Shown: positions 1-64,000 of the stretch, piece after piece
How the letters are laid out: every line of letters starts with the position of its first letter
How positions within the stretch are numbered: the first letter of the stretch is position 1
NCBI GenBank assembly: GCA_945919375.1
Contig: CAMEJD010000005.1
Coordinates: forward strand, 19,304-83,303
DNA: 64,000 bases
Direction of reading: 5' to 3'
Source of the DNA: an uncultured Clostridia bacterium
GTDB lineage: Bacteria; Bacillota; Clostridia; Christensenellales; UBA1242
Notes under the pieces: model-generated
Databases searched by the model: none
What the model saw: the letters and a program-made list of their open reading frames with translations, nothing else
Told to the model about the DNA's origin: nothing
Translations under genes and position numbers: made by a program

Positions 1-3000
1 CTTTTGCTGAATAGATAAGTATTGGATTTGTTAAAGTACCTTCCGCATCACAACCATCAATGTTATATACATAATCAATTTCGCCTGTTTCTTCATTTAA
101 CTTGCTATCGTCTTCTGACAATTGATAATGTGAATAAGCTAATTCATTTGCCGAAACAAGTTGAGGTCTATATGAAACAAAGTTAATTGCGTTTTCGCTA
201 CCCTGTTTTTTAAACTCATCAACGGCAATATTTTCTATGGTATTTACTTTTCTTAACAAATAGTAATAATCACTAACACCAATTTTTTCCCCAATTTTAA
301 TGTATCTACCATTTTGAGTTTTTAGTAAATCTTTTGTTGTGTCATTATTTGCATAGAACCAAACGCCATGATTTACTTTGCTTGCACCATTAAATACAAA
401 TGTTGAGAACAATTCTTCGTTTGTAATTATTCTATTTTCAGCATCCACAATTTTATTTAAAGCAAACTCTAGTAATGATGTTTTTCTCAAAACATCGCCA
501 TCAAGCCCATCATTTGACTTATTTACATTAACATTAAAGTTATCATCATTCAAATAATAGCAATGTTTTATTTCTGCCAAGTTTGTTATAAAGAATGGAT
601 AGTTTTGTGTATCATTGTCGCCGAGTCTTGATGTTGTGTAAACATTTTCAATCAAACCTTCATTTATGCAAACAAAACCAGAGTTTTGAGATGAAGAAAT
701 AATTGGAATATTTGCATAACAATTATTTATTTCTCCTTTGTTATTATAAACAAAAGTAGATGCGATTGATGATGCTCTTACCAAATATTGAGAGTCATCA
801 CAATACATTTTCTTGTTCCCGCTTACATATTTTCCTTCAACATAACTGTTAATGATTTTTGAATTATTTGTTTTTACAAAACCTGCTGTTGAATTTTTTA
901 CATCTGGACTTGTGTTTCTTATGTAACTTTCTTTTACATAACAACTTGCAATATGTCCGTCATTATCTCCAACAAAACCAGAAAGGTTACCACCTTCACT
1001 TTCTATTCTTATTTGAACACGAGAATTTGTTATATAACCTTCATTTTTTGCGACAAATGCTGAAATATTTGAAGATGCTGTGATATCAACTGACGCATAG
1101 TTATTTACCCTTAACAAACTTGTTGAGTTCCCTGCAATTACTTCGCAGTTTGTGATGACACCTTTGTTTGAACTTGCAAAAAGTCCAAAATCAAAAGATT
1201 GAACATCAGCATTCTCAAAAGTAAAGTTAATTTCTTTGTATGAATCAATTTTTACTGTCAAATTCTTTATAATGGTATTTTCGCCAACTTCGCCAAACAC
1301 ACCAAAACTTTCAGCATTATTTATTATATAGTTGTATCTAAATATCAAACAATAACCATTTCCATCAAGTTCTCTAATATTTGTTGAGATTGGAGTGAAA
1401 TCTGTTTCAATTATTATGTCATTTAGCAATCTATATTTGCAATCTTCTTTCATATTAAGCAATTCATTATAGGTTTTTATTGGCAAATAGTTCTTTGATG
1501 AAATACTTTGATTTATGTTAACACCAACTTGTGTGTATGTCATTGATGAAACATCCTCTTCGTCAATAGTTACTTTTATATATCCGTTTCTGTATGTAAT
1601 TGTTTTTACAAGTATACGGAAACTGAATACATTTTCGCCAACGTGCTTTGGTGTTACTGAATAGCCATCAATACTCATATACTCATCGTTATAAGTTTTT
1701 GTATCTCCTGTATTGAATAGTCTTTTATATTCACCACCAATTCTATCTGCTTGATATTCAAAGTAGGCATTATTTACTATATCTTGCTTTAACTTTTTAA
1801 CTGCATTTGACGCGCTATTCGCATTTTCAAGTCTTATTTTGTCTGCAATTAAAACTCTTATATCTTTGATTGTGTTCTTAACATTAAGTTCAAGCGGGGA
1901 TGTGTCTATAAGATTTGAAATATCCAAATCGTTTCCGCTATTTATTATATCCAAAACATATTCAACAATCACAAAATCAATTGTGCCAAAAGAACTTTGT
2001 ACCCTTTGACCATTAACAATTCTTTCGCCATAATATGAAACACTTGCCTTTGCACCTTCGTCATTTTCGCCATTGCCATATGTTACAAACTCCGAAACTT
2101 TCATTTGATAACTGTCGCCATCTCTTATTATTGAAAGGTATGGAGAGTTTGAAACAATCTTAATTTCGTCAAAATTGTATCCAACTGATTTTACATCAAG
2201 TCCATATGTATAACCACGAGCAATGTATTTTACATTATTTCGAATCTCACTATCTCTGTCTTTTAATGTTACTGTTATTGATTTGTTAATATCTATAACA
2301 TAAGATTGATTATATGTTTCAAACACTTTTTCATCATTGCTGTTATAGAAGTTTATATCAATATCAACAACTTCACCTTCAATTACATTTGTGTACAATG
2401 TGTATAATAGAGTAATATCGCCATCTTTTAATGCATTTTTGTAAATTCTTATACCATTTGATGTGTAATAACTGTCTGTTGACACAACTTTTTGGTTTTC
2501 TTTTTCACTGTTTGTAAGCAAAGAGAACATAAGAATTTTTCCTGTTTGCATATTATTTGCAGAATTTGTTATTTCAACATAATCAAAATCTGCATAGAAA
2601 GGTGCAACATCAATACGAAGTATGTTTACACCACCTGCGGCAACACTATCAGATTCTTGCATTGCATAACTTGTGTTAAAGTATTCTTTTCCTGTTAGTT
2701 CATCAACTATTTTGATATTTTTGTTTGTAATATCGTTATAATTTTTTACAACAATATTATTGATTGGTTGAGAAATATATAAAACTTCAACATTTTTATA
2801 AAGACTATTTGTGCTATTTACAAATTTAAATCTATATTTCCCAATTTTTATATTTGATGTTTTCATCGAAACATTGTAAGTTTGTTTGTATAATTCATTT
2901 TCTTTTGTTTCGGTTATGGATATTTCAAAATATTCATCATTTTTGATTTTTTCCATAAATTCGCCATCAATGTAATAAATTTCCAAACTAATTTTATCAA

Positions 3001-6000
3001 GGTCTGATAATGATTTATATGTTAAGTTAATGTCAACATTGTCAATTGGAGCAAGCGTCATATTTGTTTTGTCCACACTTAAATCATAAATTCCCAAAGT
3101 AAAATTATATTTTGCTACAAATGAAGGTGTCAATTTTTGGTCAACTTCCATATTCCCGTAATTGAATAATGAAGTTATCTCATTATTTTCTTCTTTCACT
3201 GGAACAAATTGCCCAATTCTTGAATCAAAATATCTAAAATCGCCGTTCCCTAAATCATAATAAATATAGAAATAAAGTTTTTGTATGTCTACTGATTTTT
3301 CAGTACCTTTCCCTGTTAGGTAAATTACATTATTTTTTGTTTGAGAAATTGTTAAATAATCTTCACTATCTTGCAAAACTTTAATTTTTACATCAGTGTT
3401 TTCAACAAGTGTGAGCCCAATATTTCTTAACAAACTTGATGACTTTGGATATAGAGCAATAGTACTTCTGTTCAAAATTTGCAAATCCATATCTTTTGTA
3501 ATTAAGCCCTCAACTTTGTTTGAATTTGTGTATATATTGAGTGAAGTATCACTGCTAATGTAATTTGTGACAACAACTTTAAGTTCCATGTTATCTTTTA
3601 TATTTAACTTATTTTGAAGTGCCAATGTTACATTTCCAGTTTTGTGCAAAATCAATTTTCCAGTTGCTTCAACCGAAATTATTGAAGTATCCTTTGATTC
3701 AATTGTATATTCAAGAAGTGAATCATTAAACAAATCGTTTGGCAAATAGCATTCGTTCAATTGATTTATTATTTCGCTAATAACTTTGTTGCCTTGCCCG
3801 TCTTTTCCAAGGTCATAGTACATCAAAATTATTGTATTGTTTGGATAGTTGTTTGAATTATAAAAGTTTTTGAAAATTAACGATTTTTCACCTGCTTGTG
3901 CAAATGATTGGCCATTATATTGACTTCCGTCAAAACACAATATATCTCCATAATATTGAGTGAGTGATTCCGTTTTGGTTGAAACAAGAGTTCTATCAAT
4001 ATATGTTTTTGTTATTGTGCTTGTTGTTTTGTCTTTGATATTTATCATATCATCGCCATTGCAAATTGCATTATAATTTACACCGTTGTAACTTAATATC
4101 ATTGTTGCTTCCAAATCGGTTTTCATATTGTCTAATGCTTGAACTTTGCAATTTGTTATTTGGGTGTCTGTTGTGCATTCAAGATATCCAACAAGTCCAC
4201 CAATGTTTTCATAGCCGGCAACAAATAGTCTTGAAATACAATTTATATATTTGCCACCTTTTGCATAACCAACAAGTCCACCAACATTATTTGGCCTGTA
4301 TGTTTGTTGACCTGTTTGTCTATGAATATTTCCCCTAACTAAAACATTTTTAATTGTTCCGTTTTCATTATAACCGGCAATCCCACCAATACAAGATTTA
4401 CTTTCTTTGTTATTTTGTGTAAGTGGAACTACTACATTCATATTTATTGCAACTGTTGTGCCATAGTCGTTATATCTATAGATAATATCATCTTTTGTAT
4501 CAAACAAAATTGAATCTTTTTGGCCGTTGCCCTTGTTGTATCCAACTATGCCACCAAAATAGTACCTGCCTTGTATGTCTGATAATTCCAATTGATATGT
4601 GTAATCGTCTGGCATAGAAACAATCAATGTTGATTCGCATGGGAGCGAAATTTTTATTGTTCCTTCATTATATCCACAAAAACCACCAACAAAATTTTCA
4701 ACATTTCCATTTAATTTTACAAGTGACAATTTTGTTTTTTCATCACCTTGCAATATTGCATTAACATTTGTTATATTGTCTGATTTATTTAATCCGGCAA
4801 TAAGTCCAACATAACTTGATGTATTTGAATCCTCTTGGACATCAATTTTCCCACTTATAACAATGTTTTCCAAATAAGCACCGGCATTTATTATGCTAAA
4901 GAGCCCATAATATTTTGCATTGCCTTCGTTTTTTATATTACTTGGTTTTTTTACTACAAAATTTTGAATTCTTGCACCACTTTCTCCGGTAATACCACCA
5001 TTTAATACGCCAAGTGGTTCAATTTCTTCACCATTTGCATCAATTATCCCACTAACAATATAGTATTTTTCCAAATCTATATTCTTTAATTCTTGCCAAG
5101 TTGAAATATGTAATGGTGCATCTTTTGTTAAACCATTCCCAATAACGACTTCGATTTCCAAACTATATTCATATTCACTGTTAGAAAGGTAACTTGAATA
5201 AGGAACAATACAAATTTTTCCACTTCCACCCTTTCCACCAGAATATTTTAATGTAATTTTTTCTGAGTTATAAACAAAGGACAAACTTGATAAATCCGAA
5301 CCTTGGTTTGGAATTGCTTGAACAGTGTAATTTAAGTTTGTTGCATTTTCTGGCACAACATATGGATATATATCATATTCATTATTTGTTGCGTCAAGAT
5401 ATATCTTTTGAGTGTAGTTTTTAACCCAAATATCTGTAACTTTTACATATGTTTTTATGTTAATTTGAACACTTGACGACCAAACTTGTCCATATTTGTT
5501 TATTGATGCTGTAATCAAAAACTTTAAATTATCGCAGTCTTGACTATCTTCACAACTGAATTTTTGCGTTTGTGGATAGAATTTTCCAAACACAATACTT
5601 CCGCCAATTTCGGTTAATTCGTAATAGTAAATATTTGTTAAGTCTGTTGTTTTTTGCCCATCTTGTGTATAACCTTCACTCTCAACAGAAAAACTCCAAT
5701 TTATTTCTTTTATTATTTCTTCATCTTTTTTGCCACTTGATGTTATTGCATTTGCCTTAAAAGATGCATTTGCCATTAACTTGTCAATATATGGCGTGTC
5801 ATTGTAAATATCAACAATATTTTTATATTTATCGTCTTTTCTTCCGTCATTTTTGCCAAGCAAAGAGAATGAACTTAATGGTTCAAAGCATTTTATTGTA
5901 AAATCGTAAGTTTTTTCATCGTCCAACTTTTGTTCTACCAAACAAAAATCTTCAATGGTATGATAAGTCAAACTTACGGATATATTTACAAGTTTTGCAG

Positions 6001-7936
6001 AAGTGTCATTTGTTTTTACCGTTTTATTGTTAATTATCTCAACAATTGATGTATCATCACTTGTAAATTTAACACTGTACATATCGCTGTCAACACTACT
6101 TGGTTTTACCATATATGCAATATCAAACTTAACTCCGCTTCCTGCAACATCAATGTTTTTTATGGTGTCAACATTTGTTCCTTTAACTTTTTTGTATTCA
6201 ATCTCGGCAATTCTTTTGCTTGTGTTTGAAGAAACATAAACCATAAAATCGTTTATATTTAATTCTTCTTTGACAACAACAGTCAATCTTGTTTTTATTC
6301 CATTTGACAATGTGAGAGTGTACAATGTTTTTCCAACATTAACTGCTTCTATTTGAATTTGCTTATCATTTTCTTGAACTTGAGTCAATTTTGAATAACC
6401 TAAACTTTCGGCATCGCAACTAATCAATATGTTGCCAATATATGCATCAGGTTCTTCAACAATTAACCCATCAAAGAGTTGTGTTTCTCCCTTTTTGATG
6501 TAAATTGTGTCATTTTTGTATTTTTCATCAACTTTGAATGCTTTTGCTCCCTTTTGTATTGTTATTTCCATATAGTTTGAAACTATGTTTTTGGAAAGAG
6601 GCGATTCCACTTCAAATGTGATTTTTATACTTTTATATTTTTCATCTAACACTCTTACACCATTAATTGAGAGTGTCCCACTTGCGTCTGTTAGGGCATT
6701 GTTATCATCATTTAACTCATAATTGCCATATTTTACGCTGATATATGGCTTTAAAGCTTTATAAGTTGTAGGTGTTTCTTGTCCTAAATCATCAACAAGT
6801 GCAAATTTTACGCTGATTGGAGAAAACTCTGCATTTATGGGGTCCAAGGAAAAAAGAACTTCTTGTGTATTTTCACTTGGATTGTTATCGAACAAATTAA
6901 AACTGAGTTTTCCAGAATTTCCATTTAATTTAATATTTTTTGGAATTAACTTTATGTCAACTTTATAACATAAATCAACATAGTACTTTGAATAACCTTT
7001 GTGACTTATTCTCACAATCAATTCGTCATAACTTTCGGTTCTTCCGTCTTGATATTGCAAGTTTAAGTTTATTGAATTCTCCACATCCGAATTTATTTCT
7101 TTGTCTATAATCAAATTGCCATTTTTGCTTAAAAATTCATATTCGTAGCCATATTCAGGATTATAAACAAATTGCAATTTTTTGATATATTCATTTTCAT
7201 CATTCGGAATAAGTGTAATAACTCCCGGTATTTCGTCTATTGTAGAGTTCACATATTCATATTTTGCAAGTTCCCTATTATAGACCGACATTGTTGTATA
7301 TTCCAAACTATTTAAGTTTATTTCATCCAACACTATAACATCAAACTCAACACTTAAATTTTCGTTGTACACACTTTGTGCAACAACATTAAGTAGGTCT
7401 GGTGTGTTTTCGTCAGTTGGATATAGTCCATTTTCAACATTTTCACCATTTATCTTAAAGTTAAGTTTTGTTTGCAATGTTGAACTTGGTTCAAAGTTGA
7501 ACAAATCTTCACTTATTGAGAAATTTTGTCCCCTAAGCACATACATAAATGAATTATCTTTTAGTGCAAATGAACGAATATCTTCATATACTTTTACTGG
7601 TACCTGAATTTTTGAGTTATTTTCCAAAAGTGTGATAGTTAATGTTGTGTTTCCACTTGCCAATCCTATGACTTGGATTTTAAACACACCATCTTCTATC
7701 TCTTCTGTTTTTTCAACCCTTGCTATTTCACTATCAAAACTATAATCAAAGTGAATATTTGATTTAAAATAGTTTTCTATTTCAATTTGATAGTCTTTTG
7801 TTTCTCCCAAGCCAAGTTCAATACTTTGGCTGGAAAAATGGAGCAAAAACCTGTCAAAGTTTTCACCGCACCCATATAGCGTTATAACAAAAGCTAACGC
7901 AAAAATGATACTAAATAATTTTATAAATCTTTTCAT
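1..7936 (-). CDS. Giant surface lipoprotein with GLUG-type repeats. Only the 5' part is in the window (at least 2645 codons); the 3' end lies beyond the window start.
   Basis: Absent from the supplied ORF track because it has no stop inside the window. The reverse-strand ATG at 7936 (alternative in-frame ATG at 7948) is preceded by GGAG. N-terminus MKRFIKLFSIIFALAFVITLYGC has a signal peptide and a lipobox-like Cys. I hand-translated the same frame at 7936-7860, about 4290-4190 (..RPNNVGGLVGYAK.., ..ENIGGLVGY..), 2698-2681 (LTGKEY) and 58-2 (DGCDAEGTLTNPILIYSAK) and found no stops. The + strand here has only short L/F-rich ORFs. Confidence 0.8.
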   Translation of the reverse strand, partial: MKRFIKLFSIIFALAFVITLYGCGENFDRFLLHFSSQSIELGLGETKDYQIEIENYFKSNIHFDYSFDSEIARVEKTEEIEDGVFKIQVIGLASGNTTLTITLLENNSKIQVPVKVYEDIRSFALKDNSFMYVLRGQNFSISEDLFNFEPSSTLQTKLNFKINGENVENGLYPTDENTPDLLNVVAQSVYNENLSVEFDVIVLDEINLNSLEYTTMSVYNRELAKYEYVNSTIDEIPGVITLIPNDENEYIKKLQFVYNPEYGYEYEFLSKNGNLIIDKEINSDVENSINLNLQYQDGRTESYDELIVRISHKGYSKYYVDLCYKVDIKLIPKNIKLNGNSGKLSFNLFDNNPSENTQEVLFSLDPINAEFSPISVKFALVDDLGQETPTTYKALKPYISVKYGNYELNDDNNALTDASGTLSINGVRVLDEKYKSIKITFEVESPLSKNIVSNYMEITIQKGAKAFKVDEKYKNDTIYIKKGETQLFDGLIVEEPDAYIGNILISCDAESLGYSKLTQVQENDKQIQIEAVNVGKTLYTLTLSNGIKTRLTVVVKEELNINDFMVYVSSNTSKRIAEIEYKKVKGTNVDTIKNIDVAGSGVKFDIAYMVKPSSVDSDMYSVKFTSDDTSIVEIINNKTVKTNDTSAKLVNISVSLTYHTIEDFCLVEQKLDDEKTYDFTIKCFEPLSSFSLLGKNDGRKDDKYKNIVDIYNDTPYIDKLMANASFKANAITSSGKKDEEIIKEINWSFSVESEGYTQDGQKTTDLTNIYYYELTEIGGSIVFGKFYPQTQKFSCEDSQDCDNLKFLITASINKYGQVWSSSVQINIKTYVKVTDIWVKNYTQKIYLDATNNEYDIYPYVVPENATNLNYTVQAIPNQGSDLSSLSFVYNSEKITLKYSGGKGGSGKICIVPYSSYLSNSEYEYSLEIEVVIGNGLTKDAPLHISTWQELKNIDLEKYYIVSGIIDANGEEIEPLGVLNGGITGESGARIQNFVVKKPSNIKNEGNAKYYGLFSIINAGAYLENIVISGKIDVQEDSNTSSYVGLIAGLNKSDNITNVNAILQGDEKTKLSLVKLNGNVENFVGGFCGYNEGTIKISLPCESTLIVSMPDDYTYQLELSDIQGRYYFGGIVGYNKGNGQKDSILFDTKDDIIYRYNDYGTTVAINMNVVVPLTQNNKESKSCIGGIAGYNENGTIKNVLVRGNIHRQTGQQTYRPNNVGGLVGYAKGGKYINCISRLFVAGYENIGGLVGYLECTTDTQITNCKVQALDNMKTDLEATMILSYNGVNYNAICNGDDMINIKDKTTSTITKTYIDRTLVSTKTESLTQYYGDILCFDGSQYNGQSFAQAGEKSLIFKNFYNSNNYPNNTIILMYYDLGKDGQGNKVISEIINQLNECYLPNDLFNDSLLEYTIESKDTSIISVEATGKLILHKTGNVTLALQNKLNIKDNMELKVVVTNYISSDTSLNIYTNSNKVEGLITKDMDLQILNRSTIALYPKSSSLLRNIGLTLVENTDVKIKVLQDSEDYLTISQTKNNVIYLTGKGTEKSVDIQKLYFYIYYDLGNGDFRYFDSRIGQFVPVKEENNEITSLFNYGNMEVDQKLTPSFVAKYNFTLGIYDLSVDKTNMTLAPIDNVDINLTYKSLSDLDKISLEIYYIDGEFMEKIKNDEYFEISITETKENELYKQTYNVSMKTSNIKIGKYRFKFVNSTNSLYKNVEVLYISQPINNIVVKNYNDITNKNIKIVDELTGKEYFNTSYAMQESDSVAAGGVNILRIDVAPFYADFDYVEITNSANNMQTGKILMFSLLTNSEKENQKVVSTDSYYTSNGIRIYKNALKDGDITLLYTLYTNVIEGEVVDIDINFYNSNDEKVFETYNQSYVIDINKSITVTLKDRDSEIRNNVKYIARGYTYGLDVKSVGYNFDEIKIVSNSPYLSIIRDGDSYQMKVSEFVTYGNGENDEGAKASVSYYGERIVNGQRVQSSFGTIDFVIVEYVLDIINSGNDLDISNLIDTSPLELNVKNTIKDIRVLIADKIRLENANSASNAVKKLKQDIVNNAYFEYQADRIGGEYKRLFNTGDTKTYNDEYMSIDGYSVTPKHVGENVFSFRILVKTITYRNGYIKVTIDEEDVSSMTYTQVGVNINQSISSKNYLPIKTYNELLNMKEDCKYRLLNDIIIETDFTPISTNIRELDGNGYCLIFRYNYIINNAESFGVFGEVGENTIIKNLTVKIDSYKEINFTFENADVQSFDFGLFASSNKGVITNCEVIAGNSTSLLRVNNYASVDITASSNISAFVAKNEGYITNSRVQIRIESEGGNLSGFVGDNDGHIASCYVKESYIRNTSPDVKNSTAGFVKTNNSKIINSYVEGKYVSGNKKMYCDDSQYLVRASSIASTFVYNNKGEINNCYANIPIISSSQNSGFVCINEGLIENVYTTSRLGDNDTQNYPFFITNLAEIKHCYYLNDDNFNVNVNKSNDGLDGDVLRKTSLLEFALNKIVDAENRIITNEELFSTFVFNGASKVNHGVWFYANNDTTKDLLKTQNGRYIKIGEKIGVSDYYYLLRKVNTIENIAVDEFKKQGSENAINFVSYRPQLVSANELAYSHYQLSEDDSKLNEETGEIDYVYNIDGCDAEGTLTNPILIYSAK

Positions 7937-7969
7937 TTTTTTCTCCATTTTTCCATTCCGTTAAGTATT

Positions 7970-10900
7970 TTAAATTTCAGGTCTTGTGATGTCTATTCCA
8001 AATATATTTTCGCCACCAACTGTAATGTAGTATGCCCAAGACTCTGTTTGGTGCTTATCTTCAATAAAGTATTCTGATTGAAATATTGAAGTATCGGTTT
8101 CTACAACTGTTATTGCATCATAGATATTCTTTTGAGCAGTTTTAATTTTGTAGATATATTTTGGGTTCTTAATCTCTGGTTTTGAAGCATTATCGTTATA
8201 AACTTCCATTTTTAATATGTCAGTTATTGTTATATCGCTAGATGAACCTTGAACGCTTCTTACAATTTGTGTAATTTTTGTTGTTTGTTTAACTTGTTCA
8301 TAAAGGATATATACATCATTTTCCGAGTTACCCTTTCCTACTGCTCTGTTTGTTGCAACAATATCATCATTTTCGTCGGTTATGTTTTTGATGTAAATAT
8401 AATTACCATTGCTATCTACAACATCTTTTCCGTTTCCATCTTTAAGTTTTTCATAACCATCATCTGTAAGATTTTTAAGTGTGACATTTTTGCTCTTTTC
8501 AACATACTTGGAACCTTCAATGTTTAATCCCGGTTTTGTATCAAGTGAAGATTGTGAAAGGCTGCTTTTTATTTCGCCAACTTGAACCATCAAATTTTGC
8601 TTTATTGAATATTCGTGGTCGTTTGTTTTGTATGTTACATCAACTGAAATATAATCAAATGTTCCAGTAACCCCACCAAATATTTCATATGTTTTTTCTG
8701 TTATTGATATCCCACTATTTGACACCTTACTACTGAGTCTATATCCACCATTAAGCAAGTAGTATTCATTGGTGCTTGTTTTTATTGCATATCTAATGCC
8801 CGAGGATTTTTCAATTGGAATCAAAGTTTCCAATGTAACATCTTTACTTTCTATTTCAATCTTTTGATAATTTGTTATATCAAAAATTGTTGAATCTTGA
8901 TATTTGTATGTCTCATAGTTTACTTTGATTGAACTGTCGTATTTTGTTGTCAAAGACGATTCCTCATAACCAATAAATTCTTTTCCACTTTCAATATCAA
9001 TCTTGATTTTACTTGTTCCATAGTCTACTTCAACCCATTGAACATCACCAGATTTTGATTTTGTTACATTGTTTATAGCAAGTCCACTTGTAATATTATT
9101 TTTTTCGTATATTGGATTAGCGTTTTTGTATATTTTCAAGTTGTCGTTTATTGCATAAACATATATATTTTCAACAATAGTCAATTGGATCTTTTCCAAA
9201 TTTGATGAGAATTTTTGTATCTCGCTACTACTCAATGCATTATTCACATTTAATGAATAATATGGATTAGGAACATTATTGTTTTGGGTTATAAATGTAT
9301 TTGAACTAAATTCTTTTCCATCAAATTGAGTGATTAAAATTGCTTGCATATCTCTTGCAACTTGCAAAACATCTGTAAATAACGAATTTTTTGAAATGCT
9401 GATTATGTTTGATGTGTAGTCTTCTTTTACATAAAAATCAAATTGTTTGTAAACTACTGACACTAACTTTTTGTTTTCGTCAATAATAAAATTCTTTATC
9501 TTTGCATCACTATCTTTGTTTGTGAATGTATACAAATTGTTGTTGTAAGTTACATCATATTGTCCAAGCAATGTGTATTCTTGCTCATTGCCTTCAAATT
9601 TATAGAATATTGTGTTACCACTAACTCTATAAGACAATTTTCCAATTGTAGTATATGAACTCTTGTAAATTACTTCGTGTGAGCCATTTTCCACTTTTTC
9701 TATAAGGCTTATTTCATTATTGTCGTATTCATAAGTGAATGTAATTGTTGTTTTTACATTTGGATGAACAGTATTGTCTGTGTAAGAAACAACTATAACT
9801 TTTGAGTTGTCCTTTTCGGTTACACTGTAATCATTTATTGAATACTTGCCTGATTCACGACCATCTTCTCCTCTTTGATAGTAAATATCATAATTGTTGT
9901 AATTTGATATTGGGTTACTGTCTGTTTTCTCATCAGAGTTCAGTATATTTTTTGTTAATGTTAACTTTATACCAAATTGTCCAATTGTAAAAGTATAGAT
10001 TGCCGAGAATTCTTTTGTAACAACTTCTTTCATTATCTCATTCTTGACATTTACAAAATAGTAAATATCTTTTTGAACATATGAATTTACAATTTCACAA
10101 GTGTCTGCTTCTTTGCATTCATTTAGTGGAAGCAAGTTGTTTTCGCAGTTTGTAGCATTTACTGGAACAAACAATTCATTTCTTTCAAGACTATTGCGAG
10201 TTTCGTTATCGTTATCATCAAAAGCAAGGTTATAAGTTGTTGTTCCCATGTAATATGTTATTGAATCTTTTATCAAATAAACATAGTCAACAACTTTATA
10301 TCCGCTATTGCCATCGGAATCTCTCTTTCGTTGAGAAATAATTGCAATTCTTACACGACTTCCAGAATCCATATTGAATTCTTTGCTCATATATGTTTTG
10401 AAACTTGTTTCATTTTTAACTGTTTGTTCATGTTTTGGTAATATATTGTATGCCATGGTCTTGTTGCCTATATCATATCTCATGTCAAAATGTTCATATG
10501 TTACATCACCAAAGCAATCTTGCATTGTTTCTTGCAACTCATAAACAATCTTGTTTGAATCGTCAGTTGAATAAATGTATGGGATTTCTCTTATAATTGA
10601 TTCACTTGATATTGTAACATTTTCATCTTTTACCATGGTTTTGTCAAATGAGATTGTTGCTTTGAACCTATTATCTTCAACGGCAAATTCGATTGTCTTG
10701 TAAGTATATTGTGTTGATTCTTTCATCTCACTTGATACCATTGTTGAATCAGTTATTGAGAAACTACATTTTATTTGATTGTTTAATTCGTCAAGATATG
10801 CAAATTTGTTTTTAAAAGCTGTTGTTGTGTCAACACCTTCATATCCACAACTTACAAATGGGGTTTCATATTCATAATTGTCATCTTCGAATTTTGAATT

Positions 10901-13900
10901 ATCATCATCTTCTTTTGGAAGTTTTGATTCATCAACTTTAAACAAATGCCTATCAACAGATTTTGGTAAGTAGGATTCATATCTATCAGTTATTGGATAT
11001 GCTTGCGTTTTATAGTTTTCATAGATATCAATATCGGTTATATAACCGTTATATGCGATTAAAGAAATGCCAACATTTTTATCCATTGAGAATTCTCCAT
11101 CTTTTGATGGTTCACCCTTTAACTCAACTTTGTAAAGAACTTCTGTGAATTCATAACGATCTTCACCTTGTTTCTTGCTATTTATGGTACTCTCAAATGA
11201 TAATCTATCCATATGAATTACATTAACTAGGTATGCTTTGTGATAATTATATGAAGTGTATTGTTCTCCATTAACATACGCATTACTGTTTGTCCCAGAG
11301 AATGATTCTGAACTATATTCATATGCATCCACTTTAATATATCCAGAAAGAACCGTTTGCTTGCTGATACCCAATTTTGTTGAAGATCTTTGATAAGTTT
11401 CTTCGTAATATAAATTTGTGTTATTTAGTATACTTGAATCTGATAAGAGTTTTTTGCTGTCAACATTATTCGCTTTTTGTGGAACACGATTGTATGTGAA
11501 TTTGGCAAGCGATAGTGATTTTGTATTTACTTTTATACTTGATGAAAGTGTGCCAACAATTCCATTATTATTTCTATTCCCAATAATGTCATCTGCATAT
11601 GCTTTGTTTGCATAACTTGAGCCACCAATACCGGAATATATAAGCATTCTTTGGTAATATTTCCCACTGTCGTCTATGCTTGTTTCTTGCTTTCCAACAT
11701 AAACATTTTCAACATCTTTGAATTTTGAATTTGTGTCTACAAATCCAACAAAACCGCCTGCGTAAGTTGTTGCATTTTTATTTGATGTTTGAGCATAAAT
11801 GCCTTTTAGGGCTATGCTTACTGTTGACATTAGTTCAACATTTCCATTTTGGTAACCAAATGCTCCACCAACATAAATGTTTTCTTGATTACTTTCGGCA
11901 TCAATTACACTCTTTTTGTAATTTCCGATGGTCACATTTGAAATTTCGGCGATATTGCCCAAGTTTGAACCAACAAGTCCACCAAATATGTTATTGAACG
12001 AATATCTTGCACTTATTTGCATGTCGTTTATTTCAGAGTCTTGCACTGTAAGTGAACCTACATTTGTCCCAACAAAACCACCAATACCAAGATGTCCCGA
12101 ATTTGCGTTAATTAAATCTTTGTATTCATAGCCATTTAGGTCAATATTCAATTTTGCAATATTAGAATTTATGATTGTTACATCACCTTTGTTGTAACCA
12201 ACAAGTCCACCTATTGAATTTGGATATTTGCCTGATTTTGTATTACCTTTTGTATCAATCTTGTAATCTTGTAGGCTATAAGTTACATTAACATTGTCTA
12301 TAATTACTTTTCCGCCGTCTTGGACATTTCCAACAAGTCCGCCGACATTTTTATTGTTATCAAGCGAAATATTTTTGTTGTTTGATGTATATGAGAATTT
12401 AAGATTCTCAATTTCAACATCTCCGGCATAATCAATTAGTGATGGAATAGCAATTTCAGTAAATTGCATTTGTGTTAAACTATACTGGCCTGCTCCAACA
12501 ATTTTTCCATTGAATGGATATTCTTCAGTTCCTAGTGCATATTGAGCACCAACAACTTTTGCATTCACATTGATTATGAATCTTCTTTCAGTTCTATTGA
12601 TTGATTTGATTGATGTTAATTTTATGGTCGTTTGTGCATCTTGTTGATTTTCTATATAACCTGTTTTATCAATATTGTTAATCAATTCTACTGCCTTGTT
12701 GTATAGTTCATATGGTTGAACATTTGTGTTTTCGTTATCAATTGTAATGATCACATCTTTTCCGCTAACTTTAACATTTTCAAGCAAGTCCTTTATATCT
12801 GCTTTCTTGATTTCGTTTGTAAGTTTCCATTCGTCATTTACCTTTTCCCAATCGCCTTGAGTTCCAAAAGCATTTTCAATTTCACTATCGGATGCTGCCG
12901 TTGTTAGTTTGCTGATAGTATTCTTGTCATTATATACAACATTGAATGCTTCAAAAACATTTTGTTCTTTACCTTCTTCATTAGTGTATGTACTATTATC
13001 AAACAAGCCGTAATAATTTTTGCCAGCAACTTCAATTCCTTTATACATTTGATATTTTGACATTGTGTTTGTCAATTTCCCACCATTTGCAGGGAATCCG
13101 ATTGGGTCAAAGTATACATCATAAACATTTAAAGAATCTGAGTTATAGTAATCCTTCCCGCCATAACTTAATGTGTTTAGTGTATAATTTTTGTTTTGTG
13201 ATATTTCTTTTAGTTTGTCAGGTGTAATTGCTCCTGAATCTACCGGCTGTGCCCAACCAATTGGGAATACCCAATCATCTATTGTAATCAATTGTGGAAC
13301 AATATTTGCTGCAACATCTATTGCATTTGGTACAACTAAAGCAATATTTGTCCCAATTACTCCAACTTTTCCTGCTGTTATCAATGAAATAACTTTCTTT
13401 AATATTGCTGTTCCTGCTTTGCTTAATACACTTATCCCCAATGTTTCAAACTCTGAAGTTAAATTAAAATTGTAGCCTGTTACATAAGTTTTTACAGACG
13501 AAACATTTACTCCACTGTTGTTATATTGATTTCCAATATAATATAAATCTTTATTATTTAAATATTCATAACCATTGCCGGCAAAATATCTTTCGTATAA
13601 TGGGAAACTGAAAGCCATTGCTAACGAAGTTGCGGCAATGCCTGCAATAAGACATGTAGCCATAATTGGCTTAGATATTGATTGAACTGGAATTATCGCC
13701 GCCAAATCATGCGCAGTGTCTAATCCTGTTATTACAGCAGCAGTGATACTAATTCTTGTTGCAAATCTCCAAATTTCTGCATCATATACCGAATGTATAT
13801 TCATTGAGTCCATTCCACCATGGATATCTTGAGATAAATTCAAACTGTTTTCAATACTATTGTATGAATTTGCAATACCTGCAGAGTATGCTTTTTGTTG

Positions 13901-16900
13901 TATTCTTGTATATAACAATTTACTATATGAATCAAACCATTCACCCTTTTTATAGTAGTTGTAATATTCTTGGAATTTGTTACTATTTACATAAGTTTTA
14001 ATCCCAAATTGAGATTTTGTTCTTGTGAAACCATTATTTCTGTTAAGTTCGCCATCAATGCTTTCTTTAATATTGTCTTCATTAAATTTGGCATCATCAG
14101 TGAAAACATCGTATGAACCACTATCATTTTTAACCGCATAACCAATTACATTTTCATTTGTGTCATCACGCTTTATGTATGCACCGGTATCTGGGTCTTT
14201 TTTATAACCATCTGTTTCTAGTTGACTTTCTGACATTGTTGTTTCCTTTTCAACTTCATAAGTCAAGAATGAACGATAGTAGTATGCTGCTTGTGAGTTT
14301 ACAGAAGCAAGGTTCTTACAATTCTTAATTGTTCCACCATATCCACTTATCCCACCTGCATAGGTTTCCAAAAACTCAACATGGTTACCTGCAACAATGC
14401 TTACTTCGTTGGTATAGCAATTTGAAATTTCTCCACTTTCCGATTTTCCAACAATCCCACCAGCATATAATGTTTGGTCAGCATTGTTGTTTTTGATATT
14501 ATCAAAAATATGTAAATCACATCCAACAAATGCATCATAAATTTTCCCACCTTTTTGTTGTCCAACAATTCCGCCAACGATATATGTTTTCCCAGTGAGA
14601 GCAGAGCCTTCGGCAAATTGAATAGAGATTTGTGAAAGTCCGTTACCTTTTTCAGAACTTCCACTAATAAATGAGATTGCAGAAACTCTACCACTATTTA
14701 GTACGCCAACTGCACCACCAAATATCCAGTTTATGTTTGGTTTCAATTCAATATTTGCATCACCATCTCCATTACTTTTCAATTGTATTGTACAATTAAG
14801 TATTCCATTTGGAGTGGTATTTGCATCTTCTTTCACATTGCATTCGCCAACAATCAAACCAAGACAATAAGGTCTATCATTTTCTATGCCATTAACTGAA
14901 CCTAAGGAGCTTGACAATGTTTTAACATTGATAACCATTGTAACATTTGTTATCTTTGTTTTTTCTGAAATTGAGTTTGCAAGCAATCCTAAACTTGATA
15001 TTGAGGTAACGTTATTAACAATAACATTATCAAATATAACATTATTTATTGTAGAATTTTGAATATTGCTAAATATTCCACCTTTATTACATGTCATATT
15101 GGCAATAACAAATTGTTCGTTGATATTCTTTTGATAATAATCGAATTTTCTGCCATCAAGATTTACATTGCTGATATCTTTTGAAGTCCAGTTTAACAAA
15201 TTCTTCCTTCCTGATGATATGTATTCTCCATCCATATTATTGTCCAAAACAAAGTATGCTAATGTTGTGTATTGAGCATTTTCTGGTAATTGTTTTAATT
15301 TGCCCAAGTTTGGTACTCTGTATGGATTAGTTTCTTCTCCAGTTCCTGTTGCAAACTTCATATAGTCAATATTTTTATAAGAAACATTTGAGAATGAACC
15401 ATATCCAAAAGCATAATTTTTGTCAATTGCAAAATCTCCATAATATGAATCTACGCTATCATTTGTATTCGCATATGAAACCGCCATACTATCTGTTGGC
15501 TTTCCTAAAGAATTATTGTCATCTGATATATTTGCCTCAATTGCAAATTTATCATAGTATGAATTTGTTGTTTCATTTTCATCAAAAGCAAATCTTTTGT
15601 CCTTTAAAGTTATGGTTTTAAGTTTTCCTTCATCAGAAATCTTTGCAATTGTGTATGAACCATAAACTTTGCCAGGAGCAAACGCATAAACAAGACCATT
15701 ATTATCCTCGTCTTCTTTCTTTGTACTATTGTCAACCGTCCCTGTTGCAAAAGATGTAACGATATAGCCATCATTGTTTCTTGCAAAGCCAGCAAGTGTA
15801 ATATTGGCAGATTCTTTTTCGGATGATGAACTTACGCCCTTGTATGTTGATGAAACATCAAGATACGTGAAACAATTTTTGATTAGGCCGTCATTTGTAT
15901 CAACAAAACCAGCGGCATAACCTTTTGAAGTTACATAACCTCGATTGATACTTTCGGCAAGTGTAGTACCATTTCTATTACCTGCATTGCAAGAATAAAT
16001 TATTCCTTGATTTTTGTATGCAAATCCAGATGCAGATGGTATACCATTTGCCCCTGTTGAGATTGATGTTATATTGTTTATAAGAGAAGTTGTAACAATG
16101 CCCGAAACAAAACTATCTGAATCAATTGTTCCAAATGGCGCCATATTTTTTGTTTGACCTTTACTGCTGTCAAGTTTAAGTATTGCACCATCTCCAACAA
16201 TTGCTGAATTCTTTAATGTTATTGGTGTTGTTTCTGATAATTCAATTATATCAGTTCCCAAATAAATATATTGTTTGCTAACTTCAATTTCTTTTGTTTT
16301 TGCACTTGGCAATCTTGTTGCATAGTTGACTTTTGTCCCCTCAATAAAGTATTCGCTGTCTTTAACTTTTGGATTTAACTTGCCTTTGATTGAATTATTA
16401 AGTAAATCTGCAAGTTTCATGTTTTCTGTTGCACTTGTATGTTCATCTGTGCAAAGTGTGTACACATTTGAATATTTGTTTTGAACTGACTTATCGTCAA
16501 CAATACCTTCTCCTATAATTGCATTGATTGAAGTTCCGTCTTTTCCTATCCTGTTGTCTGCTTTGTTATATAAAGTGCTTATTGAATAGTTGTTTGAAAT
16601 TGTATGATTTGCAACTTCGCTTTCTATCTTCCCTACTATTCCTCCATAAACAAATGATTGATACATATCATATTTTATTGATACATTATCATTGTTTGTT
16701 GTTTGTTCATAATTTGGATAGATACTTCCTGCTGAAATATTGTTTGAAACAACACTTGCATCTTTGCCAAGTTCATCTTGCATATACGCAATAAGCCCAG
16801 AAGTATATAGAACAACCAAGTTCTTTTCATTGTTTTTGCTATCAACTCTCATATCTCCTGTTGTGTAACAATTAAATACTTTTGAGTTCTTTACAAAACC

Positions 16901-19900
16901 AAATGCACCACCCAAGTTAATATCATATGAATATTCAGTCTTTTGTGGTAATGTCAAGTCAATGTCGCCATATACTCTTGATACTGATGCTTGGTCATTT
17001 TCGCTTTCTTGTTTGCTTGTTGCATTTACAATTGAATTGTCAAGATAACCCGCAATTCCACCAATATACAACTTTTGACCTTGTGTTTTGTTGTTTGCAA
17101 GTTTTAAAGATAAGTTTGCATAAACTTTTACATCAAAAACTTGTCCGTTTTCAAGTTTTCCAACAACAAAACCAATATTATTTGTTTTGCTTATGTTATT
17201 TATTGTTATTGAACCTTTGTTTGTTGATTTGTTACCATCTTTTTGTTCATAGTTACCAATTACAATATTTCTAAACGAAGATTCAACACTTTCGCCAACA
17301 ACTCCACCAAAATTATTATTTTGGAAGGTTATGCCACCAATTTCAATGCTTGGTATGAAACTAACATTTGTAAAAGAACATTTTCTACTTTCACCAGCAA
17401 CGCCACCTATTCTTGAATCTTGAATTGATGGAATAATTAACTCTGGCAAAACAACTTCCTTTTTCCCATCCAAGTTTGTATTTGAGTTTGCTACACTTAC
17501 TTCGGCATATTCAACACCACCCAAGAAAGCACCAATGCTGATATTCTTAAATATTGGGTTTGTTTTGCCTTCACCCAAGATTACTTGGTTATCTCTTTTG
17601 TTTGTTATTTCAATGCTTATTGATTTTGAATCGTTGTTCAATATGGATTGAACATTACCTATTACCAAACCAATATAAGATTTGTTTGAATCGTTGCCAA
17701 GATATTCATTTGCAAAATTGATTTTTGAGTTATTTACACTAACATTTATCAAAGAATTTGAGTCATATGACAACTTCCCTTCACCAAACAACAAACCAGT
17801 ATTTATTTTGTTTGGACTGCTCTTTATGTTGATTTGGCAAGATTCGAATGTAATGTTATTAAATTTGCATGAACCTTTTGCCACAGCACACAATACACCA
17901 ACATTAAGGTTTCCGGTATTATATTCTTCAATATTTATACCACTAAATGTCAAACTGTTGAATGATGTGTTATTTGCAGTTCTAACCAAAACAGAAGTAC
18001 TATTCAAACTGCTTGATTGTTTTATACCGTCACTATATTTTACAACAAAGTTACTTAAAGTTGCACCTAGTGTTGTTTCAAACAATGCTCTTGTTTGGTC
18101 GGTTTTGTAAATAAATCCGTATGTTGATTCTGGGTCTTCACCGCCACGAAGTACATTTGAGAATCCAACAATTGGAGCAATGTATCTTGTGATTCCAATA
18201 TAGTGTTCTTTGCCGATGTGAACATTTTCTGGTGAGTTATCAGGTTCAATTATGTATGTAACTTTTCCCGATGACACACTTGTTCTTAACTTTTCTAGAT
18301 CTCTTTGGTTTTTAATTTTTATTGTTTTGTCAAAATATCCAAATACCATATGTGGATAAAGTTCGTCAGTATCTCTTTGCCAAGAATTTGCATCCCAGTT
18401 GTTTGCAAAGAAGATATAGTCAAAGTATTCACCAAATTCATAACCTTCGGCATACTTTGTATTTACGTCTGCTTGGGTTTCTTTTATTCCTTCCCAAGCA
18501 TTTGCAGACGTTGGGTCATTTGCAAAACCATAATTTTGGTCTAGCCTATATGAATCAGAAATTCTTGATTTTGATGTGCTACTTCCGTCTTTTTCATTAT
18601 TGATTATTGGGTCAATGCCGTTTTTGTTTGAGTCAAATATCCAAGATCCCCACAAATTCAAAGCATTCACTCTTTCCAAAATTGTAGTTTTTGCTGTATC
18701 AGTGTTCAAATCTCTACCAACAACACCTGCTGTATATTCTTTTGCTCTAACATCACCGGTTGCATAAACTTCGGTTAGTTTTGTTGCATCGTCATCACCA
18801 GAAAGAATATTAACAATACCAATAATTCCGCCGGCAACTGATGAATTTGTATTTACAACATTCAATTTTGAATATGATTTTTCAATTTTTCCACTTTCTT
18901 GCAAGCCAACAAGTCCACCAACTGCAATTGGGTTATAATTGCTGTTATAGAACAAATCTTTGTTCCCTAATTCAATTGTTGAATTTTCATAATTATGAAT
19001 GCCATTTTCTTCTGTGTAATAACTTAAACTATTCTTTTCAATCAATTCTTGCAAGGTTAAGTTGTTTTCTATGTCAAAGATATTTACATTATCATTTTCT
19101 GACTTAACTTGTCTTAAATACCCTTTATTAATACCAGCAATTCCACCTGCAAAACCATTATATGAATAAAGTCCTTGTTTTGAGTAATCTAAAATAGATT
19201 TTGAATATGGCATAAATTGTATGTCTTGCATTGTTGTTTGTGGTCCAATATATCCCGAGATACCACCAACAGTTCCACCGGTTACTACCATATTCCCAAC
19301 GTTTTTAAGTGCAACACCAGTTGCATTTGAAATTACTGTCACTTCTGTGAACTTGTAATTATCTTTTGTTTGGGCTGTATAATAATCTATAACACCGGCA
19401 ATGCCACCTGCATATGATATGGTTGAATTGTCACCAAATCTCAAATATTTATTAAATGTATCAATTTCACCAATAGTTTTAATTGAAGTTGTGTAATAAG
19501 CAGATGTAACATTGATATTTTCAACTGTGTCGTTAAATAAGTGAGATTCACCTTTAACCAAACCAACAAGTCCACCAACAATGTTTTTACCTCTAATTGT
19601 AACATTGTCCGCTTTATTTAATGCGCTAATATTTACATTGATAATTTTTGAATCAATAATTTGACCTGCAATTGTTCCAACATTTTCAATATTTTTTGCT
19701 TCAATACCAAATATTTCTTTTTCGTTGTTTTGGTCACCAACAACAACATTAAGGTTGATAACAAGTGCACCACCTTCCAACCTGCTGAACAATCCAAAAC
19801 TATCTAAAGATTTATTGTTACCTGAATCAGTTAATGCAAAATTGCTTATTGTAAAGCCATTGCCATCAAGTTTTCCAGTTGCTCTTGTGTTATAACTTCC

Positions 19901-22900
19901 ACTAAGAGTTTTTACTGATGATGTTAAATCATATTTTTCCGAACCTGTTGCCAAGTCATGTAAATCAATATTATCTATTAACCTATAATTACCAAATGCA
20001 ATTGTTTTTGTTGAGTCGTCAACAAATCTATCAACACTCTTGTTTGCAGTTCCAGAAAATGCTTCGTTGAAATCTTTTGCATTTCTAATAAGAATTGGAT
20101 TGTTTATTGAACCATATGCAAAATTATCTACATATGCTGTTTTTGGTTTTGAAAGGTTTTCACTTTCTTTGCTTGTGTATCTTAACGAAACCGCAATATC
20201 ATTTGCACTAACAAGGTCAGGACCTTGAGTTGTCATTTTCCAAATTCCATCATTATATGTTGTCGCAAAGTTAAAACCATAGAAGTATTCTTCAATAATT
20301 ACAGATGACACAGATGTTGCACTTTCGCCATATGCTTTTTGGAATGAGATTGAGTCACTTTCCAAAGCAACTTGGTCATAATAATAGCTGTTTGTGATTG
20401 AATCTTTGTCACTAATGTAATTCCCAAGTTCGTCAACACCAGAGAAATTCATTTGTGTTGTTGTTGAACTGATAATTCTTGAAAGCGACAATGCGTTTTT
20501 GACTTTCCCACCTTGTGTATTTGAGTAAACAAAACCGGCACTTGACCTTCCTGGGTTATTTTGAAGGTTTGTTAAGTTGATATTTGAGTAACAATCACTA
20601 ACATTACCTTTGTTTTGATATACAAAACCTGAAGCAATCCCAGATGTTTCAATTCCAAATCTTGTTGCATGAATATCTGTTTCCAAGGCTTTTACACCTT
20701 TTGAATAACTCATACTGATTGTGCCATTATTGTTGATAACAAAACCAGAAGTTATTGTTGTGTAATTTATTTGAGAATTGTTTATGATTCTTACGTTAGA
20801 AGCAAAACTGCTTGTTATACTACCATTATTTTCATATACAAATCCCGCAATTTCGCCAAAAGAGTTAATTGTAAATACAGGCAAATCATAGTTTGAAGAA
20901 TTGCCACCATAAGAATATCTATATTTGATATCTTTCACACTTCCCGACTTGTCAACTTTATAAACATCAAGTTTTGTTCCGCCAACTCTACTATTTGTTA
21001 TAGTCCCATTGTTATACATAACAAAACCGGCTGTTTTTGCTGTAACTTTTGTGGTTGAATCTGTTGAGATAAGAATTCCTGTTGATTGTTGTCTTATGTC
21101 GGCACTAACATCAAAATAGTTTACAACTTCACTATTTGTAATTATACCATTATTGTTAATTGCCATTGGTGCAACATTGATTTCGCTTGTTTGTGAACTA
21201 TCAATGTTTATTGTACCAATATTGTAAATATTCAAGCGAATATTTTTTAATAATGTATTAGTTTCTACATTTTCAAATAATGTAAAGTTTGTTACACCTT
21301 GTGCAAAACTTACAATAGAGATTGTGTAACCATTTCCATCCAAACTTGCAATACTTGCTGTTGATGCAATTGGTGTATACTCATACAATCTTATATCTCT
21401 CATCAAGATGTAATGCTCTTCACTTTCGGCATTGAATTTTTCCAAGAATTCATCTGCGGTGAAGATTTGAACAGGTTCATCATCATTTAATTCTGCTTTG
21501 ATTTCAATTGTAAAGTAATATTTATAAATAGTTCTGTTGCCGTCTGGCATTTGAACTGGTAATTCAAGCAACATTTTTTGTGAACCAATTGTTTTTCCAA
21601 TATAGTGCAATACGGCATCAGTTCCTTCGCCAACTTCACTAAATTCAACAATATTATTTTCAATATATTTGTTTGTTGTTGAATTATAGATTGGAGTTTT
21701 TGTATCACCATTAACATAATATAAGTTTGACCTTAATACTTTTGCTTTTGATGAATTGCCAAGGGTTTTGTTTACGCCGAATCCGTTTTGACTGTTAGAA
21801 TAGCAATAATTGTTTGAAATAAAGTATTCAAATTGTTTTTGACCATATTTTGTATACTTACCTGCAAAATCAAAGTCAAGTTCGTGTTCAAAGTATATAT
21901 CGCCAAAGGCTTTGTCTTTGCTATTGCTATTTTTTATTGCTGTGTTTTCAATATCAAAATCAAAAGGAATAATATAAATTAACATTTGTGAAGTCAAAGT
22001 TTCTTCAATTCCGTTGATAACTCTTGATGTTTCAACTATCATTGTTACATCTTTGAAACTTGTTTCACTTAGTGTTACTGTAAATGTTCCCTTTTCATAT
22101 GTTGCATCAATATCTTGCCAGTCATTATTAAATAATATTGTTCCAAACCCTGTGTCAACTTCTTTACCATCAACAACAGCTGAAAGTTTGTAATTATTTT
22201 TTAATGTTTGTGATTTATCTTTTATAACTTGAACTGTTAATGTATCACCCAAAAGTGCAAAATATGTTCCACTTTCTCCGTCTATGCTAAGTCCCGGAGT
22301 TACAGGCGGATTTACTAATAATGAATACACTTGTGTATATACTATAATGTTATCTTTATTATATACATTTATATATATATCAAATATTGTGTTTGTTTTG
22401 ATATCTGAAGATGCAAGGGCACGAACATAGAATCTTGAAATATCATTATTAAGATTTGAATTCTTTTTGAAGATTTTTACACCATTTTCAATAAATTCAA
22501 AATTCATAAGTTTGTCTACAAAGTATGCAGATGAGTCACCTTCTTCGTCACCCTTTCTCATACTTAACAATGCTAATTTTTGACCATTAACTGGTTGGCT
22601 TGTCACTGTGATATATTCAAAATTAGCATATGAAGGATAAATCATAACATCCAGCAAACTTGGTTTTGTTGTTGATATTGTGTTTGTTGGATAATAGTTA
22701 TATCTTTCACCCCCAACAACTTTTGAAGTTTCTCTATATGAATAGTTATTTATATCAATTCTAATGATTTCTTGGTCAATTACAACAATTTTTAAATCTA
22801 CATAAACTGATGAATAAATATTCCCCGCATAAAATCTAACAATATAGTATGCCGAATCAATTAAACTTAATTTTTCTTTGTTTAGTTCAATTGACAAATC

Positions 22901-25900
22901 GTAATATGTTGTTTCATTGTTTGTATGGCAAGAATAAACATATGCATTAAATAATCCTAGTTCATTTGATTTGTTTAACATCAAACTTGAACTATCTTGA
23001 CTGAATATTTTTATTCCATTTTCATCAAATATTTCACAAGCAAGTTGTTCATCTTGAACATCCGAGTTGATATTTACTTGGAATTCCAAGGAATCGCTTG
23101 CAGACATATTTACTTCTTTTACGGAAATTGCAATGCTGTTTGGACCTTGCAAAGGTTTTAAAGTTAATGTTTTTAGTGTGTTATTTTTGAGAATTTTTGC
23201 AAAATTATCATTAAGACCATTAAGTCTTAAGTAAATTGACATATTCAAATCATCATCGCTATTTAATGAGATTAAGTGTGTTCCAATTTTATTTCCAACG
23301 ACGTTATTAAGTTTTGTTTCATCGTCTTTATTTTCAAAAACAACATCAAAATCACTTGTTTGCAATGAGAATTTTGTTTGATTTAGGACAATATTTTCAT
23401 CAAGTGAAGTAATAAATTTTTGAGTTGTCCCCTTCTTTAACCCAATTGTATATCCACTTGGCAATGTATAATCATTGTAAGAAATTGTAAAGTTGTTAGT
23501 ATTGTAGATAACCTTTATGTTTATTGTAACAGGGTCAATGCTTCTATCATATTTTGAACTAATAGTCAAAACAGCATCCCCTATGTTGTTTACTTGAAGC
23601 GTTCCATTTGTTAAAGTCAAAATATTTGAATTTGATTCAATATTAAGACCATAAATACCTGAAATACCAAACAAATCTAACAAACTAATTGTATTTTTTT
23701 GTAATAATGCTTTATTTTCTCTTTCGGTCAGTGTTTGAACTGTTTTATTTACAAAAAGAATTGCATTATTTTCATCTTGTTTAAATGAAAGGTTTGTTCT
23801 TTGGATTTGCAAACCTGAGAGTTCACTTGCAGTAATTGGAATAATTCTCTTTACGTCTCTCAAATATGGATAACCAAAGTTTTGTTGCAAGTCACCATTA
23901 TTTAACCAAGTTTCAGAATTGCCAAATTTTACACCATTATATATATAGTTAAAATCTGTGGCTGTTCCCGTTAAGGTTTGTCCATTTTGTTTTGTCATAT
24001 AAAAAGTAAATTCATAAGAATCATTATTTTTGTAAGTTATGTAACAATCTTTGATTACTTTTTTATCATCTACATTTTGTGAAAGTTCGCCAAAAATGTT
24101 TTGTGCAACGCCCAAATTTGCAAAACTTTCTGTAATTTTTGCATTTATACTACTAATTTTCCCAACAAGTCCAATAATGTTTGCATCGTTTGCAATTGCA
24201 TTATTTTTGCCAAAGTTATATGCATATGACTTTGTTATTGTGCCTTTTTCGGCAATTTCTCCAACAAAACCAGCATACACTTGACCTTGCATAGACATTT
24301 GGTTGGCGCCATCCTTTAGGTCATAGAAGATTACTTTGCAATTTTCAATAATACCTGTATTTTTTCCAGCAATTCCACCAACAACCGACAAATTATTACT
24401 GCCAAGAACTGAACCTTGGAAAGTTACATTTGATATTGTGCCATTGTTTTGACCAACAACACCACCAACATATTCACTATCATTTTGAACAAATGAGTAA
24501 TTTTCTTGAGAGTAAGAATCAATTGTAACATTATCAATTTTACCATTGTTTACATTTGCAATTGAACCTGCACCATTTGTTACACTGCATACGACATCAA
24601 AATCTGCAACAACTGCATCCTCACCAATTTCACCAAATATATGAGAATTTAGTGTTAATGTTGCTTTAAAGTTTGAATGTGAGAGTTGTCCATAAAGTCC
24701 ACCATTAAACTTTTCGAATAATTCTGTGTCAACAGTAAGGTTAGATATTGCTGTATAGTGCAAATCTCTGTTTGTAATTTGACTTGCATCAGTAATTCTT
24801 ACAGAAGTTTCTCTTGATTTTCCATCTGCAACTGTTAAATATATTCTGGCAATTGGTGTATTTTCTCTATAGTATGTGTTACCATTTTTGTCCAATAAAA
24901 TTGCATCAGTTGGAACAATTACAATAGTACCCTTGCCACCATATTCGCCAGTTACACTAACAAGACCATCATTTGAAATTGTTATAATATCATTTCTTGT
25001 CCCATTTTCTGGGTAGAAAATATATGAGACATCTTTAACAAGTGCATTTTCAGGAAGCACATCATTTATAATTTTAAAGTTATTATCGTTATACTCATTT
25101 GATATAGATTTTGCTGACAAATATAAATTGTATTCGTTATTTGTTACATCAACATTCGTTGGAATGATTTGTTCTACTCTTTGTGCTTGTTGAATTACAA
25201 AATTGATTTCTTTTACATAGTGTGTCAAATTTCCACCAATATCATTTGCAAAAATATACATTTGAATCAAATTGCTACTATCTTCAATTCTAAAGTTTGC
25301 AGTAACAACATAACTATTACCCAATTTTTCTATAACAAGTTGTGTATCATTATATTGTGGTGAAAAATATTCATAAGGGTTATTTTCATCAACAACTATT
25401 CCACTTTCATAATCAGGAGATTCAGCAAAATAAACTCTATCATATGTTGCTGGAGAATTTGCATCGTTTATCTTTACTGTGAATGTGTATTTTGAAAGTG
25501 CTTTATTTCTTTCGCCGACTTCATTGTAGGCATAAAGTTCAATAACACGGTCACTTATTGTCAATGATTGCACTGGGTTATAAACTTCAACAAGGAAGTA
25601 TTTATCTATTTCACAAGGTACCAATTCATAATTTTCATTAAGCATTGAGCCAACAAAAGTTGCTTTTACCCAAACTTTTCCAAGTTTTAATGTTGTAAGG
25701 TAATCATTTGACCTTAAAACTTCTGTGCTTAGTATATCTGATGATTGCGACATATTAAGTTCTTGAAAATTTAGCCCGTTGAATTTAACATAGTCACTAT
25801 TTTCGTCATAAACATCGTCATTTACCGAAAGTTCTCTATCAAAGAATTCAAACAAAACATTTGAAGTCATATTTGATGTAAATTTAAGTGGGACCATACG

Positions 25901-27796
25901 CCCATTTTTTATTGCGATATAACTCAAATTGCCATCTTGGTTGTATGACAATTTCCCAACAGCAGATGAAACATAATTCATTAAATCAACATCAATGCCA
26001 ACATTTGTCAATCTTTCAATAACTTTGATATTTGCTTTGATTTGTTGACCGGACTCAAACTTAAATATCAATATTCCTTCGCCTACTGAATTTTTTGTTG
26101 CCGTTACATGAACTTTGTAAATTGCTCTATCGTCTTCTTTTGACTCCAATTGAACATTGCCAACACTAAATACCCCGTCACCACTAATTAGAACTGACAA
26201 ATTTTCAATTTCAATACTTGCAGGAGAAACCGCAAAGAATATATCCCTTTCATTTAGCAATTGTTCTTCTTGTTCTTCATTTTGTGTAGGTTTGTTTTCA
26301 AAGTAGAATGTTTTTTCACTTTCAATTGTGTCACCAGTAACAAAACCAAAACCTCTTACACCTTCTTTTAGGTTGAAATTGATTGTTTTTGTGACAACAT
26401 TTTCATTTTCGTCATTATTATTTGATATTGTCAAAGGAATGATTTTGTTTTCTTGACTTACTTTTGCAATAAGATAAAAAACCTTTCCACTTGCAAATTC
26501 AAACTTACCGTTAACAAATTGTCCGTTAAGTTCTGTTCCGTTTTCATCCATAATTGACATATATGCCAAATCTTGTGCATCAACAGAAAGAACAAAGTTT
26601 GAATTAACCGCTGTGAATGGGATTGCATCAAATCTTACTTTTAGACCTCTTGAATTGGAATAACTCGTGTACAAATTGAATTGGTCATTTGTCACATTAA
26701 CATCATTAACACTTACTTGGATTCCGGTTATTTCGTCATAAGCAGTAAGAGTTATAACTCCAACATTGTTACCTTGGTCATCAACTTTATCTTTTGTACT
26801 TGACTTGATTTCTGGGAAATCTGCATAAGATAATTCAAACCAAACCTTGTCCGTTATTGTTCCTATTTTTTGAGTTTGCAAAAAACCGAACTTAAAGGAA
26901 TATTCATAAACTTGATTTTGTGTGTCATTTAAAACAAATTGTTCATCAACATTAAGTCCCATATCTCCATATGCATATACCGGTTTTACATTGATGAGTT
27001 TGTTTGAAACTGCATAAGGTACAACAACTTTTAAAAGCAATTGATTTTTTCTTGGGTTATTTCTTGGAATATTGTATTCAAGTTTTGCATCAACATTATT
27101 ATCTTCTTTGATTTCAACCAAAGAAATATCAATTGACTTAACAACTTCAAAATGCAGAGTTGTTTTCACACTTTCATTATAAACGGAAATAACCTCGACA
27201 TCAATTCCTGTGGGAATAACATCAAGGTTTGGTTCAACGACCAAATAGTTATTAGCAATACTAACACCATCAATCTCGGAAGCGAGGGCATACTTTATTC
27301 CGGTTTGACTTGTTGCTTCTGGGAGCAATTCAACAAGGTCATTTGACAATTTGTAAATACCACCGCTTATTTTGTTGTATTCAAAATAATATGTATCTTT
27401 TTTGGAAACTATGGAAGAAATTGGAGAGGATGCCGAAACTCTAAAAGTTTTTGATACTTTTGCGCCTTTAACCAATACATCTACATTAAAACATTGATGA
27501 AGGGCTTTTACAGTTATTTCTGTAATTCCATCACCTTTGTATTTTGATGTAACGACAATATCCGAACTATCGTAATCAATAACAACTTCCTTTGTCTTTG
27601 CATCAGTTACAACTGCTTGCAAAGTGTCAGTGTCATCATTTTTGCCAAGGGTTATTTCGACATTAGTTTTGCTTAACTCAAGTTTCATATTATTATCATT
27701 TTCACAACCTGAAAGAACTGTGCCACCAAGCACAAGTAAAGCAAGACTAAATAATAAAATCCATTTTTTAAATTTTCGCATAGCTGTCTCCTCCAT
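7970..27796 (-). CDS. Giant surface lipoprotein, 6608 aa as tracked and about 6603 aa from the likelier start at 27781. It has Ig-like N-terminal modules, about seven blocks of GLUG-type repeats and a central hydrophobic helix cluster.
   Basis: Uninterrupted ORF in the track. N-terminus ..MRKFKKWILLFSLALLVLGGTVLSGC has a signal peptide and lipobox LSGC. GGAGGAG lies 7 nt upstream of the ATG at 27781. Dozens of motifs such as VGGIAGKNTGIIENC, VGGLVGLVKGES, IGGLVGYNKGDV and AGFVYENNGSITSS match what I recall of the Pfam GLUG motif. I noticed no LPXTG and no HEXXH or other catalytic motif by eye. Confidence 0.9.
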   Translation of the reverse strand: MEETAMRKFKKWILLFSLALLVLGGTVLSGCENDNNMKLELSKTNVEITLGKNDDTDTLQAVVTDAKTKEVVIDYDSSDIVVTSKYKGDGITEITVKALHQCFNVDVLVKGAKVSKTFRVSASSPISSIVSKKDTYYFEYNKISGGIYKLSNDLVELLPEATSQTGIKYALASEIDGVSIANNYLVVEPNLDVIPTGIDVEVISVYNESVKTTLHFEVVKSIDISLVEIKEDNNVDAKLEYNIPRNNPRKNQLLLKVVVPYAVSNKLINVKPVYAYGDMGLNVDEQFVLNDTQNQVYEYSFKFGFLQTQKIGTITDKVWFELSYADFPEIKSSTKDKVDDQGNNVGVITLTAYDEITGIQVSVNDVNVTNDQFNLYTSYSNSRGLKVRFDAIPFTAVNSNFVLSVDAQDLAYMSIMDENGTELNGQFVNGKFEFASGKVFYLIAKVSQENKIIPLTISNNNDENENVVTKTINFNLKEGVRGFGFVTGDTIESEKTFYFENKPTQNEEQEEQLLNERDIFFAVSPASIEIENLSVLISGDGVFSVGNVQLESKEDDRAIYKVHVTATKNSVGEGILIFKFESGQQIKANIKVIERLTNVGIDVDLMNYVSSAVGKLSYNQDGNLSYIAIKNGRMVPLKFTSNMTSNVLFEFFDRELSVNDDVYDENSDYVKFNGLNFQELNMSQSSDILSTEVLRSNDYLTTLKLGKVWVKATFVGSMLNENYELVPCEIDKYFLVEVYNPVQSLTISDRVIELYAYNEVGERNKALSKYTFTVKINDANSPATYDRVYFAESPDYESGIVVDENNPYEYFSPQYNDTQLVIEKLGNSYVVTANFRIEDSSNLIQMYIFANDIGGNLTHYVKEINFVIQQAQRVEQIIPTNVDVTNNEYNLYLSAKSISNEYNDNNFKIINDVLPENALVKDVSYIFYPENGTRNDIITISNDGLVSVTGEYGGKGTIVIVPTDAILLDKNGNTYYRENTPIARIYLTVADGKSRETSVRITDASQITNRDLHYTAISNLTVDTELFEKFNGGLYGQLSHSNFKATLTLNSHIFGEIGEDAVVADFDVVCSVTNGAGSIANVNNGKIDNVTIDSYSQENYSFVQNDSEYVGGVVGQNNGTISNVTFQGSVLGSNNLSVVGGIAGKNTGIIENCKVIFYDLKDGANQMSMQGQVYAGFVGEIAEKGTITKSYAYNFGKNNAIANDANIIGLVGKISSINAKITESFANLGVAQNIFGELSQNVDDKKVIKDCYITYKNNDSYEFTFYMTKQNGQTLTGTATDFNYIYNGVKFGNSETWLNNGDLQQNFGYPYLRDVKRIIPITASELSGLQIQRTNLSFKQDENNAILFVNKTVQTLTERENKALLQKNTISLLDLFGISGIYGLNIESNSNILTLTNGTLQVNNIGDAVLTISSKYDRSIDPVTINIKVIYNTNNFTISYNDYTLPSGYTIGLKKGTTQKFITSLDENIVLNQTKFSLQTSDFDVVFENKDDETKLNNVVGNKIGTHLISLNSDDDLNMSIYLRLNGLNDNFAKILKNNTLKTLTLKPLQGPNSIAISVKEVNMSASDSLEFQVNINSDVQDEQLACEIFDENGIKIFSQDSSSLMLNKSNELGLFNAYVYSCHTNNETTYYDLSIELNKEKLSLIDSAYYIVRFYAGNIYSSVYVDLKIVVIDQEIIRIDINNYSYRETSKVVGGERYNYYPTNTISTTKPSLLDVMIYPSYANFEYITVTSQPVNGQKLALLSMRKGDEEGDSSAYFVDKLMNFEFIENGVKIFKKNSNLNNDISRFYVRALASSDIKTNTIFDIYINVYNKDNIIVYTQVYSLLVNPPVTPGLSIDGESGTYFALLGDTLTVQVIKDKSQTLKNNYKLSAVVDGKEVDTGFGTILFNNDWQDIDATYEKGTFTVTLSETSFKDVTMIVETSRVINGIEETLTSQMLIYIIPFDFDIENTAIKNSNSKDKAFGDIYFEHELDFDFAGKYTKYGQKQFEYFISNNYCYSNSQNGFGVNKTLGNSSKAKVLRSNLYYVNGDTKTPIYNSTTNKYIENNIVEFSEVGEGTDAVLHYIGKTIGSQKMLLELPVQMPDGNRTIYKYYFTIEIKAELNDDEPVQIFTADEFLEKFNAESEEHYILMRDIRLYEYTPIASTASIASLDGNGYTISIVSFAQGVTNFTLFENVETNTLLKNIRLNIYNIGTINIDSSQTSEINVAPMAINNNGIITNSEVVNYFDVSADIRQQSTGILISTDSTTKVTAKTAGFVMYNNGTITNSRVGGTKLDVYKVDKSGSVKDIKYRYSYGGNSSNYDLPVFTINSFGEIAGFVYENNGSITSSFASNVRIINNSQINYTTITSGFVINNNGTISMSYSKGVKALETDIHATRFGIETSGIASGFVYQNKGNVSDCYSNINLTNLQNNPGRSSAGFVYSNTQGGKVKNALSLSRIISSTTTQMNFSGVDELGNYISDKDSITNSYYYDQVALESDSISFQKAYGESATSVSSVIIEEYFYGFNFATTYNDGIWKMTTQGPDLVSANDIAVSLRYTSKESENLSKPKTAYVDNFAYGSINNPILIRNAKDFNEAFSGTANKSVDRFVDDSTKTIAFGNYRLIDNIDLHDLATGSEKYDLTSSVKTLSGSYNTRATGKLDGNGFTISNFALTDSGNNKSLDSFGLFSRLEGGALVINLNVVVGDQNNEKEIFGIEAKNIENVGTIAGQIIDSKIINVNISALNKADNVTIRGKNIVGGLVGLVKGESHLFNDTVENINVTSAYYTTSIKTIGEIDTFNKYLRFGDNSTISYAGGIAGVIDYYTAQTKDNYKFTEVTVISNATGVALKNVGNMVVTGGTVGGISGYIGPQTTMQDIQFMPYSKSILDYSKQGLYSYNGFAGGIAGINKGYLRQVKSENDNVNIFDIENNLTLQELIEKNSLSYYTEENGIHNYENSTIELGNKDLFYNSNYNPIAVGGLVGLQESGKIEKSYSKLNVVNTNSSVAGGIIGIVNILSGDDDATKLTEVYATGDVRAKEYTAGVVGRDLNTDTAKTTILERVNALNLWGSWIFDSNKNGIDPIINNEKDGSSTSKSRISDSYRLDQNYGFANDPTSANAWEGIKETQADVNTKYAEGYEFGEYFDYIFFANNWDANSWQRDTDELYPHMVFGYFDKTIKIKNQRDLEKLRTSVSSGKVTYIIEPDNSPENVHIGKEHYIGITRYIAPIVGFSNVLRGGEDPESTYGFIYKTDQTRALFETTLGATLSNFVVKYSDGIKQSSSLNSTSVLVRTANNTSFNSLTFSGINIEEYNTGNLNVGVLCAVAKGSCKFNNITFESCQINIKSSPNKINTGLLFGEGKLSYDSNSLINVSVNNSKINFANEYLGNDSNKSYIGLVIGNVQSILNNDSKSISIEITNKRDNQVILGEGKTNPIFKNISIGAFLGGVEYAEVSVANSNTNLDGKKEVVLPELIIPSIQDSRIGGVAGESRKCSFTNVSFIPSIEIGGITFQNNNFGGVVGESVESSFRNIVIGNYEQKDGNKSTNKGSITINNISKTNNIGFVVGKLENGQVFDVKVYANLSLKLANNKTQGQKLYIGGIAGYLDNSIVNATSKQESENDQASVSRVYGDIDLTLPQKTEYSYDINLGGAFGFVKNSKVFNCYTTGDMRVDSKNNEKNLVVLYTSGLIAYMQDELGKDASVVSNNISAGSIYPNYEQTTNNDNVSIKYDMYQSFVYGGIVGKIESEVANHTISNNYSISTLYNKADNRIGKDGTSINAIIGEGIVDDKSVQNKYSNVYTLCTDEHTSATENMKLADLLNNSIKGKLNPKVKDSEYFIEGTKVNYATRLPSAKTKEIEVSKQYIYLGTDIIELSETTPITLKNSAIVGDGAILKLDSSKGQTKNMAPFGTIDSDSFVSGIVTTSLINNITSISTGANGIPSASGFAYKNQGIIYSCNAGNRNGTTLAESINRGYVTSKGYAAGFVDTNDGLIKNCFTYLDVSSTYKGVSSSSEKESANITLAGFARNNDGYIVTSFATGTVDNSTKKEDEDNNGLVYAFAPGKVYGSYTIAKISDEGKLKTITLKDKRFAFDENETTNSYYDKFAIEANISDDNNSLGKPTDSMAVSYANTNDSVDSYYGDFAIDKNYAFGYGSFSNVSYKNIDYMKFATGTGEETNPYRVPNLGKLKQLPENAQYTTLAYFVLDNNMDGEYISSGRKNLLNWTSKDISNVNLDGRKFDYYQKNINEQFVIANMTCNKGGIFSNIQNSTINNVIFDNVIVNNVTSISSLGLLANSISEKTKITNVTMVINVKTLSSSLGSVNGIENDRPYCLGLIVGECNVKEDANTTPNGILNCTIQLKSNGDGDANIELKPNINWIFGGAVGVLNSGRVSAISFISGSSEKGNGLSQISIQFAEGSALTGKTYIVGGIVGQQKGGKIYDAFVGCDLHIFDNIKNNNADQTLYAGGIVGKSESGEISNCYTNEVSIVAGNHVEFLETYAGGISGYGGTIKNCKNLASVNSQAAYYYRSFLTYEVEKETTMSESQLETDGYKKDPDTGAYIKRDDTNENVIGYAVKNDSGSYDVFTDDAKFNEDNIKESIDGELNRNNGFTRTKSQFGIKTYVNSNKFQEYYNYYKKGEWFDSYSKLLYTRIQQKAYSAGIANSYNSIENSLNLSQDIHGGMDSMNIHSVYDAEIWRFATRISITAAVITGLDTAHDLAAIIPVQSISKPIMATCLIAGIAATSLAMAFSFPLYERYFAGNGYEYLNNKDLYYIGNQYNNSGVNVSSVKTYVTGYNFNLTSEFETLGISVLSKAGTAILKKVISLITAGKVGVIGTNIALVVPNAIDVAANIVPQLITIDDWVFPIGWAQPVDSGAITPDKLKEISQNKNYTLNTLSYGGKDYYNSDSLNVYDVYFDPIGFPANGGKLTNTMSKYQMYKGIEVAGKNYYGLFDNSTYTNEEGKEQNVFEAFNVVYNDKNTISKLTTAASDSEIENAFGTQGDWEKVNDEWKLTNEIKKADIKDLLENVKVSGKDVIITIDNENTNVQPYELYNKAVELINNIDKTGYIENQQDAQTTIKLTSIKSINRTERRFIINVNAKVVGAQYALGTEEYPFNGKIVGAGQYSLTQMQFTEIAIPSLIDYAGDVEIENLKFSYTSNNKNISLDNNKNVGGLVGNVQDGGKVIIDNVNVTYSLQDYKIDTKGNTKSGKYPNSIGGLVGYNKGDVTIINSNIAKLNIDLNGYEYKDLINANSGHLGIGGFVGTNVGSLTVQDSEINDMQISARYSFNNIFGGLVGSNLGNIAEISNVTIGNYKKSVIDAESNQENIYVGGAFGYQNGNVELMSTVSIALKGIYAQTSNKNATTYAGGFVGFVDTNSKFKDVENVYVGKQETSIDDSGKYYQRMLIYSGIGGSSYANKAYADDIIGNRNNNGIVGTLSSSIKVNTKSLSLAKFTYNRVPQKANNVDSKKLLSDSSILNNTNLYYEETYQRSSTKLGISKQTVLSGYIKVDAYEYSSESFSGTNSNAYVNGEQYTSYNYHKAYLVNVIHMDRLSFESTINSKKQGEDRYEFTEVLYKVELKGEPSKDGEFSMDKNVGISLIAYNGYITDIDIYENYKTQAYPITDRYESYLPKSVDRHLFKVDESKLPKEDDDNSKFEDDNYEYETPFVSCGYEGVDTTTAFKNKFAYLDELNNQIKCSFSITDSTMVSSEMKESTQYTYKTIEFAVEDNRFKATISFDKTMVKDENVTISSESIIREIPYIYSTDDSNKIVYELQETMQDCFGDVTYEHFDMRYDIGNKTMAYNILPKHEQTVKNETSFKTYMSKEFNMDSGSRVRIAIISQRKRDSDGNSGYKVVDYVYLIKDSITYYMGTTTYNLAFDDNDNETRNSLERNELFVPVNATNCENNLLPLNECKEADTCEIVNSYVQKDIYYFVNVKNEIMKEVVTKEFSAIYTFTIGQFGIKLTLTKNILNSDEKTDSNPISNYNNYDIYYQRGEDGRESGKYSINDYSVTEKDNSKVIVVSYTDNTVHPNVKTTITFTYEYDNNEISLIEKVENGSHEVIYKSSYTTIGKLSYRVSGNTIFYKFEGNEQEYTLLGQYDVTYNNNLYTFTNKDSDAKIKNFIIDENKKLVSVVYKQFDFYVKEDYTSNIISISKNSLFTDVLQVARDMQAILITQFDGKEFSSNTFITQNNNVPNPYYSLNVNNALSSSEIQKFSSNLEKIQLTIVENIYVYAINDNLKIYKNANPIYEKNNITSGLAINNVTKSKSGDVQWVEVDYGTSKIKIDIESGKEFIGYEESSLTTKYDSSIKVNYETYKYQDSTIFDITNYQKIEIESKDVTLETLIPIEKSSGIRYAIKTSTNEYYLLNGGYRLSSKVSNSGISITEKTYEIFGGVTGTFDYISVDVTYKTNDHEYSIKQNLMVQVGEIKSSLSQSSLDTKPGLNIEGSKYVEKSKNVTLKNLTDDGYEKLKDGNGKDVVDSNGNYIYIKNITDENDDIVATNRAVGKGNSENDVYILYEQVKQTTKITQIVRSVQGSSSDITITDILKMEVYNDNASKPEIKNPKYIYKIKTAQKNIYDAITVVETDTSIFQSEYFIEDKHQTESWAYYITVGGENIFGIDITRPEI

Positions 27797-27853
27797 AGTA
27801 TTTTTATCAAACTATTGAAAAATATTATAATATTATTATAATATCTTAATGCA

Positions 27854-27882
27854 AGTATATATTTTAATCAATTGCAAGTCAA
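27854..27882 (-). promoter_or_regulatory. Candidate sigma-A-type promoter of the giant operon: TTGACT-N17-TATACT.
   Basis: On the reverse strand the -35 TTGACT is at 27882-27877 and the -10 TATACT at 27859-27854, with a 17-nt spacer. It lies about 70 nt upstream of the start codon. AT-rich DNA produces such matches by chance. Confidence 0.3.
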
Positions 27883-28037
27883 CTATTTTATGTCGAAATT
27901 TAAACAAAATTATTTTTTTTACATTTTTTTATTGTCAGAATATTAAAATAAATTCAATATTTAATTAAAATAAATAATTGAAAAAAAATAAACATATTTT
28001 AACAAGTTAAAATATGAATATTAGGAAAAATTATTTT

Positions 28038-28289
28038 TTAATTATTTTTTAATTTTAAATATTTTTGTTTTGTTGACTGTCCACCTCGAATATGTTTTTC
28101 GGAAAAATTTTTATCCAATATTATTTGTATTTTTTCAAACAATTGATAATTTATTTTTTTTAATTTTTTATGTATGTCATTATGCACTGTGCTTTTTGAA
28201 TAATTAAATACCTTTGCAGTTTGTCTTATTGTTGCATTATTGTCCAAAATATAAGTTGCAAAATTTAACACTCTATCATAATTTTTCAC
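28038..28289 (-). CDS. spoIIID: Sporulation stage III transcriptional regulator SpoIIID.
   Basis: 83 aa. The motifs ..YSKSTVHNDI.. and ..RGGQSTKQKY.. match B. subtilis SpoIIID (VSKSTVHKDL, RGGEATKLKY) as I recall it. Size and HTH position fit. Confidence 0.9.
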   Translation of the reverse strand: MKNYDRVLNFATYILDNNATIRQTAKVFNYSKSTVHNDIHKKLKKINYQLFEKIQIILDKNFSEKHIRGGQSTKQKYLKLKNN

Positions 28290-28307
28290 TCCACACCCCC
28301 ATACAAA

Positions 28308-28334
28308 AACATATGAAAGTCCTGCAAAAATTAT
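28308..28334 (-). promoter_or_regulatory. Possible mother-cell (sigma-E/K-like) promoter for spoIIID: ATA-N16-CATATGTT.
   Basis: The reverse strand reads tcATAatttttgcaggactttCATATGTT about 30 nt upstream of the spoIIID ATG. It loosely fits the recalled sigma-E consensus ATA-16/18-CATACA-T. Confidence 0.2.
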
Positions 28335-28435
28335 GACTACTTTTGTCGAAATTTGACAGTTTTATATATAAAAAAATCCCCATAAAATTATGAGAATTTT
28401 TTATATTTTTATTAAGCAATTAAAAACCGTCAACA

Positions 28436-28468
28436 ATATAAAACCAAGAAAATGTGATTATTTTCTTG
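28436..28468 (-). terminator. Hairpin overlapping the acpP stop codon, a putative intrinsic terminator.
   Basis: The reverse-strand RNA forms CAAGAAAAU-aaucac-AUUUUCUUG followed by GGUUUUAUAUUG. Confidence 0.35.
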
Positions 28469-28685
28469 CGTCAATATAATCAACAATTGATTTAATTGTG
28501 TTAAGATTTACTGCATCTTCATCTGGAATTTGAATACCAAATTCATCTTCAACAGTCATAAGCATTTCAACTGTATCCAAAGAGTCTGCTCCCAAATCTT
28601 CAATCAAACGAGAATCTTCGGTTATTTTGCTTTCATCAATAGAAAGTTGTTCTGCAATCAATTTTTTAACTTTATCAAATGTCAT
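28458..28685 (-). CDS. acpP: Acyl carrier protein.
   Basis: It carries the phosphopantetheine-site motif DLGADSLDTVEML. The likely start is the ATG at 28685 (MTFDKV..), which has GGAGG 5 nt upstream. The tracked start at 28697 is probably too long. Confidence 0.85.
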   Translation of the reverse strand: MTFDKVKKLIAEQLSIDESKITEDSRLIEDLGADSLDTVEMLMTVEDEFGIQIPDEDAVNLNTIKSIVDYIDARK

Positions 28686-28704
28686 AACGTCCTCCACTAT
28701 GCAT

Positions 28705-28734
28705 ATAATACCAAATTTTATACTGCATTGTAAA
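28705..28734 (-). promoter_or_regulatory. Candidate promoter for acpP: TTTACA-N18-TGgTATTAT (extended -10).
   Basis: On the reverse strand TTTACA is at 28734-28729 and TATTAT at 28710-28705, preceded by TGg. Confidence 0.35.
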
Positions 28735-28757
28735 GTATTTTTTTGTCAATATCCAGC

Positions 28758-28798
28758 AAAGAAAAAATGTTATCTTGCCTAGATAACATTTTTCTTTC
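28758..28798 (-). terminator. Long hairpin immediately after the M23 gene stop, a putative terminator.
   Basis: AAAGAAAAAATGTTATCT / AGATAACATTTTTCTTT arms form at least 13 bp around a 5-nt loop. The 3' arm on the reverse strand is U-rich. Confidence 0.5.
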
Positions 28799-29383
28799 TT
28801 ACTTGTTTTCCAATGACAAATAGTTTGCCGGGTCAACTTTTTGATTATCTTTGTAAAGTTCAAAGTGTAAGTGATTCCCTGCTTTTGATTCATTTGCACT
28901 GCTTTGTGATATTGTTCCAATTTTTGTACCTTTTGTTACTTTATCAGTTGCCTGCACACATACATTTTCGGCAAGAGAGCAGTATTTACTAACAAACCCG
29001 TTGCTATGCTTTATTGTAATACATGTGCCATCTTCGTAATTTGTTTCAACCTTTGCAATCACACCATCAAGCACTGCAAACACATCAAGATTGTCTTGAC
29101 TTGTTGAGATTAAGTCAACACCTTTGTGACTTTCCCATTGTTTTAGTGTTTCATTGTACATAAGTTCTGTGTCACTATACCATTTTAAAACACTTGGCGA
29201 AGAAATTGGTAATCCAAAAACGACAGGCTGTGTGTCTGTTGGGACATTTGCTTCTTGACTTGGCTTTTTGGCTGATGTAAACACAACGCTTAATGTTATG
29301 CCTAAAATTAAAACAAAAGCAAGCGCATAATACCCATATCTTTTTACAATGCTAGTAAATTTTCCTTTTTCGTTATTTTCCAT
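28799..29383 (-). CDS. Membrane-anchored M23 (LytM) peptidase-domain protein. It is SpoIIQ-like by position next to spoIIID.
   Basis: HKGVD (HxxxD) and HLHFE (HxH) M23 metal ligands are present. It has one N-terminal TM helix (YYALAFVLILGITLSVVF). The likely start is the ATG at 29383 (MENNEKG..), preceded by GGAGG. I recall spoIIQ-spoIIID adjacency in clostridia. Confidence 0.7.
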   Translation of the reverse strand: MENNEKGKFTSIVKRYGYYALAFVLILGITLSVVFTSAKKPSQEANVPTDTQPVVFGLPISSPSVLKWYSDTELMYNETLKQWESHKGVDLISTSQDNLDVFAVLDGVIAKVETNYEDGTCITIKHSNGFVSKYCSLAENVCVQATDKVTKGTKIGTISQSSANESKAGNHLHFELYKDNQKVDPANYLSLENK

Positions 29384-29460
29384 TTTTACCTCCACAATGG
29401 TTATTGACAAATTTTTTGGTATTATACATAAAAGTTAAAAAATTTTTAGTGTAATAATTT

Positions 29461-29913
29461 TTAGTAACTTCCAAGTAGCAATGGGAATCCAATATATACT
29501 TTGTTGTCACTTAAATACCCTTGCACGTTTGTCTTTTTACCATCAATATTAAGTGAGCAATCAAAGTAGTTTGTGTATCCAATAAAATCACATCTTGTTT
29601 TTGCGGTGGTTTTTATCTTGAGATTTTTTATCACGTTTTCAAAAGTATTGTCATCTCCGCTAAAGATAAATGTTACACCGGCGATATCTTTGCAATCTTT
29701 TTTTATTTTTTTGTATTGCGAGTAATCACAAAAAATAATTGCACCCATTCCATTTTTAACAAAATCATAATTTGACAAATGCTCGTAATTTTGATTAGAA
29801 ACAAAAACTTGCACACTCAAATTATCTTCTTTTGAAAAATCATATTCCTTTTTAAACAATGATATGCTAACCAAAAAACTACACAACAAACACAACACAA
29901 TAAATTTTTTCAT
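29461..29913 (-). CDS. Small secreted or membrane-anchored hypothetical protein.
   Basis: 150-aa ORF with N-terminal signal-like MKKFIVLCLLCSFLVSISL. I recognised no family. Confidence 0.55.
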   Translation of the reverse strand: MKKFIVLCLLCSFLVSISLFKKEYDFSKEDNLSVQVFVSNQNYEHLSNYDFVKNGMGAIIFCDYSQYKKIKKDCKDIAGVTFIFSGDDNTFENVIKNLKIKTTAKTRCDFIGYTNYFDCSLNIDGKKTNVQGYLSDNKVYIGFPLLLGSY

Positions 29914-29968
29914 ATATAATTTATTGACTCAACGTATCTTTTTAAACATTTCAAAATTATAATTTATG

Positions 29969-30016
29969 CAAAAAATAAAGCAAAAAACTGACTTTTTCAG
30001 ATTTTTTGCTTTATTT
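29969..30016 (-). terminator. Intrinsic terminator after the 399-aa gene.
   Basis: ATAAAGCAAAAAACTGA-ctttt-TCAGATTTTTTGCTTTAT hairpin with a U-tract on the reverse strand. Confidence 0.5.
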
Positions 30017-30049
30017 TTATATGTTTTTTAATTTTTGCTTATTATTTTA

Positions 30050-31249
30050 TTAGAATTTGTTAAAGTATCCAAGTCCACCCATTAGCATCACAACATAATT
30101 ATTTTCGGTGATGAATGGAAATACATTTATTGCAGTAAAGACATTGCTTATTTGTGGAGAGTTAAAAACAAAAACATTGTCGTAACTTTTTATGATATCT
30201 AACATTTTGTTTTGTTCACTCAACCTTTTATTGCATTGAAAATAAAATTCTTCTTTTAGATTATTTAGTCTTACAAGTAAGTCTTTTTTGTTCACAATTT
30301 TATTAAAAAATGATAAATTGTTAATTTTTTTATAAAAAATCGAATATTTGCTTATGTTTTTTACCAATTTTTCTATATCTGGAATTTCTAATCTCTTAAT
30401 TTCTTTTTGCTTAAAAAAGTTTGAATACATACAAAGCAAGACATTTGATGATAATAAATAGCATTCTCCCCCATACAAAAACTCGCCATTATCTTTAAGC
30501 ACTTTTTGCATTATTGAATACAAGTTAAATACAGCATTTTTAAACAAATCAATTTTACTGCATTCATAACCTAAATCAATCAAAATATCCATCAGTTTTA
30601 ATTTTTCATCAACATCCATACTCATAATATCTTTTAATTCTTTTGTTAATTTTTCTATTATGCTTTCAATTGGCGAAAAATCATAATGCGTTCCTTCCAA
30701 TATATTCTCTATGTTACAAGTTGCAACATATTCTTCAAACGCCAAAACAAAATAAACACCCTGTTTCACAAATTTTTTGGGGCACGTCTTTATAACAACC
30801 TCACTAATAAATACCTTTTCTGGATATTTACACAAAAAACTTCTTGCACTATCATATGGATTTATGCAGATATTGGAAAAATAACCTATTCCGCTTGGCA
30901 TAGATGGACAAACGATATATGGTACTTCAAATATATTTGCAAAGTATTTTGTTGTCATTGTCGCTCTTACTCCGCCAAATACTATGTATAAGTCAAAACT
31001 TTCGTCAGAAACAAGATTTGTTATTAACTTTAGTTCATTTTCAGAAAAATTGTTTTTTGCTATAAAGTGTTTAAAACTACATTTTGCAAAAGAAATTGCA
31101 TTCATAATTTCAGTCAAATTAGAGTTCACCAAACTTTTTGTTGAAATAAGTAATACTTTTTTCCCATAATAGTTTTGTCCCAAATATTGAGCAAGTTCCA
31201 AATATGCGTTTTTTCTATACACAATTCTACTATAATACTCGTTTTCCAT
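30050..31249 (-). CDS. Divergent member of the iron-dependent alcohol dehydrogenase / glycerol-1-phosphate dehydrogenase (AraM-like) fold.
   Basis: 399 aa. The layout ..KKVLLISTKS.. / ..IVFGGVRATMTTKYFA.. / ..PYIVCPSMPS.. resembles the Fe-ADH Rossmann part, but the GGGxxxD motif is degenerate. The functional call is weak. Confidence 0.35.
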   Translation of the reverse strand: MENEYYSRIVYRKNAYLELAQYLGQNYYGKKVLLISTKSLVNSNLTEIMNAISFAKCSFKHFIAKNNFSENELKLITNLVSDESFDLYIVFGGVRATMTTKYFANIFEVPYIVCPSMPSGIGYFSNICINPYDSARSFLCKYPEKVFISEVVIKTCPKKFVKQGVYFVLAFEEYVATCNIENILEGTHYDFSPIESIIEKLTKELKDIMSMDVDEKLKLMDILIDLGYECSKIDLFKNAVFNLYSIMQKVLKDNGEFLYGGECYLLSSNVLLCMYSNFFKQKEIKRLEIPDIEKLVKNISKYSIFYKKINNLSFFNKIVNKKDLLVRLNNLKEEFYFQCNKRLSEQNKMLDIIKSYDNVFVFNSPQISNVFTAINVFPFITENNYVVMLMGGLGYFNKF

Positions 31250-31349
31250 TTTTACCTCGACAAAAGTTTAGCATACAATAAAATTTATTTATGTAGCGAA
31301 TTTTGATATATTTTTGTTTATTTTGGAAAATTTGAAGCAAACTATCTTT

Positions 31350-32429
31350 ATGAAAAAAACGATTTTAACATTGTGTATATTTATTTTAATCTCTCCATTA
31401 TTTTATGGTTTTTGGGCAGATAATTACACTCAAACAACAACGGTTGAACACCTGTTCACCCATTGTTTAATAGCCTATCCGGAACTTGCATTCAAAAAAG
31501 AAAACCCTATGAGAGAAAACTATAATATTGATTGCATAACAAGTTTTGAGTTTAAAAATATACTTGAAAGTTTATATAAAAACAACTATATTTTGGTGGA
31601 TATAAATGACACATTTAAAAGTGAAAATGGCATAGTTAAAAAAACTGCATTAAAAATACCAAAAGGCAAAAAAGCTTTGGTTTTGTCATTTGATGATGTA
31701 AACTATGACCACAAAAAAATGGGACTTGGAATGGTCGACAAGATTATTCTTGACAAAAACAACAATTTTGCAACACAAACAATAGTGAATGGCAAAACCG
31801 ACATCTCATACGATAGAGAATTTGTTTGTATATTAGAAAATTTTGTAAGAAAACACCCGGATTTTTCACACAATAATGCAAAAGGCACAATTAACCTAAC
31901 AGGATATGATGGAATACTTGGATATCGCACTCAATCAAAAAACACAACAAATAGACAAAGTGAAATTAAAGACGCTAAACAAGTTGTTAAAAGACTTAAA
32001 GAATGTGGGTGGAATTTTGCTTCACATAGTTATGGACACTACCATATGAATAAAATTACAAACAAACAATTTGAAGAAGAACTTTTTTTATGGAAGAATG
32101 AAGTAGAACCACTTGTTGGCAAAACAAAAATATATGTTTATCCTTATGGAGAATGGAGTGTTTATGATGAAAATGGCATAACATACAAGCATAAACTATT
32201 GACAGATTATGGTTTTGAATTGTTTTGCGGTGTAGGAATGAAAACGTTTTATTCATATTTGCCTACAAAATTAAGTCAAAAAGTGCTATTTATGGATAGA
32301 AAATGCGTTGACGGATCAACTCTTAGAAAAGATGATATAAATTTGCATCCATTTTTTAAGCCTAAAAGTATTTACGATTATTTATTTAGACCAAGTTCAT
32401 TTATAAATTCAACAGAAACAATAAGATAA
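31350..32429 (+). CDS. Secreted polysaccharide deacetylase (NodB-homology) family protein.
   Basis: Motifs LVLSFDDVNYD and ASHSYGHYH are present. The start is moved to the ATG at 31350 (MKKTILTLCIFILISPL.. signal). Confidence 0.65.
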   Translation: MKKTILTLCIFILISPLFYGFWADNYTQTTTVEHLFTHCLIAYPELAFKKENPMRENYNIDCITSFEFKNILESLYKNNYILVDINDTFKSENGIVKKTALKIPKGKKALVLSFDDVNYDHKKMGLGMVDKIILDKNNNFATQTIVNGKTDISYDREFVCILENFVRKHPDFSHNNAKGTINLTGYDGILGYRTQSKNTTNRQSEIKDAKQVVKRLKECGWNFASHSYGHYHMNKITNKQFEEELFLWKNEVEPLVGKTKIYVYPYGEWSVYDENGITYKHKLLTDYGFELFCGVGMKTFYSYLPTKLSQKVLFMDRKCVDGSTLRKDDINLHPFFKPKSIYDYLFRPSSFINSTETIR

Positions 32430-32884
32430 TACAACATATTACTTTTTAGTGGAATATTCTTGTCTAATTCAATTTTTTCACAAAGTCCTATTGTTTGGTT
32501 CTTATAAATTGTTGAATTATAGACATAATAATCGCCAACAGTCAGCCAATTATCAAACCCAATAATTTTAAGTCTATTATCCAAAAAATTAACTTTCACA
32601 CGCAAAATTTTGTTATTTGTGTCAATATCTGGCAATTTTAACTGTATTTTTTGATTTATCACATCTCCCGGGAGCAAAGTGCCATCAACACAAAACGACT
32701 GACTATACACTCCCAAATCATTTATATTAAAGGTGTATTCATCACCCAAATTTAGATAAGCATTCTTTTCTTGATTTATAATAAACCCACCCATAATATT
32801 ATATATAATGCTTGCAACAAGCATTATAGACAAAACGACAACGGCAAATATAAGATTTTTTGTTTTTGTATCCATTTTTTTCAT
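32378..32884 (-). CDS. Hypothetical protein with a single N-terminal TM anchor.
   Basis: 168-aa ORF with TM NLIFAVVVLSIMLVASIIY. Its 3' end overlaps the convergent deacetylase gene by 52 nt. Confidence 0.55.
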   Translation of the reverse strand: MKKMDTKTKNLIFAVVVLSIMLVASIIYNIMGGFIINQEKNAYLNLGDEYTFNINDLGVYSQSFCVDGTLLPGDVINQKIQLKLPDIDTNNKILRVKVNFLDNRLKIIGFDNWLTVGDYYVYNSTIYKNQTIGLCEKIELDKNIPLKSNMLYYLIVSVEFINELGLNK

Positions 32885-32918
32885 AAAATTATTATTAACA
32901 TAAAAAAAACATCTAAAC

Positions 32919-34283
32919 TTATTTAGATGCTTTTATTGTTTTTGTAGATTTTCTCGTTTTCTTTTGCTTTTTATAATTTTTTATTTGCTCTTCCTTGAAT
33001 AAAATGCTTTCCGCCTCAAGTTCCCATTTTCGTTGTGTCCATTTAAATTTTTTATTTCCATGAACATAGTCATATATAACTATTGTTATTCCTTGGAGAA
33101 TATATAGGTAGTATGTCATAAATCGCCATACAAGTAAGCCCCAAAACACAGTTCCTTCTGGGAATATTGAACCAAAGACAACAGTGAATGAGATTTCATT
33201 CATTCCTGACCCACCCGGAAGTGGAATAATACTTGAGCCCAACTCAATAATAACTGAGAATACCAATATATTTAGCCACAAACCATAATTTGTGCCACCG
33301 AACATAAGATAAATTAGATATGGCATTGTATAGTTTAACACAAATATTGCAATTGAAATAAGAATTGCAAACAAGAAACGCCATATATTTTTGGCATATG
33401 TTTTCATTGTATTTTGATAGTTACTAACAACACCATTTACTTTTTCAAAAGTTTTATCATAATGTTTTATTAGGTGAATCTTTTTTAGGAATTTTAGAAT
33501 TTTTACAACAAGACTATTGCCTATTCTTTTGCTCATTGACAACAAAAGACAAATTGATGTTATAAGAAAGTTTGCTGCGAAGCCAATAAGTCCAACAACA
33601 AGGACAACACTGACATCCATTACATTTTCAACAACAATAACACCAACACCAAATAATCCAACAATCATCCATGCAATTTGTGAAACAACATATCTTGCCA
33701 TTGTAACAGAAATTGACGTTCCGGCACTTACACCTCTATGATTAAGATAGAATATTTGAGCAGGTTCACCACCGCTTGACATTGGGGTAATGTTATCATA
33801 ATACTTTCCCGTTGCACACATTTTATAACATAAATATGGTCTTGACCTACTGCCTGACTGCTTTAAAAAGTAGTTTGTCCTAAAAGTGTCAAGTATCATA
33901 ATAATCACGAACACAAGTACAATTATTGGTGCAAAATACCATCTAAAATTTAGTATATCGGTTATTGGTGTAATCTTTTCTTGAGTTAGTTGATATGTTA
34001 AGATAGCAGCAACAACAACTATATTTATGACAAAGAAAATAACATTCCAAATTTTTTTCTTTTTTGTTTTTTGTTTGCTTACTGCCTGTTCAGCTTGTTC
34101 AATTTGTTCCAACTCTTTTTGTTTTTCATCCTCAACAGACTGAGTTGAACCAACTTCCATAGTTTGTGTTATATCAAGTTCCAACTGTTTGTTTTTGCAT
34201 TTTTTGTATGAAAAAGGCTTTGTCGACTTTGCGACCTTAAGTTTTTTATTTTTGCCCTTTAACACAAACTTTTCCATTTTCAT
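32919..34283 (-). CDS. Flippase-like / lysylphosphatidylglycerol-synthase TM-domain (UPF0104) membrane protein with a Lys-rich N-terminal extension.
   Basis: Polytopic protein. The motif ..NITPMSSGGEPAQIFYL.. is typical of this family as I recall it. Confidence 0.65.
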   Translation of the reverse strand: MKMEKFVLKGKNKKLKVAKSTKPFSYKKCKNKQLELDITQTMEVGSTQSVEDEKQKELEQIEQAEQAVSKQKTKKKKIWNVIFFVINIVVVAAILTYQLTQEKITPITDILNFRWYFAPIIVLVFVIIMILDTFRTNYFLKQSGSRSRPYLCYKMCATGKYYDNITPMSSGGEPAQIFYLNHRGVSAGTSISVTMARYVVSQIAWMIVGLFGVGVIVVENVMDVSVVLVVGLIGFAANFLITSICLLLSMSKRIGNSLVVKILKFLKKIHLIKHYDKTFEKVNGVVSNYQNTMKTYAKNIWRFLFAILISIAIFVLNYTMPYLIYLMFGGTNYGLWLNILVFSVIIELGSSIIPLPGGSGMNEISFTVVFGSIFPEGTVFWGLLVWRFMTYYLYILQGITIVIYDYVHGNKKFKWTQRKWELEAESILFKEEQIKNYKKQKKTRKSTKTIKASK

Positions 34284-34365
34284 CTAGTTTAGCAAACATT
34301 TTGTTAATTGTAAAGACTATTTAAAATTAAAATTCAAATCCAGCATTTTATTTTATTATCTTACA

Positions 34366-34400
34366 ACAAAAAATATTGCAAGCATATCCGCTTGCAATAT
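34366..34400 (-). terminator. Intrinsic terminator after the prsA-like gene.
   Basis: ATATTGCAAGC-n6-GCTTGCAATAT stem followed by U6 on the reverse strand. Confidence 0.6.
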
Positions 34401-34410
34401 TTATTTGCTT

Positions 34411-36039
34411 TTATAGGTTATCTAATACCGATTTATGTTTTTCAATTTTTAAATCTTTCTTTAATACATTAAGATTCATATTTTCAAAAATTGAATAGTT
34501 ATCATTTGACAACGTTTCAAACACTTTATCAAACACCGTTTTGTTGTTTAGCACACTCAACTTTGCACTTGTTAATTTTTCAATATCACTCAAATCTAAT
34601 TTGAAATTTTCCAAACTATTAACAGTGAATAAGTTTTCAATTTTGCCACCATAGAATATAATATGAACACCATATTCAGAAGCAACTAAATCGGATATTG
34701 CACCAAACTCACCTTTGTTATTAAGTTCTCTTGATGCAGTATTAAAACTTTCCACCATTTTGCTTGTTTTTGTTCCGATTACATACATATATTCAGCATT
34801 TTGAACACCTGTATCTTCGCCATACTTGTATAAGTAATCTCTAAATATTTGTGCTTTTTTATCATTTGTTGTTGCATTATTTAATTCCATTTGCAAATCT
34901 TTTAGCAAATCATTTACATAAACTTTTTCGCCATCAATAATTTTTCCGTCATTATCTCTCACTTTTGCAACACAATCATTGATAAGTTCGCTTTTTCTTT
35001 GTTTCTTTACCTTATCCGAAAGATAAGCATCTTTGTCTATATTTGCATACTCTGTTTTTTGTTCGTCAGTAAATTTTATTAACAAATTTGACACAAAGAA
35101 ATAGTTGTCGTCTGGAACATAATATACATCTTTAAAACTTTCTAGCATCGCTTTGTCATATGCTGATGCATCACTTTCATATTTGTACTTTGATTCAAGA
35201 ACAAGAGATGTGTACTTATCCAAAACTTGTCTTACTGAAATTGTTGAATAGTTTTTATCACTCTTGTAAAAATCTTCTAGTTTTGTGATATATTTGTTAT
35301 CTTCTGAATTCTTTAACAATTTTTCGGCATATCTTTTTAGGATACTTGCATTATCTGTTGAAAGATTTCTGCCTTCTTCATTTTTCTTTAAAACATACAT
35401 TAGTCTTCTATATGCTTCTTTCATAACTTTTGAATTATTGTCTGTGCCTGTTGGGTTTGCATAATTATTGAATGCATTTATCACTTGGTCAAGAGATGAA
35501 AAATGTGTTGATGATTTTTTGTTTTGACTTATAAGTTTAATTCTGTATTCTTCATTTTCATACACAACTTCAGCCTTTGGCTCATATGGTGTGTATTTTA
35601 CAACATTGCTGTTATCTTCACTTTTTGCGTTTTCTGTTGTTATTTTCCATTCAGTTTTTACTGCAGTTACATAACTTGAAATGCTTGATTCTAATGATGT
35701 GTAAACTTCGTCATAAACATCTTCCATATCGTCATCAATGGAAACAGTCTTTTTTGCATGGTTAAGCAAAACATATCTTGAAATGAGAACATCCAAAGTT
35801 TTGTTTACTGCCTCTTCTTGAGTTGAACCATTTTGAGTTAAACTTGAACCATAACTGTTATAAGCATTGATAAATGCTTCTGTTGTTATTTCTTCTTTTG
35901 TTTTGTCGGTATATGTTATTGTGCAAACTGACTTATTGAGATATGCGTCAACATCTCTTGGGAATAAATCACAACCGGTAAGCACAAATGCTGTTACCAT
36001 AAATAAACATAATAGTAAGCCTGTGAGTTTCTTTTTCAC
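34411..36039 (-). CDS. PrsA/SurA-like foldase lipoprotein (parvulin-type PPIase family).
   Basis: Lipobox VLTGC is present. The C-terminal ..SEYGVHIIFYGG.. is parvulin-like. The position downstream of mfd is as in many clostridia. Confidence 0.55.
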   Translation of the reverse strand: MKKKLTGLLLCLFMVTAFVLTGCDLFPRDVDAYLNKSVCTITYTDKTKEEITTEAFINAYNSYGSSLTQNGSTQEEAVNKTLDVLISRYVLLNHAKKTVSIDDDMEDVYDEVYTSLESSISSYVTAVKTEWKITTENAKSEDNSNVVKYTPYEPKAEVVYENEEYRIKLISQNKKSSTHFSSLDQVINAFNNYANPTGTDNNSKVMKEAYRRLMYVLKKNEEGRNLSTDNASILKRYAEKLLKNSEDNKYITKLEDFYKSDKNYSTISVRQVLDKYTSLVLESKYKYESDASAYDKAMLESFKDVYYVPDDNYFFVSNLLIKFTDEQKTEYANIDKDAYLSDKVKKQRKSELINDCVAKVRDNDGKIIDGEKVYVNDLLKDLQMELNNATTNDKKAQIFRDYLYKYGEDTGVQNAEYMYVIGTKTSKMVESFNTASRELNNKGEFGAISDLVASEYGVHIIFYGGKIENLFTVNSLENFKLDLSDIEKLTSAKLSVLNNKTVFDKVFETLSNDNYSIFENMNLNVLKKDLKIEKHKSVLDNL

Positions 36040-36108
36040 GATAATTCTCCATTTTTATAATTTTACTAATGTATTATATATTAACACCCCAAAAAAATCA
36101 ATCAAAAA

Positions 36109-39100
36109 TCAATCATTTATACAATCATTTAAAAATTTTATTACATAGTCCAATCTTTCCACAACACTCATCCTAGACAAATTCATTTCAATTATTGGCA
36201 CATCTTCAAATTTTAATACCATTACATCCTTTCTATCATGCAACACATTAGCAACTTCTTTCGATACAATTTCTTGCTTTGGATACAGATAAATTTTTGA
36301 AACTGTTGGCGATAAGAGTATTCTTTTTGCGTCTAGTTTTGCACCAAGGTTTTTGATTAACGCAATTTTAAGTAAATTACATAACTCGCTTGGGACTTCA
36401 CCAAATGCTTGGCTTAAATGATTTTTTACATCAACCATTTCTTTTATTGAATCAATTTTGCTTATTTGGTCATAGTATTTGATTTTGTCCTGCTCATCAC
36501 TTATATAATCTTCTGGAATATATGCTGGGCATACAATATCAATTTTTATCGGTTTTGTTTCCTTTTCTTTTTTGCCTTTAAGTTCATTAACTGCTTCATC
36601 CAAAAGTTTGCAATAAAGTTCATATCCAACTTTTTCCATATGACCATGTTGTTCTTTACCCAAAACATTGCCTGCTCCACGAATTTCCAAATCCCGCATT
36701 GCAATTTTAAAACCACTGCCAAGTTCTGTAAATTCCATAATTGCATCAAGACGCTTATAAGCATCAGTTGACAAAATTTTGTTTGGATTAAAAGTGAAAT
36801 ATGCATATGCCATTCGGTCACTTCTCCCAATTCTACCTTTTAGTTGATAAAGCTGGCTTAGCCCTAATCTGTCTGCATCAATTACGATTAGCGTATTTGC
36901 CATTGGCAAATCTATTCCATTTTCAATCAATGTTGTTGCAATCAAAATATCATATTCTCCATTGTATAGTTTAAAAATGGTATCTTCAAGCAATTTTTCG
37001 TGCATTTGACCATGTGCAATACCAATTCTTGCATTTGGGACAAGCAAAGATATTTTTTTTGCAAAATCATATATAGTGTCAACTTTGTTATATACAATAA
37101 GCACTTGTCCATATCTTGACATTTCTCTTTTTATTGCATCGCAAATAAGTGATTCACTTTCTTCTGTGACATATGTTTGCACTGCAATTCTATTCTTTGG
37201 CGGTGTTTCTATAACAGAAATATCTCTTATACCCGTGAGTGCCATATTTAGTGTTCTTGGAATTGGTGTTGCCGACAAAGTCAAAACATCAACATCTTTT
37301 TTTAGAGTTTTTATTTTTTCTTTATCTGCTACTCCAAAACGATGTTCTTCATCTAAAATTAAAAGTCCCAAGTCCTTAAAGATAACGTCATTTGAAAGTA
37401 ATCTATGAGTACCTATCAAAATATCAACATCACCAGACTTTACACCCTTCAAAATTTCTTCTTGTTCCGTTTTTGTTTTAAAACGATTTAAAACTTTTAT
37501 ATTGCAAACAAAATCTTTTAGTCTTTTTGTTGCTGTTTTAAAATGCTGTTCACTAAGAATTGTTGTTGGGCACAAAAATGCAACTTGTTTCCCACCAAGC
37601 ACAACTTGATATGCTGCTCTTAGGGCAACTTCGGTTTTCCCATAACCAACATCCCCACAAATAAGCCTGTCCATAAGTTTGCCGGAATATAAATCACTTT
37701 TTATATCATTGACTGCATTTTGTTGGTCGGAAGTTAGGTCATATTCAAAAGAATTTTCAAAAAGTTCCATCAAACTGTCACTTTCATATTTTATTCCCTT
37801 TTCGTTTTCTCTTTGTTTGTATAATTCAACCAAATTTATTGCAAGTTTTTTTACTGCTTGTTTTACTTTTTCTTTTGCTCTTTCAAATTCTTGCCCACCA
37901 ATTTTATTTAGTACTGGGGTTTTGTCGCTCCCCAAGAATGCCGAAAGTGTGTTTGTTTGTTCACTTGGGACATACAACAAATCACCATTTTTGTATTGAA
38001 CAATGAAGTAGTCTTTGTAACTGCCGTTGAGATTTAGGTTCTCAAGTCCAACACATTTTCCAATTCCATGCACTTCGTGTACAACATAGTCGCCAACCTT
38101 TGGCAAATAGAAAGCACTTCTTTTTCCCTGTTTTTGAGTTACCACACTTTGCTTTACTTTCTTTACCAAATCCGATGTCCCAATAAGAACCAATCCGGCT
38201 TCCAAAAAACTCGCCGAAAATGGCAATTCGTCTTGCAAAAGAACAATTTGTGATTTATTGATATTTGGATTAAATTTTGTTTGGTATGTTAGGTTGTTTG
38301 TTATCAAATATTTGCCTATACTATCAACACTAGACTTGCTTCCGCAAAACAAAATACAAGAATAACTTGATGCACAATATACTGAAATATCTTTGATTAG
38401 TGCTTTATAATCAAACAAATATTTTCTTGAACCAATATTCCTAAAATTTACGTTTTCATCGCAAGAAAAATATGTGTTATTAAAATTATCAAATAGCAAA
38501 TAATTGTCAATATTAAAATTGTTTTCTATTTCGTAAAAATATTTTTTATGTGCATTTAATAATTCATTATTTTGTATTGAATTATTTATTGAAATAATAT
38601 TATTATTATTGATTTTATATAAATTATCAAATATTTTTTTGGGTTCATCAAAAACTATTAAATCGCTTTTAAATAAAGAGATTATGTTATCTTTAAAACC
38701 AAAATATGGCAAAATAAAACTGTCACTAATATCAATAAAATTATTCTCAATAGCATTTTCATAATGTGATTTTATTTCACTATATCTTAAATAATTATCG
38801 TTTATTTTTTGTTTAATGTCGTTATTTAATTTATCTAATATTTTTGTTTTATTTTCTTCGTCAAACAAATAAAGTGTTGCTGGATAAATATTTATATTTT
38901 CATATATTTCTTTTTTCTCAATTAAATCAACATCAAATGAATATATTTTTTCAAGGGTATCCCCAAAAAAATCCAACCTAACAGGGTCAGCACTATTGAT
39001 TGTGAAAATATCAACAATATCCCCACGAATTGAAAATTCACCACGTTTTGTCACTTTTTCACATCTTGTATATCCAATGTTTGTTAGTAATTTTTCAAGT

Positions 39101-39537
39101 TCCAAAAAGTTGTAAGTTGCACCAGTTTTTAGTTCTATAAATTTTTTGAAAAAATCTAAACTTGGCAATCTTTGAAAAAGTGCATCAGCAAGCACCAATA
39201 AAATGTCAATTTTGCCTAAATAGTAATCACAAACTGCACCCAAAAATTCACACATTGACAAATTTTCTTGCTTGTATGCAAACACCGGCATTGGATAGCC
39301 TGCGTCAAGTTCGCCCACCTTTTTGCCCAAGCAAACGAGTTCAGTTTTTAGCATATTTAGTGACAAAATATCATTACATACAACAATACAACGCTTGTTA
39401 AGATAGTATAAAGTTAATGCCTTTTCGCCAATTTGAAGGCAAGATAAAGACAAGCGAATGTTATTGCTTACACATTCGCTTACCTTGTTCAATGTTTTTG
39501 ACTTTTGTAATATTGAATCTATTTCCAAACTATGCAC
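36109..39537 (-). CDS. mfd: Transcription-repair coupling factor.
   Basis: 1142 aa with GDVGYGKTEVALRAA (Walker A) and LLILDEEHRFG (DEEH). It overlaps pth by 8 nt in the conserved pth-mfd order. Confidence 0.95.
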   Translation of the reverse strand: MHSLEIDSILQKSKTLNKVSECVSNNIRLSLSCLQIGEKALTLYYLNKRCIVVCNDILSLNMLKTELVCLGKKVGELDAGYPMPVFAYKQENLSMCEFLGAVCDYYLGKIDILLVLADALFQRLPSLDFFKKFIELKTGATYNFLELEKLLTNIGYTRCEKVTKRGEFSIRGDIVDIFTINSADPVRLDFFGDTLEKIYSFDVDLIEKKEIYENINIYPATLYLFDEENKTKILDKLNNDIKQKINDNYLRYSEIKSHYENAIENNFIDISDSFILPYFGFKDNIISLFKSDLIVFDEPKKIFDNLYKINNNNIISINNSIQNNELLNAHKKYFYEIENNFNIDNYLLFDNFNNTYFSCDENVNFRNIGSRKYLFDYKALIKDISVYCASSYSCILFCGSKSSVDSIGKYLITNNLTYQTKFNPNINKSQIVLLQDELPFSASFLEAGLVLIGTSDLVKKVKQSVVTQKQGKRSAFYLPKVGDYVVHEVHGIGKCVGLENLNLNGSYKDYFIVQYKNGDLLYVPSEQTNTLSAFLGSDKTPVLNKIGGQEFERAKEKVKQAVKKLAINLVELYKQRENEKGIKYESDSLMELFENSFEYDLTSDQQNAVNDIKSDLYSGKLMDRLICGDVGYGKTEVALRAAYQVVLGGKQVAFLCPTTILSEQHFKTATKRLKDFVCNIKVLNRFKTKTEQEEILKGVKSGDVDILIGTHRLLSNDVIFKDLGLLILDEEHRFGVADKEKIKTLKKDVDVLTLSATPIPRTLNMALTGIRDISVIETPPKNRIAVQTYVTEESESLICDAIKREMSRYGQVLIVYNKVDTIYDFAKKISLLVPNARIGIAHGQMHEKLLEDTIFKLYNGEYDILIATTLIENGIDLPMANTLIVIDADRLGLSQLYQLKGRIGRSDRMAYAYFTFNPNKILSTDAYKRLDAIMEFTELGSGFKIAMRDLEIRGAGNVLGKEQHGHMEKVGYELYCKLLDEAVNELKGKKEKETKPIKIDIVCPAYIPEDYISDEQDKIKYYDQISKIDSIKEMVDVKNHLSQAFGEVPSELCNLLKIALIKNLGAKLDAKRILLSPTVSKIYLYPKQEIVSKEVANVLHDRKDVMVLKFEDVPIIEMNLSRMSVVERLDYVIKFLNDCIND

Positions 39538-40054
39538 CTATTTCTTTTTTTACAATACAAACTGCTTCTTGCATACTATTTTCCAAGATATCAAGATTAT
39601 CTTGTGGAATTTTTGACAAAACAAAGTCTGCCAAATCTTGAAATTTTGGATCTCTGCCAATTCCAACTTTTATTCTGTTAAAGTCTTGCCCGATTAGTGC
39701 CACAATGTTTTTAAGTCCATTATGCGTTCCTCCACTGCCTTCGTGGCGAAGTCTTACCTTTCCAAGTGGCAAATCTATATCATCACAAAAAACGTAAATA
39801 TCACTGTTTTGCAATTTATATTTGTTTTTTAATTCCAAAACACTCTCGCCCGACAAATTCATATAAGTCTGTGGTTGAGCCAAGATAACCTTTTCGCTAT
39901 TTGTATAAAAACTGCAAGTTTTTGCCTTACATTCATTTTTTACAAAATCTATACCATATTCTTCACTCAATTTTTCAAGTGTCATGAACCCAACATTATG
40001 ATATGTCTTTTCATATTCTTTGCCGGGGTTTCCAAGTCCAACAATAAGTTTCAT
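39530..40054 (-). CDS. pth: Peptidyl-tRNA hydrolase.
   Basis: Begins MKLIVGLGNPGKEYEKTYHNVGF.. and is 174 aa. Confidence 0.95.
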   Translation of the reverse strand: MKLIVGLGNPGKEYEKTYHNVGFMTLEKLSEEYGIDFVKNECKAKTCSFYTNSEKVILAQPQTYMNLSGESVLELKNKYKLQNSDIYVFCDDIDLPLGKVRLRHEGSGGTHNGLKNIVALIGQDFNRIKVGIGRDPKFQDLADFVLSKIPQDNLDILENSMQEAVCIVKKEIGA

Positions 40055-40062
40055 TTTTTCTC

Positions 40063-40869
40063 CTAGTTTGATTTGTTAATTATTTTTTCAAAAGGTCCAA
40101 CAATCATATTTTCACTTATTCTACTTTGTTCAATATACGAACATTTTACAACACATTTGTCCGAAATTACGCTATCTTTGATTATGCTATTTGGTTCAAT
40201 TGTACAATTTTTGCCAATATATGTTTGACCAATAAGCGTTGTGTTATGCTCAATTTTTGCACCATTTTCAATAACAACTTCCGCATCTATAAATGTGCTT
40301 TGTTTGTCTTCTATGTTTACACCATTTTGAATGTGATAGTCAAGTATTCTATTTTTTAAAATATGTTTTGCTTCATATAATGTTTCATTTGAATTTACTT
40401 CAAAAAAGTCATACTTTGACCCAAAATTTGTTATGTTTGTACTAATCAAACTTTCTGTGTTTTTAATATATTCAGTATTAAAAACATAACCTTTGGGCAA
40501 ATTAAGAACATTAACATCTTTTGCTCTTGCATAACTCAAAATATCTTGAAGTGTTGCACCACTAATAAGTGGAGTGTCACTATACAAAACAATTGTCCAT
40601 TTTTGATTGCCAAGATATGGCTTTATGAGAGTCAAAATTTCACTTTCTTCTGTGCAAACTGTTGTTTTTATATTTGTATTTGGGCATGCAAGTGCCACCC
40701 ATTCCCACATCTTTTTGCCATAGAGAGGTATGTCATAAGGTGTTCTTGATACACTAAAATTAAAGTTTTTGTTAAGCAAAATAATAACCGAAACATCATT
40801 GTCTTTTGTTTCAGTCAAAGTGCTTGCATCGTTTTTTACAATCATTTCATTATCAAATAAAGTTTCCAT
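40063..40869 (-). CDS. Short GlmU-like protein: a nucleotidyltransferase-fold N-domain with a degenerate G-loop plus a truncated left-handed beta-helix.
   Basis: It sits where glmU lies in the glmU-prs-pth-mfd arrangement. LYSDTPLISGATL resembles GlmU YGDVPLI. Hexapeptide repeats are present at the C-terminus. The expected LAAGKGTRM site reads LLNKNFNFS, and the protein is 268 aa versus about 455. Confidence 0.5.
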   Translation of the reverse strand: METLFDNEMIVKNDASTLTETKDNDVSVIILLNKNFNFSVSRTPYDIPLYGKKMWEWVALACPNTNIKTTVCTEESEILTLIKPYLGNQKWTIVLYSDTPLISGATLQDILSYARAKDVNVLNLPKGYVFNTEYIKNTESLISTNITNFGSKYDFFEVNSNETLYEAKHILKNRILDYHIQNGVNIEDKQSTFIDAEVVIENGAKIEHNTTLIGQTYIGKNCTIEPNSIIKDSVISDKCVVKCSYIEQSRISENMIVGPFEKIINKSN

Positions 40870-40960
40870 ATTTATAGTTTAATTTTAAAGCCTAATTTTG
40901 TCAACCATATTTGAGTCCGCAACATTATTTTTTATGCCAAAATCCATATAATATAATTAT

Positions 40961-40993
40961 ACAAAAAGGCAAATCAATTTTTTGATTTGCCTT
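40961..40993 (-). terminator. Intrinsic terminator after the M1 peptidase gene.
   Basis: AAGGCAAATCA-n6-TGATTTGCCTT followed by UUUGU on the reverse strand. Confidence 0.55.
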
Positions 40994-41013
40994 AACATAA
41001 ACTTTAAAACTTA

Positions 41014-42492
41014 TCACATTCCAACAATTACAACTTTTCCGTCAAGCCAAGACCTAAATAAATTTTCAAGGTCACGCCCTGTCCCTTTTGAAAAACAATT
41101 TATTAAAATTTGTTCATTTACAATTTCATATGCGTTTGAGTTGTAATAATACTTTAGTGCATTAACAAACTTTTTTTCGCCAACAACATTGTATATGCTT
41201 GCAAACATAAGCATACCCTTTACATAGGTGTTATAAACATATTCTGGTTCGGTTTTAAAGGCATCAAGTGGCCTGTTGATACTTGTGTCAACACTTCCCA
41301 AAACATCTTTATATACTTTCATAAATGTTGTGTATGAATTTGTTGAAGCCTTTACCATTCTATCCATTGTTTTGTTAAACTCCGGATGTTTTTCGTAAAA
41401 ATATATGGTACAAAATTCGGTAAGCCCTTCATCAATCCAACCTTCATTAAATTCATTGTTTCCAACAACCCCATACCACCATTGATGTAATAATTCATGA
41501 ATAATTACCATTTGATAAGTATCATAACTATCTAATGAGTCCGAAATAAGCACAAGATTTGGATATTCCATTCCACCATGAACAAAATTTGTTTCAGCAA
41601 CACTTATTTGAGAATACGGATATTCTCCAACTTTTTCTTCAAAAAACCTTAACACTTCATTTATTAAATCCATAGTCTTTTCCGGCGTTGGGTCCGTATA
41701 ATAAAAATAATTGATACTTATCTTTTTATTGTATGTTGAACTTTTTGTTTCAAACTTATTTGAAAGAACAATTGCAAAATCTCTCACGCATTTTGCTTGT
41801 ACACTTACTTTGTTAGATTCATTTTCTTTTGTTTCGTTGACCTTTGTTCCGCTTGTTGCAATTATAAAGTCACTAGGATATTTTATGTTGACATTATAAT
41901 TGGCAACTTCACTATAAAATGGGTCGCCATTTGAGTTATATAATTTTGTCACAAAATCATCGTTTTCATAAACACAAGCAATTGGATAAAAGTTGCAAAC
42001 ATTAACTGCATTGTTGCCATAACCAAAACGATGGTTTATGTTTGGCAATTTGACATAAAAATTTAAACTTATTTGAACTTTGTCGTTTGGATATAAGTCA
42101 TCATCCAAACTTACATTTAAAATGTTTTCATCCTCGCCACAAATCTCAAAGTTTGAATTTTCATTTTCTACCTTAACATTGTCAACGCTGATGTTTCCAT
42201 AACTTTTGCCATTTGGATATGCTTTTGTTTCGTTGGATTTTGACACAACACTTGCCTTTGCATTCTCTCTAAATGCATTTGGATACAAATGAAATTTAAC
42301 ATTTTTTAAAACATTTTTTGATGAATTTACATAGGATATGATTTCGCTTCCCGAAAGTGATTTTTCATCATCGTTATATTCAACATCCAAATTGTAAGTT
42401 GTAAGATTTTGTTTGTAGTCAAAATTACCCGAGCAAGCAAAAAGCAAAAAAACACAACACAAAAGAAAAGCATAGCAAAGAAATTTTTTCAT
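41014..42492 (-). CDS. M1-family zinc metallopeptidase (aminopeptidase N-like), probably a lipoprotein.
   Basis: HELLH-X18-E (HELLHQWWYGVVGNNEFNEGWIDE) is present. N-terminus is MKKFLCYAFLLCCVFLLFAC. Confidence 0.85.
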   Translation of the reverse strand: MKKFLCYAFLLCCVFLLFACSGNFDYKQNLTTYNLDVEYNDDEKSLSGSEIISYVNSSKNVLKNVKFHLYPNAFRENAKASVVSKSNETKAYPNGKSYGNISVDNVKVENENSNFEICGEDENILNVSLDDDLYPNDKVQISLNFYVKLPNINHRFGYGNNAVNVCNFYPIACVYENDDFVTKLYNSNGDPFYSEVANYNVNIKYPSDFIIATSGTKVNETKENESNKVSVQAKCVRDFAIVLSNKFETKSSTYNKKISINYFYYTDPTPEKTMDLINEVLRFFEEKVGEYPYSQISVAETNFVHGGMEYPNLVLISDSLDSYDTYQMVIIHELLHQWWYGVVGNNEFNEGWIDEGLTEFCTIYFYEKHPEFNKTMDRMVKASTNSYTTFMKVYKDVLGSVDTSINRPLDAFKTEPEYVYNTYVKGMLMFASIYNVVGEKKFVNALKYYYNSNAYEIVNEQILINCFSKGTGRDLENLFRSWLDGKVVIVGM

Positions 42493-42546
42493 AATTACTC
42501 CCCACTTTTATTCCTATTCAGCAATTTTAATATTTATGTTTATTGG

Positions 42547-42575
42547 TTGAAAAAACTTTTGCTTTGTGATACAAT
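42547..42575 (+). promoter_or_regulatory. Sigma-A-type promoter: TTGAAA-N17-(TGa)TACAAT.
   Basis: The -35 is at 42547-42552 and the extended -10 TGaTACAAT ends at 42575. It is followed by AAGGAAAAG and the ATG at 42595. Confidence 0.45.
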
Positions 42576-42594
42576 TTTTGCAAAAGGAAAAGTT

Positions 42595-44052
42595 ATGGCA
42601 TTTTGTAGTTATTCAACACAACTTGTTGTTGAAAATAAAACAGCAATTGATAATCTATTTATTTCATCATATATGCCTTATGCAACTGGTGAATGTGTTA
42701 AAGTCTATTTGTATGGGCTCCTTCTTTGTAATGATTCATTGGAATCAAGAAATACCTTGGAAGAATTTTCAAAGGCACTTAATTTGTCAGAACAAGATAT
42801 TGAAAGTGCATTTTTATATTGGAAAGAGCAAGGCCTTGTTCAAATTTTGGACACAATTCCAAAACAAGTAAAATATTTACCAGTAAAAAATGCAAGCATA
42901 AAACTTTCAAAACTCAAAGAGGACAAATATTTGTCTTTCAACCTTCAAGCACAAGAAATCATAACCGAAAGAATGATTATGCCAAATGAATACTATGAAT
43001 ATTATGTCACTATGGAAAGTTTGCATATTGAACAAACTGCAATGCTTATGATAATGAAGTACTGCACAGACCTTAAAGGTGGAAATGTGGGGTATCCTTA
43101 CATTTTGACGGTTGCCAAAAATTGGGCAAAAGAAGGTTATACTACAGCCGAAAAAATCAACGAGAAGCTTATTGATTATGAAAAAACAAACGAAGAACTT
43201 TCACTAATCTTAAAAGCAATGCAAATAAAACGCAAACTTGACCCAACCGAAAGAGATTTATATGCAAAATGGCAAAATATGGGTTTTGACTCTGGTACAA
43301 TTATTTTTGTGATAAAACAACAGAAAAAACTCAAAAAATCAATAAATTTTGCATATTTGGATGTTTTACTTGAAAAATACTATTCAATGAAACTATTTAC
43401 TTCTCTTGAAATAGACGAATATGAAGAACAAAAACAACAACTTTTTGGACTTGCAAAAACAATTTGCAAAAATCTTGGACTTTATTATGAAAATGTTGAA
43501 CCTGTTGTTGATACATACATTGTAAATTGGAAAAATCTTGGTTATGATGATGAAACTTTGGAAACAATCAGCAATTATTGTTTTAAATCAAGCATAAGAA
43601 CACTTGAATATATGAATGTTCAAATACAAAAATTTTACAAACTTGGGATTGTAAGTGTTGAAAGTTTGAATGAATATTTGAATCAAATTATAATGCAAGA
43701 TGATGAAATAAAACAGATAATAGAAAAACTTGGGCAAACAAGGAATGTGAACAACTTTGATAGAGAATGCTATGATAATTGGAAAAATAATTGGCAAATG
43801 CCAACTGAACTTATTTATTTTGCAACAACATATGCAAATGGAAAACCACAGCCAATGAAATACATGAACAAAATTTTATCATCTTGGCATACAAAAAACA
43901 TCACAAGCATTGAAGATGCAAAAAAATGTGGTGACATTCAAGAAACTTCAAAACCAACACAAAAGCAAACACAAAAAGATTACAAAGAAAGAGCATACAC
44001 AAAAGAAGAAATTTCATCTTTATTTACAAGTTTGGAAGAAATTGATATTTAG
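42595..44052 (+). CDS. DnaD-domain replication initiation / membrane attachment protein (B. subtilis DnaB-like).
   Basis: It is followed by dnaI, as in the dnaB-dnaI operon, and has a repeated DnaD-like C-terminal region. The start is moved from 42409 to the ATG at 42595 because the tracked extension overlaps the divergent peptidase gene and the promoter. Confidence 0.65.
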   Translation: MAFCSYSTQLVVENKTAIDNLFISSYMPYATGECVKVYLYGLLLCNDSLESRNTLEEFSKALNLSEQDIESAFLYWKEQGLVQILDTIPKQVKYLPVKNASIKLSKLKEDKYLSFNLQAQEIITERMIMPNEYYEYYVTMESLHIEQTAMLMIMKYCTDLKGGNVGYPYILTVAKNWAKEGYTTAEKINEKLIDYEKTNEELSLILKAMQIKRKLDPTERDLYAKWQNMGFDSGTIIFVIKQQKKLKKSINFAYLDVLLEKYYSMKLFTSLEIDEYEEQKQQLFGLAKTICKNLGLYYENVEPVVDTYIVNWKNLGYDDETLETISNYCFKSSIRTLEYMNVQIQKFYKLGIVSVESLNEYLNQIIMQDDEIKQIIEKLGQTRNVNNFDRECYDNWKNNWQMPTELIYFATTYANGKPQPMKYMNKILSSWHTKNITSIEDAKKCGDIQETSKPTQKQTQKDYKERAYTKEEISSLFTSLEEIDI

Positions 44053-44060
44053 GAGCAAAA

Positions 44061-44978
44061 ATGATAAATAAAAGCATACTAAAAAAAGCATTATCAATAA
44101 TCGAACAAAGACACAAGCAGTCGGAAAATTTTGCATATTCAAATCTAAAAAGAGCAATGTCTTTTGATGATTTTAAACAAAATTACACAAAACTTAAAGA
44201 AATTGAGTTTGAAAACGCAAAAAATGAAGTGTACGGCAACAACAAAAATATTGATACAAAAAAATTAGAAAACGAACAAGAAAAAATACTTTTGACACAT
44301 AACATTAACCCACTTTCACTTATTCCCCACTACACTTGCACAAAATGTGATGACACTGGTTTTGTTAATGGTGAGATGTGTATTTGTCTAAAACATGAGA
44401 TAAACAACATATTATCAGAAGAAAGTGGATTTAATCACAAACTCATGTCCTTTGATGATGCCGACCTAAAAATATTTGACAACTGCGACGAAATGAAAAT
44501 ATTGTATAATACAATGAAAAAATGGTGTAATGAAGATTCAAAATATCAAATTATACTATTATGCGGGCAGACTGGTGTTGGAAAAACATACCTAATGGAA
44601 TGTATGGCAAATGAGTTAATACAAAAAGAAAATATCGTTTATTTTGCATCAGCATTTAATGTTAATCAAAATTTGCTAAAATATCACACAACTTTTGATA
44701 ATACAAAATACGACAGTCTTAACACTTTGCTTGACCCAGATTATTTGTTTATTGACGACCTTGGAACTGAACCAATACTCAAGAATGTTACAATTGAAGG
44801 AATATATAATATTATTGCCGATAGACTTGAACACAACAAAAAAACAATTATATCAACAAATCTTGATTTGGAGAATATTGAACAACGATATGGCGAAAGA
44901 ATTTTCTCAAGACTTGTAAACAAGCGCACTTCCCTATGTTTTTATGTTGAAAACAGTGATTTAAGATTAAAAAAATAA
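44061..44978 (+). CDS. dnaI: Helicase loader, DnaI/DnaC-type AAA+ ATPase.
   Basis: Motifs are GQTGVGKTYL (Walker A), LFIDDLGTE (Walker B) and an N-terminal Cys cluster CTKCDDTGF..MCIC. AGGAG is the RBS. Confidence 0.8.
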   Translation: MINKSILKKALSIIEQRHKQSENFAYSNLKRAMSFDDFKQNYTKLKEIEFENAKNEVYGNNKNIDTKKLENEQEKILLTHNINPLSLIPHYTCTKCDDTGFVNGEMCICLKHEINNILSEESGFNHKLMSFDDADLKIFDNCDEMKILYNTMKKWCNEDSKYQIILLCGQTGVGKTYLMECMANELIQKENIVYFASAFNVNQNLLKYHTTFDNTKYDSLNTLLDPDYLFIDDLGTEPILKNVTIEGIYNIIADRLEHNKKTIISTNLDLENIEQRYGERIFSRLVNKRTSLCFYVENSDLRLKK

Positions 44979-44999
44979 CCACACTTGTGGTTATTTTTT
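44969..44999. terminator. Bidirectional hairpin terminator between dnaI and feoA-like.
   Basis: ATAACCAC-actt-GTGGTTAT is flanked by an A-tract and a T-tract. Confidence 0.55.
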
Positions 45000-45005
45000 A
45001 TTCTT

Positions 45006-45278
45006 TTATCTTTCAACAATATCATCTTCTTTGATATATTCTTTAACATAAATGTTATTGCAGATATATCTATCAAGTGCAAGTCTTGAATCATTTATCT
45101 TTACAATCATTCCTTGTCTGTTCATTGATTCAACAGAGATAATCGCTCCAGATATAAAACCAATATCGTGCAAATGCGCCTTCACTTTTGCATCTTGCAT
45201 TGTTAATCTTTCAATAACATAACTTTCTCCATTTTTTCCATATTCAAGTGGAAATATTGGTAAATGACTAATTTCCAT
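45006..45278 (-). CDS. FeoA-domain (SH3-like) protein.
   Basis: 90 aa with ..ESYVIERLTMQD..HLHDIGFISGAIISVES.. No feoB is in the window. Confidence 0.6.
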   Translation of the reverse strand: MEISHLPIFPLEYGKNGESYVIERLTMQDAKVKAHLHDIGFISGAIISVESMNRQGMIVKINDSRLALDRYICNNIYVKEYIKEDDIVER

Positions 45279-45290
45279 AATTATTCTCCT

Positions 45291-45887
45291 TTATTCTATT
45301 ACTTCTTCGTCCAAATATGTTGCCATATTATCAGCAATGTGTGTTAAAAATGCCAAAGGATATTTGTAGTAAATATTAGACAAACTTTGTCCGGCTTTTG
45401 CTCTTAAATCATACTCGCCCATATGCCAATTTATGCACATTGCTTCTTCTCTTGTAAGTCTTACAAAACTATTTAAAATATACACAGATTTTTCTCCATG
45501 TCCAAATGGTAAATTGTCTTGACTTACATAGTATGGTTTTTGAACCCAAACTCCATTTTCTTTTATATTTCTCATAGAAACTGCATAAGTGTCAACCTTG
45601 CAAATATCATGGAAAAGTCCAATAAGAACAGCACTTTCCATACTACATTTCTCTTGCCATGAATCGCCATATTCATTTTGCAATAACTTAATAAGTCTTG
45701 CATATACATTTAGACTATGTTGACAAAGTCCGCCTTCATAATCCGAATGAAACTTTGTTGATGCAGGATCATGAAAGAAATTTGTTTTGCCAAGCCAATC
45801 AAGTAGACTATCAACACCTTCTCTATGGACATTTTCTTTGACCAAATTTATAAACATTTGCTTGTTTTGTTCAATCATATTTTCCAT
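45291..45887 (-). CDS. HD-domain phosphohydrolase.
   Basis: H..HD signature (..CQHSLNV.., ..GLFHDICK..) is present. 198 aa. Confidence 0.75.
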   Translation of the reverse strand: MENMIEQNKQMFINLVKENVHREGVDSLLDWLGKTNFFHDPASTKFHSDYEGGLCQHSLNVYARLIKLLQNEYGDSWQEKCSMESAVLIGLFHDICKVDTYAVSMRNIKENGVWVQKPYYVSQDNLPFGHGEKSVYILNSFVRLTREEAMCINWHMGEYDLRAKAGQSLSNIYYKYPLAFLTHIADNMATYLDEEVIE

Positions 45888-46119
45888 ACTCTTATTTTAG
45901 CACACAACTTTTGTTAATGCAAGTGTGCAGACTGACAAAACACAAAAAATAATCATAAAAATAGGTATGAACAGTTTAACTGGCGAGCAAATAATAATTT
46001 TGGCAAACTTATTTGTTATAGAAATATCAAAAGGCTCAAATAAAAAAGAACTCATAACCGCCAAGAATTTCTTTCAAGCAGTTGTGAGCAACCTTAACAT
46101 AATTATTCAAGACAAATAA

Positions 46120-46329
46120 TCAGCCTTTTTGTTCTCTGTTTGTTTCATTAAGTTTTTCAAGCACAAAATCAAGGTCAACCCCATGCACTTGACATGCTTC
46201 TTCCAACGTTTCCATTTGACTTAACGGACAGGAAAAACAATGCATCCCAAACCCCATTAAAACATCTGCCAAATCATCATTTTCTTCGATTACATCGCCA
46301 AGAGTCCAATCTTTTGTTATTATTTCCAT
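46120..46329 (-). CDS. DUF1858 / hybrid-cluster-protein-associated redox disulfide domain protein.
   Basis: 69 aa with ..GMHCFSCPLSQMETLEEAC..HG.., typical of this small family as I recall it. Confidence 0.7.
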   Translation of the reverse strand: MEIITKDWTLGDVIEENDDLADVLMGFGMHCFSCPLSQMETLEEACQVHGVDLDFVLEKLNETNREQKG

Positions 46330-46343
46330 TTTTATTTTATCTC

Positions 46344-47486
46344 CTATTTTAACTTATTTTCACAAATGTCACAATATATTGCATTCGGTTGATTGATGTA
46401 ACCACAATGCAAACATTTTATTCCAGAAATTGTTGTTTTTTCTTCTTCCTTATATATTTTATCCAAATCTAAATCTACATATTCATCTTGATTCTTTACA
46501 TCATTTTGTTGAGCATTTTTATCTTCGGTTATCATTGTTGCATTACCACAAGTTATATTTTCAGTTGCCTGCTCACTTTCTTCCACCTTTTCATTTTCTT
46601 GCTTTTGTTCTTCAATATCATCTGTTTTTTGAGTTTTTGTTGCAATTTCCTTTGTTTTTTGCTTTATTTGGTAATTTTCATCTTCAAACTTTATCGTGCC
46701 AAAAGGAACATATTCGTCTTGCAAAGTTTTATCCTTTTCTTCTTGTTCTTCATTTGCATTTTTTTCTTTTGCAAGACTTAACTTTTCTTCATATTTTTTT
46801 TGATATTTTTTTGGCAAAATATACTTTATATTATTAACCTCCAACAAAACTATCCCAATTTTTGAATATTTGTGACCAAGTTCAGTAAATATATTTTGCT
46901 CAATAATTGGATTTTGAGATATGAGTTCGCTTAAAGCAAAATTATACTTGTTTAGTATATTTATTATCATTTCACTTGTAAGATATTTTAAAATTTTTTC
47001 CGCTTCACCTTGCTTTATATAGTCATATTCATTTAAAAGTGTTTCCATAAATTTTGCGCAGTCATTCACTTTAAATTTTATACTTGCACAAAGTCCACAA
47101 GTAAAAATACCACTTGCACGATTACCTAGTTCGGCTTTATCATAAGTTTCAAGGTTGAATGAGTATTCACCCTTGTTTACAAAATAGGCTTCTGCTTTAA
47201 AAGATTTTTTGTATTTCCCATTCTTTCCTTGTCTATTCAATTTTAGCCTACTGCAACACCTTGGCAAATTGGCAGGAGTTAGTTCATAAATTCCCTCATT
47301 AAAGCAATCTAGTACCTTTCCATTTTTTCCCAAAACAAAACAATGATTTTCTGGAACGGTAACTTTGCTTTGAGTGCTAATTTGGTGCCCTTTTGTTTTG
47401 TATGGAAAAACCAAGTCCAAAAGGTCATTATCTTTTGGGCAGATATCTTTTGAAAACATCTTTTTTAATCCTGAAAATATTCCCAT
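46344..47486 (-). CDS. YdjI-like SPFH-domain protein with an acidic linker and a C-terminal zinc ribbon.
   Basis: N-terminal MGIFSGLKK.. and ..AEAYFVNKGEYSF.. resemble COG4260/YdjI. The C-terminal motif is CLHCGY..CDIC. Confidence 0.5.
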   Translation of the reverse strand: MGIFSGLKKMFSKDICPKDNDLLDLVFPYKTKGHQISTQSKVTVPENHCFVLGKNGKVLDCFNEGIYELTPANLPRCCSRLKLNRQGKNGKYKKSFKAEAYFVNKGEYSFNLETYDKAELGNRASGIFTCGLCASIKFKVNDCAKFMETLLNEYDYIKQGEAEKILKYLTSEMIINILNKYNFALSELISQNPIIEQNIFTELGHKYSKIGIVLLEVNNIKYILPKKYQKKYEEKLSLAKEKNANEEQEEKDKTLQDEYVPFGTIKFEDENYQIKQKTKEIATKTQKTDDIEEQKQENEKVEESEQATENITCGNATMITEDKNAQQNDVKNQDEYVDLDLDKIYKEEEKTTISGIKCLHCGYINQPNAIYCDICENKLK

Positions 47487-47591
47487 AACTTTATGTTAGC
47501 ACATTTTTATCATTTATGCAAATAATCGAACAATGTTAAATTTGTATCATATTATGCAAAAACTCAAAATAAACATAATTATGGAGGATAT

Positions 47592-48293
47592 ATGAAACTA
47601 TCAAATATAATTGGAAAACAAGTGTTTTGTGTTTATGATGCAAATGTTCTTGGGACAATTCACGATGTTGCATTTGATGACAAATATACAAAAATACTTG
47701 GCATATACTTTTTTGACCAAGATGAAAACGAATACTTTTTGAAAAGCAAAAATATTTATGCCATAAGTGATTTTGTTACGATAAAAAATACATCATTACT
47801 ATCTCCCGAGATTATTTTGGACAAACCATTGTCCCCTCTTGGAAAATTGGTTGTAGACACATTGGGAGTTAATTTTGGAAACATTAGTGACATTGAATTT
47901 GACGACAAGTTTAAGGTAACAAATTTTGAAACAAACCAAGGCAAAAAAGTTGACCCAAAAACACTTATATTTATCTCAAATAATTTTGTACTTGGAAATA
48001 ATGTAAAAATTTCATCCTTTAGACCAAAAAAATCTTATACAAACAACAATATACTTAACAATTTGACTGTAACAATGATGAAAGTGCAAGAACCTTTGCA
48101 AGAAACAAAAAAACTTATGCCAACAAAAATAACTGTTAATAGTGATGTTTTGATAGGCAAAAGGCTATCAAAAGACATTATAGGGAAAAACAATGAACTA
48201 ATTTTAAAACAAAATCAAATTTTAACTTCAAAATTAGTACTTCTCGCAAAACAACACGACAAATTAAATGAGTTATTTTATAGTGTGTATTAG
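47592..48293 (+). CDS. PRC-barrel domain protein.
   Basis: The N-terminal pattern IIGKQVFCVYDANVLGTIHDVAFDD..ILGIYF is PRC-barrel-like. GGAGG is the RBS. Confidence 0.55.
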   Translation: MKLSNIIGKQVFCVYDANVLGTIHDVAFDDKYTKILGIYFFDQDENEYFLKSKNIYAISDFVTIKNTSLLSPEIILDKPLSPLGKLVVDTLGVNFGNISDIEFDDKFKVTNFETNQGKKVDPKTLIFISNNFVLGNNVKISSFRPKKSYTNNNILNNLTVTMMKVQEPLQETKKLMPTKITVNSDVLIGKRLSKDIIGKNNELILKQNQILTSKLVLLAKQHDKLNELFYSVY

Positions 48294-48298
48294 TATAT

Positions 48299-48331
48299 AA
48301 AAAAGCAAAGTTGGTTCAACTTTGCTTTTTG
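48299..48331. terminator. Bidirectional intrinsic terminator at the left edge of the T4SS-like block.
   Basis: GCAAAGTTG-gtt-CAACTTTGC is flanked by A6 and T5. Confidence 0.65.
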
Positions 48332-48340
48332 TTATTTATG

Positions 48341-50653
48341 TTATTTTTTTGGACCTGCTGAAAAGACTTTTCCAATCATACCTGCGCCACTGCCTGCATA
48401 ACGTTTTAGTCTTTGTCCATATGTTGGAGCATCTTCATATTGTTTTTGTTGTCTTTTAAACTTATCTTCCGCAGCCACAAGTTCTTGTTTCGCCTGTTCC
48501 CTTTCAGCTTGAGCAGCTTTTTGTTGTTTTAGTGCTTGTTCAGCTAGTTCACCTTCACCCTTGCCTTCTTTCAAAATTTGTGAAACCTTTTTGTCAACTT
48601 CCTTTTGAGCGGCAATTTGTGATTCCTTGATCGCGGAATCATATGATCCATTTACAATGTTATTCCAAGTTTTATCATCTTTTCCTGTTGCATTTTTAAT
48701 TTCAGCTTTTCGTTTTTTTGCAACACCCATCCAATGTTTGTAATCGCCCTTGCTATCTAGTCCACTTTCATCATATTTTTGTTTCATAAAGTCGCTTTTT
48801 GCTTTATTATATGCAGAAACATTAAAGTGTCCACTTTTATCCTTAAAGGTATTTTTATCAACGGTGTTATTCCATTCTTCTTCTGCCTTTAATGCTGAGC
48901 CATCTGCTTCGGCATCTTTCCAGTCTTGTTCGCTTAATGTTCCACCAGAAGACTTGTAATCTTCATAGTGATTATGGATTGATTTGTCGTATTCTTTGTC
49001 AAATTCCTTCTTGTAGGCATCTGTGTTTCTCATCGCACCCGAAACACTACTATTTATTTCATCATCACTTTTTGCTGCCTTTTGTCCAACTTCGCCACTT
49101 TTTTTATTTTCAAATTTGTTTCTAGCACGACGCATCTTGTTGTAGTTATGTGCAGCACCAACACCTGCTGCAATTGGAGATGTCAAAAGTTTTGTTGCAC
49201 CAACACCAACTCTTGCAGCCTTTCCTGCTGTCCCAAGAATTTGGGTTCCTATTCCCATAGCTTCTTTTTGCAAAGATTCCCCTGATGAAAGGATACTTTC
49301 GCCTGAGATGAAACCCGCAATAACGCCATCCAATTTCTTTATTGTAAGTAATCCTGCAACCAAGAAGAATAATTGGAATAGATAATCTGCAACACCAAAA
49401 ATCTTGTTTGCAGTGTTTCCAAAGAATGAGAACGAACTAATAATTGGATAAATTAAATAGAACAAGTTTATTGCAACAATCGTTGAATATGCTCCAGTTA
49501 TTGTTGCAACCAACTTTTTACGGCATGAACTGACTGCTGAACCACCATCGATTGGCCACATAGATGCGGCAAGTGGACTTGCGAGCAATAATCCAAAAAC
49601 CATATAAACTCTTCCAATTACACCAAAGATTAGTCCAAGGAATACTTTTCCCGCAATCAAGATAAATGCGATGGCAACCGGCCAGTTAAAGTACCATAAA
49701 TTATAATAGTAACTAACAAGACCAACATCATATCTATCAAAGTATTCAACAACACCACTATGCTTAAATGCCGAACTATCTTGATATGCAGTGTTAATTT
49801 GTTGTGGGTTCTTTAATTTTGCATTTAGCATAAACATTGTATCAATTGCATTTGCCGCTTTGTCGGCATTGTCATACTTGTTGAATATACCAAAGTTTAT
49901 TGTTGCACCCTCAGCAGTATCTTCTTGCATTAGGGTGTTATAGAACGAACTGTCAAGCCTTGCTTTGTTTGCCGAATACAAACTAAATCTTATTGCGGTG
50001 CCAGACATTGGAGTAAATTTTGAAGATGCTTTTTGCCCCCAAAATATATAGTAGTCATATGAGACAACCTTTGTACCGTCAGAAGTTACACTTGGTTGTA
50101 TGTATTTTAAAACAGAATCATCCAAGGATTCAATACTAACTGTGTTTGGTGCTGTTGCTTGATCCAAACCATACAAAGCAATGTTCCCAATAAACACACC
50201 AAAGTAACACACAACAGGGATTGCAAAGAAGGCAATTATTGCTTTTATCATATTCCAAACAATTCCACCTTTGCCCCAATCTTTTTTACCATCAGCTTTT
50301 TTGTTTGGGTTGTATTCAACTCTTATTATTGCTGTGATGGTTGTTATAACCAAAATAATTGCACTAAGAATTAACATACTAATAAATGCGGTTTTTAAAA
50401 TCTGAAAATCTTCATTCAAGAATATCTTTTGCAAAATTTGCAAAATAAGGTCACCACTTGAACCATCACCAAAATCAACAGGATTTACTGCAACCGTTCC
50501 ACCATAGGAGTATGTATCAAGTCCAATAATTTTTCTAAAAAGCAATTGTGCAAAATCAATTACTTGCAAACATGATGCACACACATAGTACAAACATTGT
50601 GGAATAAAACTAAATAAATCGCTACTGATTACATTATCCAATAACAATTTCAA
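48341..50653 (-). CDS. Polytopic membrane protein, VirB6/TrbL-like by topology and gene order, with a long charged coiled-coil C-terminal tail.
   Basis: 770 aa with at least 6 hydrophobic helices and a large loop around aa 170-320. The K/E/Q-rich tail starts at about aa 520. TTG start at 50653 lies 7 nt after a perfect GGAGG. It directly follows the pilin-like gene and is divergent from the coupling protein gene. No motif-level proof. Confidence 0.4.
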   Translation of the reverse strand: MKLLLDNVISSDLFSFIPQCLYYVCASCLQVIDFAQLLFRKIIGLDTYSYGGTVAVNPVDFGDGSSGDLILQILQKIFLNEDFQILKTAFISMLILSAIILVITTITAIIRVEYNPNKKADGKKDWGKGGIVWNMIKAIIAFFAIPVVCYFGVFIGNIALYGLDQATAPNTVSIESLDDSVLKYIQPSVTSDGTKVVSYDYYIFWGQKASSKFTPMSGTAIRFSLYSANKARLDSSFYNTLMQEDTAEGATINFGIFNKYDNADKAANAIDTMFMLNAKLKNPQQINTAYQDSSAFKHSGVVEYFDRYDVGLVSYYYNLWYFNWPVAIAFILIAGKVFLGLIFGVIGRVYMVFGLLLASPLAASMWPIDGGSAVSSCRKKLVATITGAYSTIVAINLFYLIYPIISSFSFFGNTANKIFGVADYLFQLFFLVAGLLTIKKLDGVIAGFISGESILSSGESLQKEAMGIGTQILGTAGKAARVGVGATKLLTSPIAAGVGAAHNYNKMRRARNKFENKKSGEVGQKAAKSDDEINSSVSGAMRNTDAYKKEFDKEYDKSIHNHYEDYKSSGGTLSEQDWKDAEADGSALKAEEEWNNTVDKNTFKDKSGHFNVSAYNKAKSDFMKQKYDESGLDSKGDYKHWMGVAKKRKAEIKNATGKDDKTWNNIVNGSYDSAIKESQIAAQKEVDKKVSQILKEGKGEGELAEQALKQQKAAQAEREQAKQELVAAEDKFKRQQKQYEDAPTYGQRLKRYAGSGAGMIGKVFSAGPKK

Positions 50654-50787
50654 TGCTATGCCTCCTAATATATATTTTTTTACTATTTGTAATTATTATA
50701 ACAAATAAAATTGAAGTTGTACATAGTTTTCGTTATTTTTTTTATTATAAACAATAAAATTTTGAATGATTAAAACAGATTTAATTC

Positions 50788-50819
50788 AAAAAAAATAAAG
50801 CCCGACAAATGTCGAGCCT
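50788..50819 (-). terminator. Hairpin plus U-tract between the pilin-like and VirB6-like genes, a possible attenuator or partial terminator.
   Basis: The reverse-strand RNA forms GGCUCGAC-auuu-GUCGGGCU (2 G.U pairs) followed by UUAUUUUUUUU. Confidence 0.4.
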
Positions 50820-50850
50820 AAATTTTTATTTAATTGGAAATTATCAACTA

Positions 50851-51216
50851 TTAAGCACCCTCTGTGCCATCGCCAGCTACATCTGGAAGAAGAGATGGGA
50901 TAATTGTGCTTGTAAGCAACTTGAAGAATAAAATGAGTGCAATTGTGATTGCTATACCAATGATAACATTGATAAGTCTTTTCTTTGCTTCTTCACGTTT
51001 TTCTGTTGAATCGGCTCTTGCCATATTTACACCAAGAACAACAGCATAAATTGTACCTGCAGCACCAACAACAATAAGTAATGGCCACAAAACAGAATCA
51101 ACTGCACTTGTGATATTGTTTACCCATTGCCACTTTGGATCTAATTCTTTTGCTAATTGTGCAGACTTCCCAAATCCAAGCATATATGTAGTAAGTTTTG
51201 TTAAAAATAAATTCAT
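50851..51216 (-). CDS. Small two-helix membrane protein, VirB2/TrbC pilin-like.
   Basis: 121 aa. Two TM helices (VLWPLLIVVGAAGTIYAVVLGV; LINVIIGIAITIALILFF) are separated by a short charged loop. GGAGGG is the RBS. Its position next to T4SS genes supports the call. Confidence 0.4.
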   Translation of the reverse strand: MNLFLTKLTTYMLGFGKSAQLAKELDPKWQWVNNITSAVDSVLWPLLIVVGAAGTIYAVVLGVNMARADSTEKREEAKKRLINVIIGIAITIALILFFKLLTSTIIPSLLPDVAGDGTEGA

Positions 51217-51563
51217 AATTCCCTCCTAAATTTAATTATTTATTTGCATTAAATAAAATAATTATTCGCTTTGCAATTTATTTTACGATTTAATAGTAGC
51301 ATATATTTTTGTATTTGCCAAACAATTTTTTAAATTTTTTTCATTTTTTTTATAAATTTTATAAAATGGTTATTTTTAATTACATTGATTTGATAATTTT
51401 TGCATTGACATCTTTCAAAATATTATTTTAGCCCACAATTTTTTATAATTACAAATTTATTATTTCCCCAATTTATACCTTTTATTTATTGTATAAATAT
51501 TTTTGCGAAAATTTTTGCAAATTATAACTAAAGCAAAAAATATAATTGCCGACAATAAATAGT

Positions 51564-51592
51564 TTGACATAGTTATGTTTTTAATATAAAAT
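51564..51592 (+). promoter_or_regulatory. Candidate promoter for the coupling-protein gene: TTGACA-N17-TAAAAT.
   Basis: The -35 is at 51564-51569 and the -10 at 51587-51592. GGAGGG and the ATG at 51618 follow. Confidence 0.4.
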
Positions 51593-51617
51593 ATTATCAA
51601 TATATTTTGGAGGGAAA

Positions 51618-53594
51618 ATGAAGAAGAAATTTAAAAATTCTTTTATTGCACTTGTTTTAATCTATGTTATTGGAGTTGTTATTTCTTTTGTTATTAGTGA
51701 CAGTCCAACATTTCCAGAAGTGCTAACAAGCACAACATCTCTTATTGTTTTGGGTTGTGGGCTTTTGGCAGTTCTTGCCTACCTTGTTTCAACCAACAGA
51801 TTTTATACTGACGATAAAGGTGGCTATACAGGAAAAACTGCAAGTGGTAGTGAAATGAATCAACACTATGAAGCAAGATTCGTTAGCGAAGAAGAATTAC
51901 TTACAAATCCTGTATTTATGCCAACAACTTGGAAGCAACTTCCAAAGGTAAAAAAGACCGGTGTTATGATTAGAAGTTTATACAAAAATGGCGTTATGCA
52001 TATCAATATGTACAACCCTATCCACACTCTTATTATAGGTACAACTGGTTCTGGTAAAACAACATTTGTTCTTGATCCAGCCATAAGAGTTTATGCCCAC
52101 AGTGCCGAAAAACCTTGTATGGTTATCACCGACCCAAAAGGTGAACTTTATAACAATCACTCAATTCAACTCCGTGAAGAAGGTTACAGAATTATTGTTA
52201 TTGATTTAAGAAATCCATATTCTTCAACAAGATGGAATCCTATGGATAATTCATTTATGATGTACCAAAGAGCACACCACCTTGAAGATGAAGTGAAAGT
52301 TTACAAAGGAGCAAAGCCAAAAGATGTTGGTGGGTATAAAGAAATTGCCAAAGAATATACCGACATATGGTATGGTTTTGAAAAGATTGCATACCCAACA
52401 AAAGAAGCCCTTATGCAAGACCTTGAAGCAAAAAAACAATTTTTGATAAATGAAGCAGAAAACGAACTTCGTGAAATTGCCAGCACGATTGTTACAGTTG
52501 AAAGCAAAACCGACCAAGGTTGGGAACGTGGCGCACAAGACTTTTTGTATGGACTTATGCTTGCGATGCTTGAAGATAGCCTTAATCCAGAACTTGGTAT
52601 GACCAGAGAAAAATTTAATTTTTATAACCTTGTAAAAATTGCAACTTATCGTGATGTTGACGGCGACGATATGATGAAAACATTAAAACAATATACATCT
52701 GGTAGAGATGTTTTGAGTAAAGTTCCTGCCCTAACAAGCACAGTTGTAAACAACGCTCCAAACACCACAAGAAGTTACCTAGGTGTTTTGCAACCAAAAA
52801 TTGCAGTATTCCAAGATATGGGTATTTGTTACTGCACAAGTGCAACCGATGTTTCATTCGCCGATTTTACCGACAAACCTACCGTTCTGTTTATCAAAGT
52901 TCCTGATGAAAAAGAAAGCAGACACTCAATTGCAACAATGTGTATTTCACAAATGTACAAAACATTGATTAACACAGCAAGTGCAAGACCAAACCTTCAA
53001 CTCCAAAGACCTGTATACTTCTTGCTTGATGAATTTGCAAACTTGCCTAAAATTGAAAAAATGGACACAATAATTACAGTCGCCCGCTCAAGAAGAATTT
53101 TCTTTGAACTTGCAATTCAATCTTATAGTCAACTTGACAACAAATATACAAAAGAAGTTGCCGACACAATTAAAGGCAACTGCAATATCCAAATATTTAT
53201 TGGGACAGAAGACCAAAAAACAAGAGAAGAATTTTCAAAAATTTGTGGTGAAGTTACTCTTAAAACCCAAAACACATCAATAAACCAAAGTGAAAAGAAT
53301 GATAGAGATTCAAGCAAAACAATTTCAACCCAAATCGTCACCCGTCCACTTATTGAACCATATGAACTTGGACAATTACCTTTTGATGTAAACATTGTAA
53401 AAATTTATGGTCAACCCGCAATAAAGACACAAATGACACAATACTTTAGGAACCCAGTTCTTGACCAAAGAAAAGCAAGCGAAGAATATGCACCAAGTAG
53501 ACACCTTGATGAAATGGCAATATTCTATGACATAAAAGCAAGAAATGCCAAAGTATTTAAAAAATCAAATGTATTTGACGATTTTGATTTTTAA
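51618..53594 (+). CDS. Type IV secretion coupling protein (VirD4/TraG/TraD family ATPase).
   Basis: Two N-terminal TM helices are present. Motifs are IIGTTGSGKTTFVLDPAI (Walker A), VITDPKGELY and YFLLDEFANLPKIE (Walker B), the classic T4CP signatures. Confidence 0.9.
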   Translation: MKKKFKNSFIALVLIYVIGVVISFVISDSPTFPEVLTSTTSLIVLGCGLLAVLAYLVSTNRFYTDDKGGYTGKTASGSEMNQHYEARFVSEEELLTNPVFMPTTWKQLPKVKKTGVMIRSLYKNGVMHINMYNPIHTLIIGTTGSGKTTFVLDPAIRVYAHSAEKPCMVITDPKGELYNNHSIQLREEGYRIIVIDLRNPYSSTRWNPMDNSFMMYQRAHHLEDEVKVYKGAKPKDVGGYKEIAKEYTDIWYGFEKIAYPTKEALMQDLEAKKQFLINEAENELREIASTIVTVESKTDQGWERGAQDFLYGLMLAMLEDSLNPELGMTREKFNFYNLVKIATYRDVDGDDMMKTLKQYTSGRDVLSKVPALTSTVVNNAPNTTRSYLGVLQPKIAVFQDMGICYCTSATDVSFADFTDKPTVLFIKVPDEKESRHSIATMCISQMYKTLINTASARPNLQLQRPVYFLLDEFANLPKIEKMDTIITVARSRRIFFELAIQSYSQLDNKYTKEVADTIKGNCNIQIFIGTEDQKTREEFSKICGEVTLKTQNTSINQSEKNDRDSSKTISTQIVTRPLIEPYELGQLPFDVNIVKIYGQPAIKTQMTQYFRNPVLDQRKASEEYAPSRHLDEMAIFYDIKARNAKVFKKSNVFDDFDF

Positions 53595-53613
53595 AAAAAT
53601 AATTAAATTAAAA

Positions 53614-53647
53614 AAATATTTCCAAAAATTATTTGGAAATATTTTTT
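53614..53647 (+). terminator. Intrinsic terminator after the coupling-protein gene.
   Basis: A 13-bp stem AAATATTTCCAAA-aatta-TTTGGAAATATTT is followed by a T-run. Confidence 0.55.
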
Positions 53648-53732
53648 ATTTGTTTTTTAGCATTCCCCCATATTATTTTTGATATTATATTAAATATATT
53701 TAATATTTATTAAATAAATATGCACAATATAT

Positions 53733-53762
53733 TTGGAAATAAATGACAAAATGTGCTAATAT
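53733..53762 (+). promoter_or_regulatory. Candidate promoter for the 2485-aa gene: TTGGAA-N18-(TGc)TAATAT.
   Basis: The -35 is at 53733-53738 and the extended -10 TGcTAATAT ends at 53762. GGGGTG and the ATG at 53787 follow. Confidence 0.35.
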
Positions 53763-53786
53763 ATTGTTGAATAATGGGGTGACTCT

Positions 53787-56700
53787 ATGAAAATAATCAA
53801 TAAAAAATATTTAACATTTATTTTTCTTGCAATTACATTATGTTTTTGCAGTATATTTTGCCTTAATTTTAGTGGCAGTGTTTATGCCGAAGATTTCTCG
53901 GATGTATTCACAGTAAAACAGCATACATCATTAACTGACCCAGGAACAACCATTCAAGATGGGGCAGTTGCCTACATAACACCAAGCGACTCGATTACTG
54001 CGGTAATGGAATCAACTTCAACAAAAGAAATTGATTTTATAAATCCGTACATAACCTATAATGGTCAAAGCATTAACTCGGATGTAATAAGCAAGTATTC
54101 AATCGATTATTCTCATGATGGAATGAAAAAACTTACATTAACTCTTACATTTAACGATGCAGACAAAACTGCGCCATATGGGAAATATGATATAAGAATA
54201 AATTACATTGTAAGTGAAAATGGTATTTCATCAAATAAAACATTAACTTATGTTTTCTATGCTCTAAAAAATAGTGATTACTATAGCGGGACAACAGTTA
54301 ATGCAATTTACGATAATTGCCATAAGGTAGATAAATCCCTTGTAATGCCATATGATAACATTTATCAATTTAACTATGACTCAAAAGTTTTGCCAAGACT
54401 TGCAGTTAATTTTAAAAATATCAATCTTACAATAACAAAAACTTTTCAAAAAAACACAAGCACTCAAAGAATTTGGTTTGACGGAACAAATATTCAAACA
54501 GATAACAATATTGTTTACTTTTACACTAGTGAAGAAAATGATTTCCTTTATGTAACATTCAATGACCTAGGAACATACACAATTTCTTACAACTTTATAT
54601 ACACCTACAATAACACTGTTGAAAATATTGAAAAATCGGCACAAAATACAAATACAAAGTATGTTGACCTTTTGGAAATGTTTGGATATCAACTTTATTA
54701 TTCAGATATAGAAACAAGTTTGTTAAAAGAATTTAAAAATATTGATAGCAATGGTGCGATTTTAGAAGAAGTAACAGACATCTCTTATCTATTCTCAAAA
54801 TTTAATGCAAGTTTAAACAATACACAAGATAATACAATTCAAAACATTCTTACAAAATTAAACAATAATGAAATTGCTATTCAAGAAACGAATCAATCAC
54901 CTGTTCAATTTAAGTATAATGTTGAAATATTCAACAAAGACAATTCAAACGTTGTTGACACACAAAGTGCATACTATATGCTTGAATTAGACAAAGAAAC
55001 AAACACCTATTCAATTATAAACGATTCAAGGGTTGAATACGATAATTCTCCGCTAACAAAAGCAGGAATATATCTTGTTAATGTAGTTTACAAATATACC
55101 CCAACAATTATCGGTGCAGATGAAGCATGCGCACCTTCTGACATATCAAATGATTCAACCGAAAAGTTAAGAAGTCAATGGTTCGTTTTTGAAATTACAA
55201 AATCAACAACAAAAATTTCAATTGAAACAAATGAAAATGAAAATAAGCAAGCATTAAACGATGGCTCATTTACAAACAAAGATGTTCTAATCAAAAAAGA
55301 CGAACAATCAAAATCTATATTCAATGCAAAAACAAAACTTGTTGTTTCAATTCAAGAAAATTTTGCAGGAGACTATGTTGACACCGAAATAACTTCCAGT
55401 GAAGGTCAAGTATTTTCAAGCAATGGTAACTATATTGTAACAATGTATTTTGGCAAAAATCTTAACAGAAGTTACAGTTCAACCTTTACAATTGACAAAG
55501 AAGAAATTGATAATATTCAAATCTTTTCTGTTGACCTTCAAGGCAACAACACAACATACACAAGAAACAAACAAATTGAATTTATGACAAATCAAAGTGT
55601 TGTTGTTTCTTGGAATAACAAAGCAAGTGGCAGTGTTATTTCAGCACAATACAAGTACTTCCCTATCACTCTTGATTCATCATATTCATTTAGTGATGAT
55701 ATATGCAAAAAATATTACAACAAAGATTATTCAATACTTTCTAACTATGAAATAAATTTGGAAGATTCAGAATATACTCCTGTTGAGTATTCAAACAGTC
55801 AAGTATACACACAAAGCATACCATCAAGCGCAGTGCTTTCTCAAAATGGTTTATATGTATTCAAACTATTGGATAGTGCAGGAAATGAAAAATATTTTGC
55901 TTTTGTTATTGACAAAACACCTTCAATCATTCTTCAACAAATAAACGGGACTTTTGTTGACCCAACCGAATTGAATATTGTTTCAAGTGATGTTGATATT
56001 ATGTTTGGTCAATACAAAGTTATAAAACTCAAAAATCTAAAGCAATCAGTACCATTTGAAAACAATGACAGTTGGCTTGATAAAATATTAAACACAACCG
56101 AAATTTATAACAGTCACTTCAAACTTTTGCAAATAAATACTTTTGATGATGTTTACATCAGTATAAAAAATAATGCAAAAGTTCTTATGTGTGAACAAGA
56201 AAGCACAAAATTTATTGACAACAATATTTTAAATAAATTCAGTATTCATATTCCTTTTGAAGATGGAAAAGATATAACCTTTTACACCCAAGACGAATTA
56301 TGTAACAATGGATATTTTACAGAAGAAGAATATTTGAAATCTCATTCAAATATATTCAGAGTAAAACTATCTTCAGACGCAAGTCAAACAAACCTTATTT
56401 ATAAAGCAAAGGACCAAAAGAACACAACATTATATTTAAGTTCATTCAATCATATTGACAATGAAACATCAACAAAAAATCAATATTACATTCCAACAAC
56501 AGCAAACACTCTTGCTAGTAGCAACGAAATCTTAACATTAGAGTTTTTACCAGTTCCCGAATCTGGTGTTTTGGAAGTTGAAAGTGTTGAATACGAATTT
56601 ACTCCTTTCTCACCTTCAAAGAAAATTGATGAACAAAACAGTTTGAATTACACATATTCTTATGTTTTTGACAATGCAAACACCGTTAGCGGAATTGTAT

Positions 56701-59700
56701 ATTCAAAACTTGACCCAACAAAAACTTTGGCAAAGCAAAATGGTGACAAATATAGTTGGGAAATAAATCTTGAATATAACAATATAACCGGTAGTAAGCA
56801 GACAAAAAGCGGTAAATATGTAATAACAAGAAGATATGCTCAAACATCACAACTTAATGATAAACTTGCAGAAAAACAAGACTATGTTACACGCACATTC
56901 ACATTTATTATAGATAGAAACGGAATAATTACAAATCCAGTTGTAACTGATTCTAGTTCACAAAATATGTATAGTTATGTTGGTGAAGCAATAAAGATTC
57001 AAGTTCTTGAAAACGAAAATGACAAAATGTTCTTTAACGATATATACCTTGCAAAGATTGCAAACGACAAGAACTCACCTATTCTTCAAACAAACAAACT
57101 CCCTGTTTTTGTATATATTCCTGTATACACATACGGATATGCCTACACAAATGGCGGAACATTTAATCTTGAAGATTCAATTCTATATTATGACACAAAC
57201 GATAAGTTAAACAGTTTGATTTCATCATATGCACTATCTGCAGAGATAAAATATTCATATGAACAATCATCACTAGAACAATCAACCGAAATATATAAAG
57301 GGTACAACGATAACAGTGACGGATATCTAAAGTTTAATGGAATTTCTTCTACTTCAGGAAGAGCATTCACAAAAGTTGGATATTACAAAGTTACAATAAA
57401 ACAAGGCTTGCCACAATATGGACAAAATGAATTTAGTTACATATTCAGCATTGAATCCGGTTCTCCTGACTTTAAAGTTACATCAATGGACGGAACGGAA
57501 CTTTCAAAAGATTCATTAGAAAACTACTACACAAACAACGAGAATATTAAACTAGAGTGGGAAGACCCAGTAAACAAATTTAGAGCAAAAATAAACAAAA
57601 ATGAAATATACTACTCAATCAATGGTAGCACACAAATAAAAGTTAATAGCAATCAAATTAACACCTCGGAAAATATAAACACTGTAAATATCAATCTTAA
57701 TGATATTGGTGCATATAAAGATGGAAACACAATTCAATTCTTTATGCAATTTGAAGGTGACCAAAAAGATTATCAAGAAGGCTCATTCAAAAAAACAAGC
57801 ACACTTATCATTGATACAAAAGCACCTGACAAAAACTTAAACAACCTTATTTCATTAAGTGGCATTGATTCTTCATTATTAAGAACTGTTGAAACAAAAT
57901 ATAACACATCAACAGTATCTGGTTTGTATAAGTATTATGCCTTCCCTGTTGACAAATCTCAACTTGAAAATGTTTTTGACTTTACAAGTTATGATAATGG
58001 TGACACATATGGCATTTATTACAGAGTTTTTGAAAACAATAATGGCGAAAATACAAAATACAACAACATTTACACACAAGAAACTCTTCCAAGTGATTTT
58101 GAAAACTCAAAAATTGGTTTCACTTCAATAAATGATATAGATAATGACCTTTTGACAAATGACAGTTTGATTAACAAATATATCGAAATTGTTGAAGTTG
58201 ACCTTGCCGGTAACATAACAATTTACACAATTTACTTAACAAACCTAACGGCTTCATCAAATGTTACGGCAATAACATACACTCAAAATAATAGAGATGA
58301 GAAACAAAATATATCATACAACGACCTAAGTTCAAACATAACAATCAATGCAAAAAGTGCTTTTGCCCTTGATTCAGTGAACATTGCAAACTTTGCATGG
58401 AGCAATATAAAAATCGGGGATCAAACTTTCCTAAAAACACCTTACTCAAACAATGTATATTATGACCTTGCAAAATACAATCCAATAGATATTTCAGCAA
58501 GTGAAATTACTCTTAAAAAATTGTCAACACTTTCTGCAAGCAATCAAAAACAAAGTATAACATTAGGATTTGTCCCATTGTATGACACAATAACATTAAC
58601 AGTATCCGTACTTAACACTTCCCTAAATGTGTTCCACACTTCGGAAACAAATACCTATGCATCACAAGAAGGTGTGTTAATCAAAATACCAAGCACATCA
58701 TCAGTTCAAGATGCAACAATATATGCAATTGAAGTTAGAATACTTGAGTATATTAGAGAAGATAACACTTACAAGCAAAATCAATTATATGAAAAAAGAG
58801 ATGAAACATATTTTGCAAGTGCCGGACAAACACTTGTAAGTCCAGCAGGAATTACAACAACTTATGTAAATTACCTTGGCAACACATATATGAAAATTAT
58901 TGCATCCGAACCAAAAGCAAATATATTCTACAAATACATTATCTTGGACAACTTTGGCGACACAACCGAATTTACAAACATTTATGGAAACGAAAAAGTT
59001 GACAAGGAACTTAACAGTTCGGTTGATTTGGTTGAAAGATATGAAGATGGTGTAAAATACTACTACTCAACAAAAGATATCGTATTCAAATACAACAGTG
59101 CAAAAGATAGAATTATTCTTAATGTCGGCGCATCATATGACACAAGGTCATTTGACTTGTCGGTTGAAGGAAAGATTGCCGAATTTAATAATTCCGGCTA
59201 TGGTCAAATTATTTTACCTCAAAAAGGTTCAAATTCAAATATTTACACAATAATATTAAAAGCGCCATCAAAAGACCTTGCAAACAGTGTGTTTGGCTCC
59301 GAAATTAAATTTACAATTAAGAAATTTATTGCAGTTGAAGAAATTTCTCAAGGCAGAAGTTATGACACATTAAACCTTATTATTTATAACAAAGTTCCTG
59401 AATTTACACTTCTTGGAACATCAAACCAAAATCTTAATGAGTTATTTAACAAAGGTTCAATGTACGGCAATGCAATTAAGATTACATTCAAACAAACAAA
59501 TGCAAAAATCTTATGTGATGTATTCTTACTTCACAGCGATGATAGTTTGGAAGCAATTTCTTCCGGCAAAATCGTTAGTGATCCAAACACATATAAACTT
59601 GTTGTAAAATATACAAACATATTTACAAATCAAATTTATGATGAATATTTTGAATTTACAATTTCAAATAACGATTTTGAATATTACAAAGTTGTTTACA

Positions 59701-61244
59701 CAATTGATGGAATAACTTACTATGCTCAAAAAACAGGAAACAAATATTCATATCAAGACGGGAACACAACTTATGAAATAACAAATCACTACATTATAAA
59801 TACAAAAGATTACGATATAATCTACAACACAGAACAAGGTTATATTGAAGATGGTGAACCAACTCTTTATGTAACAAACAACATTGAAACATATATTCAC
59901 ACAATCAAATCAAATAATGAATCAAGCAAACTTGAAAGAAAGATTGCAGTAAGCATTATTCCACGATCTAGTGATATATTAAGGAACTTCTCATATTACG
60001 AAAATGAAGGGACTCCTGCACAACTTACAGGAACTGAAAAGAGATTTGTTGTAACAAAAGAAGAAAATAATATTTCCGGAAAAAGAATTTCTTGGCAATC
60101 ATATTATGGAATTGCTGAAAACCTGGTTAATGTTGAAATAACATATGGCGATAGTCAAACTCCATACACTCCTACCCTTACAACCGAAAACGATATAACA
60201 AGTTTGGTTTTGTCAAATTCTGGAATATATCAATTGGTATTCAAAGATATGGCAGGAAATGTACATTTGTTTGAAACAAAAGCATTCTACACAATCAACT
60301 ACCTAAAAACAGTTATTTTTACAATAAATGACCAATCTCCGATAAATAATGCAGTATATAATGAAAATGTTGTTATAAAGATACCTTCATACACAACAAG
60401 ATATTATGACCAAACTGCTCAACCAAGATTACACGCATTAAAAAACGGTGAAGAATATTCTCCAGAAAAAGACATATACGAAAAAACATTCATTTTCGCC
60501 GACCCAGGCTTATACAAGATTTGGTTCTCTGCCGGAGTTACAGACTCAGGAAAGACAATGGAGATTAACGAACAACCAATATACTTCTTAATCATCAATA
60601 AGAATGAATCAAGATATGCCTTTGACTATAGCGAATATGGAAATTACTATGTTAAACAAATTCTTAAAAACGATGTTGATGTAACAGAAAAATTAACAAA
60701 TGAAAATATGGGTACAGTTATTTACAAAAACAACAAAGCATACTTAAAGAACTTTAACTTCTCTGTTGTTGATGCTCTTACCGGAAAGGGTAAATACACA
60801 GTTACAATCGCAACAGGTAATGAATTTAATCAAGAATTTACATTCAGTTTCTGGTTGAACAATAAAACCCCTTCAATCCAAGTTTCAATTGGCGAAAATG
60901 AAGAAACAACCGACACAATCAAAGTATTATTCAACACCGCAAACCTTATTGAAGACGTTGGCGATTGCGTGCTAAAAATTACAGGACAAAAAGACCTTAA
61001 ACTTAATAGTGCAGCACTTGCAGATAATAAAATAAAGAGTACATACGAAATTGAATTAACCACAAAAGGTACATACTTTATTCAATTATATAGCGAAAGT
61101 GGAAAACTTTTATACTCATACAGAGTTGTTAAAAATGAACCACTTAATGCAGTATCAATCATTGTAATTGTTGTTGCTTGCATTGTTGTTGTTGGATTAA
61201 CTCTTACATTTGTTCTATTAAGAAAGAAAATGAAGATAAGATAA
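53787..61244 (+). CDS. Giant (2485 aa) beta-rich surface protein with a Sec signal peptide and a C-terminal TM anchor.
   Basis: N-terminus is MKIINKKYLTFIFLAITLCFCSIFCLNFSGSVYAED. C-terminus is ..AVSIIVIVVACIVVVGLTLTFVLLRKKMKIR (TM plus basic tail, no LPXTG). Recurrent Ig-domain-boundary-like D(K/T)(T/K)(P/A)P motifs occur (VIDKTPSI, IDTKAPDK, NNKTPSI). It has no GLUG motifs. Confidence 0.9.
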   Translation: MKIINKKYLTFIFLAITLCFCSIFCLNFSGSVYAEDFSDVFTVKQHTSLTDPGTTIQDGAVAYITPSDSITAVMESTSTKEIDFINPYITYNGQSINSDVISKYSIDYSHDGMKKLTLTLTFNDADKTAPYGKYDIRINYIVSENGISSNKTLTYVFYALKNSDYYSGTTVNAIYDNCHKVDKSLVMPYDNIYQFNYDSKVLPRLAVNFKNINLTITKTFQKNTSTQRIWFDGTNIQTDNNIVYFYTSEENDFLYVTFNDLGTYTISYNFIYTYNNTVENIEKSAQNTNTKYVDLLEMFGYQLYYSDIETSLLKEFKNIDSNGAILEEVTDISYLFSKFNASLNNTQDNTIQNILTKLNNNEIAIQETNQSPVQFKYNVEIFNKDNSNVVDTQSAYYMLELDKETNTYSIINDSRVEYDNSPLTKAGIYLVNVVYKYTPTIIGADEACAPSDISNDSTEKLRSQWFVFEITKSTTKISIETNENENKQALNDGSFTNKDVLIKKDEQSKSIFNAKTKLVVSIQENFAGDYVDTEITSSEGQVFSSNGNYIVTMYFGKNLNRSYSSTFTIDKEEIDNIQIFSVDLQGNNTTYTRNKQIEFMTNQSVVVSWNNKASGSVISAQYKYFPITLDSSYSFSDDICKKYYNKDYSILSNYEINLEDSEYTPVEYSNSQVYTQSIPSSAVLSQNGLYVFKLLDSAGNEKYFAFVIDKTPSIILQQINGTFVDPTELNIVSSDVDIMFGQYKVIKLKNLKQSVPFENNDSWLDKILNTTEIYNSHFKLLQINTFDDVYISIKNNAKVLMCEQESTKFIDNNILNKFSIHIPFEDGKDITFYTQDELCNNGYFTEEEYLKSHSNIFRVKLSSDASQTNLIYKAKDQKNTTLYLSSFNHIDNETSTKNQYYIPTTANTLASSNEILTLEFLPVPESGVLEVESVEYEFTPFSPSKKIDEQNSLNYTYSYVFDNANTVSGIVYSKLDPTKTLAKQNGDKYSWEINLEYNNITGSKQTKSGKYVITRRYAQTSQLNDKLAEKQDYVTRTFTFIIDRNGIITNPVVTDSSSQNMYSYVGEAIKIQVLENENDKMFFNDIYLAKIANDKNSPILQTNKLPVFVYIPVYTYGYAYTNGGTFNLEDSILYYDTNDKLNSLISSYALSAEIKYSYEQSSLEQSTEIYKGYNDNSDGYLKFNGISSTSGRAFTKVGYYKVTIKQGLPQYGQNEFSYIFSIESGSPDFKVTSMDGTELSKDSLENYYTNNENIKLEWEDPVNKFRAKINKNEIYYSINGSTQIKVNSNQINTSENINTVNINLNDIGAYKDGNTIQFFMQFEGDQKDYQEGSFKKTSTLIIDTKAPDKNLNNLISLSGIDSSLLRTVETKYNTSTVSGLYKYYAFPVDKSQLENVFDFTSYDNGDTYGIYYRVFENNNGENTKYNNIYTQETLPSDFENSKIGFTSINDIDNDLLTNDSLINKYIEIVEVDLAGNITIYTIYLTNLTASSNVTAITYTQNNRDEKQNISYNDLSSNITINAKSAFALDSVNIANFAWSNIKIGDQTFLKTPYSNNVYYDLAKYNPIDISASEITLKKLSTLSASNQKQSITLGFVPLYDTITLTVSVLNTSLNVFHTSETNTYASQEGVLIKIPSTSSVQDATIYAIEVRILEYIREDNTYKQNQLYEKRDETYFASAGQTLVSPAGITTTYVNYLGNTYMKIIASEPKANIFYKYIILDNFGDTTEFTNIYGNEKVDKELNSSVDLVERYEDGVKYYYSTKDIVFKYNSAKDRIILNVGASYDTRSFDLSVEGKIAEFNNSGYGQIILPQKGSNSNIYTIILKAPSKDLANSVFGSEIKFTIKKFIAVEEISQGRSYDTLNLIIYNKVPEFTLLGTSNQNLNELFNKGSMYGNAIKITFKQTNAKILCDVFLLHSDDSLEAISSGKIVSDPNTYKLVVKYTNIFTNQIYDEYFEFTISNNDFEYYKVVYTIDGITYYAQKTGNKYSYQDGNTTYEITNHYIINTKDYDIIYNTEQGYIEDGEPTLYVTNNIETYIHTIKSNNESSKLERKIAVSIIPRSSDILRNFSYYENEGTPAQLTGTEKRFVVTKEENNISGKRISWQSYYGIAENLVNVEITYGDSQTPYTPTLTTENDITSLVLSNSGIYQLVFKDMAGNVHLFETKAFYTINYLKTVIFTINDQSPINNAVYNENVVIKIPSYTTRYYDQTAQPRLHALKNGEEYSPEKDIYEKTFIFADPGLYKIWFSAGVTDSGKTMEINEQPIYFLIINKNESRYAFDYSEYGNYYVKQILKNDVDVTEKLTNENMGTVIYKNNKAYLKNFNFSVVDALTGKGKYTVTIATGNEFNQEFTFSFWLNNKTPSIQVSIGENEETTDTIKVLFNTANLIEDVGDCVLKITGQKDLKLNSAALADNKIKSTYEIELTTKGTYFIQLYSESGKLLYSYRVVKNEPLNAVSIIVIVVACIVVVGLTLTFVLLRKKMKIR

Positions 61245-61250
61245 CAAGCA

Positions 61251-61282
61251 AAAAAAGATGTTCAATTGAACATCTTTTTTTT
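61251..61282. terminator. Bidirectional intrinsic terminator between the giant gene and trxB, at the right edge of the T4SS-like block.
   Basis: Perfect palindrome AAGATGTTCAATTGAACATCTT is flanked by A6 and T8. Confidence 0.7.
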
Positions 61283-61291
61283 GTCTTAATG

Positions 61292-62209
61292 TTATTTGTT
61301 TTGAGCCAAATATTTTACAATAGAACTTGCACCAATTGCACCATCACTGCAAGCAGTTACAATTTGTTTTAACACACCATTTGACACATCCCCACCTGCA
61401 AAAACTCCATGTATATTGGTTTGTTTTTGGTTATCAACTTTTATATATCCTTTTTCATCAAGTGCAATGCCTGACATAAAACCTGTATCAGGTTTTCTTC
61501 CAATAGCAATAAATAATGCAGAAACATCAATAGCAGATGTTGTGTCTGTGATTTTGTTACGAACAACAATACTTTCCAATTTTTCTTCGCCACAAAGACC
61601 AACAACTTCACTGTTTAGAATAAATTTAACAATGCCTGCCTTTTCCAAATCTCTTACCTTTTGAACTGATATTTCATCGGCGGTAAAAACATCTCGTCTG
61701 TGAATTAGATACACAGTTTTTGCTATATTGCTTAAATATATACAATCTTCAATGGAAACATTACCCCCACCAACAATAGCAACATCTTTGCCTTTGAATA
61801 GTGCACCATCACATGTTGCACAATAACTGATACCTTTATTGATAAACTTTTTTTCATTTTCAACTTGAAGTGGTTTTACATATGCACCTGTGGACACATA
61901 TACAGTTTTTGCTGTGTATTCGCCTTTATTGGTTTTTACAATTTTTTCATTGCCTGATAAATCACAAGAGATAACTTCTTCAAATTTTATTTCCGTTCCA
62001 AGTTCCTTTATTTGTTCAAACATACTTGTTGCAAGTGTAACACCATCAACATTTTTAAATGCTGGATAGTTTTCAATGCTTTTAGTTAAAACAACTTGTC
62101 CACCGGGCATTGATTTTTCAAGTACTAACACTTTTTTGCCTGCACGCTTTAGATATATTGCACAAGTCATTCCACTTGGACCACAACCAATAATAATACA
62201 ATCGTACAT
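61292..62209 (-). CDS. trxB: Thioredoxin-disulfide reductase.
   Basis: 305 aa with IIGCGPSGMTCA (FAD), CATCDG redox centre, VAIVGGGN (NADPH) and GVFAGGD. Confidence 0.95.
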   Translation of the reverse strand: MYDCIIIGCGPSGMTCAIYLKRAGKKVLVLEKSMPGGQVVLTKSIENYPAFKNVDGVTLATSMFEQIKELGTEIKFEEVISCDLSGNEKIVKTNKGEYTAKTVYVSTGAYVKPLQVENEKKFINKGISYCATCDGALFKGKDVAIVGGGNVSIEDCIYLSNIAKTVYLIHRRDVFTADEISVQKVRDLEKAGIVKFILNSEVVGLCGEEKLESIVVRNKITDTTSAIDVSALFIAIGRKPDTGFMSGIALDEKGYIKVDNQKQTNIHGVFAGGDVSNGVLKQIVTACSDGAIGASSIVKYLAQNK

Positions 62210-62246
62210 ATTTTTTCCCCTTTTCTTTTAGTATATGTCAAAACAA

Positions 62247-62279
62247 GAAAAAAACAAACAACTTTTTATCATTGTTTGC
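62247..62279 (-). terminator. Weak AT-rich hairpin plus U7 after the ferritin-like gene.
   Basis: The reverse strand reads CAAACAA-n10-TTGTTTG followed by TTTTTTT. Confidence 0.3.
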
Positions 62280-62288
62280 TTTTATTCT

Positions 62289-62837
62289 TTAATTTAATGT
62301 GTTATACAACCCCTTTAGTTCTTCCAAATGATGTTTTTCTTGTTCCAATATATATGTTATCACTCGTTTTACTTGTTCGTTTGTTAAAACTTTTAACATA
62401 TTTGTATATTCTCTTATTGCTGTCTCTTCACCTTGAATTGAAATTTTTAACATCAAATTTGTGTCTGTGCAATAGTTGACATATCTTGATGAATAAAACA
62501 AATCTCTTTGTGGTGGAAATGTTGTGTAAATTGGAGCAACACCCAATCTAATCAAAGTTCTCCCAAGCAAATTAAAATGTTCCATTTCTTCTTTTGCTAT
62601 ATGTCTTAATGTTCCAGAAATGTTATTCTGCCCCAAACTTTCAAATACAGTTGCTTGATAAAGATATTCAAGTATTGCGTTAAGTTCACCACATCTCCCA
62701 GCATATGCGGGAGAAATTATACGAGCAGACCTTAGGTCTTGAGTTATGCTTTCTAAATCGTATGTATTATCATTTGTAAGATTTGGCTTATTTTCGCCAA
62801 GTTTATCATCATTAACATCATTTTCACTTTCACCCAT
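62289..62837 (-). CDS. Ferritin-like di-metal carboxylate protein (CotJC / manganese-catalase-like).
   Basis: Paired ExxH motifs (KEEMEHF, EQEKHHL) are present. ..CGELNAILEYLYQ.. aligns by eye with CotJC ..DGELAAALRYLNQ.. Confidence 0.55.
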   Translation of the reverse strand: MGESENDVNDDKLGENKPNLTNDNTYDLESITQDLRSARIISPAYAGRCGELNAILEYLYQATVFESLGQNNISGTLRHIAKEEMEHFNLLGRTLIRLGVAPIYTTFPPQRDLFYSSRYVNYCTDTNLMLKISIQGEETAIREYTNMLKVLTNEQVKRVITYILEQEKHHLEELKGLYNTLN

Positions 62838-62944
62838 AAAAAACTCCCTATACTATATATGTATAGAGAGCTTGGTGTGTTAATTTTTATCTTTATCCTT
62901 GTATTCTTGCAATTTGTCCAATAATTGAGTAATTTGTTTATCGG

Positions 62945-63283
62945 TTAAAATACTTTCTTGCCACTTGAATTGCCACCATCTTTACCATGTTGCAAAGAAT
63001 TTTCTAAAGATTTATTTTCTATATCGTACAATTTATTTCTTATTGTTTTCAAATCGTAACTTAACATTGCAACAAAATCTATATAGGTGTACCCAAGTAT
63101 TGGAACAAACAATGCTACAATCAAATACACAACACCATTTATTATTGTATTATCTTGCCCATACATTCCGCCAACAACAATATTAAATATGGCAAGTGCC
63201 CCCAATAAAAATGCAAGTATACTGACAGCAGATTTGAAAACATTAACAAACTTAAATAATTTTTCATCGCTATTCTTAAACAT
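62945..63283 (-). CDS. Small membrane protein (2 TM), hypothetical.
   Basis: 112 aa. The helices are AVSILAFLLGALAIFNIVVGG and VVYLIVALFVPILGYTYIDFV. AAGGAGAA is the RBS. Confidence 0.6.
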   Translation of the reverse strand: MFKNSDEKLFKFVNVFKSAVSILAFLLGALAIFNIVVGGMYGQDNTIINGVVYLIVALFVPILGYTYIDFVAMLSYDLKTIRNKLYDIENKSLENSLQHGKDGGNSSGKKVF

Positions 63284-63299
63284 AATTTTTCTCCTTTAT

Positions 63300-63315
63300 T
63301 ATCTCTATAGAGATA
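63300..63315. promoter_or_regulatory. Perfect 16-bp palindrome TATCTCTATAGAGATA in the divergent XRE / membrane-protein control region, a candidate operator.
   Basis: Read directly from the sequence. It lies 4 nt upstream of the membrane-protein SD and 42 nt upstream of the XRE ATG. Confidence 0.4.
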
Positions 63316-63356
63316 TATACGCATATTATATCTCCAAAGGGATATAATGTCAAGTA

Positions 63357-63566
63357 ATGGAAATAAAAATATCTCAAAGAATTTATGAACTTATGAAAGA
63401 ACAGAACTTAACACAAACAAAACTGGCAAATGCTCTTGGTATGCACCAAAGTAATGTCAGTGAATGGTTAAGTGGGAAAAAAGAACCAAGTATCACAAGT
63501 TTGTGGCTTCTTGCCGATTTCTTTAATGTTGATGTTGACTATCTTATTGGTAGAAAAGATTATTAA
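63357..63566 (+). CDS. XRE-family helix-turn-helix transcriptional regulator.
   Basis: 69 aa with ..LTQTKLANALGMHQSNVSEWLSGKKEPS.., a typical HTH_3 pattern. Confidence 0.85.
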   Translation: MEIKISQRIYELMKEQNLTQTKLANALGMHQSNVSEWLSGKKEPSITSLWLLADFFNVDVDYLIGRKDY

Positions 63567-63597
63567 AAAACTCAAAGTATCATACTTTGAGTTTTTT
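63564..63597 (+). terminator. Intrinsic terminator after the XRE gene.
   Basis: AAAAAACTCAAAGTAT-c-ATACTTTGAGTTTTTT. Confidence 0.6.
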
Positions 63598-63724
63598 ATT
63601 TTAGAAAATACATTAGTTTTTATTTGATATATAGTTATTAAGCAGATTTTTAAACTCACCTTTTTCTATGCTCCTTGTAATGACTGCAAATGTTTTGTAT
63701 TTAAAAACAAAATGCCTGAAAAAT

Positions 63725-63764
63725 AAAAACGCAAAATTAAACGACATATTCAAGGCTCGCATAA
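63725..63764. repeat. Direct repeat, copy 1 (40 nt).
   Basis: aaaaacgcaaaattaaacgacatattcaaggctcgcataa. It matches copy 2 at 37/40 positions, and the last 23 nt are identical. Confidence 0.7.
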
Positions 63765-63960
63765 TAAATGCCGGCAGGAGTTTGGTTACCCAAATGACTG
63801 TGTACAAATTGCCAAGCGAAAACAAAGAAAATTATTTAATAAAAAACATAAAACTAATCGCAAGAACAAGGTTTACTTTTTAAGGTTATAATTTCCCCCA
63901 AAGTTGGGCTTTGATGTCGACAGTCGAAATAACTATATACATGTAAGTGTTTGTCAAACA

Positions 63961-64000
63961 AAAAACACAAAATTAGGCGACATATTCAAGGCTCGCATAA
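63961..64000. repeat. Direct repeat, copy 2 (40 nt, ends at the window edge).
   Basis: aaaaacacaaaattaggcgacatattcaaggctcgcataa, 236 nt downstream of copy 1. Confidence 0.7.

Follow-up and report, generated by a model that had tools for sequence, protein, structure and literature searches.

The closest described systems fall into four groups. In the N-terminal domain of the pneumococcal IgA1 protease (PDB 6XJA/6XJB) and in the Bacteroides ovatus protein BACOVA_03286 (3N6Z; labelled "putative IgA1 protease"), a short right-handed beta-helix that contains GLUG turns comes after a lead-in subdomain. In the IgA1 protease this domain is non-catalytic, binds Fab and gates the active site (PMC7695701). 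The same succession was found in the products of two giant genes, A and B, that are located side by side in the window (the whole stretch of DNA analysed, 64,000 nucleotides). Unlike the protease, A and B contain no M26 catalytic domain, HExxH, G5 or LPxTG, and the module is repeated from 3 to about 7 times within lipoproteins of 3.2k–6.6k aa. Judging by the modelled fold, the N-terminal domain of the IgA1 protease is the only characterised relative of the A/B module.

The giant adhesins, namely the Gram-positive surface proteins of the Ebh/Embp type and the RTX/BIg adhesins LapA and SiiE, are also megadalton-class, acidic, beta-rich and extracellular, with an anchor at one end and the greatest variability at the distal end, and the way in which the pair may function is most closely paralleled by them. 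However, these adhesins contain many near-identical tandem repeats, as Bap does, and a C-terminal transmembrane (TM) segment, LPxTG or T1SS signal, whereas A and B lack tandem repeats at the sequence level, carry a predicted N-terminal lipid anchor and form a paralogous pair with conservation that is collinear end to end at 25% identity. Bacillota S-layer proteins (4UID) share with A and B the acidic pI, a strong sigma-A-type promoter, a long 5' UTR and an Ig-like N-terminal domain, and these likenesses fit a coat. In contrast to the S-layer proteins, A and B have no SLH/CWB2 domains, are 3 to 10 times larger and appear to be lipid-anchored and not wall-anchored.

Giant proteins of Clostridia and Omnitrophota, which are likewise very large, were derived from gut or environmental metagenomes and for which surface or binding roles were proposed, have been surveyed (bioRxiv 10.1101/2023.11.21.568195). 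The surveyed proteins differ from A and B in being longer than 10,000 aa, in having multiple TM segments, or in having RCC1, beta-propeller or dockerin repeats. When the preprint was searched for the terms "lipoprotein" and "GLUG", neither turned up, and the A/B family is not covered there. Literature searches on GLUG with beta-helix and on giant lipoproteins in Christensenellales gave nothing relevant.

Gene Organization and Integrity

The coordinates of the genes and of their features are listed in Table 1. A sequence-only reading of this DNA had described two co-directional ORFs on the minus strand, separated by 33 nt that include GGAG and lack a hairpin or T-tract. Re-derivation of the coordinates gave the same picture (stop codon TAA of A at 7972–7970, ATG of B at 7936), and scanning positions 7000–9000 revealed no terminator-like site. 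The size reported there also stands: 6608 and 2645 codons make 9253, and 27,796 of the 64,000 nt correspond to 43% of the window. The length of A is to be corrected slightly. The ORF does contain 6608 codons from the first ATG, but translation probably starts at the second ATG (27781), giving 6603 aa, because a GGAGGAG sequence lies 6 nt upstream of it and the orthologues of A begin at the equivalent Met.

Table 1. Features of the giant gene pair and its upstream region (positions in the window).
Feature	Position	Strand	Basis or details
Sigma-A-type promoter TTGACT-17-TATACT	27854..27882	-	Precedes the start codon by about 75-100 nt
Gene A, giant lipoprotein	7970..27796	-	ORF list and translation; 6608 codons from the first ATG
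Ribosome-binding site GGAGGAG for ATG 27781	27787..27793	-	6 nt before the second ATG
A, predicted signal peptide and lipobox (MRKFKKWILLFSLALLVLGGTVLSG-C)	27704..27781	-	VLSGC, Cys31 (Cys26 from the likely start)
A, N-terminal Ig-like domain, aa 35-128	27413..27694	-	hhalign with the B Ig-like profile
A, beta-helix module 1 with GLUG turns, aa ~940-1320	23837..24979	-	Pfam GLUG; module HMM; Gly/Asn pattern
A, lead-in and beta-helix module 2, aa 2098-2530	20207..21505	-	LDGNGY at 2152; module HMM, alignment, AlphaFold2
A, lead-in (NPILIRNAKDF...LDGNGF) and beta-helix module 3, aa ~2560-3030	18707..20119	-	Motif, alignment, module HMM
A-specific extension, conserved part, aa ~3300-4490	14327..17899	-	GLUG-coil clusters and a lead-in at 4157
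A, internal Gly/Ala-rich hydrophobic hairpin, TM-like, aa ~4680-4733	13598..13759	-	Recurs in many A-type orthologues
A, variable distal part, aa ~4734-6608	7973..13597	-	Low alignment occupancy; GLUG cluster 5152-5347
A-B spacer, 33 nt	7937..7969	-	GGAG at 7943-7946; no terminator
Gene B, giant lipoprotein, 5' part only	1..7936	-	At least 2645 aa, open to the window edge
B, predicted signal peptide and lipobox (MKRFIKLFSIIFALAFVITLYG-C)	7868..7936	-	TLYGC, Cys23
B, beta-helix module 1, aa ~935-1255	4172..5134	-	Pfam GLUG, alignment, module HMM
B, lead-in and beta-helix module 2, aa 2145-2544	305..1504	-	LDGNGY at 2190; motif, alignment, module HMM
B, start of third lead-in (GTLTNPILIYSAK)	2..37	-	Truncated at the window edge; L081 has the whole module, aa 2634-3100

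The product of A has a computed mass of about 730 kDa (~732 kDa). In a sister metagenome contig (L081; 83% identical), B is complete, with a length of ~3213 aa and a mass of about 360 kDa. The computed pI is 4.8 throughout both proteins. The DNA has a GC content of 30%, at which chance cannot explain an open frame of 6608 codons. Scanning the window for Rfam families and tRNAs gave no hits.

The possibility that the long frames result from frameshifts, stops or collapsed repeats was not borne out. In the closest cluster, the proteins are 6563–6569 aa long in six independent assemblies. No tandem array scoring above 57 was found using TRF and neither gene contains long DNA repeats; the dispersed DNA repeats are only ~40-nt degenerate matches, which encode the GLUG turn, and no internal protein repeats were detected by self-BLASTP. 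Since the genes are not repetitive at the DNA level, the concern about assembly collapse falls away. The like lengths in independent assemblies and the absence of long DNA repeats exclude an assembly artefact.

Comparison with L081 gave a dN/dS of 0.23 for A, climbing to 0.4–0.5 at the C-terminus, and of 0.09 for B, with 89% amino acid identity and no frame disruptions. Pseudogene status is excluded, as both genes are under purifying selection. By these comparisons, A and B encode real proteins that are kept under purifying selection.

Paralogy, Family and Gene Order

Residues 9–3033 of A are collinear with residues 1–3041 of B (hhalign probability 100, E 6e-183), and A carries about 3500 additional C-terminal residues. 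The common repeat vocabulary that had been noted in the two proteins is thus exceeded: the profile alignment identifies A and B as ancient duplicates, paralogous over about 3000 aa.

An exhaustive search revealed a family that comprises at least 287 cluster representatives. These fall into two size classes, ~4.5–6.6k and 3.0–3.6k aa, and are annotated as nothing beyond "hypothetical protein". The family is spread over uncultured gut Clostridia and has neither a name nor a published study, so A and B did not prove to be ordinary members of a characterised family with the same architecture. Orphan status of A is ruled out by 40%-identical orthologues in GTDB MAGs and by the 287 representatives.

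The comparison of gene length and synteny that the sequence-only reading had recommended showed, along with the two size classes, that the upstream genes and the A-then-B order are conserved. The same order with a short spacer is also found in distant relatives (short in L081, 42 nt in L082, 18 nt in L084, 23 nt in L086, an overlap in L087), and in L081 a hairpin and T-run terminator is located after B. Both observations agree with the earlier assignment of the genes to one transcription unit, and co-transcription of A and B as a single unit is supported by this conserved arrangement. Co-transcription and the conserved order suggest that A and B would act together in fixed proportion.

Promoter and Upstream Genes

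In 12 orthologous loci (13 with the window), the sequence TTGAC(T/A)-17/18-TATA(A/C)T is located equally far upstream. According to this motif comparison, the promoter is of a near-consensus sigma-A type and is conserved in distant relatives, and strong, constitutive expression of the pair is proposed. Immediately upstream in the window, there are an M23 gene (SpoIIQ-like, with TM and LytM), an ACP gene and spoIIID. The order M23, ACP, spoIIID and giant pair was also found in other loci (L006-9, L019, L020, L026, L030 and L085), and in L086 spoIIID is directly upstream of the giant pair. In "Christensenella sp. UBA5893" (L001), an IS30-like gene interrupts the synteny. A neighbouring gene encodes an LPG-synthase-like protein.

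The position of the pair directly downstream of these genes, in the window and in many relatives, suggests an alternative, namely that A and B are made in sporulation and are located on the engulfing or forespore membranes or in the spore surface. An element near the -35 region, ATGTCGAA, is conserved in three lineages and contains a GACA core, which we take to resemble SpoIIID sites. Nevertheless, we consider a sporulation-linked role unlikely: spoIIID has its own palindrome and T-run (27993–28016), the conserved promoter is not of the sigma-E, -K, -F or -G type, and gene-order conservation by itself is weak functional evidence. The synteny with spoIIID is real, and its depth could indicate other biology, but the sigma-A type of the promoter weakens the spore option.

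Signal Peptides and Domain Architecture

Both proteins had been described as starting with a signal peptide and a lipobox Cys, and both indeed pass the PROSITE PS51257-type lipobox regex. The lipoprotein rule (basic n-region, hydrophobic h-region, [LVI][ASTVI][GAS]-C, Cys at position 15–35) holds for 86 of the 102 full-length family representatives. The lipobox Cys is conserved in a 27-sequence alignment of A and invariant in a 28-sequence alignment of B. Since the signal peptide and this Cys are conserved in relatives, each protein is predicted to be exported by Sec and lipidated by Lgt/Lsp at the conserved Cys, and its N-terminus would be held on the outer face of the cytoplasmic membrane.

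Besides the N-terminal Ig-like domain, the Ig-like profile of B detected a second copy in A at about aa 515–598 (hhalign), and the B-family profile showed a weak match to the Ig-like domain of the S-layer protein 4uid_A (E 7e-4). Conservation within the family is highest in module 2 of A. In the A-specific extension, GLUG-coil clusters are located at 3334–3579, 3718, 3924–4003 and 4313–4446; the profile of A 3030–4300 had no match in the PDB, with only chance profilin hits. These data suggest a chain composed of Ig-like sandwich domains in alternation with right-handed GLUG beta-helix modules. B would contain at least 3 such modules and A about 7, with a small lead-in subdomain in front of each.

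Motifs and Fold

A tile-wise HMM search, which had been recommended earlier, showed that Pfam sees only GLUG (PF07581). The motif exceeded the gathering score in A 951–1900, A 4751–5700 and B 901–1800 (26.5, 22.9 and 35.2 bits, the cut-off being 20.5; boundary tiles 24.1 and 25.3). Nothing else was found by Pfam in all tiles, boundary-spanning tiles and three distant B-type orthologues, which holds for SLH and CWB2 in A, B and these orthologues and for RTX, G5 and Peptidase_M26 in A and B. NCBIfam, PADLOC and single-sequence PDB searches with A and B gave no match. A contains 16 copies of the pattern GG[LIV][VAIF]G and B contains 4, and exact LDGNG[YF] is present twice in A and once in B. Thus, of the two motifs that were said to be shared, the GLUG turns are present in both proteins as claimed, but LDGNG[YF] is rare and is found at the lead-in of some, not all, beta-helix modules. 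HExxH and HxxEH are absent from A, B and the L081 orthologue of B, and neither LPxTG (LPxT[GAS]) nor a C-terminal TM segment was found in A or B. The initial impression that catalytic, sortase and classical adhesin signatures are lacking was therefore correct.

Modeling of A 2100–2530 using AlphaFold2 led to a right-handed beta-helix (pLDDT 72.9, pTM 0.80). Usable models cover about 430 of roughly 9800 residues; a model from a two-sequence A/B alignment (pLDDT 36) was discarded. The best PDB matches of the module model in Foldseek were the IgA1 protease 6xja (E 2.5e-4) and 3n6z (E 9e-4), both with a probability of 1.00, modest TM-scores of 0.32–0.42 and a sequence identity of about 11–12%. The family profile also matches 3n6z (E 6e-3), aligning the lead-in and the coils alike.

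Such a likeness in fold and profile, the GLUG motifs and a faint precomputed Peptidase_M26_N match in one orthologue (P0024) could indicate that A and B are relatives of the M26 IgA1-protease-type metalloproteases. The probability of this is negligible in our estimate, as the likeness is confined to the non-catalytic N-terminal domain and the remaining hallmarks of the protease are missing in A and B. Membership in the IgA1 proteases (M26) is refuted by the absent zinc site.

Foldseek also returned the fucoidan lyase FdlA, PL6 lyases, pectate lyases and GH110 (E 3e-3 to 0.2). These matches, together with the glycan-rich gut habitat of the organism, are in line with surface-tethered polysaccharide-degrading enzymes, in which the beta-helices would be lyase or glycosidase domains (PL1/PL6/GH28, phage tailspikes). 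However, the TM-scores of the lyase matches (0.15–0.33) were weaker than those of the IgA1-protease type, and Pfam, NCBIfam and PDB sequence searches revealed no lyase or hydrolase family. In addition, the invariant residues in the family alignments are almost all G/N/Y/F/W, without His, and form a Gly/Asn/aromatic ladder with no conserved acidic/basic cluster. An enzymatic role of this kind is accordingly rated as improbable.

Variability in A is greatest in the region most distant from the lipid anchor, and no Pfam or PDB match was found in this distal part. The membrane-proximal 3000–4400 aa would represent the conserved portion of the chain, and the distal C-terminal third of A its variable portion. 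The variability and higher dN/dS of the C-terminal region, together with the Gly/Ala-rich TM-like hairpin near aa 4700 in many A-type proteins, could be explained by a delivery or toxin scaffold, in which the C-terminal third and the hairpin would enter the membrane of a target or bear polymorphic effectors. This explanation appears highly improbable. Pfam and PADLOC searches yielded no domain typical of toxins, immunity proteins or secretion systems, and GLUG beta-helix coils are still present within the variable region. In the loci examined, A is invariably followed by the 3.2k-aa paralogue and never by a small immunity gene, and the locus belongs to the core chromosome and not to an island.

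Discussion

On balance, we consider it fairly probable that A and B are an operon-encoded, lipid-tethered envelope scaffold, that is, a coat or a multivalent adhesin and not an enzyme. This proposal is made because the domain of the characterised relative binds protein non-catalytically and because no catalytic signature is conserved in A and B. Each chain is predicted to project outwards as a long, acidic and beta-rich structure; the beta-rich character is seen in one module and the N-terminal domain, and we infer it for the rest. A surface scaffold that is strongly and constitutively expressed would display many beta-helix binding faces. The dN/dS of B and the tight lengths are unusual for a host-facing adhesin, and a structural or physiological role in the envelope fits these values better. 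Among the functions listed by the sequence-only reading, the adhesin or coat is favoured, the spore surface component is weakened and the delivery scaffold has little support.

A simple fibril model leaves the hydrophobic hairpin of A unaccounted for. A bolder reading, which we hold to be rather doubtful, is that A and B are the building blocks of an unrecognised envelope superstructure, namely a lipid-tethered coat made up of megadalton proteins that are non-repetitive and have a defined length. Here, A could be pinned twice or could enter another membrane (of the forespore or of a partner or host cell) via the hairpin, and the adjacency to the spoIIQ-like gene and spoIIID would reflect a link with envelope remodelling.

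Pfam and NCBIfam are blind to this family except for a 28-residue motif, and its definition helps to annotate hundreds of "hypothetical" giant ORFs. The beta-helix that resembles the IgA1 protease domain is a tractable module for binding studies. Two proteins under a near-consensus promoter take up about 30 kb in a genome that is small and AT-rich, and purifying selection has preserved the collinear pair throughout a deep clade of gut Clostridia without cultured, studied members. The genome cost, the promoter and the conservation allow us to assume that A and B are likely dominant surface components and, as such, likely determinants of interactions with the outside. Thus, A and B likely shape the contact of these common gut bacteria with mucus, immunoglobulins, phages and neighbouring cells.

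Organization of the two giant genes

Genes A and B are located on the same strand and are separated by 33 nt. The sequence-only reading had described this arrangement, together with a GGAG in the gap, the lack of a hairpin and a signal peptide with a lipobox cysteine in both proteins, and all of these features were recovered. A search around the spacer for a terminator-like hairpin found none. Both N-termini comprise a basic and hydrophobic signal peptide followed by a lipobox (VLSG-C in A, TLYG-C in B) that passes the PS51257-type rule. The frame of A is indeed uninterrupted over the proposed length of 6608 aa, but its start is likely to lie further in: GGAGGAG is found between the first ATG and the second (27781), and every A orthologue starts at the Met equivalent to 27781 (MKRFKK..., MQKLRKW...), which suggests that the product is probably 6603 aa long. 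The computed masses are 732 kDa for A and ~360 kDa for B, and both proteins are uniformly acidic (computed pI 4.8). The GC content of the region (0.28-0.33) is like that of the adjoining genes.

Table. Features of the giant-gene locus and of the second cluster (nucleotide positions in the window unless marked aa)
Feature	Position	Strand	Remarks
Gene B ORF	ATG 7936 to window edge	-	open for 2645 codons
A-B spacer	7937-7969	-	GGAG seven bases before B ATG
Gene A ORF	7970-27796	-	uninterrupted
Hydrophobic hairpin of A	13598-13759 (aa ~4680-4733)	-	KD up to 2.0; 2.55 in orthologue P0012
Putative A promoter	27854-27882	-	TTGACT-17-TATACT, after palindrome/T-run
AT-rich palindrome + T-run	27993-28016		3' of spoIIID, upstream of A
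spoIIID	28038-28289	-	Pfam 1e-29; within 1-kb 'gap' upstream of A
Acyl-carrier-protein gene (ACP)	28458-28697	-	within the same 'gap'
M23/LytM peptidase	28799-29410	-	N-terminal TM segment; resembles SpoIIQ; precedes ACP, spoIIID
Lipoprotein, 542 aa (…FVLTGC)	34411-36039	-	immediately downstream of mfd
770-aa ORF	48341-50653	-	no Pfam match
T4SS pilin	50851-51216	-
VirD4/TraG coupling protein	51618-53594	+
Third giant ORF, 2485 aa	53787-61244	+	signal peptide; no Pfam match
Lead-in + beta-helix modules of B	aa ~935-1255, 2145-2544, 2634-3100
Equivalent modules of A	aa ~940-1320, 2098-2530, 2560-3030
Further GLUG-coil clusters of A	aa 3334-3579, 3718, 3924-4003, 4313-4446, 5152-5347

An assembly or repeat artefact was considered and rejected. 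No meaningful tandem DNA repeats were found in the A and B genes, and self-BLASTP showed no internal protein repeats; the sole dispersed DNA repeats (~40 nt, 62-80% matches) encode the GLUG turn V-G-G-L-V-G. The independent metagenome contig L081, with 83% DNA identity to window positions 1-17939, carries both genes without frame disruption. Compared with L081, the C-terminal half of A shows 76% aa identity (dN/dS 0.23) and B shows 89% (dN/dS 0.09). In addition, the nearest 90%-identity cluster contains proteins of 6563-6569 aa from six independent assemblies. Genes A and B are thus real and conserved.

Transcription unit and promoter

In L081, gene B encodes ~3213 aa and ends at a long hairpin with a T-run; further downstream, a third gene is preceded by a separate TTGACA/TATAAT promoter. 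These signals predict an A-B transcription unit of ~29.5 kb, in line with the single unit of at least 27.8 kb claimed before. The third gene, which is conserved and located outside the window (L081 19788-22595; L082, a related locus, 19799-22618), encodes a protein of 936-939 aa (936 in L081) that has an N-terminal TM anchor in place of a lipobox and contains an Ig-like domain as well as the lead-in FTGTFDGNF. The gene also has its own terminator, and no Pfam match was found for its product.

A TTGAC(T/A)-17/18-TATA(A/C)T promoter was present ~100 nt before the start codon in 12/12 orthologous loci examined, and its sequence identifies it as a predicted sigma-A type promoter. Near its -35 box lies a G/C-containing element, ATGTCGAA (inverted in the window, 27890-27898), which is also found in the orthologous promoters L006-L008 and L016. 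It recurs in three lineages, in spacers that are otherwise >80% AT, and may be a regulator site. In one subclade (L019, L020, L026, L030), the palindrome ATTTGC-N3-5-GCAAAT is located in the 5' UTR of the giant gene, ~20-40 nt before the start codon and immediately 5' of the RBS, where it could act as an operator or form a stem-loop in the mRNA.

Genomic neighbourhood

The pair is surrounded by core chromosomal genes (pth, mfd and those for a lipoprotein, an MprF-like TM protein, a polysaccharide deacetylase, an Fe-ADH-like protein and others), with the M23 peptidase, ACP, spoIIID and dnaB/dnaI-like genes as further neighbours. A giant gene is found just downstream of M23, ACP and spoIIID also in L006-L009, L019, L020, L026, L030 and L085, in relatives with a Mfd identity of only 44-64%, and spoIIID lies directly upstream of it in L086. 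In L081-L084, L086 and L087, too, an A-type gene is followed by a B-type gene, and the two are either closely spaced or overlap. This deep spoIIID synteny would fit a sporulation-linked role of the pair, while the sigma-A type promoter speaks against it, and for these reasons such a role is regarded as unlikely.

When GTDB species genomes were scanned with Mfd, the window grouped with uncultured Clostridia. 'Christensenella sp. UBA5893' (L001, DJER01000007.1) matched best, with 91% Mfd identity and 86% DNA identity across 20.8 kb; the next MAGs showed 62-68%. Similarity to L001 ends ~60 nt after the M23 gene. There (L001 20786-23414), ACP, spoIIID and the giant gene are replaced by a fragment of an IS30-like transposase and by an unrelated gene, which could reflect loss, rearrangement or a MAG mis-join. 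The 542-aa lipoprotein gene occupies the same position in L001 and L007, and its product has no Pfam match.

Elsewhere in the window, the region 48341-61244 looks like a type IV secretion/conjugation-like cluster, with a GC bump (0.35) at 48-50 kb. By BLASTP, its 2485-aa product showed no relationship to A or B.

Protein family and paralogy of A and B

Two word-indexed protein searches were empty, and the matches from such searches were all ≤744 aa, though family members of 3-6.6k aa were present in the same collection. For very long, low-complexity queries such a null should not be taken as orphan status. Orphan status was rejected, since an exhaustive HMMER search with a profile of the region shared by A and B revealed 287 cluster representatives at E ≤ 1e-3, 133 of them at ≤1e-30; none of the representatives carries an annotation other than "hypothetical protein". 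They fall into an A-type class (~4.5-6.6k aa, matched module at residues ~1650-2520) and a B-type class (~3.0-3.6k aa, residues ~1690-2640), and nearly all full-length members have an N-terminal signal peptide and lipobox. A aligned end to end with its best representative (60% identity) and collinearly with others at 26-30% identity across ~4200 aa; among B-type proteins, collinearity extends over the full length at 25% identity.

Profile-profile comparison of a 27-sequence A-family alignment with a 28-sequence B-family alignment gave one collinear match of A 9-3033 to B 1-3041 (probability 100%, E 6e-183). At the sequence level, A and B form a paralogous tandem pair with an invariant lipobox, and A consists of a B-like core and a ~3500-aa C-terminal extension. 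The extension is conserved up to aa ~4450; beyond this point it varies, its alignment occupancy is low and dN/dS reaches 0.4-0.5. A Gly/Ala-rich TM-like hairpin is present at ~70% of the length of many A-type proteins, though not in B-type ones, with AGIANSYNSI..NSLNLS and YFAGNGYEY as conserved flanking motifs. The hairpin may anchor the protein to the membrane a second time, serve for membrane insertion or just consist of buried helices.

Domain architecture and function

Pfam-A (including tiles across tile boundaries) and NCBIfam searches detected only the 28-residue GLUG motif in A and B, and likewise in distant orthologues. The architecture was drawn up from the alignments together with motif maps and an HMM of the module. 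Both proteins open with an Ig-like domain, with a second copy at aa ~500-600, and have three equivalent lead-in and beta-helix modules, consistent with the shared repeat vocabulary noticed at first. The B-family profile weakly matched 4uid_A, an S-layer protein, in an Ig-like domain (E 7e-4), and its match to 3n6z (E 6e-3), the 'putative IgA1 protease' of B. ovatus, covered the lead-in and coils. A 2100-2530 was modelled with AlphaFold2 from an alignment of 21 GLUG proteins, which gave a right-handed beta-helix (pTM 0.80, pLDDT 72.9). In the PDB, this model most resembles 6xja, the IgA1 protease of S. pneumoniae (E 2.5e-4, TMq 0.42), and then 3n6z (E 9e-4). The N-terminal domain of IgA1 protease is a small subdomain plus beta-helix; it binds the Fab of IgA1 and controls access to the active site, and catalysis is located in other domains (PMC7695701). 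The modules are accordingly taken to be beta-helices like this N-terminal domain.

Polysaccharide lyases were the next PDB matches to the model, with weaker scores. HExxH, LPxTG and a C-terminal TM segment were searched for in A and B and not found, in agreement with the initial statement that catalytic motifs and a sortase signal are lacking, and the remainder of both proteins has no sequence relative in the PDB. The invariant columns of both families are mostly Gly, Asn, Tyr and Phe, and never His, which reads as the signature of a scaffold and not of an enzyme; judged by sequence, no catalytic signature is present. A glycan-degrading enzyme is therefore improbable. Searches for toxin and defence domains were negative, and a delivery or toxin scaffold appears less probable still.

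Giant Gram-positive surface proteins with Ig-like and beta-helix domains are already known as a kind, whereas the A/B family itself is unnamed and unstudied. It differs from them in its N-terminal lipid anchor, the absence of tandem repeats, end-to-end collinear conservation under purifying selection, and its obligate occurrence as a pair of paralogues whose genomic position and promoter are conserved. A and B would be exported by Sec and lipidated, tethered at the N-terminus with the C-terminus distal, expressed constitutively at a high level, and would act jointly in a non-enzymatic binding or structural role. A lipid-tethered coat or multivalent adhesin is the reading we favour, with some reservation.

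Follow-up and report, generated by a model that had tools for sequence, protein, structure and literature searches.

The window analysed here, a stretch of 64,000 nucleotides from an uncultured gut Clostridia bacterium, carries on its minus strand the gene for a giant predicted lipoprotein. The features of this gene that bear on the present analysis are listed below, where "AF2" denotes AlphaFold structure prediction and "KD" the 19-residue Kyte-Doolittle hydropathy score.

7970..27796, minus strand: giant lipoprotein gene, an open reading frame (ORF) of 6,608 aa
27704..27796, minus strand: signal peptide and lipobox (L-S-G-C), with lipidated Cys31 predicted from sequence
13775..13918, minus strand: conserved N-flank, aa 4627-4674, a degenerate GLUG-like unit, KLLYTRIQQKAYSAGIANSY...GGMDSMNIHSVYDAE
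13697..13774, minus strand: helix 1, aa 4675-4700, IWRFATRISITAAVITGLDTAHDLAA, an amphipathic AF2 helix
13685..13696, minus strand: turn, aa 4701-4704, IIPV, from AF2
13595..13684, minus strand: helix 2, aa 4705-4734 (AF2 helix 4705-4728), with apolar core PIMATCLIAGIAATSLAMAFSFPLY
13517..13603, minus strand: conserved Tyr-rich C-flank, aa 4732-4760, PLYERYFAGNGYEYLNNKDLYYIGNQYNN
13286..13414, minus strand: second hydrophobic patch, "H3/H4", aa 4795-4837, KD 1.63
12929..13285, minus strand: conserved downstream part of the module, aa 4838-4956, DDWVFPIGW...LNVYDVYFDPIGFPANGG...YYG..DNS

The database gene call for this protein (P0002) is 6,603 aa long, in agreement with translation beginning from the second Met (window position 27781). 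The first-pass annotation had taken the protein to be lipid-anchored at its N terminus, and the predicted features agree: the LSGC lipobox with Cys31 conforms to the motif [LVI][ASTVI][GAS]C, and the genome (96.8% complete) encodes Lgt (221 bits) and LspA (117 bits), which together mark the product as a predicted bacterial lipoprotein. A lipobox Cys lies inside the first ~30 residues in 11/11 full-length orthologues. YidC and signal peptidase I are also encoded, and no sortase was detected in the genome. The reduced genome of 1.16 Mb devotes 8.5% of its length to giant surface proteins, three others of which end with a transmembrane (TM) anchor. No [LIS]Px[TSA]G motif of the LPXTG type occurs in the giant lipoprotein, whose overall composition is 8.9% K+R versus 12.1% D+E.

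Repeats of the GLUG type (Pfam PF07581) are present, with a Glug score of 35.1 bits against a cut-off of 20.5 and three stretches above the cut-off within aa 5000-5400; 23 GG[ILVFA]xG motifs are distributed along the chain. GLUG blocks had been described on both sides of a hydrophobic region in the middle of the protein. They do flank it, but only at a distance: the closest GG[ILV]xG motifs occur at aa 4481 and aa 5152, and the upstream Glug matches stay below threshold at 19.6 and 15.8 bits, the latter within aa 4230-4680.

The hydrophobic cluster reported for this region was readily located in the ORF, its three stretches corresponding to aa 4682-4704 (window 13685-13753), aa 4711-4734 (13595-13666) and aa 4808-4837 (13286-13375). 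The statement that nothing comparable exists elsewhere in the protein also holds. The KD peak of 2.02 at aa 4711 is exceeded by the signal peptide alone (KD = 2.27, the highest in the protein), and the next internal peak (1.63 at aa 4802) falls within the same cluster. Among the ten ORFs of more than 1,500 aa in the genome (32,920 aa in all), no further internal window reaches at least 1.8, and no second copy of the feature was found in the neighbouring 3,220-aa giant lipoprotein or in the eight other giants. The run of 24 uncharged residues that had been singled out exists (aa 4711-4734) but is not unique, since the protein contains 12 uncharged runs of at least 20 aa; the remaining ones are polar beta-helix rungs. 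When the composition of the giant lipoprotein was shuffled, a 19-residue window scoring at least 2.02 arose in 62% of trials, an equally hydrophobic 54-aa stretch in 21% and a 163-aa cluster in only 3%. The cluster in the single sequence is thus only marginally above chance, and a claim of significance from these shuffles was dropped because 62% of them match the 19-residue score. For this reason, the case for the feature rests on its positional conservation in 16 species.

An orthologue of ~6,500 aa with the module is present in 16/20 genomes of the genus and in 10/10 high-quality ones, the full-length proteins ranging from 6,459 to 6,805 aa. In all 16 orthologues, a hydrophobic insert of 38-80 aa sits between the same conserved flanks, GGxxxRxxxxYYDV(D/N) and YYxxG(N/S)GY, at a relative position of 0.69-0.71 along the chain. 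When stretches of 740-1,400 aa were compared, of which the insert makes up only 4-9%, the top KD window coincided with the insert in 9/12 species and ranked second in the other three. The absence of the segment from otherwise collinear homologues, named earlier as an observation that would count against a membrane role, was therefore not seen, given that the segment is present in 16/16 examined.

Conservation of position is accompanied by rapid change in sequence. The inserts cannot be aligned between species, and the hairpin formed by helices 1 and 2 shares 46% identity with the nearest orthologue versus 88-93% for its flanks (N-flank aa 4627-4674, 88%; C-flank aa 4732-4760, 93%), placing it in the lowest 0.4% of 54-aa windows in the protein. 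Its dN/dS is 0.35, versus a comparison value of 0.08. Such rapid turnover combined with a retained hydrophobic character matches what is expected of lipid-facing helices and is the opposite of a buried core. Likewise, nothing was found for the other observation named as adverse, a placement of the helices in the buried core of a soluble domain; no part of the module evolves faster than the helices, which lie in inserts of 38-80 aa.

Searches beyond the genus returned little. With aa 4601-4900 as the query, an exhaustive phmmer search gave only four matches among 1.84 billion representatives, one of which (P0006) was rejected as a homologue because it is a spurious match to a low-complexity repeat protein. 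A metagenome scan for the module returned only the already known 73% orthologue, and the module is absent from 400/400 other genomes of the order that were examined. Judged by its sequence, the module of ~330 aa is genus-specific.

With a 12-species alignment, AF2 predicts helices of 26 and 24 residues separated by a 4-residue turn, and this helix-turn-helix (pLDDT 52-72) is the best-scored and only semi-confident part of the model. Strands are predicted on either side of the helices (aa 4669-4672 and aa 4730-4737), and their pairing is tentative given an overall mean pLDDT of 41. A first run with four sequences had a mean pLDDT of 33 and was usable for helix propensity only. No family for the hairpin module emerged from Pfam and NCBIfam searches with the region and with both protein halves. 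Pfam gave no match to aa 4501-5000 at E<=10, searching the PDB with a profile of the 12-species alignment gave none at E<=1, and a Foldseek comparison of the low-confidence model with the PDB yielded noise only (best E=5.1).

The two helices differ in character. Helix 1 (KD 1.37, hydrophobic moment 0.32, 54% identity with the nearest orthologue) is amphipathic, with Arg4677, Arg4681, Asp4692, His4695 and Asp4696 sharing one face, and for this protein it is predicted to span a membrane poorly on account of that amphipathicity and of Asp4692, His4695 and Asp4696. Helix 2 contains an apolar core of 25 uncharged residues (aa 4710-4734, KD 2.02), with a mean Eisenberg hydrophobicity of 0.68, a moment of 0.06 and 33% identity with the nearest orthologue. 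Pro4703, followed by Lys4709 and Pro4710, lies at or beside the turn, and a Pro is found near the insert midpoint in most orthologues. In the alignment of 12 species, the N-flank has invariant K, Q, A, G, A, N, Y, GG and Y columns, and in the YYxxG(N/S)GY motif of the C-flank two Gly never vary and one Tyr almost never does. The downstream part (aa 4838-4956) is 87% identical to that of the nearest orthologue, with invariant L, I, G and Y columns, and no relative of it was found in Pfam, NCBIfam and PDB searches.

The third reported stretch fares differently. The H3/H4 patch sits in an insertion of ~60 aa that is restricted to the window's own clade and is missing or short in orthologues L008-L016 and P0005; it contains Lys, Asn, Asp and Pro, has an AF2 pLDDT below 50 and shows a dN/dS of 0.51. 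As a clade-specific insertion, it was ruled out as a conserved membrane element, and its sequence is not predicted to have membrane-spanning character. Of the three-part helix cluster proposed earlier, the first two helices stand as a conserved feature, and the third stretch does not. Two further candidates were discarded. An internal translation start at Met4712, which would give a separate protein with its own signal peptide, depends on a Met that is not kept in the nearest orthologue, and an internal lipobox, M-A-T-C (aa 4712-4715), has at position -1 a Thr, which is a non-lipobox residue.

The membrane character of the hairpin was judged from hydropathy scales, and by these its hydrophobicity appears marginal for membrane insertion. 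An approximate sum on the Hessa biological scale is about -0.3 kcal/mol for helix 2 and falls below 0 in only 3/12 orthologues, with L011 at +5.7 and L016 at +7.3. Nonetheless, the mean Eisenberg hydrophobicity of helix 2 is 0.54-0.78 in all orthologues, its moment is at most 0.15 in 14/16, and an uncharged run of at least 20 aa is present in 14/16, the exceptions being L011 and L016. At 38 aa in L009 and 42 aa in L013, the insert offers too little length for two complete spans. An insert is present throughout, but in several orthologues it lacks either the length or the apolarity that two full spans would need. When 14 sequences are pooled, K/R outnumber D/E by 17 to 6 in the middle third of the insert, and the outer thirds and flanks are net acidic; because the sequences are related, these counts are supportive and do not amount to statistical proof. 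A basic middle with acidic outer parts fits a turn on the cytoplasmic side.

Taking as observed the position of the insert, its retained hydrophobic character, its fast sequence turnover, the charge pattern and the genes for export machinery, we infer membrane insertion, a topology and a purpose for a double anchor. We give about even odds (a probability near 0.5) that the hairpin is a second anchor in the producer's own membrane. The conserved feature would be a helix-turn-helix of ~55 aa (aa ~4675-4734), located 70% along a Sec-exported lipoprotein, where it would separate two extracellular strands of the ~330-aa module that are tightly conserved and probably adjacent. During export via SecYEG, helix 1 and the apolar helix 2 would exit the channel sideways as partners, possibly assisted by YidC, and would then stay embedded as a hairpin in the producer's cytoplasmic membrane, leaving both flanks on the outside. 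Where inserts are too short for two spans, a half-inserted, re-entrant hairpin might form. Fixation at both lipidated Cys31 and the hairpin would divide the chain into a loop of ~4,650 aa and a free C-terminal arm of ~1,870 aa. Such membrane fixation would matter because no sortase was found and anchoring to the wall is hence unavailable. A second membrane staple was one of three readings suggested in the first-pass annotation and fits best among them, with the reservations that helix 1 is a poor span and that the third stretch is clade-specific.

The fast turnover of the hairpin also bears on whether it has any membrane role at all. A role as the apolar core of a small domain, be it soluble or oligomerising (e.g., a multi-copy bundle), or as a tolerated greasy linker of no specific function would be consistent with the finding that one window this hydrophobic is common in composition shuffles, with the short amphipathic helices (moment up to 0.59) that L016 and L011 have instead of spans, and with hairpin surroundings that AF2 leaves unresolved. 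Domain cores, however, are normally the most conserved part of a fold, whereas here conservation is lowest in the helices, whose length differs two-fold among orthologues. Moreover, helix 2 lacks a polar face, 16/16 species retain the apolar character with dN/dS below 1, and the other exported beta-rich giants of the genome avoid such windows. We regard this explanation as improbable. Perhaps a little easier to entertain, and still unlikely, is the suggestion that the hairpin is exported in a soluble ectodomain and inserts later, either into another membrane (of a neighbouring cell, a host cell or a vesicle) or upon a trigger such as low pH. A marginally hydrophobic segment rich in Ala, Gly, Ser and Thr could pass SecYEG, and a reduced genome of 1.16 Mb with 8.5% giant surface proteins fits a reliance on cell contact. 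Near the tip of helix 1, the window's clade retains an acidic D-x-x-(H)-D stripe down to 41% identity, in the versions GLDTAHD, AIDTVHD, ASDAIFD and GCDVVYD, but it is missing beyond that clade. The inserts of L010, G417 and L014, with KD values of 2.05-2.3, would be unlikely to escape stop-transfer. No shielding amphipathic helices surround the hairpin, whose flanks are beta-rich and rich in Tyr and Asn, and no sequence or fold likeness to toxin translocation or pore-forming domains was found in Pfam, NCBIfam, PDB sequences or PDB folds. Quite doubtful is the specific version in which a conditional element would tether the 6,600-residue chain into the membrane of another cell or vesicle, with the Asp-x-x-His-Asp stripe as a protonation switch.

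Two other explanations accept insertion and assign it a different outcome. If helix 2 were inserted N-in/C-out and served as a second signal peptide, the hairpin would mark a processing boundary from which the C-terminal ~1,880 aa are released, with a putative signal peptidase I cut at A-M-A|F (aa 4726-4729). The genome has signal peptidase I, a small-x-small motif of the AXA type follows the apolar core of helix 2 (SLAMA|FSF), and a second TM segment with a putative signal peptidase site is part of a model for GLUG-bearing Zmp proteases (PMC3518915). Yet small-x-small triplets are expected by chance in helices rich in Ala, Gly and Ser, the motif is unaligned between species, and the best candidate site in L013 is followed by Pro. 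The C-terminal part has no retention device of its own, and the highly conserved junction FSFPLYERYFAGNGY right after the helix suggests a folded continuation. Release at this point therefore seems a rather poor prospect. Retention of the last ~1,870 aa in the cytoplasm, with helix 2 alone acting as a stop-transfer span, strikes us as very improbable. In its favour, helix 1 here is ill-suited to spanning, each of the two patches contains one stronger segment in the window's clade and in L008, L009 and L011, and L009 has K and R directly after the first patch; in the window's clade, the chain might return outside via the H3 patch, leaving the YYxxGNGY loop cytoplasmic. Such a topology would be inconsistent among orthologues, since L010, L012, L014, L015 and G417 have at least two strong segments in the first patch and none in the second, and L013, L016, G404 and G406 have no second patch. 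In addition, the C-terminal part carries significant GLUG repeats, as does the exported part, and AF2 pairs the two helices.

If the hairpin is indeed a second anchor, then a monoderm with no detectable sortase can keep a protein exceeding 6,000 residues at its surface by stapling the chain mid-way. Instead of one extended fibre, the protein would form a very large loop followed by an unattached arm, and models of the reach and shape of such giants would have to change. The protein is probably central to the way of life of the genus because ~8.5% of a 1.16-Mb genome is spent on giant surface proteins and because this one is kept in every good genome. For annotation, the results indicate that marginal, fast-evolving hydrophobic inserts in giant exported proteins are real, conserved elements on which topology predictors will disagree. 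The finding opens no long-standing question.

Among known systems, the streptococcal M26 zinc metalloproteases (IgA1 protease/ZmpA, ZmpB, ZmpC and ZmpD) have two predicted membrane-spanning segments after an N-terminal LPXTG, and the second has been proposed, in a model that concerns IgA1 protease and ZmpB, to be a further signal peptide (PMC3518915). Like them, the giant lipoprotein is a large Gram-positive surface protein, built in part of GLUG beta-helix repeats, with a signal peptide, a first anchor and hydrophobic segments. A weak, sub-cut-off match to Peptidase_M26_N (17.8 bits versus 27.7, aa ~4240-4286) adds to this likeness. The giant lipoprotein nevertheless lacks an HExxH zinc-binding site in all 6,608 aa and the M26 catalytic domain (no match to Peptidase_M26_C), and its first anchor is a lipobox rather than LPXTG. 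Its hairpin lies 4,675 residues in (70% of the chain) rather than within the first ~150 residues, and the hairpins share no sequence homology.

The giant proteins of Omnitrophota are likewise very large and mostly extracellular, with predicted internal TM helices that their authors call uncertain (bioRxiv 10.1101/2023.11.21.568195). Those proteins, from an unrelated phylum, have many TM helices together with SecA-like and enzymatic domains, whereas the present protein has one hairpin whose position is conserved across a genus. By analogy, a marginally hydrophobic helix-turn-helix with acidic tip residues may also recall the hairpins of the diphtheria toxin T domain, the colicin pore domains and the delivery region of large clostridial toxins. 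The giant lipoprotein, however, gave no sequence or fold match to those toxins, and it lacks both a shielding helical bundle and a recognisable effector domain. Finally, CyoA of E. coli and QoxA/CtaC of Bacillota combine an N-terminal lipid anchor with membrane-embedded helices in one polypeptide, and a topology of this kind is therefore known as such. These are small enzyme subunits whose helices come right after the lipidated Cys, whereas here thousands of extracellular residues would separate the two anchors. The mid-chain hairpin layout is thus unusual, and its principle is not new.

The ORF of the giant lipoprotein opens with a signal peptide and its terminal lipobox, L-S-G-C, with the cysteine at position 31. 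Three hydrophobic stretches were located far downstream in the chain, all three from the sequences quoted in the first-pass annotation.

7970..27796, minus strand: giant lipoprotein ORF, 19,827 nt, 6,608 aa, from ORF reading
13685-13753, minus strand: first hydrophobic stretch, aa 4682-4704
13595-13666, minus strand: second hydrophobic stretch, aa 4711-4734, Kyte-Doolittle 2.02
13286-13375, minus strand: third hydrophobic stretch, aa 4808-4837

Over 19 residues, the second stretch is the Kyte-Doolittle maximum of the protein apart from the signal peptide (2.02 versus 2.27), and the next-best internal peak (1.63, aa 4802) lies inside the same cluster. With the top two internal peaks both falling there, the initial impression that the cluster has no equal elsewhere in the protein holds. 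Its run of 24 uncharged residues, which had also been singled out, is not unique, since the protein has 12 uncharged runs of at least 20 aa, the others being polar beta-helix rungs. GLUG repeats do lie on either side, but at a distance: the nearest GG[ILV]xG motifs are at aa 4481 and 5152, and Pfam Glug scores 35.1 bits at aa 5000-5400 and 15.8 bits at aa 4230-4680. When the residues of the protein are permuted, a 19-residue window of at least 2.02 is reached in 62% of permutations, a 54-aa stretch matching the hairpin (helix 1, turn and helix 2, aa ~4675-4734) in hydrophobicity in 21%, and the 163-aa cluster in 3%. The cluster is not clearly more than chance on this sequence alone, and the case for it therefore rests on relatives.

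Among 1.84 billion representatives, exhaustive searching with aa 4601-4900 in phmmer turned up four matches, one of them spurious, and a word-indexed search recovered a single orthologue (P0003, 6,599 aa, overall identity 83%). The family distribution is narrow. The hairpin module is present in 16 of 20 genomes of the genus, including all 10 of high quality, each time within an open frame of ~6,500 aa, and is missing from all 400 genomes searched elsewhere in the order. An equivalent hydrophobic insert of 38-80 aa occurs in 16/16 species read, between tightly conserved borders (GGxxxRxxxxYYDV(D/N) on the N side, YYxxG(N/S)GY on the C side). Absence from collinear homologues, raised earlier as grounds for doubt, was thus not seen in any of them. 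The 11 full-length orthologues (6,459-6,805 aa) carry a lipobox cysteine within the first ~30 residues and hold the insert at a relative position of 0.69-0.71; an assembled orthologue from genome G414 has 6,628 aa and its insert at aa 4649-4714. With 740-1,400 aa available per species, the insert makes up 4-9% of the sequence and is the top hydrophobic window in 9/12 species and the second in the other three. The hydrophobic feature is real and conserved.

The spurious phmmer match, P0006, has 540 aa arranged in tandem repeats of ~55 aa (NFFDDLLAPLKAGFQKTKEQLKPYLHQ...) and aligned to the region of the third stretch (E=1.6e-6); as a homologue it was set aside, because the match looks like a compositional artefact.

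What is conserved in the insert is not its sequence, and alignment across species was not achievable. Identity to the nearest orthologue is 54% in helix 1, 33% in helix 2 and 46% over the whole hairpin, which places the latter in the bottom 0.4% of the protein's 54-aa windows, versus 88% in the N-flank and 93% in the C-flank. Approximate Nei-Gojobori dN/dS values, obtained with dS close to saturation, are 0.35 for the hairpin and 0.08 for the flanks. Together, the low identity and the dN/dS contrast indicate that selection preserves composition rather than sequence.

An AlphaFold2 model built with 12 species averages a pLDDT of just 41. The segment scored highest (pLDDT 52-72) comprises a helix at aa 4675-4700, an IIPV turn and a helix at aa 4705-4728, with short strands on either side (aa 4669-4672 and 4730-4737). 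This arrangement suggests, with low confidence, that the hairpin may be an excursion between two neighboring strands of an extracellular module, which would explain the two-fold length variability of the insert. In most orthologues a proline lies close to the insert midpoint. Helix 2 is apolar throughout in all species (mean Eisenberg hydrophobicity 0.54-0.78; moment at most 0.15 in 14/16). Helix 1 of this protein is amphipathic, with Arg4677, Arg4681, Asp4692, His4695 and Asp4696 sharing one face, and includes an acidic stripe, D-x-x-(H)-D or D-x-x-x-D (aa 4692-4696, window 13709-13723). The stripe reads GLDTAHD, AIDTVHD, ASDAIFD and GCDVVYD in the protein under study and orthologues L007, L006 and P0004, is retained in the window's clade to 41% identity, and is found in none of the genus species outside it. 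Across 14 sequences the middle third of the insert has 17 K/R versus 6 D/E; acidic residues prevail in its outer thirds and in the two flanks, and the protein overall is acidic.

The surrounding Tyr/Asn-rich module (window 12929-13285 and 13517-13603; YYxxGNGYEY, DDWxxPIG, LYVYDVYFDSIG, YYG..DNS) is restricted to one genus, has no relatives in Pfam, NCBIfam or the PDB, and yielded no fold with AlphaFold. In the orthologues of two species (L029-L032; G404:C14 and G406:C88), the insert is 22% aromatic and rich in Tyr, Phe and Trp instead of Ala, Gly and Val. It therefore falls below a Kyte-Doolittle value of 1.55, yet is uncharged over 40-50 aa, which suggests interfacial rather than spanning segments.

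The membrane staple, one of the readings originally offered, is the best supported for the two helices. The third stretch does not belong to the conserved feature: aa 4795-4837 lie within a ~60-aa insertion unique to the window's clade, include Lys, Asn, Asp and Pro, and are not confidently helical in the AlphaFold2 model. Helix 1 of this protein is a poor membrane span. The hairpin would remain in the producer's own cytoplasmic membrane with both flanks extracellular, so that the protein would have two anchors, the hairpin and the lipidated cysteine. Because the hydrophobicity is marginal, we assign this second anchor a probability of about 0.5. Simple summing of Hessa-scale values gives about -0.3 kcal/mol for helix 2, and sums are below zero in only 3/12 orthologues (L011 +5.7, L016 +7.3). 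Two spans do not fit into the short inserts of L009 and L013, for which one would have to suppose a re-entrant hairpin inserted halfway.

The same marginal hydrophobicity, along with the acidic stripe in helix 1, would suit a latent hairpin aimed at another membrane or triggered by pH, which we consider unlikely, as no toxin-like domain or shielding helices were found and the inserts of L010, L014 and G417 are very hydrophobic. That the helices make up a core, whether soluble or oligomeric, or else a greasy linker of neutral role is doubtful, as the conservation pattern contradicts it; none of the results put them inside a buried soluble core, and fast turnover, variable length and the lack of a polar face all disfavor one. 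Insertion followed by signal-peptidase cleavage behind helix 2, at A-M-A|F, follows a model put forward for streptococcal IgA1 protease and ZmpB (PMC3518915), but helices of this kind are expected to contain small-x-small triplets, and these fail to align across species, making this improbable here. Least credible is a topology in which one span leaves the C-terminal part in the cytoplasm, since topologies would be inconsistent among orthologues and significant GLUG repeats would end up in the cytoplasm.

The genome (1.16 Mb, 26 contigs, 96.8% complete) encodes the machinery that the second-anchor reading calls for, namely Lgt, LspA, YidC and signal peptidase I. A search for sortase (PF04203) found none, and therefore membrane fixation is the available means of retaining surface proteins. 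Its ten ORFs of more than 1,500 aa (up to 6,613 and 6,269 codons; 32,920 aa in total) take up 8.5% of the genome. None has LPXTG, three close with a C-terminal TM anchor of helix plus basic tail, and no other internal 19-residue Kyte-Doolittle window of at least 1.8 occurs among them. Judged from sequence, membrane anchors seem to be the sole means by which this lineage holds its surface proteins. Each of the ten ORFs has a signal peptide or TM segment at its beginning. The gene immediately downstream (window 2-7948, minus strand, continuing into contig C5 upstream of the window) is a second giant lipoprotein with an open frame of 3,220 codons and no internal hydrophobic cluster.

GLUG repeats are common to this protein and the streptococcal IgA1 protease/Zmp (M26) family. 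By its sequence features the protein is not a member of that family: it has no HExxH, no LPxTG and no M26 domain above threshold, with a faint Peptidase_M26_N match (aa ~4240-4286, 17.8 bits) under the cut-off. Its hairpin is located 70% of the way along the chain, whereas the streptococcal Zmp proteases have two predicted membrane-spanning segments after an N-terminal LPXTG, the second proposed to serve as another signal peptide (PMC3518915). CyoA and QoxA are lipoproteins in which membrane helices occur as well, showing that the topology as such is already known. Internal TM helices have been predicted, with uncertainty admitted, in giant proteins of Omnitrophota (bioRxiv 10.1101/2023.11.21.568195).

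Follow-up and report, generated by a model that had tools for sequence, protein, structure and literature searches.

A vertically inherited T4SS-like gene module coupled to a giant surface protein in uncultured gut Clostridia

In a 64-kb stretch of the genome of an uncultured Clostridia bacterium (64,000 nucleotides, hereafter the window), four intact genes at positions 48300-61281, framed by two terminator hairpins, encode a VirD4-type coupling ATPase, a VirB2-type pilin-like protein, a VirB6-like polytopic membrane protein and a giant surface fibre. The locus is inherited vertically and evolves under purifying selection; it is not a decaying ICE and is best read as a domesticated T4SS-derived contact and translocation apparatus. 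On balance, we favour the view that it derives from a conjugation apparatus of the monoderm (MPF_FATA-like) kind, is fixed in the chromosome, descends vertically, and is maintained as a host function in a large, uncultured clade of low-GC gut Clostridia (labelled Christensenellales by NCBI).

The block is closed on its PRC-barrel side by a bidirectional terminator-like hairpin at 48300..48330 (14-bp stem AAAAAGCAAAGTTG/CAACTTTGCTTTTT, with A and T runs on either side) and at its other end by a second bidirectional hairpin at 61250..61281 (14-bp stem, A7 and T7 runs), common to the convergent trxB. Its flanks are housekeeping genes, with PRC-barrel, Band7, DnaB_2/DnaI, Mfd and Pth on one side and trxB and rubrerythrin on the other. 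The GC content of the block is not anomalous, no direct repeats bracket it (repeats occur at chance level only), and neither a tRNA nor an Rfam match is present in the window. The layout proposed by a first-pass annotation, i.e., four long, intact ORFs between two bidirectional terminators, set among housekeeping genes and free of flanking direct repeats, is borne out, as are its calls of a VirD4/TraG ATPase, a 121-aa two-helix pilin-like protein and a 2485-aa surface protein.

The 658-aa product of the intact ORF at 51618..53594 (plus strand) is a VirD4/TraG coupling protein (T4CP), an assignment on which profile scores, membrane anchor and Walker motifs all agree. It matches the Pfam families T4SS-DNA_transf (1e-54, 186.5 bits), TraG-D_C (2e-35, 122.1 bits) and TrwB_AAD_bind (108.3 bits), against gathering scores of 20-22, and lies above the NCBIfam conju_CD1115 cutoff (282.2 bits versus 250). 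Two predicted transmembrane segments at the N-terminus (4-32 and 34-61) form the membrane anchor, the Walker A motif GTTGSGKT is invariant in 19/19 orthologues, and the Walker B motif, VYFLLDEF, is near-invariant (VYF[LI]LDEF in all 19). Relatives number 2634 at E<=1e-60, the best-scoring 120 of which are near-constant in length (543-676 aa) and at least 57% identical. A promoter-like site at 51564..51592 (plus strand; TTGACA-17-TAAAAT, 11/12 matches), kept in both loci used for close comparison (L009 and L006), may serve the VirD4 transcript and probably also the giant gene; the scan detected no terminator in the 192 nt between these two genes.

Divergent from VirD4, the intact ORF at 50851..51216 (minus strand) encodes the 121-aa pilin-like protein, which scores above the gathering threshold of Pfam T4SS_pilin PF18895 (35.8 bits versus 26.6). 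Its matches to the TrbC/VirB2 model (E=0.008, 16.8 bits) and to the NCBIfam model for the Mbov_0395/MMCAP2_0565 pilin-like conjugal transfer protein (E=2.1e-9, 37.0 bits) lie below the respective cutoffs of 27.9 and 40, and by sequence it is a homologue, not an equivalog, of the Mollicutes ICE pilin-like protein ICE_MMCAP2_0565. A leader is followed by two hydrophobic helices (~35-66 and 77-111) with a charged loop between them; across 19 loci, this loop and the start of helix 2 (GVNMARADSTEKREEAKK-LINV) are near-invariant, and the first helix is highly conserved. The promoter and 5' leader (51217..51331, minus strand) are conserved as well, with an extended -10 TGCTACTAT and an inverted repeat TTGCA-N23-TGCAA, these elements being kept in nearly all of nine loci despite strongly diverged coding sequences. 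A structured 5' leader was considered and rejected, the feature being only a 5-bp inverted repeat that shows no covariation. Directly 3' of the gene, a terminator-like hairpin at 50798..50819 (minus strand; 9-bp stem, 5 GC pairs, T8 tail) probably separates pilin transcription from the VirB6-like gene.

The VirB6-like gene, an intact ORF at 48341..50653 (minus strand), has a TTG start preceded by an AGGAGG ribosome-binding site and, according to a consensus scan only, a promoter-like site at 50695..50723 (minus strand; TGTACA-17-TATAAT, extended -10 TG). Its 770-aa product has five to six predicted transmembrane helices (11-43, 84-114, 128-167, 324-364, 372-406 and 417-449) in a core formed by residues 1-450, with a folded extracytoplasmic loop of roughly 150 aa at 168-323 indicated by the AF2 model (pLDDT 72.5) together with transmembrane prediction; residues 500-770 form a charged, helical tail at the C-terminus, probably on the cytoplasmic side. 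This is the topology of VirB6/TrbL proteins, i.e., at least five transmembrane segments and a large central extracytoplasmic loop. The protein matches the NCBIfam models MMCAP2_0566 (2.8e-22, 79.4 bits, below the cutoff of 90) and ICE_Mbov_0396_TM (3e-14, 53.2 bits, below the cutoff of 70), and 23/23 diverse members of its family match both MMCAP2_0566 and Mbov_0396 (best 1.6e-36 and 1.1e-26), which argues clearly, at the level of sequence, for homology to transmembrane proteins of Mollicutes conjugative elements. In the Mollicutes elements, the locus tags of the two families, pilin-like and transmembrane, follow directly on each other (Mbov_0395/0396, MMCAP2_0565/0566), a numbering that implies neighbouring genes, as in the block. 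In contrast, Pfam has no family for the protein, 22 VirB6-like members gave no TrbL-type match, no PDB sequence matched, and a profile comparison (hhalign) with one TrbL_4 protein, that of pBMB64, found no match (probability 0.3). A Foldseek search with the full-length AF2 model, long tail included, returned nothing at E<=0.001, with R388 TrwI (7o3v_G) at rank 10 (E=1.7, probability 0.23, TM-score (target) 0.32). Because these searches were blank or non-significant, the protein is not filed as TrbL/VirB6; the earlier VirB6-like label thus stands for its T4SS/ICE relatedness and topology and fails for a TrbL/VirB6 sequence match. The family comprises 967 cluster representatives (50% identity, E<=1e-30) without a Pfam model, and two to three tandem copies of 740-960 aa occur in 24 related loci.

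VirB4, regarded as the universal ATPase of T4SSs, is needed for pilus biogenesis in the systems studied. A Pfam scan of ORFs of at least 120 aa found neither VirB4 nor relaxase nor integrase in the 64-kb window, as the first-pass annotation had held, but its further claim that cell-wall hydrolases are lacking is overturned by an M23 peptidase gene at 28799-29410, which lies 19 kb off the block and adjoins a different giant gene. With VirB4 queries from the related locus L112 and from pBMB64, tblastn (E<=0.1) detected no VirB4 within 10 kb of the VirD4, pilin, VirB6-like or giant genes in ~115 loci plus the window (1.83 Mb); relaxase likewise had no match in the window or the related loci (1.8 Mb), and no oriT or relaxase that would mark a DNA substrate is evident. 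In the distant relative L112, the genes run >VirD4 <pilin <lipoprotein <VirB6-like <VirB3/VirB4-like, with a pilin at 39.7 bits (PF18895) and, as is not the case in the window, a VirB6-like gene directly upstream of the VirB3/VirB4-like gene, which suggests that the ancestor was probably a fuller system.

It is a real possibility, if not the one we prefer, that a complete T4SS is dispersed over the chromosome and the block is just one part of it, with VirB4 (and VirB3, perhaps also VirB8-/VirB1-like components) encoded elsewhere, as in Rickettsiales and many Patescibacteria; the whole would then work like a canonical monoderm T4SS. Besides the L112 arrangement, this is consistent with the M23 peptidase in the window, with the splitting of the four genes between loci in some lineages, and with the finding that most Patescibacteria T4CP genes lie far from virB4 (bioRxiv 10.1101/2025.01.22.634366). 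However, the VirB6 and pilin genes of Patescibacteria are mostly near virB4 (same survey), as they never are here, and no VirB4 relative accompanies the four genes even though these are often linked to one another. The evidence leans towards a system that works without a linked VirB4, as judged over the 64-kb window and the 10-kb flanks of the related loci, and it is for this range that the first-pass label of an orphan, stripped-down module may hold. Since VirB4 is regarded as universal, a machine truly devoid of it would be unprecedented, the alternative being a VirB4 encoded elsewhere in the genome; the 2025 FEMS review (PMC12857230) gave no match for a VirB4-less T4SS.

The largest gene of the block, an intact ORF at 53787..61244 (plus strand), encodes a 2485-aa protein with a predicted Sec signal peptide (3-32) and, at its C-terminus, a transmembrane anchor (2447-2482) followed by a short basic tail, LRKKMKIR. 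An AF2 model of residues 1-1150 (pLDDT 78.6) is a long array of Ig/FN3-like beta-sandwiches, for which the Foldseek matches are multi-Ig ectodomains (4e-9) and, at weaker scores, S-layer proteins. Neither Pfam nor NCBIfam has a domain that matches the protein, nor was any Pfam domain found in its 29 collinear homologues of 2470-2940 aa, and BLAST revealed neither internal sequence repeats nor, by BLASTP, a relation to a 6,608-aa giant protein. The membrane-proximal 400 aa are the most conserved part, and the distal end is variable.

In a further reading, the block builds an adhesion or surface structure only, the pilin and the VirB6-like protein assembling or anchoring an appendage with the giant protein while VirD4 aids assembly and nothing is transferred. 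The giant fibre is indeed the largest part, with its conserved end at the membrane and its variable end outermost; the pilin has its own strong predicted promoter and terminator, as expected of a major structural subunit; and VirD4 proteins are said, by the title of a 2026 mBio paper (PMC13463995), to suppress the accumulation of conjugative pili. We nevertheless regard this reading as improbable. In known systems, VirD4 receives substrates and translocates them, and pili assemble without it, yet it is the most constrained protein here, and the giant protein needs only Sec for its export. For the same reason, i.e., a classical Sec signal peptide together with a stop-transfer anchor, the earlier suggestion that the system serves to export the giant protein is unlikely to hold.

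The same four genes lie beside the PRC-barrel and Band7 genes in L009, L006, L007 and L015, whose VirB6-like proteins are 90%, 63%, 41% and 32% identical, respectively, to that of the window. On the question of whether the block is fixed or patchy at its locus, raised by the first-pass annotation, the neighbourhood is retained across species. Relative to the species that share it, dS of the four genes is 0.6-1.6, similar to that of adjacent housekeeping genes, with the short pilin gene lower. Among the 13 genes of the region in the two close comparisons (L009/L006), dN/dS is lowest for VirD4 (0.014/0.020, lowest or second-lowest in both) and the pilin (0.018/0.036), followed within the block by the giant (0.063/0.107) and the VirB6-like gene (0.080/0.220), reference housekeeping values being 0.037/0.045 for DnaI and 0.048/0.048 for Pth. 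Four intact genes among housekeeping genes and under such strong selection look host-owned. A recent acquisition from a known plasmid type was also considered and rejected: no plasmid relatives of the VirB6-like protein were found, and the best ones of VirD4 have less than 30% identity.

The genes are also linked to one another. At least seven gene orders occur among 46 non-redundant VirD4 loci, in 39 of which the pilin gene shares the locus, nearly always adjacent to VirD4, and where the sequence reaches 5 kb or more to each side of VirD4 (18 loci), all four genes are present in 12. As this linkage survives several rearrangements, the association of the giant gene with the T4SS-like genes is genuine, in agreement with the coupling originally proposed. 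In 62 of 91 VirB6-like loci, the 10 kb on either side of the gene (one to three copies) contain neither VirD4 nor a pilin or giant gene, which implies that the four proteins need not always act together. That the block is a decaying or defective ICE stripped of VirB4, relaxase and integrase, as its exclusively conjugation-type identifiable domains and the absence of other T4SS genes from the window might suggest, is already contradicted, in keeping with the first reading of the locus, and is very improbable indeed: all four ORFs are intact at a dN/dS of 0.014-0.22, locus and flanks are unchanged and syntenic in species up to a dS of ~1.6, the more than 2,600 VirD4 relatives include the uniform set of 120 described above, the locus has no relaxase, integrase or recombinase, att repeats, tRNA target or patchy distribution and is of normal composition, and an apparent split of the giant gene in the sister strain L001 is a scaffold gap of Ns.

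If the block is a domesticated T4SS-derived contact and translocation apparatus, the ~2,500-residue Ig-like fibre would be exported by Sec, anchored in the membrane and extended past the wall, where it may bind a partner cell or surface. The VirB2-type pilin, presumably expressed abundantly, and the VirB6-like protein would make a membrane conduit or a short pilus-like stalk, and a membrane-anchored VirD4 hexamer would dock on this platform, with the helical tail that the VirB6-like protein extends into the cytoplasm as a possible site, and spend ATP on feeding a macromolecule through. As a guess, the substrate would most likely be DNA, with protein as the alternative; the direction of transport is likewise a matter of conjecture. 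More tentatively, and in our estimate rather unlikely, the whole clade may have pared a conjugation apparatus down to a VirB4-independent, T4CP-driven machine, keeping its VirD4 motor, VirB2-type pilin and VirB6-like channel, along with a co-evolving ~2,500-aa fibre, as near-core genes for a purpose such as chromosomal DNA exchange or molecular traffic with a partner organism.

Gram-positive T4SSs are treated almost entirely as plasmid or ICE cargo and are said not to encode pili, with Patescibacteria as the single monoderm exception (PMC12857230); our literature search found no paper describing the module in Christensenellales. The module would represent a second, independent domestication of a T4SS in monoderms, this one in Clostridia of the animal and human gut that form a large clade, and the slower evolution of its VirD4 and pilin-like proteins relative to adjacent replication and translation genes points to an essential-like constraint. 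Were it VirB4-independent, it would be the first T4SS-type system without VirB4 and, Patescibacteria aside, the first monoderm system with a VirB2-type pilin, and a true absence of VirB4 would make the belief in its indispensability to every T4SS-type machine directly testable. The module also offers a functional context for families without a Pfam model, i.e., the VirB6-like proteins (~1,000 clusters at 50% identity) and the ~2,500-aa Ig-like fibres, and may be the means by which organisms known from metagenomes only make contact with other cells or exchange genes.

Among known systems, the MPF_FATA modules of Bacillota and Mollicutes (Mycoplasma ICE with CDS5/VirD4 and CDS16/VirB6-like; pBMB64/pAW63-type) resemble the block in their CD1115-type VirD4. 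In Mollicutes ICEs, too, the gene for a polytopic membrane protein follows that for a small two-helix one, the two pairs being homologous, and pBMB64 and L112 have in common the relative order VirD4 - small protein - VirB6 - VirB3 - VirB4. In contrast with these modules, the block lacks VirB4, VirB3, relaxase, integrase and DDE recombinase, occupies a fixed place between housekeeping genes, is inherited vertically, and includes a VirB6-like protein two to three times longer, with a 270-aa helical tail; relative to MPF_FATA plasmids, its VirD4 is less than 30% identical to any copy and its VirB6-like protein has no plasmid relative.

Archaeal Ced/Ted DNA import systems are similarly minimal, domesticated, chromosomal and relaxase-less, and consist of a VirB2-like small protein, a VirB6-like polytopic protein and a single ATPase. 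However, the Ced ATPase, CedB, is VirB4/HerA-like and not VirD4, the match to the CedB model here being limited to the P-loop (E=0.0014), and Ced has no giant fibre. PrgB of pCF10 is, like the giant protein, a large surface protein from a transfer gene cluster and a presumed maker of cell-cell contacts, whereas the giant protein has neither an LPxTG sorting signal nor a polymer-adhesin domain, is held by a transmembrane anchor, is about twice as long, and consists of Ig/FN3-like repeats with no Pfam domain.

According to PMC7648143, the rvh T4SS of Rickettsiales is also host-owned and multi-locus, and its tandem enlarged VirB6 paralogues with long C-terminal extensions parallel the tandem VirB6-like copies; it differs in being diderm, in its full VirB3-B11 set including VirB4, and in its proteobacterial ancestry. 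The T4SSs of Patescibacteria/CPR (Southlakia epibionticum; PMC12102498, PMC12857230) are likewise monoderm, chromosomal and domesticated, with PF18895 VirB2-like pilins, VirB6 and VirD4, no relaxase, and pilin or VirB6 genes multiplied in some lineages. They are, however, centred on VirB4 with VirB3, VirB8 and VirB1, none of which is linked in the block, whose host is a Clostridia lineage; in related loci, sporulation genes (spo0A) lie close to the module. A survey of CPR systems reported no PrgB-type adhesins (bioRxiv 10.1101/2025.01.22.634366); in the Clostridia module, by contrast, the co-inherited ~2,500-aa Ig-like fibre is likely the contact device, in place of the pilin arrays or type IV pili of CPR.

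Between a hairpin on the PRC-barrel side (48300-48330) and another on the trxB side (61250-61281), the block (48300-61281) holds exactly four long ORFs: a 770-aa VirB6-like protein (48341-50653, minus strand), a 121-aa pilin-like protein (50851-51216, minus strand), a 658-aa VirD4 (51618-53594, plus strand) and a 2,485-aa giant protein (53787-61244, plus strand). Between the pilin and VirB6-like genes stands a third hairpin (50798-50819), which has a T tract, and both genes have a promoter-like site and an AGGAGG-type ribosome-binding site of their own; the VirD4 gene follows a promoter of near-consensus sequence (51564-51592, TTGACA-17-TAAAAT), and no terminator was found in the 192-nt gap between it and the giant gene. 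The left flank comprises ordinary chromosomal genes (PRC-barrel, SPFH/Band7, DUF1858, FeoA, DnaB_2/DnaI, M1 peptidase, Pth and Mfd), and the right flank thioredoxin reductase and a rubrerythrin-like protein. ORF calls, hairpin scan and Pfam matches thus bear out the first-pass annotation of four ORFs between two hairpins with housekeeping flanks, and its statement that flanking direct repeats are absent also holds, repeats around the block being at chance level only. G+C is ~30% over the whole window, the composition of the block is not distinct, and no tRNA or Rfam match was found in the window. A 45-nt direct repeat (63720-63764 and 63956-64000, 89% identity, 236 nt apart) lies outside the block, at the right window edge.

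The 658-aa protein is, by its sequence, a bona fide VirD4-type coupling protein: it matches the Pfam families T4SS-DNA_transf (1e-54), TraG-D_C (2e-35) and TrwB_AAD_bind (5e-31) and the NCBIfam 'VirD4-like conjugal transfer protein, CD1115 family' (282 bits, cutoff 250), and has two N-terminal transmembrane helices. Walker A is invariant and Walker B nearly so among 19 orthologues. The subfamily has 2,634 members at E<=1e-60, the best-scoring 120 of which are 543-676 aa long and share at least 57% identity with the window protein, and the best plasmid relatives are <30% identical.

The 121-aa protein matches the Pfam pilin family T4SS_pilin (PF18895) at 35.8 bits, above the gathering score of 26.6, narrowly misses the cutoff of the NCBIfam model 'Mbov_0395 family pilin-like conjugal transfer protein', and matches TrbC/VirB2 weakly. 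Its first helix is highly conserved, and its charged loop with the start of helix 2 (GVNMARADSTEKREEAKK-LINV) is near-invariant across 19 loci, among them some with a VirD4 of just 62% identity. Upstream of the gene, non-coding sequence (51217-51331, minus strand) is more conserved than most surrounding coding sequence; it carries a TTGCA-N23-TGCAA inverted repeat, retained in nearly all of nine loci compared (window, L006, L007, L009, L014, L015, L019, L022 and L025), and an extended -10 (TGCTACTAT). The loci show no covariation, and the region may be an operator or leader element.

The 770-aa protein has no Pfam family, but matches the NCBIfam models 'MMCAP2_0566 family conjugal transfer protein' (2.8e-22) and 'Mbov_0396 family ICE element transmembrane protein' (3e-14), as do the 23 diverse family members, without exception (best 1.6e-36 and 1.1e-26); two of these also match a pLS20 conjugation transmembrane family. 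In M. mycoides capri GM12, MMCAP2_0566 belongs to an ICE (PMC3053259), and a 2025 review takes the polytopic CDS16 of Mycoplasma ICEs to be the VirB6-like component (PMC12857230). To judge by their consecutive locus tags, the pilin-like and transmembrane genes of the two Mollicutes families would be adjacent in those ICEs, as in the block. An AlphaFold2 model (pLDDT 72.5) predicts six helices in the membrane, a ~150-aa extracytoplasmic loop that is folded, and a helical tail of 270 aa, which the positive-inside rule would place in the cytoplasm. No direct relation to proteobacterial or Firmicutes VirB6/TrbL emerged: neither the protein nor its family members match TrbL in Pfam, hhalign gave no match to TrbL_4 of the conjugative plasmid pBMB64, and Foldseek returned R388 TrwI at rank 10 only (E=1.7). 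The proposed relation of the 121-aa and 770-aa proteins to T4SS components is upheld by PF18895 and the Mollicutes ICE families, but not by any TrbL/VirB6 profile.

The giant protein begins with a classical Sec signal peptide and ends in a transmembrane helix followed by a short basic tail; it has no match in Pfam, NCBIfam or PDB sequences. Its residues 1-1150 are modelled (pLDDT 78.6) as a chain of beta-sandwich domains, structurally closest to multi-Ig/FN3 ectodomains (top E=4e-9) and more weakly to S-layer proteins and cadherins (E 4e-5 and weaker). The family's 29 members (2,470-2,940 aa) are collinear over their full length at identities down to ~20%, with conservation highest in the membrane-proximal 400 residues and lowest at the N-terminal tip, as expected for a surface fibre with its base touching conserved partners and its tip directed at a variable one. 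A split giant gene in one assembly is only apparent, reflecting a run of Ns. Export of this protein by the adjacent system, as first suggested, is unlikely because of the Sec signal.

Two further giant ORFs lie in the window, one of 6,608 aa (7970-27796, minus strand) without a Pfam domain and unrelated to the fibre by BLASTP, the other of at least 2,653 aa (2-7960, minus strand), which runs off the left window end and has only a marginal GLUG motif in Pfam; the three giant proteins take up ~55% of the window. Cell-wall-modifying enzymes accompany them: an M23 peptidase just upstream of the 6,608-aa gene (28799-29410, minus strand), 19 kb from the block, which contradicts the earlier statement that the window has no cell-wall hydrolase, and a polysaccharide deacetylase nearby (31314-32429, plus strand).

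Identical or near-identical copies of the block occur in several gut metagenome assemblies, and the nearest genome representative is L009, a MAG labelled Christensenella sp. UBA5893 (88% nucleotide identity over 20.6 kb). Gene order and the PRC-barrel/Band7 flank are the same at VirB6-like identities of 90, 63, 41 and 32% (L009, L006, L007 and L015). Pairwise Nei-Gojobori dN/dS of the window against L009 and L006, respectively, is 0.014 and 0.020 for VirD4, 0.018 and 0.036 for the pilin, 0.063 and 0.107 for the giant and 0.080 and 0.220 for the VirB6-like gene, and 0.037 and 0.045 for the neighbouring DnaI and 0.048 and 0.048 for Pth; among 13 genes VirD4 and the pilin are the two most constrained against L009, and first and third against L006. 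dS of the four genes is like that of their neighbours (~0.6 against L009), except for the short pilin gene (0.2). ICE decay is rejected on this synteny across divergent loci, the low dN/dS, the pilin conservation, the unsplit giant and the absence of close plasmid relatives (none at all for the VirB6-like protein). Overall, the first-pass interpretation is partly supported: T4SS ancestry and the argument against simple ICE decay hold up, and self-export is unlikely. Even in L019 and L023, with another orientation and a VirD4 of just 62% identity, the PRC-barrel gene (47592-48293, plus strand) adjoins the VirB6-like gene; this could be mere retained synteny, or the gene could be a fifth member of the association.

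Across all loci retrieved, 26 of them from a metagenome scan, profile HMM scans revealed at least seven gene orders: <VirB6-like <pilin >VirD4 >giant; <giant <pilin >VirD4 >VirB6-like >VirB6-like; <VirB6-like <giant <pilin >VirD4; >VirD4 >giant; >pilin >VirD4; <VirB6-like <VirB6-like <pilin >VirD4; and <VirD4 ... >VirB6-like x3. The pilin gene accompanies VirD4, nearly always adjacently, in 39 of 46 non-redundant loci, and where at least 5 kb is available on each side of VirD4 (n=18), 12 loci have all four genes, four the pilin only and two the giant only. The persistence of this linkage through extensive rearrangement provides good evidence for a joint function of the four products, and split loci show that a dispersed system is also possible. 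Among the latter is L088 (VirD4 68% identical), with a VirD4-giant pair beside gidA, gidB and dnaA, next to the replication origin. In L089 and L090, lineages in which the giant gene is missing or on the other side, the pilin-VirD4 pair is flanked by genes for surface proteins of 747 and 917 aa with Flg_new or Flg_new_2 repeats.

The VirB6-like family gave 113 genome-representative matches in one scan, all from uncultured Clostridia of human, ruminant, rabbit, chicken and mouse guts, and 967 representatives in a 50%-identity library at E<=1e-30. Its several housekeeping contexts, named partly from Pfam tables and partly by reading sequences, include uvrC - VirB6-like - yqeY - metallophosphatase ... 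spo0A, tatD - ksgA - HD - x - three tandem VirB6-like paralogues, and gerA operon - glmS - secA - VirB6-like. Two or three tandem paralogues (~840, 745 and 790 aa) occur in 24 loci (including L027, L029, L032, L034, L035, L038 and L039), often flanked on one side by the tatD-ksgA-HD genes and on the other by an rRNA operon; VirD4 and pilin genes are absent from the 10 kb around them.

With pBMB64 proteins as queries, no VirB4, VirB3/PrgI, relaxase or TrbL_4 was found in the window and 1.5 Mb of related loci, in agreement with the initial report of no VirB4 or relaxase in the window. A distant metagenomic relative, L112 (1-10188; VirD4 42% identical, 33% G+C), has the order >VirD4 <pilin (PF18895, 39.7 bits) <661-aa lipoprotein <VirB6-like (772 aa) <VirB3/VirB4 fusion-like gene; the last, cut by the contig end, encodes transmembrane helices at the N-terminus and, after them, a VirB4-type domain (DUF87, AAA_10, TraG P-loop), with 26% identity to pBMB64 VirB4 (E=3e-18). 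The lipoprotein is acidic and occupies the place of the giant fibre in other loci. L112 matches the canonical monoderm order VirB6 - VirB3 - VirB4, which shows that the 770-aa family holds the VirB6 position and that the lineage probably descended from a fuller T4SS. No relatives of the L112 VirB4 (E<=0.1) were detected in the window or any other locus (1.83 Mb in total). We lean towards loss of VirB4 in the window's clade, because there it is never linked to the module genes, themselves often linked together. The searches covered the window and related loci, and a distant VirB4 locus may exist elsewhere in these genomes; Patescibacteria usually have their T4CP genes far away from virB4, and their VirB6 and pilin genes mostly near it (bioRxiv 10.1101/2025.01.22.634366). 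A machine working without VirB4 is a doubtful proposition.

The four genes, co-inherited, co-linked and strongly constrained, encode a competent ATPase of the VirD4 type, a two-helix protein of the VirB2 type, a polytopic protein of the ICE type and an Ig-like fibre that is exported by Sec and anchored in the membrane, very probably a domesticated, functional T4SS-derived module. The fibre, on the order of 100 nm long if made of ~20-25 domains of ~4 nm (our own estimate), would contact a partner, the pilin and VirB6-like protein would form a membrane conduit or short stalk, and VirD4 would dock on this conduit and drive a substrate through it; this full scheme we favour only slightly. Cultured Christensenellaceae aggregate with methanogens, a speculative lead. 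The default substrate of VirD4-type motors is DNA. Mycoplasmas are known to transfer chromosomal DNA through ICE machinery (PMC12857230). Since no relaxase was seen, a protein substrate is also possible.

We found no paper describing this module, and full-text searches of the review under several phrasings turned up no mention of a VirB4-less system (PMC12857230); only if VirB4 is truly absent would the module be close to categorically new. The same review states that Gram-positive systems encode no conjugative pili, Patescibacteria being unique among monoderms in this respect (PMC12857230). Four known systems come closest. The ancestral monoderm MPF_FATA conjugation modules are mobile and possess VirB4 and a relaxase; the chromosomal T4SS of Patescibacteria is relaxase-less and domesticated, with PF18895 pilins, but is centred on VirB4; origin-proximal T4SS genes reported there are echoed by the position of L088. 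Archaeal Ced is a minimal VirB2/VirB6/ATPase set, and its ATPase is VirB4-like. Finally, the Rickettsiales rvh system is scattered, with VirB6 genes multiplied and extended, a multiplication that the tandem VirB6-like paralogues of related Clostridia loci resemble.
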